Positions 1 through 64,000 of a DNA stretch of 64,000 nucleotides are shown piece by piece. The notes below the pieces were generated by a model. The model had not been told where the DNA came from, made no database searches, and saw only the letters and a program-made list of their open reading frames with translations. The DNA is from Octopus bimaculoides (Eukaryota), in assembly GCF_001194135.2 (NCBI RefSeq), contig NC_068990.1, positions 4,005,456 through 4,069,455 on the forward strand. Reading direction: 5' to 3'. The translations under genes and the position numbers were made by a program. Each line of letters opens with the position of its first letter. Positions within the stretch are counted from its first letter, which is position 1.

Positions 1-46
<46 letters not shown>

Positions 47-2365
47 GCGCACGCACACACACACACACATATATATATACATATATACAAATATATATAT
101 ATACACCCACACACATATATATATACATATGTATGTAATGTTTCATATTTTTCTTCTTTTGTAGTTGTCTTCTAATACTGCTAATACTACTATGACATTT
201 TCTACTGTTACCACTACTACATCTACCTGAGGTTGGTTATTGCCCCTCTCAACACACACACATACACACATATTTGAAAAATTTATGAGTCTACATTTGT
301 CTTGCTTCTCTCTCTTAGCTTTTCATTTCTCAATCAAACTCCCTTCTTAGTTTCTCTTTTTTGTTTTTGTTTTGTTTTTTTTGTTTGTTTTTTTTCATAA
401 TTCTGCAAGTTTTACTTTCATCGATGACGTTAGACCCAACATGATACAAAAATAGAGATATTTGGGAAAGTTCCATCAAAAACTGGCACGAATATCAAAA
501 CTTCTCACATTCTTCTACAGACGAGATCTAAAGCTAGTTGCACCTGGTTTAACTTTCAAATCGCAAGTCTATTCCAGAGAGGAGCATGACGGGTGTCAGA
601 AAAAGTAAACATAATTTGAGGCTAAAATGACAGGTACAAAATGAACTCCTCAAATAACTTTCAACAGGGCGAGAAACAGAATCCAACAACAATAATCAAC
701 ATCATCATCATTGTTTTTACATCCACTTTTCCTTGCATGCATGGGTCAGACAGAATCTTGTTGAGGCAGAGCTTTTTTTTTTTACAGTTGGATGCCTTTC
801 CTGTTGGCAACCCTCACTTGCTTCTATGTAAAGTAATATTTCCCCATAAACAAAAAAAGACATTTCCATAGAAGATCACATGGTGGTGATATTCATTTAC
901 AACTATCACATGATGTCAAGGCAAGAGATAGTCACACATACATGCATACACACTCACACACATAGTGTGTGTGTATGTGTGTCTGGGTTTCACAGCAGAA
1001 GACACTTGCCCAAGGTGCCATACAGAGGAATTGAACCCAAAACCATATGCTTAGGAAGTGAATTTCTTACCACACAGCCATGCCAGGACCAATATTTGGA
1101 TAAAGATTTTATTAGATCAAGGCATGTCAAATATGAAAAATAGAGTACTTGAAAGATTGAAGTACGGAATACATTAAGGGTCAGTAAGTATCTCTGAGTA
1201 TCGTATTCTTTCATTCTTTTACTTGTTTCAGTCATTTAACAGCAGCCAGGGATTTTAATCAAAGAAATCAACCCCAGAATTCATTCTTTTGAAGCTTAGT
1301 ACTTATTCTATTGGTCTTTTTTTGTGAACTGCTAAGTTACGGGGGATGTAAACACAACATCGGTTGTCAAGCAATGGTGTGAGGACACACACATATAAAT
1401 ATAAATAAGGTAGCAAGCTAGCAGAATCATTAAAGTACCAGTCAAGTACCAGTCAAGTACTGGGGTTGAAGTAATGGACTTTCCCCTCCTCTCAAAGACT
1501 GCTGGCCCTAGACTATTTCTAACAGGTAAGGCAGAAAATTGGCAGAATCTTTAAAACATCAGACAAAATGCTTAGCAATATTTTCTCCATTGTTACATTC
1601 TGAATTGAAATACTACCAAGGTCAACTTTGCCTTTCATCCTTTCAGGGATTGATAAAATAAGTACCAGCTACGCACTGGGGTCGATGTAATCAACTTGCC
1701 CTTACCCAAATATTTGTCCTGGCATGGCTGTGTGGTAAGAAATTCACTTCCTGTGCCAAAATTTGAAACTATTTCTAGCAGGCTGTATGACCACATACAA
1801 GCTTCCCACGTTAGCTCAGTATAAATCCATATTGTTTTGTTTTATGAGACAGATCAAAGAGATGTGATTTGTCATAAAAATTTCCATCTCAAAATTTTTC
1901 TCCAATACATGATTTCTAGTATTGTTTTGTAAATTCACGTCCGTCACTTATTTATGTTTATACTTTCACAGTTGATCTAGTTTTCTGTATTCCTTTGTTT
2001 TATTATCTCTTCTTCTCTCAGACAAATCAGAAAACGTAATCAGCAGAATTGAAATTGATTTGATCAATGGAAGCATTCTTGGAAAATTAAGAATGGTGCA
2101 ATGTAGCCAACATTTTATAGAAACTAGTTTGCCAAAGTAAAAGGGAAAAAAAAATTATTAGAACAAAAGTTATAGCATAATTATGTAATACAGAAATGAT
2201 TGTGATTTCTTTTGTTTTTTTTACTTTCCATTTTTCTTAGAATCATATTATTACAATTATTTATTTATTTATTTATTTCTAAATAATACAAATATAATTT
2301 TTATCTCTTTATTGTGTTTCATAAATCTATTAATCAATGCATTCAATTTATTACTTTTATGTTAC

Positions 2366-2411
<46 letters not shown>

Positions 2412-2509
2412 TACATACACATATATATATATGTGTGTGTGGTACTTTTATAGATATTTTATTTCATATACTTTATGCAATCAGTCTCTAAACACCAAAA
2501 GAATTAGAT

Positions 2510-2515
2510 TTTATT
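2510..2515 (-). terminator. Candidate polyadenylation signal AATAAA of the EGFR-like gene
   Basis: Plus-strand tttatt at 2510-2515, followed on the minus strand by a U/GU-rich tract (ttttggtgtt). AT-rich DNA produces such hexamers by chance. Confidence 0.3.
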
Positions 2516-2744
2516 ACAGACAATAACTATAACAATCATATTTTGGAAGTACATTCATTTTTTTAATATCATTCATTTTGTTTTGTTTTCCTATTATTAT
2601 TATTGGCAGATATGGCATTGCTCAGTCTCCAATGTCAGCAAAACAAACAAAAAAACGTAAAAAATAAACAAAACAAACAAAAAAGAAAAACACTTGTCTT
2701 CTTGTTTTGATGGTGCTTAGAGATAGTTGGGTATAATAATGCTT

Positions 2745-2805
2745 TTAATGTAGACGGTGAATCTTTTTGGAAGTTCTCTTCTTTTTCTTTCTAGGACTGA
2801 GTTTC
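2745..2805 (-). CDS. Candidate terminal exon of the EGFR-like gene: (R)KLSPRKKKKRTSKKIHRLH* in phase 2
   Basis: Very strong acceptor (ttcttatttctttttctatttcttttcag|G), phase-compatible with the 28641 donor. It continues the K/R-rich composition, and AATAAA follows about 230 nt after the stop. Splicing across the 25.8 kb intron is inferred, not shown. Confidence 0.45.
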
Positions 2806-3128
2806 CTGAAAAGAAATAGAAAAAGAAATAAGAATATTGGAAACAGATAAATCTCTGAGGAGAAAAAAAAAACATGAGGTCAAATGACTATCTCATTTGA
2901 TGGGTAACATATGAATAAAGTTCTTGTCTCTTGACCTAAAATTGGGTTAAACACTAACTTTTCAAGTAAACTTCCAGTTAACATCAAAATCAGTTACATC
3001 TAAAAGATACTTCGACTTTATTCACTGTTGCTGAATGTGGCTTTGACAAAGAAATCCTAGAATGATTTAGACTCTGCACCACAACAGCCTCTCATTGGTG
3101 AGTCAGCAGTGGTGGCCACATCACTTAC

Positions 3129-3172
3129 TTGCCATCTCCTCCTGGATTCTAGCTAAATTCTTCTCAGTTGCT
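3129..3172 (-). CDS. Candidate 44-nt cassette exon: (R)ATEKNLARIQEEMA, phase 2->1
   Basis: Acceptor tttatgctggttacag|A, perfect donor GCAA|gtaagt. It is open only in phase 2, which is the phase left by the 28641 donor. Confidence 0.3.
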
Positions 3173-4994
3173 CTGTAACCAGCATAAACATTCAGTTATA
3201 CTCTTTTATCCTTTCCCTGGTTTTGGTTGCAGGTTTTCAGTTGTGCCAGGAGCACAGCCATCAAGAATTCAAACAGTCATATTGACTACAGGATTTATCG
3301 CAGTCAATTGAATATTTATACATATTTGATGCTCCACTAAGTTATAAACACACACAAACGAGTATGCATACATACACACACACACACAAATTCATGCATA
3401 TCTACATGCATACATCATCATTATCATCATCATCATTTAATATCCATTTTCCATGCTGGCATGAGTTACAAGGTTTGACTGGATCTGGTAAGCTGGAAAG
3501 CTGCTCCAGGCTCCAGTCTGTTTTGGCTTAGTTTCTATGACTGGATGCTCTTCCTAATGTCAACCACCCCACAGAATGTACTGGGTGCCTTTTACATGTC
3601 ACCAGCACTGGTGCCATTTACATGACACCAGTACTGGCTACAAATCCATATTTTGTTTATAATTAACACAAGAAAAAATTATTCAATACATTGTGTATAT
3701 GTATACATATATGTGTGCATAGATATAGACATATATGAGTGGTGCTGAAAAATTTCTAGCTTTAAGGGTATCGCGAAAGGTCTGGTTAGAAGCCCAGGCT
3801 TCCAACAGTAGACTGCTAATAACCATCGTTACTCTTTACCAGTGGCTACAAAGATGCTCCCTTGTTGATTTAGTATGTTTTAGTTGAGTCACCTGATGAA
3901 AATTTGAGACTAAGACATATAAATGAAGATATAACCCTTTTAACGTTCAGATTATTCTATCAAATGAAATGCTTATTTATATACATTGTTTTGGATTAAT
4001 CATACATTATTTCATAGCTTGAAGATATTGATAATGTGTTTGTTTAATTTTAGAAGATATTGTGGGGTAGGTGTGAGAAGTAAGATCCAGCCAGTTTGAA
4101 CATAAAACAGGTAGAATATATGTGCCAGACATGGTCAGTTTAAATGCTAAAGACAGGAAGGTAATGGTTTTAAAACAGATGTTGTTTATCGTTGGTTTCA
4201 TTATATGAAACAGAAAAACTAATTATTCACTGTTGGATAAATTATAAGCTTACTGTAGATAGACTTATGATTATTGTAATCTCTAACCACTAAATTTCAG
4301 GCGTAGTACCTATATTAGAAATAATTGTCATTATTACTAATGCCTTGTAGTATTTGTTCTGGCTCTTTACATCCAGAGTTCAAATCTTGCCAAGGTCAGC
4401 ATTACCTTTCATCTTTTAAAGTCAATAAAATAAAATACCAGTTCCCTCCCCCCCCCCAAAAAAAATTCTGTTCTTTTGCTCTATGTTACAAATTATTAAT
4501 GACCTGGTACTGATTCTGAACTTAGACACTAATATAGTGAAGATTAAATTCCTTGAGATGGTGCCCCAGTATGGCGATGATCCAATGACAGATACATTTT
4601 TATGTACTGCAATCAACTAACAGCTATAGACATTTCTGGAAACAAGAAAGATTATATCAAGTTGAGTCTGGTTAGTTGGTTCCTAACTAAATCCTTAAGT
4701 ATTGTCTACTGGTTCTCTAAACAGCTGAATCAACAGAGAATGTTTGCTTTGTCTCTAACAATATTGACTTGTTCAAATTTTTCAGCAGAGAATCTTAAAG
4801 CCATTAAACTTGGAGGAAATGCTACAAATCTGAGGATGTTGGAAAATAAATATTTTGGCTACACTTCAGAACAATGAATTCTATTAATCAATGTAAGATT
4901 TGCAGCTTTACTTGAAGAAAACCAAAATAATCTTTTCTTTCTGCATCCTGCACGTGTTATAACAACATGTAAAAAAAATACACACATCAAGTAT

Positions 4995-5030
<36 letters not shown>

Positions 5031-5830
5031 GTTGTCGTTTAACATCCGCTTTCCATGCTGGCATGGGTTGGACGGTCTGACTGAGGACTGGCAAGCCAGA
5101 AGGCTGCACCAGGCTCCAATCTGACCTGGCAAAGTTTCTACAGTTGGATGCTCTTCCTAACACCAACCACTCCATCTATAAATGCGTGTGTGTGTGTGCA
5201 TTATATGTATATATGTGGTATTTGCTATGCTTCTTTACATTCTGAGTTCAAATATTACAAATGTCAACTAAGCTTTCAAACCTCCAGTGGTCAATTAAAA
5301 AAAAAAGGTACCAGTTATATACTGGCATCAATATAATCAACTATTCCATGTGACAAAAAAATCTCAGGCCTTGTGTCTATCTTAGGAACAAATCTTTTTC
5401 TCATCTTCCTCCTTCTCCTCCTCCTCTTCCTCATCATTATCATCATCATCATCAGTTATGTAATGCATAACACCAACTGCCACTTTAGATACAAAATAAC
5501 AAGAGAAAAGTAAGACAGAGAGAAAAAAAAAATTAGAATCTTAAGTCAAAGAATATTTAATACAACGAAATGATAAATTCTCACCGCCGGAGATCAAACC
5601 CAAATTAAAATTTGATACATTCAAATCAATATTTTCTAGAAAATGAAATATTTTGAAACACAAACAAACAAACAAAGTAACAGAGAAATAGGAAATCACT
5701 TAAAGATTTCGTTAAGAGAAATATAAACAAAAATTTATGAAAAAAAATATAATAATGATAATATTAATGTTATTAATATTTATAAAAAATATTAATAATG
5801 ATTGCTCAGATAGATGAATACAATTTCCAG

Positions 5831-5923
5831 TATAATAATAATAATAATAATAATAATGACAATGCCAACAATGACGATAATAGTAATAATAATGATGATG
5901 ATGATGGTGATAACAACAACAAC

Positions 5924-5989
<66 letters not shown>
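5831..5989. repeat. (AAT)n/(AAC)n/(GAT)n compound microsatellite
   Basis: Directly visible; source of the poly-N/poly-L/poly-I pseudo-ORFs. Confidence 0.97.
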
Positions 5990-6820
5990 TGCTTCTGCTT
6001 ACGAGAGATTTTTACCACCGAAACTTACTATCGATTAAGCTCCATGATTTCATGTTCAAGATGAAATGGAGAAACATTAGTTTTGTTTTTGTTTCTCCTT
6101 TCTTTACATTTATTGATTATTAATAACATTAGCTTACCTGACACAAAATAATAATAACAATAATAATCTTTTCTATTATAGGCAAAAGGCCTGAACTACT
6201 GGGGTAGGGGTCCAGTCGATTACATCGACCCCAATGTTAGACTGGTGTATATATGCATACATACATAATGTATATATGTATATGTATGTATACATACACA
6301 CCATACACACAGGCACCAAGCACACATACACACACTCTCTTAAAGAAAGGGAAAAGAGAATATAAGAAATTTGCTCTCTTGAACTGAAGAGGGAGAGGAG
6401 AGTATTAAAGGAGAAGATATAGTAATGAGAGAGGAAAGAGATGGGGAAAATCTCACAAGCTCCACTTGAAGGAATAACAAAATCAACATTAGCAGCATTT
6501 TAATGTAAAATCGTGACCATCCATACAGACAGGCATGTCTTCTGTATCCCTCTTTCAGCTGAGAAACCCTACTCTTGCAGGCTCGTAGGTGCTGGAGCCA
6601 TGTAAAAGCACCAGTGCTGGTACCACATAACAGCACCTGTGCTAATGCCATGTAAAAGCACCCATGTCGGTGTCACGGAAAAGTGCCCATGCTGGTGCTA
6701 CATAAAAGTACCCACGCTGGCACCATAGAGAAAGCATGCAGTACACTCTGTAAAGCAGTTGGCATTAGGAAGGGCATCCAGCTCTAGAAACCCTGCCAAA
6801 ACAGACATGTGGAGCCCAGT

Positions 6821-6891
6821 CAGCTCCCCAGCTGGTCAGCTCCCCAGCTGGTCAGCTCCCCAGCTGGTCAGCTCCCCAGCTGGTCAGCTCC
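6821..6891. repeat. Perfect 16-bp minisatellite (CAGCTCCCCAGCTGGT) x4.4 inside a SINE
   Basis: Units start at 6821, 6837, 6853, 6869 and 6885. Confidence 0.95.
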
Positions 6892-7594
6892 TGTCGAGCC
6901 GTCCAATCAAAGCCAGCATCGAGAACAGATATTAAGTGATGATGATGATGACGACGATGGCTTTTCCATGCTTACATGGGCCAACTGAAATTCATTCAGG
7001 TAGATTTTTGTACAGCTGGATGCCCTTCCTGCTGCATATCTTTGTTTCCAAGCACAGTAACATTTAGCTATGACCAGACATGGTGTAGAGGAAGATTGGA
7101 AATGAAAGGCACTGTAACATGATTACACTTATTTACAAAATACAGCAAATGGCTTTCTTACAGGTTCAAATATGTCTCAAACTGATTTGAACAGGCAACA
7201 AATCTGTAATAATATACATCACAGCTGAGCACTTTTATTCCATATTGAAGTTATATATTTTTTTTTCTGTTTTTTCTCTGTATGAGTTGGGTATATTTTT
7301 AATGGTTATAAGGAGGTGAGACAGAGTTATCCTGACATCATTTAGGGTTTTTTTCTAAGTTTCAAAAAATTCTTATCATCTGGATTATTGATGCCATGAA
7401 AAAGTAAAGGATATAAGAGAAACTGATGGCCACTTTAGATGACAAGATAGATGAGCACTGACTATCATACCAGAGAACTTTTGAACATATTATCAATCAG
7501 ACAAGATACATGTGCGTGTGTATGTGTGTGTGAGTGTGAGTGTGTGAGTGTGTGTGTGGCTGTATGTGTGTGTATATACATGTGTGTATGCTTC

Positions 7595-7648
<54 letters not shown>

Positions 7649-7797
7649 TGTGTACATCTATGTGTGTGTATGTGAATGGATGTCTGATGTGTACACATAT
7701 ATATATGCACGTGTATGTGTCTGTATATGTATATATGTGTGTGTGTGTGGATATATTTAGTTATTTATGTGTATATCTATATATCTATTTATCTATC

Positions 7798-7831
<34 letters not shown>

Positions 7832-7841
7832 NNNNNNNNNN

Positions 7842-7876
<35 letters not shown>

Positions 7877-8844
7877 TCATCGTCAACAACATCATCATTT
7901 AGTGTCCACTTTCAAAGCTGGCATAGGTTAGATGGTTTGACTGGAACTGGTAACCAGGAGAGCTATACCAACTTACCCACCCGACTGGCCTCCATGCTGG
8001 TGGCACGTAAAAAGCACCCACTACACTCTCGGAATGGTTGGCGTTAGGAAGAGCATCCAACTGTAGAAACTTTGCCAGATCAGAGTGGAACCTAGTGCAG
8101 CCTCCTGATTTGCCAGTCCTCAGTCAAACCATCCAACCCATGCCAGCATGGAAAGCAGATGCTAAACAATGATGATGATGATGATGATGATGATATATCA
8201 TTATGTCTAAGTATGTGTACATGTGCAACGAGATCTACAAACAGAAGCTCAGAAATAGACAGTGAAATACACAGATATACAGACAGATACAAAGATGGTG
8301 GATTCAATAACCTGTTTGAAAATGTATCATTTGTAGCTGACCACAGCAATAAACTAGAGTTAAGATCACAGTTTAGGAGAAAGAAAGACACATAATAAAA
8401 AAGACTAAAATCAACATATTTTTACCCACTTTACAATGTGGAATGAATAGGAAAATGTGTAGCTACCATGTAAATTTATTGCAACTTTATGCAGTGAAGC
8501 TCAGCCCCGAGCTACACATTTGATATATTTCTGCAAAGAGAAGTAGAGTTACATAAAGCTGACTTGCAGGCTAATCCACCTGGAATAATGTTAAAATTTC
8601 AAATTGACTGTTCAGTTGTAATGTTTTATTGCTGTATTGTTTCCATGTAAAGTTTTGTGAACATTTGTGTACCTAATGCTAACTGAGGTATATGTTTATA
8701 AAGTGCATTTTTATGTACATATGGTTAAGTATGAGACTATATGTGGTGTGACTGTGTGTGCACATATACGTGTGTAAATATGCACGTGAATATATATATA
8801 TACGTGTACGTGTGTGTATATATATGTATGTATGTGCATGTATG

Positions 8845-8918
<74 letters not shown>

Positions 8919-9193
8919 TCTGTTTCCAAACAAGTTAATAATTCCCCCAGTCTATCGAGCAATGAAAAGCCTGGACATGCTTTCATGAAGGACTGCAGCA
9001 AACAACATTGTCTGTATGAATGGTGATGCTTTTGATAACAGTCAGCACAAACATGTCAACACACATGCATGTACATATATGTATATATATATAAGGTGTG
9101 TTATGAGCATTTACAGGGCACGTATCCTATATAAACTCAACAAACAATTAAAGATGGAGAAGAGATGATGTTAAAGGATGAAATTGAACTCAG

Positions 9194-9235
<42 letters not shown>

Positions 9236-9293
9236 AAGAACATAAATATATTCATTTGAATATATACCATTTTGCCTTGTAACTCCTTTATTA

Positions 9294-9335
<42 letters not shown>

Positions 9336-11566
9336 TATAGGCTTCTTCTAGTTCCTAATAAATTTCCCTCATAGGTATTTTTAAATAAATTTTTTCTACT
9401 TTTTTTTGTTTTTGTAAGTTCTAAATCATTCATCCTTTAGCATTTGAACTGGTTATATCCAGTCAGTTCCTGTTTCACATTCAAACTGGCCAACTCCAAC
9501 CTCTCACACCTTCCTTACAACATTAGTCTAAAAAATATACAATCACATCATCAAAAGTTAATGCTAAAGAGTTAATGCTCATAATATAAAAACCCAAAGG
9601 CTCCACCTTTTTTTCTGATTTTTAAAAAATGTTTCGATAAAAAAGTCAGTAGGTGATGAAAAAACAATTCCATGTTAAAACTAAAAAAGTCTCAGATATT
9701 AATAATTGATTTTGCACAGGATCATATCCTATATATGCTTCATATTACCTGCCTTTTATACAGGCAGCAAAAACTGCTGCTCTCAGCTACAAGATTACAA
9801 AACTACTCATTGCTTATTCATTTATTCATTAATTTATTTGTAATGGCTTAATCAGGACAGAAAGAGCTGTGTCTATGACCTTTTAGAGCAGTCATGAGCA
9901 AAGTACAACATTTAGGACTTTCTGAATGGCACAGCAATGAAAAATTACCTTGTTTCAGTAGTGCATACTGACCGATAGTGTAGAGGCACATGGTTTAGTT
10001 TATAAATGATTGGAAAGCTTGTGTAGTGTTTGTGGATGGATGAGTGAATTTGATGTTGCTCAAAGGGGTACTGAACCAGTATGATGTGACAGGGGTAAAC
10101 CAGCATATGTTGTCAGGCCCCGCTGCTGATATTAGGAGTTGCGTTCTATACATTGATCCGAGCATAGGATGGGGCTCACCTCTTTGAGCTGGGAAATGAA
10201 TGGAATGTCTGGTGTGTGTTTTATTGTGGCTACCACCTTCCAAAGTAATGGGGAATAGGCTTGAGTATATGTACGTATATATGTTTACCTGCCTGATAAC
10301 GAGCCATGTCTTATGCTGCCTACCTCTCGAAAAAAATGTTTTACAATGCCTGCTTTAGAGGGTCACCGAGATTGATAATAAAATGTTATCTTCAAACTGG
10401 AGACCTCATTTGAATATCTGCTATAAAGAGGACTCTGTTAAAGGCACCAATGGTAGTTTTAAACTAGGCAACACAGTAAGTCTAATATCCAAGAATAGGT
10501 GTGTTTCATCTAAGAGGTTTCAACATAGTTTTAGTCTACCAAATTTGAAATGCAAGGAATTATTCTACCCAAGGTTTTCATAAAAGACATATACCCAAAG
10601 TGATATGCAGTGGAATCAAATGTAAAAACCACAGACCTGTAATGTGCTGAAAATAAAACTGAACCAGGAACCGTGTTGCCACAAGTCAGACTTCTTAATG
10701 ACACAACCATACCAGAATCTGTGTTGTAACAATCTAACCATACCTGCATCCATCTTATCAATTCTCTTCCAGAATTCACATAATATCTATATAACCACAT
10801 TTACATGCCATGTACATAACTACATCTAAATGATATCTACGTATTGATATCTACATAACCAGATCAATATCATCTTTTCTCCATACATACCTCAGGACCA
10901 AAATGTGAAATGTGTTCATTATTATTTATGAGAAAAAAGTTTAAAATTATTATAAAACAACAAAATATTTTTTATGGCTCCATTTTATTAACAAATCATT
11001 TATTACTCTATACTTGAAGAATATAAAATTTACTTAAGTTTACATAAAGTTTTGCTTTTGTAATATTTTTATATTTAATTTTTATCTTGTCAACACATCT
11101 CTTTAATTCTGACAGATTTTTTTCTTTTCATCATAAAACACAATATCAGGTTTTTATATCAAACCATCAAACAATATTATTGATGTAGCAAGGAAACAAG
11201 CATCATAAAAACAAAAAAGACATATAAATTTTAAATATAAAATGCATTGCAAAATAAATTTAGTGTCGATATAAAACCATTTTAGCCTTTTTGATACATA
11301 CACAGGGGGAGTATCTTCAACACATCTACAAATACAAGCCAGTATGTTTGTGTGTATTTGTGGAGCTGTTGCTAATGTAATAGCATAATCTTATCCTCAG
11401 TTATTTTTAGAAAGTTGCTCAAATGCATTCTGCATCTACAAAAGTAATGCACTACCCGTTCTTAGGAACAAATGCAGTGGTCACTGACCACAAGTTCGTA
11501 AATATGTGCAATGGATGCAACAGATGGTTAATATACAATAGATACTGCAGACTAGTTGAGTCAATA

Positions 11567-12476
11567 TATTGGGTCATCCCATAAATAATGTAGTTTTTTT
11601 ATACTTCTTTTATTTTTCAAAATTAAGATAAACAAAGTTCTTTTTTAATCTAAGATATACTCTCTTTCATTTCCTACAATGTTCTTCTATCTATCTGGTA
11701 GACTTGCAAGGCCCCTCTTCCAAAATTCACTTGTCCGTGACGAAAAATACTCCTCCAGTACTATTCTGACCTTGTCTACAGAATTCATATTTTTTCAGTC
11801 CAAATGGTTTTGAAGACTGCAGAATAAATGATAATCAAATGGAGCAATGTCTGGCGAACATTGTGGGAGGGACATTGTTTTCCATTCAAACTGCTCCAGC
11901 CTTTGGAATGTCATCCTCACTTTATGTGGCCAAGCATTATCCTGATGGAAGAATACTTTTCATCTTGAAACCCATTTTCTGACTTTTCCAATGGCACACA
12001 AGTGTCGATGAATGGCTGAATGACCAAATCCAAGTTTCTCTGCTAGTTCCTCAACGGTTATGATTGGGTTTTGTTCCACCAGGGTTTGCAGGATGTTCTC
12101 TACTGATCTTCCTGGACAAGGATCGTCTTCTAGGCTGTAGTTTCCAGCTCAGAATTTCTGGAACCACAACTGATGCTGGATTACACTTATTGACCAATGC
12201 CCATATACTGCATTAATATTCTTCGCACTTTCCATTTTGTTGTTGCCTTTATTGAACTCATAAAGAAAAATATGCCAAATATGCTCCTTTGTCACTTCCA
12301 CTATAGCTTTGAAAAAATAACTGTAAAAATTGAACTGCACTCTTCAAAACTTGCACTAAGAATAAGGCCAAGGTAAAATTACTAACTGCTTTTATAGCAG
12401 GTAGTTTATCCCGTCGCCCTCTGACTTTTAGTTCATGCAATTGAAAAAATTGCATTATTTATGGGATGACCCAATA
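11567..12476 (-). mobile_element. Internally deleted mariner (DD34D-type) DNA transposon
   Basis: TIRs TATTGGGTCATCCCATAAATAATG / CATTATTTATGGGATGACCCAATA with TA on the left flank. Decayed transposase on the minus strand: EVTKEHIWHIFLYEFNKG..., FHQDNA.PH, SPDIAP.DYHLF. Confidence 0.9.
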
Positions 12477-13499
12477 CAAATAAACAAATGTATCAGAGAA
12501 CACCACAGTTCTTATTCTGCTCCAACCAATATTTCGTGTTTGTGACCAAGACATATAAACCTCCAAGAACTCTGCCAATATACTTATATAAAACACCATT
12601 ATCATGGCAGAGATATCACACACACACACTCTCTCTCTCTCTCTCTCTCTCTCTCTAGACACAGAAACACTAATACAACCCAGCAGGACAACTGAAAAAA
12701 ATAACTCTAAAAGACTGGAATCTCTACAGTTTCCTGTGAGTATTTTGAATTTTCCTCAAAATAAGTTGAGGAAGTTATACAGCTTTCGAACGCAATAAAC
12801 AATCAGTTTTAAAACCGTTAATATCTACACCTTCTGTGAATACCTATTATTTTTTTCCTCTTTGAATATTCGAAAATGTAAACATCCTCTTTATTCCAAG
12901 AACACTACAGTTTTCTCTGTTCCGACAGACAAAAGACCATCTCCAGTAAATTTTAAAAACTTCATATTTACAATTTTCTCTGAAAAAATTTTAACTTCCT
13001 TTTCTTTCTGTTCCTGTTTCCCTGAATATTCAAAAATGTAAACAGCCTTTTTATTGTAGAAAAAACAAAAACACCACAGTTTTCTCTGAACGGACATAGA
13101 AATGAACACCTCAAAAAATTTAGAAACTTTAATATCTCCAATTTTGTGGGAACATTTTGTCTTCCGTTCTTCCCTGACTAACAGAATATGTAAACATGCC
13201 TTTTATTGTAACAACACAATTAAATGCATGATAAAAAAATTAAGGAAGTAAGCACCTACCAATATATACATACTGCACAACTACAAAAACTGTAAACCAC
13301 AGCAAAACTTTTAAAAAGAAAAGAAAAAGAAAAAGAAATTGAGAAATTCGAAAATCCAACAAGGTGAACATCTCTTCCTCCTACTATTCCCAAAGACTGG
13401 AATATCTACAATTTCCTGTGAATATTTTAAAGCTCCCTCAAAATAAAATAAGTTAGGAAACTTAAATACCTAGAGCTTTCGAACACACAAACGATCAGC

Positions 13500-14092
13500 T
13501 ATAAGAGATGCCACAACAATATAGCTAGGCTTGTTCATTGGACACTTTCCAACAAGTATGGACTTAACAGAGCAAAAAATTGGTATGACCACAAACCTGA
13601 AGGCATCGTCAAAAATAGAAATGCAAAGGTCCTATGGTATTTTATGATTCAGTGCGACCATGAGATTGAGAATAGGAAGCTGGACATAGTCTTAATTGAG
13701 AAAGGAAACAAACCATGCTGGATCATAGATATAGCATGCCCAACTGACAACAAGGTATGCGATAAGGAAGAAAAAGTCGGGAGATATGACAGGTTAGCTT
13801 GGGGAAGTTAAGCAGGTGTGATCAATGAAAAAGGTGGCAGTAGTACCAATAATTGTCAGAGCCCTGGGAACAGTGAGCAAAAATTTCAAGAAATATGTGG
13901 AACAAATAGGGGCTGCAATAAGGGTGGAGCACTTGCAGAAAGCAGCATTGCTTGGAACTGCTCAAATACTCTTGAAGGTGCTCGAAAAATAAGAGGTGTT
14001 ACCTTAGTTCACTGGTAGTGAACAGCTGACACTGTAGTATATCTCCAGTGTTAGAAGCTGTGCAAAGGCAATAATAATAATAATAATAATAA
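13500..14092 (+). mobile_element. 5'-truncated R4/Dong-like LINE (restriction-like endonuclease C-terminus) with (AAT)n tail
   Basis: Translates as KRCHNNIARLVHW...WYDHKPEG...VLWYFMIQCDHEIENRKLDIV...IIDIACP...KVGRY...VPIIV.ALG...LQKAALLGTA.IL.KVL*, with one frameshift and one stop. The 3' UTR ends in (AAT)n. Confidence 0.85.
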
Positions 14093-14648
14093 ATTCCCTG
14101 ATATAATACCAAGCACTGGATCTCATGGCTTCAGATCTTAACTGATTGGAAGTGTTATCGCATAAGTTTTTTGTCTTGTTATAAAAGATGGGTCACAACA
14201 AATATTCCACTGAACACCATAGATTTGCTTGTCAGTTGTTTGACCTCAACCAGTTGAATATGTCTCTTAGTGGCTGACAATATGTGCATCACTGATCACA
14301 AGCAGAAGTAGTGGGGGAGCATCATAGCCACGTGTTGAGAGGAATTCTTTGGGGTTTGAATAATTCACCTCTGGAAATATGGGTATTTCATTCAACATCC
14401 TTAAACAACCCTTATTCAGGGACCTTTTGAGCAAGATGGGCTACTTGATCTAAAGAAAGTTCTAACTGGAACCCACTTGCAAGGTTATGCACTGTTTATC
14501 TTGATATGAAATCACCAGGCTGCACATATATGGTTGCAATGCATATACCTGGTGTACCCTTATCAGATGAGTAGTCCTGATGGGTATACTGGGCTTCATA
14601 TACTTGTACCCCAGTGTCACTTTGATGGCATGCACTGCTCTCTCACTC

Positions 14649-14687
<39 letters not shown>
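14093..14687 (+). mobile_element. Non-coding dispersed repeat (about 570 bp) with (AAT)n tail, copy 1
   Basis: Collinear with 58274-58720 (shared blocks such as aacaacccttattcagggaccttttgagc and cagtgtcactttgatggcat). No ORF. Confidence 0.8.
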
Positions 14688-14688
<1 letters not shown>

Positions 14689-15082
14689 TAAGCCCCTTCT
14701 GTACTAGGTGAGATGCAATGTAAGTGGAGAGAGATTAAAATTTAAAATATTAAATTAAAATTCTTAGCTAACTTGGGAAAATTGAACTCCTGTAAGTTTA
14801 ATTCTGAGTCTACCAATCAAATAAACACATGGTGAAGTCGTGCAAATTTAACTCAGAGATTTTTACCAATCAAATTTAGAGAGAGACACATAGACAAAAA
14901 TGAGGTATGTATGTGGAGGTGGGGGTAGGGATGAATATAAGTAATTGAGGACATTTTAAGTCATGTTTTTGAATGTATAAGATACTTAGAGTTTAAATCT
15001 ATGCACAATGTTTAACTCTTACAAACTGCCATCATCATATGGTTTCAGATTAAAGATTAGTGTTTATCAAATGCAACAAGAA

Positions 15083-15120
<38 letters not shown>

Positions 15121-15362
15121 CATACATACATACATACATACATAAATATATATATATACACACATGCACACATATGTAAATATATGAGACAAGGGAAGGC
15201 TTGTGTGTGTACATGTATATAGAATTCAAATTACATATTCATAGACATATATATATATATATATATATTTTTTTTTTTTTTCTTTCCTTTTCCAAGCGTC
15301 TCGTAACACAATGTGTATCACGTCCTCATGGTGTTGTTTTTTTGTCTTTTTCCTTTTTTGAA

Positions 15363-15434
<72 letters not shown>

Positions 15435-15981
15435 CCTGATTTTATTCAAATGAATATTACTACTACTACGACTACTACTACTACTACGACTACTACTACT
15501 ACTACTACTACTACAAAGTTCTTTGCACATTATATATGTGTTGTGTATATTACATGTTATTCACATAAGCATCATCATCATTATCATTAACATCACTTTA
15601 TGTCTACATTTCATACTGGCATGGGTCGGACAGGTCACCACAGTCAAAATGAGATGGGCTTTGAGCCTCATTTCACTCGCATTTCACTTTTGGCTTAGCT
15701 CCTATGGCTGGTTGCTCTTCCTAACACCAAACAATTTACAGAGCATACCAGGTGGAAGAACTAGAGAGGTTTCTTGTCCTTCCTTAACAAGACAAAAGGG
15801 TCCCACAATCACAAAATTACAGAGTGTGCTGGTTTGTCGGTTTTTTTTTTCTTTTTCGAAACCAGTACTGGAGAGGTAGCTATGCAACTCAATGCAACTA
15901 AAGGGACTACACAATCTTACAGTTCTGTCCTTTCACCAGCATCTTAACAGCGTGAGAAGCATAAATGACTAAAGCATGAAA

Positions 15982-17090
15982 GGTGCTGCTATGCCAGTCA
16001 TTGGGTATGACTCCATCATGAACTACCTGGTTTACAATACAGGTGACAAGATCATAACCCACACCACCAGATGTTTTAAGCACCTCAGCAGTGATTATTG
16101 ATGGGCCGTGGGCTTTTCCTGGCTTCATACCCTTAATTGCCTTATCTACCAGCGTGCTGTCTATCCAGATAGCTGGTACCTCGACTAGGTCAACATTTGG
16201 CAGGCTCTCCTCCTCCCATTCAATCTCTACATTCAGCAGTCTTTCACAATGGCTTCTCCAAGCCTCTTTCTTTTCCAATCATTAAACGCAATGGCACCGT
16301 CATCCATGCAGACACATTTCTCTCCTGTGACATCACAATTTTCTCTCACACACTGTCTTGCAATCCAAAATATTTCAGTTCTTTGGTCCTCACGTCACTG
16401 GACATTGCCAAACATCTTCTATTCTGCTTCGCCCTTGGCTATGTATACCTGTCACCCAGCCTCCCCCCTTCTGGCTATCTGGTACGGTTCACTGCTACCC
16501 CCACCCTTCCAGGCTTTCCAGGTTTGTTCCTTTGCTCTAATGGCTTTATCTCACTACCATGCAGCATCACAGTTCTAACACAAGCATCTGTCCTTCACTC
16601 TGAGGGAAAGATTTTATTACCTGCAGCAGTAGAAGCTATGCTCCCTTGTAATTTTTCCAGCCTCTTCTTACACTGGATATTATACTTTTGGAGCGACCAC
16701 CTCCCTTGCAAATTATGTCTCCAAGCTAACAGAAGCTATCAACTACCTGTAGTGAGTCATCCAAACATCTACAAGAATCTACTTCTGGTATGCTTATAGT
16801 ATGGACTGTTCTGGTGCATCTGTTACATATGAAGTTTATTATCATGGTTTATCTTCCTGCAATACATTTATACCACTTGTGTGTCAGTAACTTATATTGG
16901 GAACACTGTATGGAGTTTATATGCATGCTTTTCTTGCATGTCAAGAAAGGCTATTTCCCTGAGGATACCAAGGTCCTATTTTCTTTCCTATTTCCAAAAA
17001 CCTTTGTCTTTGCTAAATTTACCTCTAGGCCTCTTGATCTAGATCTAGCATTTATGCCTGGAATTTCCTCATTAATTCTTCTATAGATTC
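15982..17090 (-). mobile_element. Decayed RTE-clade LINE fragment (endonuclease-RT linker)
   Basis: KKEAWRSHCERLLNVE...VDKAIKGMKPGKAHGPSIITAEVLK...VTCIVNQVVHDGVIPNDW matches the pre-RT domain of RTE LINEs. Frameshifted upstream; boundaries approximate. Confidence 0.85.
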
Positions 17091-17223
17091 AGTTATGAGA
17101 ACTAGATTGGCAACATATTGGAGTTCCTGTGAACAGTCAGTCTTAAACTTTTATATATATATATATATATATATAAATATATATATATAGAGAGAGAGAG
17201 AGAGGGGGGGGAGAAAGAGAGAG

Positions 17224-17561
17224 GGGGAGAGAGAGAGGGGGGAGACTGACAGACAGAGAGGACACAGCCTTGTGAGTGGATCTGGTAGACAGAAACTGGA
17301 AGAAGCCCATTGTATATGTGTGTGTGTGTGTGTGTGCACGCATGTATATGTTTGTGTGTCTGTGTTTGTGTCCCTCACCATCACTTGACAACTGATGTTG
17401 GTGCATTTACGTCCCCATAACTTAGCAGTTTGGCAAAAGAGACCGATAGAATAAGTATTAGGCTTACAAAGAATAAGCCCTGGGGTTGATTTCCTCAACT
17501 AAAAGTGGTGCTCCAGCATGGCCACAGTCAAAATTACTGAAACAAGTAAAAGAATAAAAGA

Positions 17562-17562
<1 letters not shown>
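17224..17562 (+). mobile_element. tRNA-derived SINE, family 1 (body ...GAAACTGAAAGAAGCCC, (TG)n core, tail ...ACTGAAACAAGTAAAAGA)
   Basis: The same blocks recur near 988-1395, 20870-21030, 22785-22900, 26960-27030, 31170-31400, 48365-48515, 55335-55530, 56405-56530 and 63310-64000. Confidence 0.85.
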
Positions 17563-17594
<32 letters not shown>

Positions 17595-19084
17595 GTTTGT
17601 GTGTATATATATATATGTTTTTTGTATATATACGGAGAAATAGATAAAGACACTGAGATATACATACATGTAAAATACTATACAGCTATTTAAAAGTTAT
17701 TTCAATATATCTGGTTAGCTGTTTCCATAATGAATTGTAAAGATTCTTTTTATTGACATGTTGCAATCTGTTTTCAGTGTCAGGATTAAACATCTATCAG
17801 TTGTCAACTTCTTTTGCAAACATTCCTCTAAATCCAATAACACTCAGCTTAGAGTTATATATAAAATAATCAAACCACATAAACAAAATATATAAATAAG
17901 AAGCTAGATTGAAATTTTGATATAAAAACAAGTGTCTACACACACACACACACACACACACGCATGAATAATATATCTGGATATTTTAATTTGGGAGATA
18001 GGAAGGCAGAAATGGTGGTTATTGAAAGAGCCTTGAATTTTCCTCATTGTGCTTCCTAAGATAACAATTATTGATGCTTTATTTTTTTTCTAAATATGAT
18101 ATAATATGCTGTTGTTTCTTTGATTAACCAGATAATACAGTGTCTATTTGTATTTTTTCCTAGATATTGTAAAAACATGTAGCTAGCTAAGGAAACATGT
18201 TATCAACAAAGCTGCACCATCAAATGAAAGGCCAAGTCAACTATTGTGGTGTGTCAGCATAGAATATAAAAGAAATACAGTTATATGCTATAGGGTATCA
18301 ACAACAATGACAATAACTGATAATTAATAATATTGACAATTTGTTTTTCTATTGCCTAAGACTTCTCCAAAGATAATGTGTTTCTTAATTGTTTATGTGT
18401 GAATATTTTTATTTGAAAATTTTCTCCATTAAATTATAATTATTATGTTAGGTAAGTAGATATTGTCATATAGAAAGACGCCTAAGGAAATCTCTTGAGA
18501 TTGTTTCTGTAAAGTAGGAAATTGTATAACCAATGCATCTTAGAAAGAACCAACATGCTGGATAAACACAAATGTTGCAACAAAAACAAAAATAGATAGC
18601 AGTCTCCATTGGAACATTAAATAGACATTTAGAAGTAAGGAAGGAGAGAGATAGGTAGGTGGGAAAGTAAGTGTGATTGCATATCTATCAATATTAAACT
18701 AAAACTCAAAGTTTGTTTTCCTACTATTTGATTAAGATGATAAAGATTACAAATAGGATAGTCATTTACCCCTTTAAGAAAAAAAAATCAAGTTGAAAAC
18801 CGACTCTTCAAAAAGTTGTCATCCATCCTTTCCCCTTTTTCTTACTTTCTGTTTTCCTCCCTTAATCATTTATACAACTTTTGTGTGCCATGGACTGAAG
18901 GAGAAATTCTCCCTATATTTCTGAGATATCTTTTGAATCATAGTTACTTGATTTTTTTTTTTTTTTTTTCTTAAAGAGGAAATATACTATCCTATTTAAA
19001 ATAAAATATTAATATTTATCATCTTAATCAAAAGGCAGAAAAACAGATAGACTATCTCTTTATATACAAAGATCAGTTGCAATG

Positions 19085-20000
19085 GAAAAACAAAACAACA
19101 AATGGATTGTACCTTATAATGAAACTCTTTTAAGAGCATTCTAATGCCACTGCAACATTGTAATTGTTGCCTCAGTGAGGTAAATTAAGCACGTCATCAA
19201 ATACATGCTGAAAGGAAAAGATCAAGCTTCTGTTCAAATAAACAATGATAACGAAATTAGTCAGTATCTAATGGGTAGGTATACTGGACCATCCAAAACA
19301 GTTGCATCCATTTTAGGACTTTCAATTCATGAAAGAGCACCTGCAATAGAGAGACTGCAAGTTCATCAACCTGATGAACAAAGAATATTGCTCAGAAATA
19401 GTGAGAAAATATATGGCTGTCAATGAACAACATATGAGAACAACATTGACAGAGTTCTTTTCGTTGTGCATCAGTGATGACTTTGCAAAAACATTACTTT
19501 ATACTGAAGTACCCTGTATTTCATTTGGAGCAGTAGTAACAAAGAATGGCAAAGAAGAAAGTGAGGAAAAAAACTGAAAAGCTTTTTTCAGAGTTATTTA
19601 CTTTGAATTGTTAATATCTTATATCTGATCAACCTGTTATTATGTAACATGCTTCACGATTTTAGTATACATACCTTATTAGTATCTCCTCCTAAGTTCT
19701 ATATACTCTGGGAATGCATTGAAGCCCTTTTCAGGGCTACTTTATTTGAATTCTTACTATCAGGTAACTAATTTCATGTTATTAACATAACTGACTTCAC
19801 AATTTGGGTATTCATAACTTATTGGGAATTCCTAAAACAAGATCCTGTGTAAGACAGTTTGGTATTCTCTGCAAATGCACAAAAACCGTTTTAAGGGCTA
19901 CATACTTTGTATTGTTGTTATTGGATTAGCGAAACAATTATGAGAACGGAACCAAGGGATAAGCCCCGCTTTCCCAGGAATTACCGGGTACATCAGCTAG
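19085..20000 (+). mobile_element. Helitron remnant (Rep-helicase fragment plus 3' terminus)
   Basis: WIVPYN..LL...AHCNI....IKHVIKYMLKGKDQA...NEISQYLMGRY...IHER.PAIERLQVH.PDEQ...TTLTEFF.L...D.FAKTLLY.EVP. The element ends in a GC hairpin remnant then CTAG|T at 19997-20001. Confidence 0.85.
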
Positions 20001-21340
20001 TATATTTATATTTGGGGAAAACAATAAAGAAAATGGAGAAGAAATGGATATGATTAATAATTAATAACAAACAAATAATTTATAAATTATATCCATTTCT
20101 TCTCCATTCTCTTCTTCTTTTCCCCAAAATATTAATAATTTCAATAATCCCAAATGGTTTTCACATTTTATGATACAGGTTAAACCAGTGGAATACCTTG
20201 GATTATATAATCTTTAATGAGGAAATGACTTCTTTGAATTAATCATATATATAATTAGATATAGACTTTTTTAAAGCTTAGTCTCTCAAAAATATGGAAT
20301 ATATGTGAGTGTGTGTGTGTGTGTGTGTGTATGTAGGAGGAAAACAACTAGTTTTAAATCTCTGATTGAGATCTATGTAGTAACAGTACTGCATAGTAAA
20401 TTTTAGTTGCCAACATAATAAATATATATATATATATATTATGTGGTAATGCTTCAACATGTAGAAAAGCACTCAATCAGCTAACAGAGTAAAGATGCCC
20501 ATAAGTCAAAAATAAAAGCACACTCAATATAATAAAGTCGGTATATTTTTTTAATGTCAAAAGGTTATGTACTTCCAGCCAACATGTCTGAAGTGTGGTC
20601 AATATAATCTAGTGGAAATATTCGGTGCTAAGCTAATACTAACAGTATAACCTGTTATGTACCATAACCAATAATATATTTGCTTGACGATATATATATA
20701 TCATCATCCTCCTTTAACGTCCGTTTTCCATGCTAGCATGGGTTGGATGGTTTGAACAGAGTTGGGAAGCTGGTGAGCTGCACCAGGTTTTCAAGGGTGT
20801 ATGCATGTGTGTGTGTGGGGAGGGGTGTACATATATATGTGTGTGTGTGTGTGTTTGTATGTATATATAGGCACAGACATGGCTCTGTGGTAAGAAGCTT
20901 AGTTTCCAGCTGCATGGTTTCGATTTCAGTCCTATTGTGTGACACTTTGGTCAAGTGTCTGCCACTAAAGTCTCAGGATGATCAAAGCCTTCTGAGGCAA
21001 TTTGATAGATGGAAACTGAAAGAAGTCCGTCATTTGTGTGTATATATATATATGTAAATATACATACACGTATGCATGTGTGTGAGTGTGTGTGCATGTG
21101 CACATGCGCATGTGTCATTTAGAAAGTAAAACATTATAGCTAGTCAGAGAGTTGTCATTAGTTTCATACCTATGAAGCACTCAGCAGTATAGGCAATATT
21201 TGGTATGAGTTCTTGTCCCTGAATTATAGAGGGGAAAAACTCTGAAGCTGGGTTGTTTGTTAGTAGTGCAAATGTCGAACTATATATTTATACTTGAATA
21301 TTCATCTGAATATTTTCAATCTTTACTTTCTCTCTGTTTA

Positions 21341-21465
21341 CATGTAGATATGTAGACATGTAGATATGTAGATATGTAGATATGTAGATACATATGTAGA
21401 TACATATGTAGATATGTAGACATGTAGACATGTAGACATGTAGACATGTAGACATGTAGATATGT
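21341..21465. repeat. 8-bp minisatellite (ATGTAGAY)n
   Basis: About 14 units with two ACAT insertions. Confidence 0.93.
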
Positions 21466-22146
21466 ATGTATATCTTGTATATCTAATCTAAGAGGTTTTA
21501 TTTGTTTCTTTGCATCATTATCTCTCCCTCTCTCTCTTTACATATATATATATATATATATTCACACACACAGAGTCTTACTTCGCAAATTGTTTCGCTT
21601 GAAAAATTCAACTTAAGGAATTTGTTTATCACTATTATCAATTCCAGTGAGACTTTTTTATGGCACATGGGTTATGTGCAATTTAATTTACAAATAGACG
21701 CTATGCTCACTACCTCTCAATCAAGATTATTACAAGCAAACAAATATTAAAAAGAGTGTAGTTATCTCCCAAGGAACCTGGTGTTAGTGTCAAAATATTT
21801 TTATTGAATTTTTGTATGTTTTTGTTTGTATATAGTATGGAATATAATTTGATATTTAATATTTGCTTGTCATTTCATAGAATTTTCTGTCAAATTTTAC
21901 AAATGTTTTGCTAATTTTTTAATAAAATGAACAGACGAAATTAACAGTAGTGTCTTGAATTCTTGAATATTTTGTCATTAAATAATATTTTGTATTGCCT
22001 GTCTGGTTGTTAATTCAAGTAAAACCATGGTATGAAAAGAGTAGTGTATAAAAGAAGGGGAGGTATGTGAGAAAAACAATATATATATATATATATGCAT
22101 ATATACAAACAGACAGATAGGTAGATAGATAGATAGATAGATAGGT

Positions 22147-22182
<36 letters not shown>

Positions 22183-23362
22183 CAGACGTTTGTGTCTTTA
22201 CAGGTCTATACTGAGATCAGTCTTTGTAGATTGTATGCATATATCATCATCGTTATTTTAACATACACTACTCCAAGCTTCCATAAGTTGGATGAGATTT
22301 GTTGAGATGGATTTTGTACAGCCAGATGTCCTTCTTGTCACCATCCATCAACTGATGCTATATATAAAGAAAAGCTCCAGTAACATACTGTAAAATGGCT
22401 AACATTAGGAAGTGCATCCAGCCATAGAAGCATTGCCAAAGAAGGCATTGGAGCATGATGCAGTTTTCAGACTCACTGGATCCTGTCAAACCATCCAGCC
22501 TATGCCAGCATGGAACATCATCAACATCATCATCATATAGCATCCGTTTTCCATGTTGGCATGGGTAAGACGGTTTGACTGGAAAGCTACACCAGGCTCA
22601 GTCTGTTTTGGTTTAGTTTCTATGGTTGAATGCTCTTTGTAATGCTAACCATTCAAAAGAGTGTACTGGGTGCCTTTTACATGTCACCAGCACAGGTACA
22701 TTTTCCATGTTGCCAGCATGGGTTGGTAGCTTTTACATGTCACTTGCCCAGATACTTTACATGTTGATGATGATGATGATGATGTTCAATTTCCACTCAC
22801 AAGGCTTTGGTTGGCCAGAGGCTTAGCAGAAGACACTTGCCTAAGGTGACACACAGTAGAACTGAACCCCCAAACCATGTGGTTTGGATGCAAACTTCTT
22901 CAGCAAACTGTAATAGTTGCGCTTATGTATGATATGGTAGACAGCTGAATGACCAGATTATTATGTATGCAGGCAGAAGATATGCATGTAGACAAGCAGG
23001 CAGGCACAAACATTTAGATAGATATGCAATGTATATTAGTGCCTGTGGACAGAGAGTGTTAAACAGAATTATTATTGACTAAATATAGAAAGTCAGTTCT
23101 CTCTTAGCTCAAATTCAATTAGAAAAACAGTTAATGATGGAAGTCTACGGAGAAAATTCACCAGGAAAGGAAAAAAAAAAAGATAACAATAAAATTGTAA
23201 TGGGTCTTTATTGAATATAGAAGAACAGAAGAATTTAATTAACGGTTCTTTTTAATTAAATTAAATTCCTACATTATTCAATTTTATCTATAATATCTAT
23301 GGCCAGCTATTAGTAAAATGTTGATATACATTTGAGATGAATATTCTGAGCATTTAAGTAGG

Positions 23363-23412
<50 letters not shown>

Positions 23413-24312
23413 GCATATGTGTGTGTGCATGTGTGTGCACACGCATGTATACTGGCGGAAACTAGCAGAGATACTTAGTAATGCCCAAGGACTGTATCAA
23501 ATAACTGCATGCAGTAACATACATTCTGTGCATATTACAAACTAGTTGGCAAATAAATAGAATTTTTTGGTGAATTTTCACTGAAGTAAGAATTATAACA
23601 TAACTAGCTGGCCCTGTGCTGTCAAAAACGACAGCTAACTGTAGTATTTTATATATATTAATAAGGTACATAATAATCCCACATACAAACATTTACATAC
23701 ACTCACACAGAGTTGAAACGCTGTTTGATTTTTCTTTTCAGCATTGAATGTTCATTCACACATACAAACATTCACACTTTGCCATCACCCCTTCCTTCCT
23801 TATTCCTCTATCACCCCTTACTTTTTCATTCATATGTTGTGACAGAGAAAAAAACAAGAGTACAAGAGTATCACTATATCACCCTCCCACTTCCATTGCA
23901 CAGACACACATACATACACACAACACACACAAACATTCACAAACCTCCCTTTTTACATACACACACATATACTCACACCGAGTTGAAACACTGTTTGATT
24001 TTTTTTCACCCCTTCCTTCCTTATTCATCTCCCACCCCTTCCCTTGTCATTCATATGTTGTGACGGAGAAAAACACAAGAGTATTATTATAGTAGATTTT
24101 TTTATTTTATTTTATGTTCTATTCAAAGCTTCAGGAGAAACAATATTCTTAGTTTTGCCCTTTGGTGCAATGATGAAAATAGCAGCAAGTCTCCTACTTT
24201 TGAAGTACCAAATGAAAGCTGACCATGTGAAAGTACGGGATCCACCAGATGTCTGTGTGTGTGGGGGGGGGTGCATGTATATTTGAGTGTGTGTGTGTGT
24301 GTGTGTGTGTGG

Positions 24313-24542
24313 TATTTCTTTACTACCCAGAAGGGGCTACACACAGAGGGTCAAACGAGGACAGACAAATGGATTAATTCGATTATATCGACCGCAGTGC
24401 GTAACTGGTACTTCTTTAATCGACCCCGAAAGGATGAAAGGCAAAGTCGACCTCGGCGGAGTTTGAACTCAGAACGTAGTGGCAGATGAAATACCGCTAA
24501 GCATTTCACCCGGCGTGCTAACGTTTCTGCCAGCTCGCAGCC
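24313..24542 (-). mobile_element. Young tRNA-derived SINE, family 2 (GGC.GCGAGCTGGCAGAAACG...GAGTTCAAACTCC...GTCGACTTTGCCTTTCATCC)
   Basis: Pol III A and B boxes and CpGs are intact. Older copies lie near 1535-1710, 27060-27240, 28300-28420, 38860-39010, 45745-45840 and 58030-58250. Confidence 0.9.
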
Positions 24543-26345
24543 TTATGTATGTGTGTGCATGTGCGTGTAGTGTTGCATTTGTGAATTTTCTACCTTAGCT
24601 TTAATCTTTATACTATGTGTATCTAGGGCTTTCGAACAGATGCATTGTATCTCATAAAAGGCAACTGAAAGAACCAGCATCAAGAAGGGCATCTGGGCCA
24701 TAAAACACTTCCTCAAAAAGTTTCATCCAATTTATTCCAGTATGGAAAAATCATAATCAAAAATGATAATGTTGATGATGATAATGATGATGATGATGAT
24801 GATGACGATGATGATGATGATGATGGTGGTGATGATGATGATGATGTGGTGGTGGTGGTGGTGGTGGTAGTGGTGGTGATGGTTAATGAAACATCTGAAA
24901 AATCAATTTGATTTTCCTAATTATGAGAGGATGAAAGGAAAGAAGGTAAAACAAAAACAAACAAAAGAAACTTGATTAAATATATGTTGACTATTTCACA
25001 TGTTGTAAATATTGTTACCATTATTTAATCAGCGCTAAAATAAAAAGCAGCTGCTACATCTACTGTAATAAAGTTTATTAAATATTAAATAATATTTCCA
25101 GCAGCGTACATTGTCTCCTTGAAAACAATGTTGTTGTTGTTGTTCTTATTATTAATGTTTTTAATGCTTTTCTTCTATTCCTTGCAACATCAAGCAGAAC
25201 TGCATGTTCAAAGTGTTGTTGCTGTTGTTGTTGTTATTACTGTTTAGGCCCAGGTCAGACATGACAGAGTAGAAAATGATCATATATTTCCACCCATGAC
25301 CAGCCTGTCCTTCTTATCTCAGACATTAAGCATCAAGGACTATATTTTTAAAATGTGACCCTTCCTTTTCAAAACAGTAGAATATGGTTTAACCCTTCCT
25401 ACACCCAAATACATCTACTTATTCTAAGTTCAAACTACCTAGATCTTGCCTCTCCCACCTACCCAACAATGTTATTCAAAAACTAAACAGTCAGTTCATC
25501 AAAATCTCAAAGATATGAGATTATAGATGATTAACTGAAAATAGCATGAATAAATAAGCATTAATTTGATAAAGAGATTAACAAAGTTTCATTCAGGTAC
25601 TGGTCAACCTAAGACAATAAAAGAAGGCACTTGATCAAAGTGCCACCCAATAGAATTGAACCCAGAATTATGTAGTTAAAAAAAAAACTTCATAACCATG
25701 CAGCTACGATTGTAGTAACAGTCGTGTCTGCACCATGTGTAGATGTAAAACATGTTATGAACTTTCAGTCAAAAATAACTGCAATCCACTAACAAACTAG
25801 GCTAAAGCAAAACGAAAGTAATTAGAAAATAAAATTATTTTTTCAAACCAAAAGTGTCATTGATTTCTAATCTGACACTTAATCATACAGAATTACTATA
25901 ACTGAAAAGTCTTGGAAATTGGAAACCTTAACCTTCAGACCAATGAACCAGAAGCCACTTTTTATCCAAGGATACAAAATGTCTAAATTATATATTTATA
26001 ATTAAAATTCAAACATTCCATCATAATTCTATTTAAAAAAAACTTGTTATATTCCAGACACCAGCTTTATAATCAGAAAGATATTTTACTAAATTCTGCC
26101 AAATTCATGATTATTTTTTTAAATTAAATTAATTAAGATGTATTAACTTTAAAATATTTTCATGACACTATCAATATATAATGATTAACACATACAAGCA
26201 TTCACACCCATCTACATATATACACACATATACATATTTACATATATATACACACACATACACATATATACACATACACGTACATATATATATACACAAA
26301 CATATACATATGTACATATACACACACATTACACACACACACACT

Positions 26346-26378
<33 letters not shown>

Positions 26379-26496
26379 GTGTGTGTGGAGATGTACTTGC
26401 ATAGCAAGCGACTTGATCTGAAATCGTGATTACGGTGTGGAAGATGTTTATAAGTCATGTAAAAACACACAAAAAACCTTTTAGATTCACTTCAAC

Positions 26497-26655
26497 ATTT
26501 AAATTTAATTTGTGCCAAAATATTTTCATCGCTTTGAAGCTGTGACCTGTTCACTGACAAAAATTTGTGCTGCAGCACAGAGCACAAAGTTTTGTCAGTG
26601 AACAGGTCGCAGTTTCAAAGTGCCAAAAATATTTTGGCACAAATTAAATTTAAAT
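26497..26655. repeat. Inverted repeat, 75-bp arms, 9-nt loop
   Basis: Arms 26497-26571 and 26581-26655 are reverse complements with a few mismatches. Confidence 0.92.
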
Positions 26656-26831
26656 AGAAATGATACATTGCTAAACTCCACAGAGAGATTTATGCAGTAG
26701 CAGCATCATTAAGTGATAGTATGTTGTTGACTTAATGTGACAGTCCCATGAAAGGGAAGAATGCTACTGTTATTTAGCTCTAGGAAACACCGTTCCTGTT
26801 GGACAAGCACCTCCACCCAGCAAAGCCAGCA

Positions 26832-26874
26832 TCCAGAGACTAGTTTCAGAGTCATTGCTCACCATCAGTCAGGA
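26832..26874 (-). ncRNA. Degenerate minimal (type I) hammerhead ribozyme motif
   Basis: UCCUGA-CUGAUG(G)-UGAG CAAUGA CUCU-GAAA-CUAG-UC-UCUGGA: stem I 5/6 bp, palindromic stem III ACUAGU, GUC cleavage triplet, A9 replaced by G. Confidence 0.6.
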
Positions 26875-26923
26875 GTAGCCTTTGAAAGCATATATATTTC
26901 AAGTGAAATACACTCACTGATTT

Positions 26924-26959
<36 letters not shown>

Positions 26960-28483
26960 ATTCTTTTATTTGTTTCAGTCATTTGACTGCGGCCATGCTG
27001 GAGCACTTTAGTCAAGCAAATCAACTCCAGGATGCAAAGAACTGGAACAAATACTACAAGGGATCCATCTGATACTCTACTGATTCCACTAGTCCACTGT
27101 ACAAGACCAGTACTTAATTTATTGAACCAGGAAGGATGAAAGGCAAACCTAACCTTGGCAGGATTTGAACCCAGAATGTAAAAAGCCAGAAAATAGATCA
27201 CAAAACATTTGCTCCAATGCTCCGACAACTGTAATGGATTTACATAATGAGGTAAAGCACCTAATTAATTAACTTGCAACAAATCACACTATACCATCTA
27301 AATGGTTTCAAATGTTAGCACAAGGGCTGCAGTTTGGCGGGGCATGGGAGACTCAATAGCTTCAGCCCTTGTGGTCAGCATTTTATAGATTCTGAAAGGA
27401 AAAGCAAAGTTGACCTTTTGCAGAATTTGAACTCAAGAATGTAAAAAGCAGGAAGAAATGCTGCTAAGCATTTTGCCAAATACACAAATGGTTCCGCCAG
27501 CCTGCAGTCTTACAATATCATCTAAACAAAAAGGAAATATGCATAAGAAAATGTAGTCTGTGATAACACTGTCAGAAAAACAAGATGGGAGGAGCATTCC
27601 AGTTAGAATGCCTCTGCTTATTGGATTCATTAGACAATATAGTCCTAGATACACTCAGCCAGAATACATTTGATAAATGAGATACACTGGATAATTATAA
27701 GTTCTGTTTATACACACATCATAACATTTTCATTTCAATAGCTAAGCTGGTGTGATTTGTTATTATATATTTAATCTGTCATTAGAGTATGATATTATAG
27801 TCAATCAGTATTATTATTCACAATTAGAAACACGTTATTGTCTTATAGATTTAGTTATTACAATTATAACTATTGTTGTTGCTTTTGTCAGATGTAACTA
27901 TGTGAAAATTCTCTCATTAAGATTTGTTTAATATTAATTTTTGCTTAGTTGTTTTTAAAGGAGTTAGATTTTGATGAAATAATCTTATTATTAACGTGAA
28001 GGGAGGAAGATTAACAAGAGGAAGATTAACAAGAGGAAGTTGTTGAAGAGAGAGAGAGAAAGACAGAGCTGAAGAAGAGAAAGCACAGGATAAAACAAAG
28101 AAGGAAAAGAAGAAAGGAATGAAAAGGAGGAGTGGCAGAGGGCCACAGTGAGGAAGAAGCTTCACAGAAGTTCAATGAAGGAAGAGAGAAGAAGGAGGAG
28201 AAAAAGAGGGAGAGGAGGGGGAAAAAATGCAAACCAAGAAAGTGGGGAGTGGAAGAAAATGAGAAAACAGCAGCAAAATATTGTAATTAGCAATGTCATT
28301 AGTACATCAGGTAGAATGTCTCACAGTATTTGTTCTGATTCTCAGAGTTGTGGGTTCAAATCCCAGTGAGGTCAACTTTGCCTTTCATCCTTTCAGGGTT
28401 AATAAAAATGTACCAATTCAGAGAAGAGAATTAATGGAACTGTAATAATAATTTCAAATTTTAGCACAAGGCCAGCAAGTTTG

Positions 28484-28524
<41 letters not shown>

Positions 28525-28640
28525 GACCTCCTTAAAAGAATGTGAAGAAAAGGGCACCAAAAGTATACACTCTCATGTTTCACAAACCAGTCTCTGAATT
28601 ATATATAATTACAGAATTCTTAGAAAGATCTGCCATTTAC

Positions 28641-28777
28641 CTTTTACGGTCCTTTCGGGATCCACGTTTTTTCGATTTACAAATACCTTTGTTATTTCGA
28701 ATCATTTTCCTGGGACATTTTTTAATGCAGCTACTCTTGAATTTGACATTTAAACAAGAATGACATTGGTTCGCACC
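28641..28777 (-). CDS. EGFR-like: EGFR-like exon (domain IV end plus basic tail): GANQCHSCLNVKFKSSCIKKCPRKMIRNNKGICKSKKRGSRKDRK(R)
   Basis: Not in the ORF track. Acceptor ccctgtctcattgtag|GGT, donor AAAG|gtaaat, 137 nt, phase 0->2. G.NQC..C.N......C...CP continues domain IV in frame from ...CSGP. Confidence 0.9.
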
Positions 28778-28916
28778 CTACAATGAGACAGGGACAGACA
28801 TTACATTAGGGACAGACTACAAGAACAAGAGAAAAATATTGATGTCAACCAAATGAATACAGTTACTACTATTTTGGGCCATATATACATACATTATATA
28901 TATATATATGCACGTG

Positions 28917-28976
<60 letters not shown>

Positions 28977-29048
28977 TGTGTGTATGTGTGTGTGTGTGTG
29001 TGCGTGCGCGCACACACACACACACACACACACATACATACATATATA

Positions 29049-29842
29049 CAGGGCGGGTGGAAAGTAACTAGGTATTAGAAATTGCTGATAGAATTTTTAG
29101 TATCACTGAAGTCATGCCGAAAACATTTTTTAAACAGACAACACTAATGGACATTTTTTTAATTTTCTTATGGCCTTATTTCTTATTTTCCAGATGGGCC
29201 AGCCGCTTGGCTGTTCAGGGGCAAGCTAAGATAGCAGCATACTATGAAGTGTGGAATTCTATTGTTTTGGTTCAGAGATGGTGATGTGCATGGAAAGGTA
29301 AGCATGCAACACTATGTCCAGAGACAATAAAAAGTTGTCATGCAAAACTAATGACCACAAACTCTGTGAACGATGCAAGATGTGGCCGTCCAAGCAGGAA
29401 ATGTTTAATTGCAGCCTGCAAAGATCAACATGTCAAGCAGCTCTTGAATTTGCATCCATGGAAACCCCATTATGTACAGGAGCCAGAACCTGAAGACTGT
29501 GACCACAGAAGTCTAGATGTCCAGATCTCACTCCATGTGATTTTTACCTGTGGAGATACACAAAAGAGGAAGTGTACAAGACAAACCCTCACACACTGGA
29601 GGACTTGGAAACACGGATTGAGGAGGTTCTCAATATTCCAGACGATGTCCTTCAGAAGGTTGTTCATTCCATCCCTGGCTGTTTGAGGAGACTAGTTAAT
29701 GCCACCAGTGCTTACGTTGAAATATGAAAATTTACTTTCATTTTCCCATGTAATAAAGAACGTGTATCATTGGTTTCAATAAATTTGTAAAAAGAACATT
29801 GATTGTATTACAAATTTTTAATGCCTACTTACACCAACCCTA
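29049..29842 (+). mobile_element. Internally deleted Tc1/mariner-superfamily transposon
   Basis: TA-flanked degenerate TIRs (CAGGGCGGGTGGAAAGT / ...ACTTACACCAACCCTA). Transposase relics: SVNDARCGRP, (S)PDLTPCDF, EEVYKTNPHTLEDLETRIEEV...IPDDVLQKVVHSIP. Confidence 0.8.
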
Positions 29843-30265
29843 TATATAATGCCTAGGGCTGAGTGTTTACTACATTGACTATATGCGGGAAGATACAGCA
29901 GAAAGATTTTTTTAGATGAAAGGACAGCAATAGTGAAAGAGTGAGAGTTAATGCCTACTTACACCAACCCTATATATAATAATCAATGAATGAAGCAGAA
30001 AATGGATTTGGTATTAGTCTTTACCATTTTTTCCATCTTGCTAGCATGCTAATTAATAGCACCTTCCTCTGTATATCCGATAATGGTTTAGGTATGTAAT
30101 TTTTGGGACTAATGAGTATATGTCAATTAGTGTGTTGAGTAAAGCATGTTCACAGTTTAGGCTACCTGGTGTCATCTACAGTTGGATATATTTCTGCTGG
30201 ATGGATGGATGGATATATATATATATATATTATAATAGAATAATTACTATGAAGCATTGTGTAGA

Positions 30266-30488
30266 ATATATTGTATAAAGGACCATGGGTAAGGCCAAAA
30301 CAATGCAAAGTAAATGCAAAGTAAATCACATAGGCAACATTCGTCAGTTTCTTGAAAATGGGGTCATAACCCCGAAATACTGAATACAAGGTAAGTCTAC
30401 AATAATTCACATATTTGTTTTCTTGTGATTTACCTTGCATTTATTTCGCATTGTTTTGGCCTTACCTACAATCCTTTATACAATATAT
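30266..30488. repeat. Inverted repeat, 65-bp arms, 93-nt spacer
   Basis: Arms 30266-30330 and 30424-30488. Confidence 0.9.
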
Positions 30489-31076
30489 GTATATATATAA
30501 ATATTATCAGTAGTTCATATATCCATAAAAGAAGCACACTCTAAAGCATTAGAGCAGTAAGTCTGGTGAATTGCTTATACACCCAAGCGCTTTACAGGTG
30601 TGAAACCAATGGCCACTCTATGACCAGCTATAACATTTGATTTCCTAAAATATATATATATATATATATANNNNNNNNNNNNNNNNNNNNNNNNNNNNNN
30701 NNNNNNNNNNNNNNNNNNNNNNNNNNNNNNNNNNNNNNNNNNNNNNNNNNNNNNNNNNNNNNNNNNNNNNNNNNNNNNNNNNNNNNNNNNNNNNNNNNNN
30801 NNNNNNNNNNNNNNNNNNNNNNNNNNNNNNNNNNNNNNNNNNNNNNNNNNNNNNNNNNNNNNNNNNNNNNNNNNNNNNNNNNNNNNNNNNNNNNNNNNNN
30901 NNNNNNNNNNNNNNNNNNNNNNNNNNNNNNNNNNNNNNNNNNNNNNNNNNNNNNNNNNNNNNNNNNNNNNNNNNNNNNNNNNNNNNNNNNNNNNNNNNNN
31001 NNNNNNNNNNNNNNNNNNNNNNNNNNNNNNNNNNNNNNNNNNNNNNNNNNNNNNNNNNNNNNNNNNNNNNNNNNNN

Positions 31077-31163
<87 letters not shown>

Positions 31164-31423
31164 ATATAGGTATGTGGTGAGTGTCTTTGTGTCTGTGTTT
31201 GTCCCATGCCACCAAGTGACAACTGGTGATGGTGTGTTTACATCCTCATAACTTAGTGGTTCAGCAAAAGCAACCAATAGAGTAAGAACCAAGCTTCAAA
31301 ATAAGTACTGGGATCGTTTTGTTTGACTAAAATTGTTTGAGGTGGTGCCCCAGCATGGCAACAGTCTAATGATTGAAACAAGTAAAAGAATAAAAGAATA
31401 CAAGAATATCAGAAATAACTTAC

Positions 31424-31632
31424 AGGTCCTGAACAGCCACCACTGCATTCCTCGTGGCATGACTTGCATGTGTTCTGTTCTCCTTCGTAAACCATGGTGA
31501 CATTCCAGCACGATGGGACACACTTTCCAGTTCTTTCCACTCTGTAATTGATGCAGTCTATGCAATCTTCAGCATCTGGACCCCAGCAACCAAATACTTT
31601 GCATTGGTAATCACATACTTGACCTGTATTAA
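31424..31632 (-). CDS. EGFR-like: EGFR-like exon (Cys-rich domain IV): NTGQVCDYQCKVFGCWGPDAEDCIDCINYRVERTGKCVPSCWNVTMVYEGEQNTCKSCHEECSGGCSGP
   Basis: Acceptor cttcttcatgtatacag|TT, donor ACCT|gtaagt, 209 nt, phase 1->0. GQVC...GCWGP..C..C and CH.EC.GGC.GP motifs. A second Cys-rich domain after L2 identifies the EGFR family rather than the insulin receptor. Confidence 0.95.
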
Positions 31633-33872
31633 CTGTATACATGAAGAAGATGACGGGGAAAAAAAAACAGATAAGTCTCTCAGGAATTACATATCAGAAT
31701 ATTCAAGAGTGATGATGATGATGATGTACGCAGCAGAGTAGGAATATATTTCTTTCTTTGTGCAACCAACAAAACATTGAGGGTATTTAATCTGATGATA
31801 GGAACTGAACATTAAGAACATTTTTCTTCTTTCCAAGCATTAATAAAATAGGTCCCAAACAATTACTGGGAGTTAGAAAAGAAAAGAAAAGGGAATGGAA
31901 AAAAATCTATTGAGAAGCTATTCTAAGCATCATAAAACAATCAATGCAATATTTACAATGATTAAGATTGTATCTGTTTGGGAAATTAGTTGTAAGAAAG
32001 TTTCAGAAGACAGATGTTTGCAAAAAAAAGAAACAAAAAAAGACAAAAAGAACTACTTCAATAGTGTATTTTCTAGCATATAAGTACAAGTTGAATTTTA
32101 CAAACCAAAATTTACAACCAATAAAAAGTAGGTCAATTTATACACCAAGACAACTTTGGAGGACCAAAAGTTCCATGTGAAATGCAGAAGGATTTGGAAA
32201 GAGAGTGACAATGTTTGAGTGTTTACTACATTGACTTGTATGCAGGAAGATACAGCAGAAAGATTTTTTTAGACGAAAGGACAGCAATAGTGAAAGAGTG
32301 AGCACTAATTCTCTCACCAATTTAATATTCTACTTAGGCACAGACATAGCCATATGGCTAATTTGGATTGCTTCATAACCATGTGATTTCTACTTTGATC
32401 TCAATGCATGACACTTAAAGCAAGTTTCAGTGACTGTAGCTTCAAGTTAAGCATTATCTTATTACTGAAATTTAGAAAACAATAACTATACAAAAGCCTA
32501 ACCCTAACCATACAGAAGCCTGTCATCTTAATATAAAACATGCTGAGTTGTGTATTCATTTTTATGCTTAATAATTTCCATTTCTCTGAGATACAGAATG
32601 AGAAATTACTGGCTGCGCTGAAAGAGGTGTAAAACAGAGAAAGGAAGTATTATAAAGAGAAGTACATTAGATAAATAGATATATGAGAGACTAAAAGAAG
32701 GGAATGGAGAGATGGGAGAGGATGAGAGACAGAGAAGGAGAAAAAGAGAGAAAATAGTCATTTGTCACATAAGAGGGGGATGAAAATGTGAGAAAGGAAG
32801 CAAAACTGTGAGCAGGAGAGGAGAGGTGAGGAGGAAAAAGATTAAGTTCTAGAATAGAGAGGTAGTTAGAGATGTAATATAATAAAATAACAGAGGTACA
32901 GGAAGTCTGAAAATGAATTTGAGAGAGAGAAAGAGAGAGAGAGAGAGGGAGAGTGAGAGAGGGAGAGAGAGAGAGGGAGAGAGAGAGAGAGAAATTTGAG
33001 TATGACACTGAAGTGGGAGGAGGCATTGGGAAATCAAGAAGAGTGGAGGCATAATTTGATTTGAGAGAGAGAAAAAGAGAGTACATGTATGTGCGCATGT
33101 GTGTGTGTAAACTGAAGATATAATCATTAAAATACATANNNNNNNNNNNNNNNNNNNNNNNNNNNNNNNNNNNNNNNNNNNNNNNNNNNNNNNNNNNNNN
33201 NNNNNNNNNNNNNNNNNNNNNNNNNNNNNNNNNNNNNNNNNNNNNNNNNNNNNNNNNNNNNNNNNNNNNNNNNNNNNNNNNNNNNNNNNNNNNNNNNNNN
33301 NNNNNNNNNNNNNNNNNNNNNNNNNNNNNNNNNNNNNNNNNNNNNNNNNNNNNNNNNNNNNNNNNNNNNNNNNNNNNNNNNNNNNNNNNNNNNNNNNNNN
33401 NNNNNNNNNNNNNNNNNNNNNNNNNNNNNNNNNNNNNNNNNNNNNNNNNNNNNNNNNNNNNNNNNNNNNNNNNNNNNNNNNNNNNNNNNNNNNNNNNNNN
33501 NNNNNNNNNNNNNNNNNNNNNNNNNNNNNNNNNNNNNNNNNNNNNNNNNNNNNNNNNNNNNNNNNNNNNNNNNNNNNNNNNNNNNNNNNNNNNNNNNNNN
33601 NNNNNNNNNNNNNNNNNNNNNNNNNNNNNNNNNNNNNNNNNNNNNNNNNNNNNNNNNNNNNNNNNNNNNNNNNNNNNNNNNNNNNNNNNNNNNNNNNNNN
33701 NNNNNNNNNNNNNNNNNNNNNNNNNNNNNNNNNNNNGTGTGTATATATATATATATATAAGACTTTCTCTATTCCTGAGCGTTAAACTAATACATCCATT
33801 TGTTGTTTACACCACCTGTCTTCGTCTGTTGTTTTTTTCGTAAATTCTCTCATATATATGCATGTATGTATG

Positions 33873-33904
<32 letters not shown>

Positions 33905-34459
33905 TGTTTATATATATATATATAGGGGTGCCCAGAGATGTATATGTATGTGTGTATATATACGTATTTAAGTGATTGTATATGTATGACTGTATATGTA
34001 ATAGTATCTGCATGTGTATATGAGCATGTATATGTACATATATATACATGGGAGAGGGTGCGTGCATGTCTCTGAACTACCGAATACTGAAGGTTGGGTA
34101 ATAAAATTTCACATGTGCAGCCTAACATGGGGAACAAAATAAACAGCCAATACATCCAATAGCGCTCATGGCAGGCAAGCAGAAGCACGCTAACAGCAAG
34201 CAGAATGAAACTGCCAACGTCTGCTAAATTCAAACAAGGCAGATGGATGTGTCAGCATCAAAGTCGAAGGTTTTGTAACTAACGGGGACAGCAACAGAAT
34301 GTCACCTGAAGAAATACAACTGTTTCCCATTATACAGGTAAACTAATTCATGATCAAATTCCTCTAAATATGAAGAACTATGTTGTATGGAAACGTGTAG
34401 TGATTAAAAAATAACTGTCCAACCATACTCTTTCTTGTTCACTCCATCTTATTCAATAC

Positions 34460-34500
<41 letters not shown>

Positions 34501-35184
34501 NNNNNNNNNNNNNNNNNNNNNNNNNNNNNNNNNNNNNNNNNNNNNNNNNNNNNNNNNNNNNNNNNNNNNNNNNNNNNNNNNNNNNNNNNNNNNNNNNNNN
34601 NNNNNNNNNNNNNNNNNNNNNNNNNNNNNNNNNNNNNNNNNNNNNNNNNNNNNNNNNNNNNNNNNNNNNNNNNNNNNNNNNNNNNNNNNNNNNNNNNNNN
34701 NNNNNNNNNNNNNNNNNNNNNNNNNNNNNNNNNNNNNNNNNNNNNNNNNNNNNNNNNNNNNNNNNNNNNNNNNNNNNNNNNNNNNNNNNNNNNNNNNNNN
34801 NNNNNNNNNNNNNNNNNNNNNNNNNNNNNNNNNNNNNNNNNNNNNNNNNNNNNNNNNNNNNNNNNNNNNNNNNNNNNNNNNNNNNNNNNNNNNNNNNNNN
34901 NNNNNNNNNNNNNNNNNNNNNNNNNNNNNNNNNNNNNNNNNNNNNNNNNNNNNNNNNNNNNNNNNNNNNNNNNNNNNNNNNNNNNNNNNNNNNNNNNNNN
35001 NNNNNNNNNNNNNNNNNNNNNNNNNNNNNNNNNNNNNNNNNNNNNNNNNNNNNNNNNNNNNNNNNNNNNNNNNNNNNNNNNNNNNNNNNNNNNNNNNNNN
35101 NNNNNNNNNNNNNNNNNNNNNNNNNNNNNNNNNNNNNNNNNNNNNNNNNNNNNNNNNNNNNNNNNNNNNNNNNNNNNNNNNNNN

Positions 35185-35225
<41 letters not shown>

Positions 35226-35750
35226 ACATATACATGCATACATTTGTATATATGTATACACATACATATATATGTGTACATATCTACACACACACACACA
35301 CACACATATACATATATAGAGAGAGGGTGATGAGAGAGAGAGAGAGGAGAAAGAGAGAGAGGGAAGGAAAATGAGAGGAAGCCTGTAAGTTAATGAGGAT
35401 AGTGCAAAAAGACAAAACAAAAAATATAAATTCAGTAACAGGAGAAGGAAATAGATTGAAGCTTGAAGCTGAACCATTAACAATTACTGGAAGGAGACAA
35501 AATAAACCATTATTTTTGACAGGTATTATTGCTCACGTGTGTGTGTGTGTGTGCAAGTGTAAACAGATGTCAAATGGCGTATTCAGTAGCATCCCATTAT
35601 GGCAAAACAATAAAAGGGAACTGACAGATATAGAAAAAAAATATTAAAATTGTTAAGAGAAAAATTAAATAAGAAGAGAACTTGCTATGATCGCCTAAAA
35701 ACCATTGAAGGCAATGCCCCAGCATGGACACAATCAAATAACAGAAGAGA

Positions 35751-36383
35751 TTTGTTGTTGTTGTTGGTACTCCATCGCTTACGACGTTGAGGGTTCCAGT
35801 TGATCCGATCAACGGAACAGCCTGCTCGTGAAATTAACGTGCAAGTGGCTGAGCACTCCACAGACACGTGTACCCTTAACGTAGTNNNNNNNNNNNNNNN
35901 NNNNNNNNNNNNNNNNNNNNNNNNNNNNNNNNNNNNNNNNNNNNNNNNNNNNNNNNNNNNNNNNNNNNNNNNNNNNNNNNNNNNNNNNNNNNNNNNNNNN
36001 NNNNNNNNNNNNNNNNNNNNNNNNNNNNNNNNNNNNNNNNNNNNNNNNNNNNNNNNNNNNNNNNNNNNNNNNNNNNNNNNNNNNNNNNNNNNNNNNNNNN
36101 NNNNNNNNNNNNNNNNNNNNNNNNNNNNNNNNNNTATTCAGCGTGACACAGTGTGACAAGGCTGACCCTTTGAATTACAGGCACAACAGAAACAGGAAGT
36201 AACAGTGAGAGAAAGTTGTGGTGGAAGAGTACAGCAGGGTTCGCCACCACCCCCTGCTGGAGCCTCGTGGAGCTTTAGGTGTTTTTGCTCAATAAACACT
36301 CACAACGCCCGGTCTGGGAATCGAAACCGCGATCCTATGACCGCGAGTCCGCTGCCGTAACCACTGGGCCATTGCACCTCCAC
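35751..36383 (-). mobile_element. Full-length young tRNA-derived SINE, family 4, (CAA)n tail, 11-bp TSD
   Basis: Head GGAGGTGCAATGGCCCAGTGGTTACGGCAGCGGACTCGCGG...GGTTTCGATTCCC has A and B boxes. Identical AACAGAAGAGA at 35740-35750 and 36384-36394. The middle is an N gap. Confidence 0.9.
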
Positions 36384-36978
36384 AACAGAAGAGACTAGCG
36401 AATGAGTTAAAGAATACCTAATACAAAAATAAATGCACATATTGTAGTCATATGGAATGCTAGACACCCACCAAGGTAAATATTAGTGAGTACTCTCCCA
36501 TAATCAATCAGAGTTTTTAGCATGGAGCATGGTTGCAGTTAAATTTACTTAACTACAGACTAAGACAAGAAGAGAGCCTCTTAAGTCAAGGCTCAACCTG
36601 TTATAATACAGTAATGAAAATATTGAATCAGTCTCTAGCATCTTAGGGCTAATTTAATTTAGAGTGCATTATTCATGAAAATAAACATAAAAAGATGAGA
36701 TGGTCACAGGTGGAACATTTCTGATCATACATCTACTCAGTTAGTGTAAGTTTAGAGCTTTATAACAAAATGTTCAAATCTTACTGTCATTAGCTTTACA
36801 ATAAAACAGACAGATAGCTCAAACTATTTCTACATGTGTTTCAGTTGCAATGGTTTATTACCAATATGAAGTACATTACATATCACATAAGACTACATAA
36901 ATCTGCATTGTCATGTTACCTACTCATTTCCTGAAGTGATACTCAGCCACCATCTGGCGAAATACAATTAATCTATAA

Positions 36979-37720
36979 CAGGGGTCGGGGAACTTTTTTT
37001 GACCAATTACCCCCAAATGTATTTATTTATAAAGAATAAAAAGTTTAGAATGGTACAACAATGCACTATAGCAGAGACTCCAGCTAAGAAGATCTGAAGA
37101 AAGAATTGTAATTCCGAAATATCATCGGACTATAGATAATCAAATTACAACAGGTATATAGTCCATTTTTTGTTCTATAGTGCATTGTCGTACCATTCTA
37201 AACTTTTTATTCTTTACAAACAATACACAATGCTTGAAGCAAACTACAATACTCTCGTATTTATTTATGCTGACATTACCCCCTTGGTTTGAAAGGAAGA
37301 AAAACATAGATTCTTTGAATTCTTTGAATTCAAAAGGTTTATTGAATCTATTTATATGGAGAAAACAATTATAAATATAAAATGTATAAAACAAATGTGA
37401 TAAAATAAGTTAATATCCTCATTAGGATTTTTCTGGAACTTTTTTAACTTCAGGTTTTGGAGACAGGATGTTGTTTCATTTTTGTTTTTCTGCTTTGTTT
37501 TTATGATCATTAGAGTGGAAAGTTGTTGTTTGCAAAGGTATGTGGTTTCAGAAAGTAGCAACTTTTTGATTGCCTCCTCATACCAGAAGAAAATTTTTTG
37601 TCATAACAAGGAACATGTTTTGTTTATACAATTTTACTTATATCTAATGAGTCCTCATTACCCCCAAGAATTTCATTTTTGCCCTACTTGGGGCAATTTA
37701 GCCCAGTTCGCCAACCCCTA
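36979..37720. mobile_element. Non-autonomous hAT (Charlie-like) element with 8-bp TSD
   Basis: TIRs CAGGGGTCGGGGAACT / AGTTCGCCAACCCCTA. Exact TSD ATCTATAA at 36971-36978 and 37721-37728. Confidence 0.88.
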
Positions 37721-39009
37721 ATCTATAAGGATGGAAGTATTTATAAACAAACAGAACGAAACAAAGATTTTCAAAGTAGGAAGGAGATATTAAAGCTTGC
37801 AACCAATCAAACAACATGGTTCCAAAATAATTAAACTAATATACATGTATACCAGAAGAGGAGTGGTCAAATGACCATATTCTTTTCATTTGGAATTTAC
37901 AGTCAAGTGAGTTGCTGGGAAATTAATGTTTAGTATTAAACAATACCACTATTTTCAAAGCAAGTTAACCAACCTTCAAACTGACTGAGATTTCAAACAT
38001 GGACAAGACATACAATCCAATTGAATACACCCACGCAGCTAAAACCTAATTGCTTTATACCAATGTGAGATATCAATATTCACTTTGTTGTTGTTGCTGC
38101 TGCTGCTGCTATTGTTTTCTGTCAGATCTGGCTTGACTGAGAAGCATTATGAACAAAAATATTCTAGCCACAACCAGCATTTCCTTCTCTCCAATACTGT
38201 ATATGCAGCAGAAGTTGATCTGACAGCCTGTCTATTTAGATATAGGTTTGAAGTTTATCCAACATGACCATATTTGGTAATGTTAGCAGATAAGCAAAAT
38301 ACATATTACAGCCCATCACATCTTTTGGTGGCTGTGTTTGGGTGTCACTCAAAACCAATCACAGCTCCAGAATGCAAACAGGTCTGGGAAGATCTGCCAT
38401 TTCCATTATAAATAAGATTCAATTTTAAAACTCACCAAAGATATTATAAATTCAAGGCCATTACAAGATATTTTTTTTACCTCTCTCTCTATCATTTGGT
38501 GTCATTCTGTCTCTCTCTCACATACACCTTATGAGAGACAGCAAATACTCAATTCAAATGTATCTCTTCATTTCATATATATAGGTATAAATACACAATA
38601 GGGATAATATATTAAAACAAGCTTCTGCGACTAAAATTACAAGAATAAATTATGTTGATTTAAGAATCATTGTTAGCTTCTTCATCTTTCAAAGCAGCCT
38701 CCAATCCAATGTCTCCTTCTTTCACTCTTTCTCTCTTCAGTATAGTATAAAGTAATTTGAGGGAGGTGTCACTGGTTCAGTATTATGTAAAAGCTATATG
38801 ACTGAAAGATGGTAAAATTGGGAGAACTGCAAAACAATTTCTGAGGGTGGTGAGACTGCAGAGATATTAGCTCGCCAAGCAGCATTTCCTCTGTATGTAT
38901 GTCCTGAGTTCAAATTCCATCAATGTCGACTTTGCCTGTCATTCTTTCAGGGTCGATAAAACAAGTACCAGTTGAACACTGGAGTCGATGTAATCGACTT
39001 AACTCCTCC

Positions 39010-39300
39010 CCTATCGACTTGACTGTCAGGTGTTCTTATACGCCGCCGGTCACAATGCGTTACGTAGTCCTGTCTTAGTCATCAAATGACACACCCCGCT
39101 AGCTAGGCGGGCAGACCAAGATTCCCTCAAAATGGAACACCACTCCATCGCAGGGTTTACCAATTTACAGCTGAGTGGGCTGGAGTAACGTGAAATTAAT
39201 AGTTTTGCTCAAGAACACAACACACAACCGGTCTGGGAATCGAAAATGCGATCGTGACATCGTGTACGCAACGGCCTAACCACTAGACCACACTCCTTCT
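39010..39300 (-). mobile_element. tRNA-derived SINE, family 5 (related copy near 54400-54705)
   Basis: tRNA-like head on the minus strand (...GGTCTAGTGGTTAGGCC...TTCGATTCCCAGACC) and a shared body block tttacagctgagtgg.ctggag...tgaaat...ttttgctcaagaacacaa. Confidence 0.7.
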
Positions 39301-39949
39301 CATACATATATATATATAACAAATATATGTGAGACAAAAACGTCTTCTAGCACAAGGAAAATGCTAAGTATCTAGATGTGAAACAAAAATTAAATGTTAG
39401 AAAATAGTGAAATCCAAAATTCAATTAAAATTCCATTTCATGGGAGGTAATTCAGGATGTCATTCTTTGGACAGTACAGAGTTTCCTCCCTTAGAACGTC
39501 CCTATAAATTTAGTTCGTTGATATTGATGCACCAAAATCCTAAAGTTTATTTGTTTTAATTAGATTTTGTTTAATAATGCGAAATATAACCACTATCTTT
39601 CCACTACGTTTCTTTACTTAAATCTGAAGATAAGAGTTGCAAAGATAAGTGTACTTTTTCTTATTCGCTTTCACTAGCTGTGTCTACTCTGAGTATATAT
39701 TGCTAGCCATAGAAATTTCAAGACATACACAAACACTTACAGATATGTACAGACATACAGACAAATAGACGGACAGACGGGCAGATGGATGGAAGGATGT
39801 GACTGTATCAATCAGACTGTTGGATGTGTTTATGGGATTATGCACTCCTGGTTACAATGCGCTTCCTCGCATTCGTGTACCCTTTGAATGATGCTACTCC
39901 ACTGGCATAGTTATATATATATATATATATATACATACATACATACATA

Positions 39950-40076
39950 CTTTATTTAAAAGCAGCAGAAATATAACAAAAGCTGTAGCTCAGAGTTTCA
40001 CGTTCCTGTCCGACAAACGGGAACGTGAAACTCTGAGTTACAGCTTTTGCTATATTTCTGTTGCTTTTAAATAAAG
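39950..40076. repeat. Near-perfect 127-bp hairpin
   Basis: ctttatttaaaagcagcagaaatat...cacgttcc / ggaacgtg...atatttctgttgcttttaaataaag. Confidence 0.92.
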
Positions 40077-40145
40077 CATATTACTCTACCTCTGGTATTT
40101 GAGTACTCTTTCTTCCACCTTATTTTACATTTATGTGCATACTCC

Positions 40146-40181
<36 letters not shown>

Positions 40182-40248
40182 ACACGGAGTTTAAAATGGG
40201 AAGAAAGGAAGGGGGGGAGGAGAAAAATGTAAGAGGACAGTAAGATGA

Positions 40249-40296
<48 letters not shown>

Positions 40297-40354
40297 AAGC
40301 AATAGTAGTAGTAGTAGTAGAAGCAATAGTAGTAGTAGACAGTGCAATACTTAC

Positions 40355-40557
40355 GACATGCAATTCTGTCTTTATTGTCTATAAGGACCGTCTTCTGTGT
40401 GGACGTTGAGAAAATGTGTGACATGTTCATTGTGTTGGCATAACACAAATTAGGGTTCTTGCGGATCATGACGCTCCCTTGGTAAATATGTCGTAGAGAG
40501 TTCAGGTTTAACGATTGTAATCCCCTGCAGAAAACTACAGCCAAAGCATATCCATTT
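40355..40557 (-). CDS. EGFR-like: EGFR-like exon (end of L2): NGYALAVVFCRGLQSLNLNSLRHIYQGSVMIRKNPNLCYANTMNMSHIFSTSTQKTVLIDNKDRIAC
   Basis: Acceptor gttttatttag|A, donor TGTC|gtaagt, 203 nt, phase 2->1. Contains the L.SL.L.SL..I..G.V.I..N.NLCYANT motif of the EGFR family. Confidence 0.95.
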
Positions 40558-40739
40558 CTAAATAAAACAATAGTAATAACAATAATCTTTTCTTTATTGG
40601 TAACTAGGGCCAAACACATAAAAAAAGGGACAATACAATAGCACAAAAATATGTGTATATGATAAAAACAAAACAATTAACAAAATAAATTCAGCAATAA
40701 AATTCTGCAAAAGAAGGTAGTTCCACTCAAGGCTAACCA

Positions 40740-41620
40740 AGGAACCCCACACATCGTCCCAACTGCAAAGGGCACCTCAGCAGGTCCCACTTCCCTTCTT
40801 AACCCCTCCAGTTGGCCCATTCACACAGGCCACCCTTGCCACATTCACCCACCTTTCAGCAAAAATACTGGCTGTTGGGCAGCACTTCCTTCTCAAGTTA
40901 GACTTTCCTTTTCAAGTGGAACTTGAAAAAGTTGATGAGGGCTTGACTGAAGAGGAAAGAATCTGTCTTCAGTCCTTTCAACCTCATCCACCACACTACC
41001 TCTTTTGCTATAGCTACCAGAGGAAAGCTGCCTTCCCTCTCCTAACCAAAAGAAGATGACAGGATAATCTTCATGATGGACTTGAGTGATAGCACAATCC
41101 AGCTGTTCAACGAAGCTTCACAAGTCAGCAATGCTTGAATCCTTGATGTGTGCAGGCAGAATGGTTGCCTCACTCTACACATCTTGGACTGGTTGGTCTG
41201 ACAGCACATCCATGTCTGTAGAGCTTGTCTCGAACTGGCAGAGCTCCCTTGCAACATTACTAGGCCATGGATTTTTGGAAATTATCCATAGACCCCAGCC
41301 TCAAAGTCCTCTGGAAAACACCAACTAACAGGTCCCTCCAAATGCCAAGAGTTTCCCTGAGAATATCATCATACTTGCCCAACACTAATCCTTATAGGAC
41401 TCCAATGTGTAACTTCCACCAACCACATTGCCCAACTGGCAGAGGACTGTGAACACTTGCCAACACTCCAGATGTTAAGCACCCTTTCTTAGTCTGTGCT
41501 TGATCCAAGACTGTAGCTCTATCAATGAAATAAGCTACAGAAAATCCTATCTGACAAACAGTGACCATACCAGCTCACTGTTAAGGAAATGCATGAGATA
41601 TCACAGCCTTAGTGCATGTC
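40740..41620 (-). mobile_element. Highly decayed L1/Tx1-like LINE 3' fragment
   Basis: Frameshifted minus-strand relics SPVRDKLYR.G..., LSLKSIMKII.SSSFG.EG..., FFKFHLKRK resemble the post-RT Cys/His region. Boundaries approximate. Confidence 0.55.
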
Positions 41621-41623
41621 TGC

Positions 41624-42032
41624 ACATCCATTATGCTAGAAGAAAACCACCTATGGTCTGACCATTAAGAAGAGATTCTTCTCAAGAAAATTCAGCAAAC
41701 GCCAGAACGTAAGCAAGCAAGACAAATGAAAAGATGGTGGGTGGAGCATCGTTTCCCATTCAAACAGTTCCAGCCTTTGGAATGTCATCTTCGCTGTGTG
41801 CCCAAGCATTATCCTGATGAAAGGACACCTTTCATCTTGAAACCAAAGATGGTCATTTTCCGATAGTCATTTTCCGATGCTGGTGCCACATAAAAGCGCT
41901 CATGCCCGTGTCACATAGAAGCACTTCATTTGTCTTGCTCGCTTACGTTCTGGCGTTTGGTGAATTTTCTTGAGAACAATCTCTTCTTAGTGGTCAGACC
42001 ATAGGTGGTCTTCTTCTAGAAATAATGGATGT
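41624..42032. repeat. Inverted repeat, about 107-bp arms around a composite 194-nt spacer
   Basis: Arms 41624-41730 and 41925-42032. Confidence 0.9.
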
Positions 42033-42438
42033 CCACTTAGTGGTCATCCCTCTTATATGTATGTGTGTGTATATATATATATGTATGTGTGTGTATATAT
42101 ATGTAGTGGTTAGATGTGTATCAACGATCAACAGGCACATAAACATGTTTTCTTTATCCTGTCAAAAAGTGATTGATCATCTCCCTTTGACCTATGACCT
42201 CAGCCATGTCAGACAAAGTTCAAATGGACAGGAGCTGACCTATTTAGGTACAAACTCTGCTGTAGTATGTCTGTCCTTCTAGCTTCCACAATTATTATAA
42301 ATATGGTGGTCAACAGACAGACGAAGAGGAAGAGAAGGGCCTAGCAGCCGAACAAGCAAGGTCTACGACACGATAGCTTTTCGCATAGACCCAGAGCAAT
42401 GTTTGAAGTTCCACGGTAGACTACTGTCTCAGATAAAC

Positions 42439-42476
<38 letters not shown>

Positions 42477-43269
42477 TATTCATTTCTGACATATCATTTC
42501 CACAAATGTACCCTGTTTCTATTTCTAGCAACTCGTAGCAGTTGTCAACATTTTGCATGTAGTGAAGAATTATGTGTACCAACAACAAATTAAGTCCAGT
42601 GAATAAATTACTTTTAATTATGAATCGATTCACTCATTTGTTTACTTCAAAGGCATATACATTCCTTTTACATCTGTTTNNNNNNNNNNNNNNNNNNNNN
42701 NNNNNNNNNNNNNNNNNNNNNNNNNNNNNNNNNNNNNNNNNNNNNNNNNNNNNNNNNNNNNNNNNNNNNNNNNNNNNNNNNNNNNNNNNNNNNNNNNNNN
42801 NNNNNNNNNNNNNNNNNNNNNNNNNNNNNNNNNNNNNNNNNNNNNNNNNNNNNNNNNNNNNNNNNNNNNNNNNNNNNNNNNNNNNNNNNNNNNNNNNNNN
42901 NNNNNNNNNNNNNNNNNNNNNNNNNNNNNNNNNNNNNNNNNNNNNNNNNNNNNNNNNNNNNNNNNNNNNNNNNNNNNNNNNNNNNNNNNNNNNNNNNTAA
43001 TAAACAGATATGTATGTATTATATATATGTATAGAAACACAAACACATACACATAAACAGATATGTATGTATTATATATATGTATATGTATACACATACA
43101 CACATATATAAATAGATATGTATTATATTTATATGTGTGTGTGTGTGTGTGTGTGTGTGGGTATACTTTAATAAATTCATTAATTTATGCATAATCAGTA
43201 CTATATTTACAAGATTTTAAATGGAAGTTGTTTACTCATAGATAATGGTTATGATATATTGCTACTCAC

Positions 43270-43431
43270 AGTGTTTTCTGACCATTAATAATCTTCAGAT
43301 TCCTTAACATATGGAGACTTGTTATAGTCGGCACTGTATCCGAAATGTATAGGTAGTGGGTGATTTCTTCGATAGACATTAGTATATCCAATTTGCTGGG
43401 ACTCATTGGAGGTACATTGTAGTATCTATCC
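43270..43431 (-). CDS. EGFR-like: EGFR-like exon (L2 domain): DRYYNVPPMSPSKLDILMSIEEITHYLYISDTVPTITSLHMLRNLKIINGQKT
   Basis: Acceptor tttcactttcag|G, donor CACT|gtgagt, 162 nt, phase 2->2. EIT.YLYI and L..L.NL.II.G are L-domain motifs. Confidence 0.93.
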
Positions 43432-43799
43432 CTGAAAGTGAAATAAACATAAGTAAAATATAATACACAGCAATTTGAATGTAACTGCAAAGGAGGTTAA
43501 GTTAAACACCTACAGAATACAGAACCTCTGGCTTCCAGAAATTCAGGTTTACCAAAAAAAGCAGCTATTTTGTATGGGCAATTCTCTCACAGCTACAAGT
43601 TAAAATGTGTGAATTTATTATAATTTTTACTTATAACCATGTTTAGAAGATTAGTAGAACTGCCTTCAGATGAAGATTAGTGGATTTTGTCAACATCTTT
43701 CAAGAGTATCCTGCCAAAATATTGTAATGTTGTGGAGATAATGCAATATAGTGTACCAGGTACAGAGAAAACAGACCACTTATAAAGTTGGTTAATTTG

Positions 43800-43950
43800 C
43801 ATATAATGGAACCTGTAGGAGAGGGAGACCCAGGAAGACATGGGATGAAGTACTGAAGGATGATCTCAGGATGCTGAACCTCTCAAATGAGATGACATAG
43901 GACTAAGATACTTGGTGCTTTGTTGTACTCAAGAAGACTCATGTTTCACA
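43800..43950 (+). mobile_element. RTE LINE 3' end fragment
   Basis: GTCRRGRPRKTWDEVLKDDLRMLNL, the typical RTE C-terminal RGRP..TW motif. Confidence 0.75.
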
Positions 43951-46102
43951 GCAGAAGTGTTAAGGCCACTTCCTCTGATGAAGAGGATTGGCCTGCAAGA
44001 GTTGTGCGCCAGTGCCATATAAAAAGCATTCATGCTGGTGCCACATAAAATCACTCATGCCCGTGTCACATAGAAGCACTTGTGCCAGTGCCACATTAAA
44101 TGCAGCCAGCATAAACTGTAAAGTGGTTGGAATTAGAAAGGACATCCAGCCATAAGAACCAAGCCAAATCAGACTGGAACCTGGTGCAGTTCCTCTGCTA
44201 CCAGCTCTGGTCAAACCATTCAACCCATGGTAGCATGGACAACAAACGTTAAAGGATAACGATGATGATGGTGATGATATGTTAAAAATAGTTTAGTTCT
44301 TCACTGTTTTAAGATTAAACATACTCTGCTTTAGAAGTACATTAATGTACCTATAACTGTTAAATAAAATCCTGTTCTTCACTTTTCTTCATTTGATTTT
44401 CATCCTATAAACATTATATTGTACACATGGTACGGTATGATATATTTTAAGAATTTTAAGTGGATTCATAAATACTAACCAGACTTTGGCTATAGAAGTG
44501 TATAATTTGAATCTGTTAAATACAATTTATTTCTTTACTTTCCATAGTTTATTTTTATATTTCAACTGTTTCCAGAAACAAAAAGAAATTCAGAAATCCA
44601 AGCCACTTCTAGCCCCAAGCTTACTGGATATTTTATCTTGTACTATATTTACATTTCTCCTTATATATCATGTATATAGAGTTTTCACTGTTCAAGATCA
44701 AAGAATGCCTCTGCAAATGTATGCACTGGCTTGAGTAAGACATTTTCACGAAGACTAACAGTCACCCATGCATGTTAATCTCCTCTCTCCAAGCCGCAGT
44801 TGCTTATACAAGGGAAAAGTTAACATCACAGGCTGATATTCTATGACACCAGTGTCATTACAGGTATTGCTGTCAGAAAGCAAAGAGCTGGAACAGATAC
44901 TATGAGGCAGGGCCTCCAACCCACCAGGCTACAGACCAATACCAGCCCATGGGTCACACAGAAACAATAAATTCATCATCATCATCATCTATTTAACATC
45001 CATATTCCAAGCTGGCATAGGTTGGATGGTTTCACAGGAACTGGTAAGTCAGAAGATTGTGCCAAGCTCTACTGTCTGCTTTGGCATGGTTTCTATGGCT
45101 GGATGCCCTTCCTAAAACCAACTTCTTTACAGGGTGTATTGGATGCTTTCCACATGGCACCAGCGACAATGAAATCACCAAATAACTTGCAGGACAAGAC
45201 CCCTCAACTGGTGCAGGAGTAGTATTGAGGGACAGAAAAAGGGGTCTTGCATTAGTTATTAAATCTTATCTCTATTCTATTGACTATTGCAGTCAGCAGG
45301 GTGATCATCCAGTTCGTAGAAAAACTGTCTAGCATAAAACCAGTCCATGGTGCAAAAAAGTAGTTTAAGGACAGCTTCTGTAAGGTATCTTATCTGTCCA
45401 GCTAAGACTTCTGTCAATCTCCCACTCTGGATTGGTATTTTTACCTTCGCCAAAAGGTTAAAAGGCAAAATTGACCTCAGCAGGATTTGATCTCAGAGAG
45501 CAGGAAATTAGAACAAATAATGTGTGGCAACATATAAACGTGCCCATTCAGTGCCACATAAAAGCACCTGTGCAGTGCCACATAAAGGAACCCAGCACAC
45601 TCTGTAAGGTGGTTGGCATTAGGAAGGGCATCCAGCTGTAGAAACCAAGCCAAATCAGACTGGAACTTGGTACAGCACCCCCACCCTACCAGCTTGCCAG
45701 CTCTGGTCATACCATCAAACCCATGCCAGCATAGACAACAGACATTAAATGATGTCTTTGAAAGGATGAAAAGCAAAATTGATCTCAGTGGAATTTGAAC
45801 TCAAAACGTAAAAACGGACAAAATGCCGCTAAGCATTTAAACATTATAGCTGTAGTAAGTAACTGAACAGCTAAAGAGAAGAAAAAAAGAAAGAAAACAT
45901 AAGTTGGAATTTTTTGAGAACTTTTCTGAACAATCATTATTTATTTTGTTGTTGTTTACAATAAATGCACAATTTTTTTTAAACTGCAGCTGTTAAAACA
46001 AACTCAATATATCAACTCAGATGGGTGTGGCATTTGACACCATGTAAATAACAAATGATATTAACCATACACAAATTTTGTTGACAATAAACTTGACAAG
46101 GA

Positions 46103-46175
46103 AAAAATATAATTCTCAACATGTATATATAAAAATATAATTCTCAACATGTATATATAAAAATATAATTCTCAA
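46103..46175. repeat. 28-bp tandem repeat x2.6
   Basis: aaaaatataattctcaacatgtatatat repeated. Confidence 0.9.
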
Positions 46176-47987
46176 TGTGCTAAATAATGTTATTATACAT
46201 ATCTTGTACCATTTTTTTGTTTTTAATATTATTTTGTCCTTAAAAATTCCTAAGAACTTTTATTATGAGTGAAATTCAAAACAAATAATTTTTTTTATAT
46301 GTGGATGGCTATCTTTTTCTTTGTTTTTTTTTTCATTGCTGGTGCTGTTTGTTTTTATTTCGAACCACTTGAGTTTTAAGTGGAAGATGCAAAGCTATGT
46401 TCTATATGCAGACTTCAGCTGCACTCAGAGAAAAAAACTAGTGGAAATGCAAAAAAATGTCATTATTCAGTACAAGGCCTGTGAACTCATTTCTTCGAAC
46501 TTCAGCCTGGGTTAAAGGCACGCAGCACACTGTGAAGTGGTTGGTTAATAATATGGTTAAATGTACCCAATACACACAGACGATGTAGTGCTGAGAGGAT
46601 TCTTTAGTCTTGCCAAAGGCAAGTACAGTCTGTAAACAGGTTGGTGTTAGGAGGGCCACTTAGCCATAGAAAACCAAAATGATGAAGTGAATACTAATAT
46701 AACAAATTCCTCATAAGTATATATATCCTTCTAATATGGAAGGATGTATGCATGTGAGGAATTTGTATATATCCTTATATACAAATATGAGGATATATAT
46801 TTGTGTATAACTACTTTTTCTTAGACTATGTGTGTGTGTGTCTATATGATGTTCCTTCACTCATCGCCTGCCACCAAGCCTAGTATGTGCACTCATCCTG
46901 CACCATTTATATTAATTCTTTATATATCTTCTTTATTCTCTCCCCTCTCTCTATATATGTGTGATATAAAGCATTACTAGAAAAATCAACCAACCAACCA
47001 ACCAACCAACATTTGTATCAGCTATTATTATATAGGGACAGTTTTGATAGTGAACCATTTCATAAGTCCAGATGATACACTAATCAGTGTCTGGCTAATG
47101 TATCTCACCCAGATCTGTGACACAGGCAAGCTCTTTGTAGAGCTTCACACAATCAAAATAAAATATACACTTTTCATAATTGTGTATTGGGTCTACATTT
47201 GAACTATGGTCTTCCCATATCTATACTGGGTATATCCCATATGTATCCATGGGTGAATGTGTGTGTGTGTGTGTGTGTGTACAAAAGAAAAGGTGTTGTA
47301 AAGTGTGTTCTTCCCACTGGTGTGATGTGTGATTGCTGTTGTACTATAGTTGCTGCTTTACGCTAGTAACCACAATAGTTACTAGTCATCGGATACCATT
47401 GTATCTCTTTGTACTGGAATAGTAATACACTAACTTCACAGGACACTGACTAGAACTGTCGACTCTCAGCCGTTCAACTCTCAACCCTCTCTTGACTACC
47501 AGCTACTAATCTATTTATAATGGCTGACTCCTACCACTTTTTACCAGGAGGGATATACAGTTTCACTATATATCAAAAAGGATAAATAAACAAAGCTTCT
47601 AACAATGTAGAAAGTTTTACATAAAACCTTTATATTTCAGATGCAGAGGCCTATCTTCAGAAGGAAGCAATCCAAGAAATTTGTAGTTACATCGATCTTG
47701 TTATTTTATTTTAAACTGCTCCACATTTGGGTTAGCAGCAACTCTCCAACTGTTAGTTGTATTCATTGTGATGTAAGGCATTTAGTATACTATTCTACCA
47801 TTTTCTCATTCCACTGTTCATTTGGTGAAAATTATGTGAATTTGTCTCTAGCTGTTCATTTCTTTCTCATACCACAACCTTTCTTCAACTCTTTTCTTTT
47901 ATAATCAAGAACTAGTTTACTTAGCAACAAAACAATTATATTCAAATTCCTCTTATGAATGGCAAGTAGAGATTTTACTACACTTAC

Positions 47988-48093
47988 CCTTTAAATGTAG
48001 CCTCAACTATAGCAATGTGACCCCTCACGACTACACAGTCTTTCAGTATATCAATGTTTCCTGCATGAACGAAATCCTCTTCAAATACACATT
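47988..48093 (-). CDS. EGFR-like: EGFR-like exon (start of L2/domain III): ECVFEEDFVHAGNIDILKDCVVVRGHIAIVEATFKG
   Basis: Acceptor tattttcacag|AA, donor AAGG|gtaagt, 106 nt, phase 1->2. NI..LK.C.VV.G.I.I is a receptor L-domain signature. Confidence 0.93.
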
Positions 48094-48923
48094 CTGTGAA
48101 AATATATAACATAAAGACTGATTGAAAATTATCAAAGATTGAGAAAGGCTGAATGACAAAATATAATGGTAAATAGCATGACAGGAAACACAAAGTGTGG
48201 CTGAAAAGTGTGAAAGAATGAGGAACATCAAATAACAAAATATATATGAATGAGTATATATCTGCTTGCCTGTTTGTATGTGTGTACATGTATAATATAT
48301 ATATATGTGAGGCTTGGACAGAAAACACTTTCCAATGTACTCTGCTGTGGATATCATGTATGGAAAGAGTGTGTGGTAAGAGGTCTGCTTCCCAACCACA
48401 TGGTTCCAGGTTCAATGCACTGCATGACACCTTGAGCAAGTGTCTTCTTTTATAGCCTCAGGTCAACCAAGCATTGAGAATGGATTTGGTAGATAGGAAC
48501 TGAAAGAAGCCTGTGTGTGTGTGTGTGTGTGTGTGAGTCCGTGTGTGTAAATAAATAAATAAATATATATAATATATATATTTNNNNNNNNNNNNNNNNN
48601 NNNNNNNNNNNNNNNNNNNNNNNNNNNNNNNNNNNNNNNNNNNNNNNNNNNNNNNNNNNNNNNNNNNNNNNNNNNNNNNNNNNNNNNNNNNNNNNNNNNN
48701 NNNNNNNNNNNNNNNNNNNNNNNNNNNNNNNNNNNNNNNNNNNNNNNNNNNNNNNNNNNNNNNNNNNNNNNNNNNNNNNNNNNNNNNNNNNNNNNNNNNN
48801 NNNNNNNNNNNNNNNNNNNNNNNNNNNNNNNNNNNNNNNNNNNNNNNNNNNNNNNNNNNNNNNNNNNNNNNNNNNNNNNNNNNNNNNNNNNNNNNNNNNN
48901 NNNNNNNNNNNNNNNNNNNNNNN

Positions 48924-49127
48924 TTTCGTGCGGGTGACACGTAAAAGCACCCACTACACTCTCTGAGTGCTTGGCGTTAGGAAGGGCATCCAGCTGTAGA
49001 AACTCTGCCAAATCAGACTGGAGCCTGGTGTTGCCATCCGGTTTCACCAGTCCTCAGTCAAATCGTCCAACCCATGCTAGCATGGAAAGCAGACGTTAAA
49101 CGATGATGATGATGATGATGATGATGA
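48924..49127 (+). mobile_element. SINE family 3, (GAT)n-tailed (...GGCGTTAGGAAGGGCATCCAGCTGTAGAAAC...CATGGAAAGCAGACGTTAAACGATGATG)
   Basis: Many further copies in both orientations near 3420-3640, 5000-5175, 6600-6960, 7870-8190, 15575-15750, 22250-22800, 43990-44280, 44975-45230, 45540-45760, 49510-49700 and 60410-60600. Confidence 0.88.
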
Positions 49128-49364
49128 TATATATACATGCACACACATATAGGTCATATCTGCCTGTATCAGTTGGCAGAATCATTAGCATACTGGACAA
49201 AATGCTTAACAGCATTTTGTTCATTTTTGGTGATTTGTTGTGGTGTCACCCACAACCAACTGGACCCAGAAGTGGAGCAAGATTATAACTCGCAAGATAT
49301 AAACAATTTAAAACAAATTCAGGAAGAAAAGAGAATTGCAAGAAAGGAGTAAATATTCGGTTAC

Positions 49365-49481
49365 CTTTTGGACACTTTTTGCATGGCTCACAGACATTTG
49401 TGGAATATTGGTCAGTTTTGACGGATGATGTTCCTTCAGGGCATGATAAGACACATGTATCACCATATCGAGAAGTGTAAG
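49365..49481 (-). CDS. EGFR-like: EGFR-like exon (domain II C-terminal modules): (A)YTSRYGDTCVLSCPEGTSSVKTDQYSTNVCEPCKKCPK
   Basis: Not in the ORF track. Acceptor gttattttacag|CT, donor AAAG|gtaacc, 117 nt, phase 1->1, open frame joining both neighbours, pattern C-x3-CP...C-x2-C-x2-CP. Confidence 0.92.
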
Positions 49482-49879
49482 CTGTAAAATAACAACAGCT
49501 GATTATTTATATTTGGCACATAAAAAGCACCCAGCAAATTTTGTTAAATGGTTGGCGATAGGAGGGGCATCCAGCTGTAGAAACCACGCCACAACAGACA
49601 GCTAGAGTCTGGACAGCTCCCTGCAAGCCAGCTCCATGTCAAACTGTCCAACCTATGCCACCATGGAAAACAGATGTTAAACAATGTTGATGATGAGTAG
49701 AAATGAAATCACAGCAGGATATAAGACCTTAATTTGAAATCACATAGTTTTAACTTGTTACTTATTGGTTAAAAGATGTTCTTGTATTTATCTTTTCATG
49801 AGCCTGTTTGACAAACTCATTGAGAAAGTTAAATTCATAAGCAATCTATTCAATTCACAGAAACCAAAATGAACACTGG

Positions 49880-50372
49880 GGTGAGGCAACAAACTCGATT
49901 TTATGCCTGTTCTCACTTGAAGTCATGAATGTTGGATAACGACTAAAAGGGTACAATCATGAATACGAGTAACCCAAATGGGGTTTCTTTGAAGGATCTC
50001 TAGGGTAACATTACTCAACAAGGTGTGTAGCTTGAAGATCAGGTAGTCTCTCCAGGTTGAGCCACTATTTCTCCACAAAAAGAGGTCACAGCTCTGGTAC
50101 TATGGTCATGTGATTAGAATGTCACAGGAAAGAATGGCAAGACAAATTCCTCAAGCTATGCCAACTGGCAGAAGCCCTAGAGGTAGACCAAGAATGAGAT
50201 GGTTGGATAATATCCATAATCTCAATTGGTCATGCTTGGGAGTCCAGCCAGAAAGTCTAATGATGATTGTTTCTGAGAGGATCCTATGGCGGAGGTACCT
50301 GAGGGCCCTCTACTGCAATGATTCACACAGGAGTAGTGGACAGAAGAGATGGATGGATGAATGGATGGTGAA
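49880..50372 (+). mobile_element. RTE LINE 3' end fragment with (GGAT)n tail
   Basis: QLWYYGHVIRMSQERMARQI.QAMPTGRSPRGRPRMRWLDNI, then a short UTR and tggatggatgaatggatg. Confidence 0.85.
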
Positions 50373-51490
50373 GTGATAATAAAGTCATGACATGGCTGTG
50401 TGGTTATGAAGTTTACTTTACAACTTCATTGTTTCAGGTTCAATCCCACTATGTACAACATGCACCATTGCCTCTACATTGACCAAAGTTTTGCAAGTGA
50501 AATTTAGTCAATGTAAACCTGTCTTGAGAAGTAAAACTTAAATTGCCACCAGGTTTAAGACCATCACTTGGCCCTTTAGTGGACCTTATGGAGGTGCAAG
50601 TAGTCAAGCTAGGTCTCCAGGTTGAGGATAAACTCTCCCTTCCTTTCATCAGTCTTAGGAGCTCTGTAAAGAGCTGTGTACAATGCCCCCTGTCCTCTGA
50701 CTATGCAATGAAGAAAAAGAAAACAATAATTTGATTCTGAATGTCAACCATTCATTCATTCAGCAGGACACAAAGTAACTCCAACTGGAGGAACCCTTCT
50801 CTTGACAGTGCTTACCACCATCTGTTTCATGCTGAAATTTATTTCAATGATCTGCTTTACTCACCAAGCTAGGCCTATTGGTTGGTGAAAATGATTTTCA
50901 GGCATTTAGGTGGAATTTAACTCAGAACATAGAGAGGTGGAATAAAATACCACAAGGCATCAAAGCTGAGATTCTTACAGTTTTACCAATCCACCACCCT
51001 GCTACCCTGAATTGATTTATTGACTCCAAAAGTATGAAAGGCAAAGTTTAGATCAGCAGGATTTAATCACAGAACACAAAGAACCAGAACAAATAACACA
51101 AGATTTTCTATCCAATATTCTTATGACCCAGATATTTCAACATATGATTAAACAAGGTCTTTGCATTATTAAAAACGTTTTCAAATGCTAAACGCTATTG
51201 TTATAGTAAAACCACTTAGATTTCTGTTTATCAGCAAATTTTCAATGGAATATTATTTTCCAAGGACATAATGCAATACTCCTCATAGAAATAAAATCCA
51301 CAGTTTGTGACTTCATACAATTAACCACTCAAAATTTTGTTCTTTAATTTTGTTGCAAAGAATGTTGAAAAATATTTGTTTTGAAATTTGACATTTAAAT
51401 AAATTTCAGAGTTGTACTTCTCTAGCAAGTGATTTGATCTGATATTGAGGGTTGAAAGTGAAGCAACTACACTGTGCAAGAGCCATTTGA

Positions 51491-51711
51491 CCCTTTAGCC
51501 TTTAACCTGGCCATATCCAGCCAAGATATTTCATCTGTTTTACATTCAAACTGACCAAAGCTGGCCACTCACACCAACCCTACAATATAATCCTAAAAAT
51601 TAATGGTTACCTCATCGAAATTCCAAAACTACAAGATAAATGTAAGATTAATTCAAAACAATGTGAATAAATAAAAATTACTTTTGACAGGATAAGGCAA
51701 ATGCTAAAGGG
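51491..51711. mobile_element. piggyBac-like MITE (related copies near 9434-9594 and 25390-25560)
   Basis: TIRs CCCTTTAGC.TTT / AAATGCTAAAGGG, flanked by degenerate TTAA (TTGA, TTAG). Confidence 0.7.
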
Positions 51712-51885
51712 TTAGTAACATACAAAGTTGTTAAGTTCAAAGTTACAGTTATACAGATGTGTAATGAAAATTTTAACAACTTATGAAATAAATTTAAAGT
51801 GAATAAAGAGTTTTGTGTGTTCTTAATTGGCTCTTCCATGATGTTATTACCATTTAAACAATATGAAAAATGTTTTTGTCATTAC

Positions 51886-52024
51886 CTGGACATTCTCTAA
51901 GACAGATATCCTGAAAGGTTAACTTATTCTGGTCACCTGAGTGGATTCTCATTCTTTTGCGGTTGTTCCGAATAGATGGACAGCTCTCTACACATGCACC
52001 ATCATCATTCATATGTCTACAGGC
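51886..52024 (-). CDS. EGFR-like: EGFR/ErbB-like receptor exon (end of Cys-rich domain II): ACRHMNDDGACVESCPSIRNNRKRMRIHSGDQNKLTFQDICLRECP
   Basis: Acceptor ttttttcag|GCC, donor CCAG|gtaatg, 139 nt, phase 0->1. The Cys spacing C-x8-C-x3-CP...C-x3-CP matches the furin-like module equivalent to human EGFR exon 7. Confidence 0.93.
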
Positions 52025-53588
52025 CTGAAAAAATATAATAATAATTCTTTGAAACTCAGGAACAAAAGAACACATTCTGTGAATAGAGTCATAATTCAGT
52101 TACAGTGATCCTTGTTGGTACTTTATTTTATTGATGTTGGAAAGGATGAAATACAAAAGCGGCCTCAGTGAAATTTGAACTCAAAACATAAGGCATTTAA
52201 CTATTTACTGCAAGACATTTTGTCTTCTGTTTTCAATAGTACAAGAATAAAACTTAATATTAAACTTCCGTTGTTCAGCATCAAAGCTTGGATGGTGATG
52301 GCTCTATATTTTTTAATTTGCAAGAAAATGCAGCCAAACACCTTCAAGTCACACATTCAATCATCTTAAAAAAGACACGCTAATAATATAGTCATATATA
52401 TATACATATCTGAAAACAGAATGATCACAGTTTGAAGCTCTTTGACCAGGAGTCTGTCTGATCAGGGCTAATCAACATTTGTCTCCACACATCTTTGTAT
52501 TGACACCATTTGGGCTGTGGTGATGTTACTTTATGTCCTGCATACACAGTGCATTCCTCAATTCAGCTGTTCAATGAGCAAAGTGCAATGGAATAAAGAA
52601 CCTTATTTGAAAACAAAAACTGGCATGAGGAAGGTATCAAACTATGAAATATCATCTCAAAAAGTCTTACAGAAAGATGATCAACAAAAATTATACAAAT
52701 AGAACCTGCCCTGTATCACAGAGCAAATCACAGAAAAGACTAGAAAGAATAAAAAGGACTTATTTATCACCATGGCTTCATAGGGGAAACAAGTTGTAGC
52801 ATAGCAGAAAGAATAGAGAAACCCAGAAAGATTATAAAGAAAAGAATACAACATTGTTACTTAACCAACATGGAAATGAAAAACATGATAGCTTGATAAA
52901 CAACATTAAAGTGAAAATTCTATCAATGCACCTGTTTGACTTTACATTAAGGCAAATTGAGGAAGCAATATACGTATTAGTTAAATAATGAACTTCAGAA
53001 AAAGAATGAGTGAAGTAACAACAACCCAGTCTGATATGGTTTCTTTGAAAAAAAAACGGTCAATAATCAGTGAAATGGATTCACCATTTCTCTGCACATC
53101 AAAAGTATAGAATGTATATGTTCACACTTTTTTTATTTCCTCTTACAGCTAAGGCTTTCAAATAACTGGATTTATTTCAGTTCTATTGATTCTTGATGTG
53201 CTATACATAAAATATATATAGTTTATTAACAGTGGGCCATCAGAAGCACAAGATATTCAAAAGAAGTACCCATTACTTTAGGCTTATAAACATGCAAGGG
53301 TTTTTTCCAAGTGTAGAAAACAGATTGTTAAAACAAGTTACTGAATCATATTTCATACATACATATGGCTCAGCATTAGAATGTATACATACACATAGAT
53401 ATAAATCTGCATATGCACGAGTTTGTATATATGCATGTTTAAATACAAACACACACACACATGTATATGTGTGTGTTTGTGTGTGTATGATATAGACATG
53501 TGCTTAAACATGCATACATACAAATTCATGCAGATGCAGATCTTTATTTCTGTATGTATACATTCAAATGCAAAGCTGCATACATACA

Positions 53589-53624
<36 letters not shown>

Positions 53625-53701
53625 TATATGGATATATGCATATGTGAATGTATTTTTCTATGTACCATTATGTATACAAACACACATATACTTTCTCATA
53701 T

Positions 53702-53735
<34 letters not shown>

Positions 53736-54233
53736 ATACCAAAAACCCTTCAAGGCAGTGCACCAGCATAGCTGCAGTCAAATGACTGTTACAAGTAAAT
53801 GAAAGAATGAATGGATCAATGGATGGATGGATGGATGGATGGGTCCAATATAGGTAGAATCAACAAGAAAAGCACTCCATCCAGTTAAAAATAAATATCA
53901 ATTTAATACATATACCGAATGAGTGACGAACAATTTCATGCTTTTATGATACTTCAGATAGACATATCTATAAAATACACCCTATATCTCCAAGCAATCT
54001 TTTAGGCTCTGTTTATGCATTGCATATATTCTAAAAGCTAAGACGTTGGACTGTGAGAAAATAAGACATAATAAGACAGAGAAGAACAAGGTTGATGCAA
54101 AAAATGGAATGAGAAGAAAGAAACAAAAACAAGAAAACTAAGATCCTCCATGATTGCAGAAACCACAGTTAATACAGCTGGCATAGAACAAAATAATAGA
54201 AAATATGGTAAAGTCTGTGAGACAGTAACTTTG

Positions 54234-54264
<31 letters not shown>

Positions 54265-54699
54265 TATAATATTTCTAAATCTCTCAGAGAGATTTAAGCA
54301 GTAGTGGAGCGACAAAGTTGTAGTATATTGTCAACTTAATGTGACAATCCTAATAAGGGAACACACTACTGCCGTTTAGCCCTAGGAAGCTGATATATAT
54401 ATATCAATGTATCACTGTATCATCCAGACCTTCAGGTGTTATACACTGCTGGTCTGCTGGTTACAACATATTTCCTTGAATTGTCGTAGCTTTCGAATGA
54501 GGCCACCTCCACTGTCTTGGCAGTCAGGTCAACATTACCCCTGAATATAATGCCAGCCATCAGAAGGTTACCCATTTACAGTTAAATGGACTGGAACAAT
54601 GTGAAATGAAGCATTTTGCTCAAGAACACAATGTACTGCTACTCTAGGAATTAAAACCACGAACTTGTAATCATGAGTGCAACACCTTAACCACGAGGC

Positions 54700-54739
<40 letters not shown>

Positions 54740-55072
54740 AGTAAATGTAGGGATAAGCAGGTTAGACAAATATATAAAATACATTAAATACAAAAAAATG
54801 TATACATGTTTACATACAAAAAGTTCCAACTTACACAGAATACAAATGATATAGAGAATTAAAGGGGTTGAAGAAAAGTATTACAAATCCAACAGTTGTT
54901 TCTGGGGTTTAGCAGTCCAAAATAATGTTTGTAGATTGATTCCATCATAAGATAAGATAAGCCTCTGTCTTCAAGGAAGAGATCCACTATAAGTTGTTGT
55001 GGACTCATAGTTGATTAGCTGACCAACACCTTACAGTTTCATCAGTTTCATGAGAGCTTCAAATATATGTAT

Positions 55073-55107
<35 letters not shown>

Positions 55108-55534
55108 CACACGAGGGAGTGCAGAAAAGATCCTGGCTTTGGGTAAAAGAAAATACAGGAGAACCAGTTAATTATGATTCTATTCAACATATTCCCTTCT
55201 TAGCTTCACACACTTATTGCAGTGGTCCTTCAGTTTTTATAAGCTCTGCAAAAGAACCAGGAAGGTTGAGCCTCCAGCCAGGCCTATCACAATTCCCTTA
55301 AAGCTAAGAACTTTTCAGCACCCCCTCATACATATATTCTTTTATTTGTTTCAGTCATTTGACTGTGGCCATGCTGGAGCACTGCCTTTAGTCAAACAAA
55401 TCGACCCAAGGACTTATTCTTTGTAAGCCTAGTACTTATTCTATCGGTCTCCTTTTGCCGAACCACTAAGTTATGGGGACATAAGCACACCAGCATTGGT
55501 TGTCAAATGATGGTGGGGGTGGGGGGACAAAGAT

Positions 55535-55571
<37 letters not shown>

Positions 55572-55656
55572 AATAAGGATAAGATTGATATTTAAAATAT
55601 TGATTTTATCAAGTGGCCAGCATGGGAATAAAAACCATCAAAGGTAACAATTATTT

Positions 55657-55915
55657 AAAATTATAATATAGGGTATCTAAGAGATACTGCTACGCTGAAA
55701 AATAGCAGTCAAATCTTGACTCTAAACCACAATAAATGTTCATATAGCACAAAGAGCGAAGACGAAGATAAAATAAACTAGCAAATTAGTAATTTTTGCT
55801 AGTTTATTTTGTTTCTTCGTCTGCGCTCTTGGTGCTATATGAACAGTTATTGTGGTTTAGAGTCAAGATTTGACTGTTATTTTCAGCGTGGCGGTATCTC
55901 TTAGATACCCTATAT

Positions 55916-55924
<9 letters not shown>
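55657..55924. repeat. 268-bp palindrome/hairpin
   Basis: aaaattataatatagggtatctaagagatac...aaactagcaaa / tttgctagttt...gtatctcttagataccctatattataatttt, centred near 55789. Confidence 0.92.
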
Positions 55925-55954
<30 letters not shown>

Positions 55955-57023
55955 NNNNNNNNNNNNNNNNNNNNNNNNNNNNNNNNNNNNNNNNNNNNNN
56001 NNNNNNNNNNNNNNNNNNNNNNNNNNNNNNNNNNNNNNNNNNNNNNNNNNNNNNNNNNNNNNNNNNNNNNNNNNNNNNNNNNNNNNNNNNNNNNNNNNNN
56101 NNNNNNNNNNNNNNNNNNNNNNNNNNNNNNNNNNNNNNNNNNNNNNNNNNNNNNNNNNNNNNNNNNNNNNNNNNNNNNNNNNNNNNNNNNNNNNNNNNNN
56201 NNNNNNNNNNNNNNNNNNNNNNNNNNNNNNNNNNNNNNNNNNNNNNNNNNNNNNNNNNNNNNNNNNNNNNNNNNNNNNNNNNNNNNNNNNNNNNNNNNNN
56301 NNNNNNNNNNNNNNNNNNNNNNNNNNNNNNNNNNNNNNNNNNNNNNNNNNNNNNNNNNNNNNNNNNNNNNNNNNNNATATATATATATATATATATACAA
56401 AGGGTTTCTTTTAGTTTCCATCTACCATATCCATTCACAAGGTTTGGTCAGACCAAGACTTTAGAAGACACTCAACCAAAATGCCACACAGTAGGATTGA
56501 ACCCAGAACCATGTGGTTGAGAAGTGAGTACACATCCATATATAAACAAATATATAAATACAAACTACCACAAGTGCACTTGCACATATATGTATCAAAG
56601 ACTGAAATATATACACAAATGCACACACACACACACACGTGCATTTGTGTGTGTGTGTGCACACTGATAAGAATATATTCAAAAGTATGGACAAATAAAA
56701 GTAAAAATCTACCATTTAAAAGTGAATCATGTTAATATGAGGTCATGGCAGCTATTAATCTTTATGGAAGGCGGAAACCATACATACTAGATGTTATGCA
56801 TATGACCATAGTAGAAAAAAAAAACAAAAAAAAACAGATTCTTCAAAGGAACATAACAAAGAATGCAGTGTGGTGTTGTATGGCATGGCATGGTGTGATG
56901 TCGTGTCATGCTATGGATGTGGGAAAATGAATGATGAAAAAAAAATATAAAAAAATTAATACTATAATGTAAGAGAGAGAGAGAATGAGGAAGGGTGTGT
57001 GAGAGATACAGATAGACAGAGAG

Positions 57024-57064
<41 letters not shown>

Positions 57065-57316
57065 GGATGGATTCCATTCTATATGAAATAATGAAAATAG
57101 CAATTATGTATCAGAGAGAAGGTTAGGGTCTTGGCATATTCATTTGAGTGTCTGGATATACAGCATGACTTTACTCCCAATAGTGAATGGGATTTTCAAT
57201 TAAAGCTCTCTTTCTCTCTCTCTCTCTCCCCCCATCTCTATCTTACCTCTCTCTCTTGCCCTCTCCCTCTCACACTCTCTCTCTCTTCCTCTCACTTTCT
57301 ACCACACTGCCTCCTC

Positions 57317-57359
<43 letters not shown>

Positions 57360-57960
57360 CTATTTATCTTAATTTGCATTTCATCATCACAGTTTGGAAC
57401 TCTCCCAGGATATTTAGACAGTTCATGCCTATTTGATGTGACTATGAAGGACAACAACAAGAATGGTTTTTTGTGGGGTGTTTTTTTGTTTTTTTTGCCA
57501 TTACAAGGATAACATACTACAGAAAATAATTTTAGACACAACCTCCACTACCACCACTACCACTGCCAATAATAATAATAAAAATAATAATGATGACAAT
57601 GGTGGTGGTGATGATGATGATGACCAAATTGTTTCCATTTATTGGATATGATCCCCCCCCCACTCCACTACAATCACATATGCACTTCCTGAACCTATGT
57701 CTAAGTCAACCTATATTATAACCTATTTTATAAATATAAGAAAAATGAAAAATAAAATACAATAAAATGAAATAACTGACATAAAAAAGGCACAAATGAT
57801 CACCAAAGACAAATATTTCAAACACTAGTTATGTTATTTTGGGTATATTTTTTTTCCCAGATTTATTTATTTGAATTGTCTTCATCAACTATACATAATT
57901 AATTCGTATTTCTAATGGTATTATAATTAGAAATTGTTGAGCTGATAATAAATTACTAGC

Positions 57961-57991
<31 letters not shown>

Positions 57992-57998
57992 TATTATA

Positions 57999-58033
<35 letters not shown>

Positions 58034-58273
58034 CCTTTCTACTAAAGGCACAAGGCCTGAAATTTGGGAGAGAGAGAACTAGTTGATTACATCAACTCCA
58101 GTGTTTCACTGGTACTTAAATTATCGACCCCAAAAAGATGAAAGGCAAAGTTGACCTCAGCAAAATTTGAACTCGGAACGTAGCAACAGGCAAAATACTG
58201 CTTAGCATTTTGTCCAGCGTGTTAATGATTCTACCAGCTCACTGCCTTAACAACAACAACAATAATAATAATA

Positions 58274-58720
58274 AAGTGTTATCATATACATGTTTTATCT
58301 TGATGTAAAAGATGGGCTGCAGCAAATATTCTGCTCAATACCACAGATTTGCTTGTGTTTGACCTCAACCAGTTGAGCATGTCCCTTAGTGGCTGACGAT
58401 ATGTGCATCTCTGATCATAAGCAGGAGTAATTGGGGAGCATCATAGCCATGCGTTGAGAGGAATTCTTTATGGTTTGAATAATTCACTTTTGGAAACAAC
58501 CCTTATTCAGGGACCTTTTGAGCTGGATGGGCTACTCAGTATGAAGAAAACTCTAACAGGACCCCACCTGCAAGGTCATGTGCTGTTTATCTTGATATAA
58601 CATTACCATATTTGTGATGCGGGTGCCCAGTGTACCCTTATCAAATGGGTAGTCATGATGGGTATATTGGGCTTTGTGTATCTGTATCAAGTGTCACTTT
58701 GATGGCATACACTACTTTAT
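58274..58720 (+). mobile_element. Non-coding dispersed repeat, copy 2 of the 14093-14687 family
   Basis: Same shared blocks with an internal deletion. Begins right after an (AAC/AAT)n run. Confidence 0.8.
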
Positions 58721-60811
58721 GGTTTATAATTTAAGCAAAGGTTGGTAATTTTCAATATGGGAGTAAGTCAATTACATCAACCCCAGTACTTCGCTGGTGA
58801 TTTATTTTATCAAGCCTGGTTGAATGTAAGTTGACCTTAGCAAGATTTGAACCCGGAATATAAAGAACTGAAAGAAATGCTTTTGCCAGCTTGCTGCCAT
58901 GAAAAATGATGATGATGATGATGATAATTCTTTCTACAATAGGTAGAACTAAAATTTGGGGGAAAGGGATAAGTTAATTACAATAACCTGTCTTCAACTG
59001 GTACATGTTTCACCAACCTCATAAGGATGAACAGCAAAGTCAATGAGGACATAAAACTGGATGAAATGCAGCTGAGAATGTTGTCCAGTGTGCCAAGATT
59101 CTGCCAGCTCACTGCCTTTAAGAGTAATAATGATAATTCTTTCTACAACAGGCACAAGGCCTGAAATTTTGAGGAAGTGAGATAATTGATTATTTCTGCC
59201 TAATCATCATCTAGGTCATTCAGAGGAAAGTGCCCTCTCCATGTATTTTGAATAAATTTAGTTTTCATCCATCTATTTTCCTATCTTTTCTTCCTTCTCT
59301 GATGGTCTATTACTCCTCTCCAGATTCCATTTTCTTCCCATCATGATGATGAGATGGTACAGCTGGTTGAGACCGAGGAGGAGACAAATGGTCTCAACTT
59401 CTGGTTTCAGGGTTGAGGTGTGTCTTTCAAATATCTTTGGAGCTGCAGCCAATACTACAACAGGTAGTACTTTTAGAGCAGCAACCTCCAGGATTTGCCG
59501 TTGTTGATATTTCTGTTTCTGTCCACTGCTTGTTATCTTCCTTAACATTTCCAATTCCTCAGAGCAGAAAGTACTCAAATGGCTCTCACTCCAACATGGA
59601 CATTAGCTGGCCTTTCTACCTTGCACCATTAATTACATTGCATTATTTTTCTTTCTGTTTTTTTTTTGTTCTTTGTTTTAACACTGACAATGGCAATAAA
59701 GTGCAATTTTGAAATTGCTGCAATTCAAAAGAAAAAATTTGAAGTTGTCTAAACTGACTCCCTCCTGACCATATAATAATTTTCATCACTTGTGTACTGA
59801 ACATCTGCCTCTGTAGCACGGCATAAATAACAATAAACCAAGAGTCAATGGCTATAATACAGCGTGAGTCTATGGACAGGCATGTATTGCACCTGCTTGG
59901 TCAGTTACCTCATCATCAGTCTTGGAAACCATGCTGGTATCCCCATGTGGTATCCCACATCATCCTCCTCTCCACACACAAACTGAATGCGCCCTCTGCA
60001 TTTCCTTTTGCCTATTCTTGGGCAAGGAGATATGCTCATTTATAAATTCTTCCACAACGAAGACAACTCTGTTATTTATCATCTCCATTGCAAGCATAAC
60101 ACTCTGCTAAGTTAACCTTGTGGTCACTCGGCCTGCTAGAAATAGCAGCCATATCTCACTTCAAAAAATCTTCCAATCAACCAGAAATGAATGTGTGCTA
60201 ACTTCAGTAGGTGTGTCTGCTATCATAGTGCTTGGTTGACCAAATCATTGTGGTTGAAATTTGGTAGAAAGAAACTGCATGATAGCCCAAAAGAAAGACA
60301 CCCCATGTTCTTGGAAGCTGGGTAATATCCATGCCCTGTTTTCAACCCTTTTGACAGCAACCGGCCTGAAACTGCCACTGATTTTATGACACAAACTTCA
60401 TTATCATCACCATCATCATCATTTAATGTCCATTGTCCATGCTGGCATGGTTTGGATGGTTTGACCAGGGTTGGCAAGCTGGAAGGCTGTACCAGACTCC
60501 AGTCTTAGTTGGAATGGTTTCGATGGCTGGATGCCCTTCCAAACGCCAACCACTCCAAGAGTGTATTGGGTGCTTTTACATGCCATCAGCATGCAAACTT
60601 CTAATTTAAAACTGATCTGGATTAAAACCTTCAATCAAAACTTTATGTTAATCCGTGTTCCGAACGCCAGCATAATAATGACAAAGATATTTTACTAAAT
60701 TCTTCATTTATTTCAAAATGAACTTATGCAAAGACAGTGTGTGGTAACAAAAGTGTTAACACCATCACCAGACCACTGAATGCCTTTAGGAGAATAAACT
60801 TTGTTGCAAGG

Positions 60812-60864
60812 TTAAGGGTTAGGATTAGGATTAGGGTTAGGATTGGGATTGGATTAGGGTTAGG
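60812..60864 (+). repeat. Degenerate (TTAGGG/TTAGGA)n telomere-like tract
   Basis: About nine hexamers; exact TTAGGG at 60831 and 60854. Confidence 0.75.
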
Positions 60865-61659
60865 TCTGAAGATAACATACTCCCACAATCTGGAAAGGCC
60901 TTAAAAGGGTTACTGATGTTGCCAATCCTCTTCTGAGAAAAGCAACAGCATTAAAAACAAAGAAAAACAAAGAAAAATTTATTTTCTCTATAATTTGAGA
61001 CTATTTTAAACTTATTTTTTTTTTTTTTTAGCTTTGTTAAATAAAAATTACAAAAATGTTTCATATTTTCATATTTGTTTTTTCTTTTTTTTCTCCATTT
61101 CTCTTTGGTATTTGACCAACAAATGATCTAATTTCTTTCTTTTATCTTCTTTTTTAAACAAAAACAATAGAAAATGAGTGTAAAACAATAGCTACAATTT
61201 ATTTATCTCAAAAAATCCCAAACACACACACATACATACATACACACACACACACGCATATGCACACTGTCATTTTGACAGTCTTTCTCCACCGATCTCT
61301 CTCTCTCTCTCTCACTTTCTCCCTCTCTCTCAGTTTTGAATATAAAATTTTCTCTTTTTTGTTTTTTAATAGCAAAAATGTACCGAGTCACCCCAAGGAT
61401 AATTACAAATGTGAAACAGAAAAAATAAATAAATATACAAACAAACAAACAAACAAACAAACAAATAAAATGGAAGAAAAAGAAGATGTGTGTTAGATGC
61501 AATAATAATGATGCATCCGCAGAGAAATGATGATCTAATTGGTAGCTATGGTAATTTGTTGAAAGTCAAATAAAAGATTTGAAGTTCACCTAATAATAGT
61601 GAGAAATAGTTGCGATGAGGAGGAGGGTGTGTGGGTGTGTGTGTGTAGTAGGGTTGTTG

Positions 61660-62370
61660 TTTCTTGATTTGGTGGTTGTCATAGTGGTGGTCGTGGTCGA
61701 AGGGTTTGTTATAAGTGGTGATGGTTGTGACATTAGAGGCGGTGGAGGTGATGGCAATGATTGCTGGGGGGGNNNNNNNNNNNNNNNNNNNNNNNNNNNN
61801 NNNNNNNNNNGGGGGGGGGGGTTCTGATAGTATGAGTGGTTGTGAAAGTGGTTGTGGTTGTGGTTGTAGTTGCAGCAGTGGTGGTAGTAGTTGTGCAGAT
61901 GGTGGCTATGGTCTTCATTGTAGTGGTAGTAGTAATTATAGTGGTAGTCGTGGTTATGGTAATGGTTATAGTGGTGAAGGTTTTGGTGCTAGTGGTTAGG
62001 GTTCTGGTAGCATGGGATGTTGTAGTGATTGTGGTTGTGGTAGTGATGGTTGTGGTTGTGGTAGTGGCTGTAGTGGTGATGGTAGTTGTTGTGGTGACTG
62101 TTGTAGTGTAAGTAGCAGTTGCAATGGCAGTGTTTGGGTTTTTTATAGATAGTTGTGGTGGTAGTGTTAATAACAATTGTGTTGGTGGTGGTGGTGGTAG
62201 TGGTGATTGTCACCTTGATTGTGATAGTGGTTATGGTGGTATGAGTTGTAGTAATAATAGTAGAGATGATTGTGATGGTGGTCGTAGTAGCAGTGGTCGT
62301 AGTATGAGTAGTTCTTGTAGTAATAATGCGGTGGTGGTGGTGGTGGCGGTGGCAGTAGTAGTGGTTGTAG
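61660..62370. repeat. Cryptic (GGT/GTT/GTA)n trinucleotide low-complexity region
   Basis: Directly visible; generates the poly-V/poly-T/poly-G pseudo-ORFs. Confidence 0.9.
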
Positions 62371-62635
62371 TTAGTCTTTTATCTTTTTACTTGTTTCATT
62401 CGTTGGATTGCGTCCAAGCTGGGGCATCACACCTGATGCGTATTTTGAGTCAAAGAGATTGCTGACATCAGTGCCGCTTATTCTATTGGTCTCTTTTGCT
62501 GAACTACTAAGTTACAGAGACGTAAACAAACCAATACACATTTTCAAGTATTGAAGGGAAACAAACACAAATACACACACATACACATAAATATATATAA
62601 TTGAAAGAAGCCCAGTGTATATCAAAATATAGGTA

Positions 62636-63303
62636 TGTGGTCTGATCAATAAGTGTCCGGATTGTTGCCTTAGTAACGAAGCTAAAGCACACAGAGTGAA
62701 GTTGCTAGGCACAGATTGAACTTGAACTCTGCTGTGCATAAGCACTAAGTTTTAACATTTTTGCTCACTTCTGCTATTTACAGCAGTGCTTGGAAGGAAG
62801 GTGTGTAGCTTGTGATCATCGCATTGACCATGACTGAGAAAGTTGAGCAGGGAATCTGCATCAAATCTTGCCAAAAGCTTGGTGATATGCAATGTTTTCA
62901 AAAAGTTTTCAGCGTTCTCAACACAATCAAGATCTTGTGCAACTGAAACCCAAGTGTCTTTTTGGTCAGCTAAAAGCAGTTGTGGCACAAACATGGCAGA
63001 CATGCATCTCATACCTAAATCTTCAGTGATAATGGATTGAACTGAACTGTAACTAATTTGTACATCCTCTGATAACTCATGGATGGTGATTCAACGATTT
63101 CACCTCACAGCTGCGCACACATCTGCAGTGTTTTTCTCACTTCTGCTGGTTGCAGGTCTCCAAGAACGTTCATCAATATCAACATTTTTTCAGCCATCTC
63201 GGAAACGTCTGAACCACTCATACACTTGCGTGCAGCTCGTACATTCCTCTCCATACACTTTCTGCAACCTTGCGTAGGCCTCTGAGCAGGTATCACCATG
63301 ACA
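62636..63303. mobile_element. Rearranged mariner fragment
   Basis: 5' TIR after TA, then MTEKVEQGICIKSCQKLGD on the plus strand. The continuation GDTCSEAYARLQKVYGEEC...VYEWFRRFRDG...TIHELSEDVQIS...IITEDLGMR lies on the minus strand. Confidence 0.85.
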
Positions 63304-63472
63304 ACTTTCTCTGCACCTTGGGCAAGTGTCTTCTACTATAACCTCAGGCTGACCAAAGCCTTTGGAGTGGATTTGGTAGATGGAAACTGGAAGAAGCCCA
63401 TCGTACATACATATATATATATATATATATATCACAGTTTAATGACTGAAATAAGTAAAAGAAAAATGATAA

Positions 63473-63505
<33 letters not shown>

Positions 63506-63805
63506 NNNNNNNNNNNNNNNNNNNNNNNNNNNNNNNNNNNNNNNNNNNNNNNNNNNNNNNNNNNNNNNNNNNNNNNNNNNNNNNNNNNNNNNNNNNNNNN
63601 NNNNNNNNNNNNNNNNNNNNNNNNNNNNNNNNNNNNNNNNNNNNNNNNNNNTCCATACACTTTCTGCAACCTTGCGTAGGCCTCTGAGCAGGTATCACCA
63701 TGACAACTTTCTCTGCACCTTGGGCAAGTGTCTTCTACTATAACCTCAGGCTGACCAAAGCCTTTGGAGTGGATTTGGTAGATGGAAACTGGAAGAAGCC
63801 CATCG

Positions 63806-63849
<44 letters not shown>

Positions 63850-64000
63850 CACACACACACAATGGGCATCTTACAGTTTCCTGCTACCAAATCCAAAATC
63901 CATTCACAAGGCTTCGGTTGGCTCAGTGCTACACTTTCCCAAGGTGCCACACAGAAAACACTTGCCCAAGGGGCCACATAGTGAGACAGAACCCAAGATC

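Follow-up and report, generated by a model that had tools for sequence, protein, structure and literature searches.

The window analyzed here, 64,000 nucleotides of Octopus bimaculoides chromosome CM046610.1, raises the question of whether an EGFR-family gene can be dedicated to a secreted ectodomain with a polybasic tail in place of transmembrane (TM) helix and kinase, and what such a protein would do. The gene spans 97.9 kb with 13 coding exons, of which the last eight (coding exons 6 to 13) lie in the window (Table 1). An initial annotation had proposed seven phase-compatible exons encoding 357 amino acids, and we recovered all of them at the same places on the reverse strand, with canonical splice sites (AG acceptor, GT donor) and matching phase throughout, and with the same 357 amino acids on assembly. 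Spliced to the terminal exon at 2805-2745, they yield a 377-residue product that equals residues 266-642 of O. bimaculoides XP_014770046.1 with 100% identity; for coding exon 11, this annotated protein uses the upstream acceptor at 31632. All runs of N in the window are intronic or outside the coding sequence and the exons are colinear across them, so that the concern about exons hidden in such gaps could be dispelled: none is hidden or broken, and all 13 exon lengths of O. bimaculoides recur at the Argonauta locus, which is free of gaps. Coding exon 6 matches L003 58623-58761 and is likewise of equal length in Argonauta.

Table 1. Features of the EGFR-family gene within the window (CR, cysteine-rich domain; L, receptor L domain).
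Feature	Position	Strand	Length	Remarks
Coding exon 6/13	51886..52024	(-)	139 nt	CR1 end including dimerization-arm loop; counterpart of human EGFR exon 7
Coding exon 7	49365..49481	(-)	117 nt	Final CR1 modules
Coding exon 8	47988..48093	(-)	106 nt	L2 (domain III) begins here
Coding exon 9	43270..43431	(-)	162 nt	L2 with conserved GD(R)Y motif (human D355/F357)
Coding exon 10	40355..40557	(-)	203 nt	L2 core
Coding exon 11	31424..31632	(-)	209 nt	CR2 (domain IV), first part
Coding exon 12	28641..28777	(-)	137 nt	CR2 as far as the counterpart of the human C595-C617 loop; the tail then starts with KSKKRGSRKDRK
Last intron	2806..28640	(-)	25.8 kb	9.9 kb in Argonauta
Conserved non-coding block in last intron, single-copy	4690..4902		215 nt compared	75.8% versus Argonauta
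Terminal exon 13, coding part	2745..2805	(-)	61 nt including TAA	Encodes (R)KLSPRKKKKRTSKKIHRLH, then stop
AATAAA, candidate poly(A) signal only	2510..2515	(-)		230 nt past stop

The 3' end of the gene deserves particular attention. The acceptor at 2805, the short peptide behind it and the AATAAA downstream are all present as initially annotated, but taken from the window alone they do not rise above chance: 26 acceptor-like sites comparable to that at 2805 lie in the 28.6 kb below exon 12, open frames in the right phase have a median of 19 codons, and AATAAA occurs at a density of 1.5 per kb. Exon 13 is nevertheless real because the 377-residue spliced product equals the annotated protein over residues 266-642 and because the exon is kept at the syntenic place in Argonauta, with 83.6% nucleotide identity restricted to the exon, a dN/dS of 0.05 and a conserved position of the stop codon; nucleotide similarity stops at the exon borders. 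The proposed junction from exon 12 (donor AAAAG/GTAAAT, phase 2) to 2805 is exactly that of the annotated 642-residue proteins of four octopod species and is under purifying selection, while the AATAAA differs in position in Argonauta. Apart from exon 13, comparison with Argonauta revealed no conserved coding block downstream of exon 12. The last intron contains transposon debris and microsatellites, and the conserved block in it at 4690..4902 has stop codons in every frame.

The full protein of 642 amino acids consists of a signal peptide, L1, CR1, L2, a truncated CR2 and a tail of 31 residues. It thus carries the signal peptide and L1 that the initial annotation had expected from exons upstream; the signal peptide is an N-terminal hydrophobic helix (residues 2-23, by inspection and in an AlphaFold2 model). 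Pfam matches of the window product are Recep_L_domain (PF01030, 8e-23), GF_recep_IV (PF14843, 6e-20) and Furin-like (PF00757, 2.4e-19), and the precomputed Pfam records of the 642-residue orthologues list PF01030, PF00757, PF01030 and PF14843 only, with no kinase family. This is the domain order of the ErbB family, with two L domains around a furin-like cysteine-rich domain followed by domain IV. The solved structures closest to the window product are the Drosophila and human EGFR ectodomains (E about 1e-66), and Foldseek searches with the AlphaFold2 model (mean pLDDT 84.1) retrieved the ectodomains of EGFR, ErbB4, ErbB3, ErbB2 and Drosophila EGFR (E about 1e-44, TM score up to 0.73), with a better fit to extended, ligand-bound forms (TM score 0.66-0.73) than to tethered ones (0.41-0.44). 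Each of the 46 cysteines from human C31 through C617 has an aligned, conserved counterpart in all four octopods, and three further cysteines are lineage-specific, whereas the last four (C620-C636) are missing. The ectodomain ends cleanly past the counterpart of the human C595-C617 disulfide loop, and there exon 12, the last of the seven exons, indeed departs from the cysteine pattern into KSKKRGSRKDRK, the first 12 residues of the tail. With 18 K/R and a single D among its 31 residues, this tail is a disordered, exposed-type polybasic segment (pLDDT below 50, as for residues 616-642 of the model).

The absence of TM and kinase exons from the 28 kb beyond exon 12, as initially claimed, held up in two kinds of searches. 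Human EGFR found no kinase or TM segment by tblastn across the whole window at E<=50, and a hydrophobicity scan of every open reverse-strand segment in 1-28640 returned only microsatellite or low-complexity matches and no TM-like exon. Kinase-like tblastn matches were likewise missing from the O. bimaculoides and Argonauta loci and their 10-kb flanks, as were kinase motifs and records of PF07714 or PF00069 from the four orthologous proteins. After the signal peptide, the best 19-residue hydropathy in these proteins is at most 1.56 on the KD scale, compared to 2.7-3.4 in true EGFRs, and a GPI-type hydrophobic C-terminal end is absent. The database label of receptor tyrosine kinase therefore fails on both the single-pass TM helix and the cytoplasmic kinase domain. 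We also rejected an alternative-splice isoform of a kinase gene, given that neither the gene nor the <=10 kb downstream of it contains TM or kinase exons in two species and that a separate EGFR gene exists. This second EGFR-family gene, O. sinensis LOC115215570, is expressed in optic-lobe neurons and shares just 38.5% identity with the 642-residue protein in domain IV; it is a candidate for the kinase-bearing receptor that would be modulated, though it is known here from a domain IV/V probe sequence alone and its kinase is presumed.

Using coding exon 10 as query, we found that O. vulgaris, O. sinensis and Argonauta hians have one 642-residue orthologue each. Since homology-based pipelines copy models between species, these four annotations might be interdependent, but the evidence from selection does not rely on them. 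Between Octopus and Argonauta, dN/dS is 0.039 overall and 0.040 in the tail at a dS of about 1.2, and the part of the tail encoded by exon 12 differs by no non-synonymous and five synonymous changes. A dN/dS of 0.04 implies that the tail is translated and constrained, and, judging from these substitution patterns, strong purifying selection has maintained the whole architecture including the tail in both Octopus and Argonauta. The structural reading of a dedicated gene for a secreted, kinase-less ErbB ectodomain with a polybasic tail is thus fully borne out by the four orthologues, the splice junction and selection. Its attribution to cephalopods stands for Octopoda, as represented by three Octopus species and Argonauta.

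Clues to function come from 14 ligand-contact positions, which we take to be those of the papers on structures 1IVO and 1MOX and whose mapping depends on the alignment. Two of them are kept, E90 and D355, which pairs with the invariant arginine of the ligand; six others show conservative replacements, and the remaining six are changed non-conservatively (Q16I, L69V/S/G, L382Y, Q384S, F412A and K465V). The 46 canonical cysteines and the eight kept or conservatively replaced contacts point to a putative competence for ligand binding, against which the six altered ones count. Tether and arm residues are all changed, and the dimerization arm is strongly diverged (Y246 to N/S, Y251 to M, R285 to L) into the polybasic sequence RNNRKRMRIH, though its loop is near-equal in length to the human one and almost invariant among octopods. 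We lean toward the view that this secreted ErbB-type ectodomain lacking TM helix and kinase serves as a surface- or matrix-held trap or reservoir for EGF ligands, an assignment that we consider somewhat probable from its sequence. The protein would be secreted and bind at least one octopus EGF-like or neuregulin-like ligand via its L1/L2 faces, while the basic tail, and perhaps also the unusually basic domain-II arm, would anchor it to heparan sulfate or other polyanions of the cell surface or matrix. The result would be a local, non-signaling trap or reservoir through which signaling by the kinase-bearing EGFR is limited or shaped, a hard-wired counterpart of the vertebrate soluble EGFR splice isoforms. 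Binding of the tail to heparan sulfate is suggested by its composition, and proprotein convertases could trim the tail at its many di- or polybasic sites.

Other explanations concern either the gene itself or the partner of its product. A decaying partial duplicate or an annotation artefact might be suspected from the truncation relative to every characterized EGFR and from the first-generation O. bimaculoides annotation, which comprised two models of 273 and 373 amino acids. Yet the 1929-nt reading frame is intact, all splice sites are canonical, and exon lengths are identical at this degree of synonymous divergence with a dN/dS of 0.04, so that the selection data refute this reading, to which we assign a negligible probability. 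Introns of up to 27 kb and a downstream inspection that covered 10 kb leave some room for a full-length receptor tyrosine kinase with TM and kinase exons more than 10 kb past exon 13 and the 642-residue form as a minor isoform. We regard this as very unlikely: exon 12 already replaces the last cysteine module of domain IV with basic residues under selection, exon 13 and its stop are conserved, the four annotations share one stop, a separate EGFR gene exists, and neither a conserved coding block nor a kinase match turned up within the last intron or the 10 kb behind the gene in two species, of which Argonauta is free of gaps.

More pertinent is the question of what the protein binds. Herstatin and soluble ErbB3 reportedly bind receptor ectodomains, and the octopod protein might similarly engage the ectodomain of a kinase-bearing EGFR as inhibitor or co-receptor, forming non-signaling complexes and not sequestering ligand. 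The complete domain II with its conserved arm loop and the preference of the model for an extended, dimer-competent conformation would fit such a role, as would a surface tether through the tail that positions the protein beside receptors, but the arm has lost the residues that form dimer contacts in human EGFR, and we judge a receptor-directed function to be unlikely. An equally low probability seems appropriate for a neofunctionalized protein whose ErbB scaffold binds a non-EGF target or serves in the matrix, in adhesion or itself as a signal, with no role in EGFR signaling. While a long stem branch with just 31-38% identity to any EGFR, including those of molluscs, the lineage-specific cysteines and the changes at several ligand contacts and all tether and arm residues are in line with a new function, constraint is strong on both L domains and on all structural cysteines, D355 and E90 are kept, and about 35% identity is usual between EGFRs of different phyla, all of which bind EGF-type ligands.

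The proposed ligand trap has partial parallels in several known systems. Drosophila SDR is the product of a dedicated gene, a secreted homologue of the insulin-receptor type (L1-CR-L2) without TM helix or kinase that traps ligand. It shares with the octopod protein the separate gene, the homology to a receptor ectodomain, the signal peptide and the lack of a membrane anchor, but it belongs to the insulin-receptor and not the ErbB family, arose independently and, to our knowledge, has no polybasic tail. Drosophila Argos is a secreted antagonist that sequesters the EGF-family ligand Spitz and limits the range of EGFR signaling, though its fold is unrelated to the receptor, of which the octopod protein is a homologue. 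Herstatin, made by retention of ErbB2 intron 8, and the p85 soluble ErbB3 are secreted, truncated ErbB ectodomains that inhibit signaling; herstatin binds receptors and not ligand, and both differ from the octopod protein as splice or retention isoforms that are truncated earlier. Basic C-terminal motifs of PDGF-A/B, VEGF-A (exons 6/7) and PlGF-2 bind heparan sulfate and restrict diffusion, and sFlt-1 is a heparin-binding, kinase-less receptor decoy held on the matrix. Such retention motifs are short, K/R-rich, exon-encoded segments on secreted signaling components, and the octopod tail shares the dense K/R in a flexible stretch, though the former motifs sit on ligands and sFlt-1 is a splice isoform. 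Soluble EGFRs occur in human, where isoforms B and D diverge past exon 15 and isoform D associates with membranes by a mechanism that is not known, and in birds, whose sEGFR binds ligand and suppresses ligand-dependent growth (PMC2907331). The human isoforms (alternate exons 15A/15B; p110 sEGFR) and the avian form resemble the octopod protein as secreted ErbB ectodomains truncated in domain IV that diverge at or near the same exon border and end in a short, unique C-terminus from an own terminal exon. However, the human and avian forms are alternative transcripts of a kinase gene, whereas the octopod form is the sole product of a separate, old and conserved gene, replaces the last cysteine module within a shared exon and has a polybasic unique tail. 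Among Spiralia, Lottia gigantea EGFR-2 and Smed-egfr-6 are EGFR paralogues with inactive kinases (PMC4914847, Barberan et al. 2016). They likewise are duplicated EGFRs without catalytic signaling, suggesting regulatory roles, but retain TM helix and pseudokinase, both of which the octopod gene has lost.

The initial annotation had taken the gene to be undescribed, and our literature search indeed found no paper mentioning these gene models, which RefSeq and UniProt have, however, listed publicly since the genome of 2015 as "receptor tyrosine-protein kinase erbB-4" or "EGFR-like". The main survey of metazoan EGFRs retained only sequences with a kinase domain (PMC4914847), and EGFR-like decoys may have been overlooked because surveys require this domain. 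Gene models of EGFR-like proteins without TM helix and kinase also exist in hemichordates, crinoids, amphioxus and tunicates, a hint that such decoys could have evolved repeatedly. For octopods, we tentatively propose, as a possibility somewhat short of even chances, a germline-encoded, constitutively secreted EGFR decoy, in which an ancient ErbB paralogue would have lost TM helix and kinase and exchanged the last module of domain IV for a heparan-sulfate-binding tail to become a tethered trap for EGF or neuregulin ligands that sets the range of EGFR signaling. If true, this would be a receptor-derived counterpart of Drosophila Argos and, as far as we know, the first gene from any animal to be described as a dedicated ErbB-family decoy.

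The EGFR-type gene on the minus strand encodes, in 13 coding exons, a 642-aa ectodomain with a basic tail and without transmembrane (TM) segment or kinase. The seven exons first read from the sequence (52024-51886 to 28777-28641) lie exactly where they had been placed, with canonical AG acceptors, GT donors and compatible phases, and yield the same 357 aa. The window product comprises a receptor L domain, a growth-factor-receptor domain IV and furin-like repeats (Pfam), is colinear with human EGFR residues 227-580, and has the Drosophila and human EGFR ectodomains as its nearest solved structures (E about 1e-66). We rebuilt the CDS on two loci, those of O. bimaculoides (L003, 97.9 kb, on which window position p corresponds to 110647 - p) and Argonauta (44.5 kb, zero N), and found 13 coding exons of identical lengths in both species (97, 360, 132, 84, 122, 139, 117, 106, 162, 203, 209, 137 and 61 nt) with GT-AG at every intron. 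Exons 6-13 are within the window and exons 1-5 beyond its right end; checks that included tblastn with human EGFR found no exons for L1 or early CR1 (domain I and the beginning of domain II) in 52.1-64 kb, and the 5' end of the gene therefore lies outside the window. The last intron measures 9.9 kb in Argonauta versus 25.8 kb in Octopus.

Aligned piecewise across every N run, the window is 100% identical to chromosome CM046610.1 (GCA_001194135.2). Assembly gaps are all intronic or outside the CDS, and those of the v2 assembly equal those of the window across the entire gene, the newer assembly giving no extra sequence; a 2.1-kb N run (L003 110647-112754) sits directly left of window position 1 in the chromosome-level assembly. 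The introns are rich in (TA)n, (CA)n and (ATG)n microsatellites, and several gaps fall inside these.

The terminal exon had been proposed from an acceptor at 2805, the peptide (R)KLSPRKKKKRTSKKIHRLH* and an AATAAA at 2515-2510, all of which exist. Judged on the window alone, exon and AATAAA do not rise above chance: a fairly strict rule finds 26 acceptor-like sites in the 28.6 kb downstream of exon 12, open frames of the right phase have a median of 19 codons (20 for the 2805 exon), and AATAAA has a frequency of 1.5 per kb. The proposal was nevertheless correct, though it is the orthologues that prove it and not the window by itself. With exon 10 as query, an exhaustive HMMER search gave one very strong match, a 642-aa protein whose 90% cluster comprises four full-length proteins of exactly this length (see table) and two partial models that date from the first annotation of O. 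bimaculoides. The databases call these proteins "receptor tyrosine-protein kinase erbB-4" or "EGFR-like". The spliced window product, with the 2805 exon included, matches XP_014770046.1 at 100% identity over residues 266-642, and the lower coordinate of 2745 is the annotated CDS end.

Evidence from selection is independent of all annotation pipelines. For O. bimaculoides versus Argonauta, CDS identity amounts to 83.7% at the DNA level and 90.8% at the protein level, with a dN of 0.047, a dS of 1.22 and a dN/dS of 0.039 over its whole length (Nei-Gojobori). The tail (codons 612-642) has 4 non-synonymous and 13 synonymous differences (dN/dS 0.040), of which its exon-12 part contributes 0 and 5; exon 13 has a dN/dS of 0.048, and nucleotide similarity there runs from the acceptor to the conserved stop codon and not beyond. 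These ratios and the confinement of similarity to exon 13 show that the tail is translated and functionally constrained and that the gene is not a pseudogene.

One structural alternative is that exon 12 splices to TM and kinase exons elsewhere. In the 64-kb window, tblastn with human EGFR (E<=50) gives the seven exons only and no segment resembling TM, juxtamembrane or kinase sequence; a hydropathy scan of all open minus-strand segments downstream of exon 12 found only microsatellite-coded or low-complexity stretches. The initial annotation had allowed for exons hidden in N gaps, which the orthologous Argonauta locus excludes because it is gap-free. Human EGFR beyond residue 620 has zero matches in either locus, 10-kb downstream flanks included, and the colinear conserved blocks downstream of exon 12 are exon 13 and three short blocks, with no others. 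A TM-like segment at 5038-4862 (poly-Met, hydrophobic, then RAGCRKKR) was rejected as an (ATG)n microsatellite plus repeat that is not conserved in Argonauta. A weaker upstream donor of exon 12 (AAAG|GTATTT) might have offered a path to hidden exons and was likewise dismissed, there being no conserved downstream exon to accept the splice; the stretch between the two donors carries 5 synonymous versus 0 non-synonymous changes between Octopus and Argonauta. Nor is the tail a relic of a basic juxtamembrane segment, since the juxtamembrane regions of invertebrate EGFRs are not polybasic.

The last intron contains a single-copy block (4690-4902), some 2 kb upstream of exon 13, that is colinear with Argonauta and 75.8% identical to it over 215 nt. 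Because all six frames contain stops in Argonauta, it was rejected as an alternative exon and is a conserved non-coding element, which could have a role in regulation, splicing or polyadenylation. Of the two blocks downstream of the stop codon, both non-coding by translation, the one inside the window matches Argonauta at 73.8% over 122 nt and could mark the end of the 3' UTR; the one beyond the left end matches at 81% over 84 nt. The two HTH_48 fragments, one within the last intron and the other upstream of exon 6, are transposon remnants. The short interspersed repeat translates roughly as "...NPCQHGKRML.DDDDD..." or "...CWHRLDGLTG...".

Sequence features of the locus and EGFR-like proteins (window positions unless stated otherwise)
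Feature	Position	Strand	Accession	Size or match
Conserved colinear block downstream of stop codon	1811-1928			
Conserved colinear block downstream of stop codon	L003 115068-115150 (beyond left end of window)			
Mos1/mariner transposase HTH fragment	12149-12340	-		Pfam HTH_48, 4.4e-13
Mos1/mariner transposase HTH fragment	63193-63438	-		Pfam HTH_48, 6.8e-08
Short interspersed repeat	4908-5132, 6759-6988, 22358-22543, 45477-45798 and others	both		
O. bimaculoides protein			XP_014770046.1	642 aa
O. vulgaris orthologue			CAI9729185.1	642 aa
O. sinensis orthologue			XP_029640805.1	642 aa
Argonauta hians orthologue			GAB1602997.1	642 aa
TM-less EGFR-like model, Glandiceps talaboti				696 aa
TM-less EGFR-like model, Antedon mediterranea				732 aa
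TM-less EGFR-like model, Clavelina lepadiformis				596 aa
TM-less EGFR-like model, Branchiostoma floridae				832 aa, L2-CR2 duplicated

The octopod protein begins with a hydrophobic helix (residues 2-23), read by inspection as a predicted signal peptide, that is followed by the first conserved cysteine. Of the cysteines that human EGFR has from C31 to C617, all 46 are kept. The chain departs from this Cys pattern directly behind the counterpart of the human C595-C617 loop, so that the tail takes the place of the last two-disulfide module (C620-C636) and the truncation leaves no half-cystine. Three further cysteines, a CxxC pair in L1 (C126 and C129) and C450 in L2 (P0152/P0151, octopod 642-aa proteins), are octopod-specific and absent from other EGFRs; the mature octopod chain has 49 in total, an odd number, and at least one is a free thiol or part of an intermolecular bond. 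AlphaFold2 predicts the four domains with confidence (mean pLDDT 84.1) and the 31-residue tail, with 18 K/R and one D, as disordered. The model fits extended, ligand-bound ErbB structures with a TM-score of 0.66-0.73 and tethered ones with 0.41-0.44, which may hint weakly at a preference for the extended conformation, in agreement with the substitution of both tether residues, D563 and H566 (human EGFR numbering). Of 14 ligand-contact positions known from the EGF and TGF-alpha complexes, D355 and E90 are identical, six show conservative replacements and six others have changed. The dimerisation arm retains its length but lacks Y246, Y251 and R285, and it is basic (RNNRKRMRIH); its sequence at residues about 283-300 (exon 6, 51886-52024), RNNRKRMRIHSGDQNKLTF, is polybasic, misses the aromatic contact residues, and is near-invariant in octopods and very unlike other EGFRs. 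This arm could form a second patch that binds polyanions, or a site for convertases.

Both the initial observation and the structural side of the initial interpretation are confirmed: a secreted-type, kinase-less ectodomain of 642 aa with a basic tail, present in four octopod species. As to function, the most economical reading of this anatomy would be a surface- or matrix-tethered trap for EGF ligands; receptor-directed inhibition and neofunctionalisation are less probable alternatives to such a trap.

Octopaminergic neurons of the inner granular layer are marked in the O. vulgaris brain atlas by "egfr", which corresponds to O. sinensis LOC115215570 (PMC9712504). The probe for this gene codes for a longer Cys-rich domain IV/V, with Lottia EGFR-1 as best match (41%) and only 38.5% identity to the kinase-less protein. 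Octopods therefore have a distinct EGFR-family gene, canonical-looking in its domain IV/V probe. The closest kinase-bearing match (P0027) was rejected as canonical octopus EGFR, since an identity of only 36% to the octopus probe shows that it is not octopod. Proteins of the kinase-less clade share 31-38% identity with every EGFR, molluscan ones included, and form a clade with 100% bootstrap on a long stem in a neighbour-joining tree (223 L2-CR2 columns) that gives no supported affinity to Lottia or Plakobranchus EGFRs. Short matches about 50% identical to exon 10 were discarded as squid orthologues, being single-exon ORFs of vertebrate EGFR genes. EGFR-like models without TM or kinase motifs occur also in Glandiceps, Antedon, Branchiostoma and Clavelina (P0024, P0131, P0003 and P0129); these models may be truncated, or they may represent additional genes dedicated to a soluble ectodomain.

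Drosophila SDR is a dedicated decoy gene for the insulin receptor and Argos a non-homologous ligand sink for EGFR, and vertebrate soluble ErbB ectodomains are minor splice products of debated physiological role. Human soluble EGFR isoforms B and D split from the full-length mRNA after exon 15 via alternate terminal exons 15A/15B, isoform D associates with the membrane by a mechanism that is not known, and avian sEGFR both binds ligand and inhibits growth that depends on it (PMC2907331). Like isoforms B and D, the octopod gene has in exon 12 the same part of domain IV followed by one short terminal exon; unlike them, it is a gene of its own, with the ectodomain as its constitutive product. The divergence presumably lies at the position of the human one or close to it, with a possible difference in intron phase.

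Literature searches on the gene, its accessions, cephalopod EGFR and secreted decoys found, in the library searched, no paper mentioning this octopod gene. The earlier remark that such a gene had not been described holds for the kinase-less, tailed architecture, which appears undescribed, but not for the sequence, which public databases already list with a misleading name. In their metazoan EGFR survey, Barberan et al. considered kinase-domain sequences only (PMC4914847) and would therefore have missed genes like this one. The blind spot is systematic, with the RefSeq/UniProt label being receptor tyrosine kinase and kinase-based EGFR surveys excluding the gene by design. A separate gene for such a protein and nothing else, under strong purifying selection across octopods (dN/dS 0.04, with synonymous divergence near-saturated), argues for an essential role that a soluble EGFR ectodomain can play in its own right; one gene with one product also offers a clean genetic handle. 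Cephalopod biology gains a candidate extracellular regulator of EGFR signalling, in animals whose canonical-looking receptor marks specific optic-lobe neurons.
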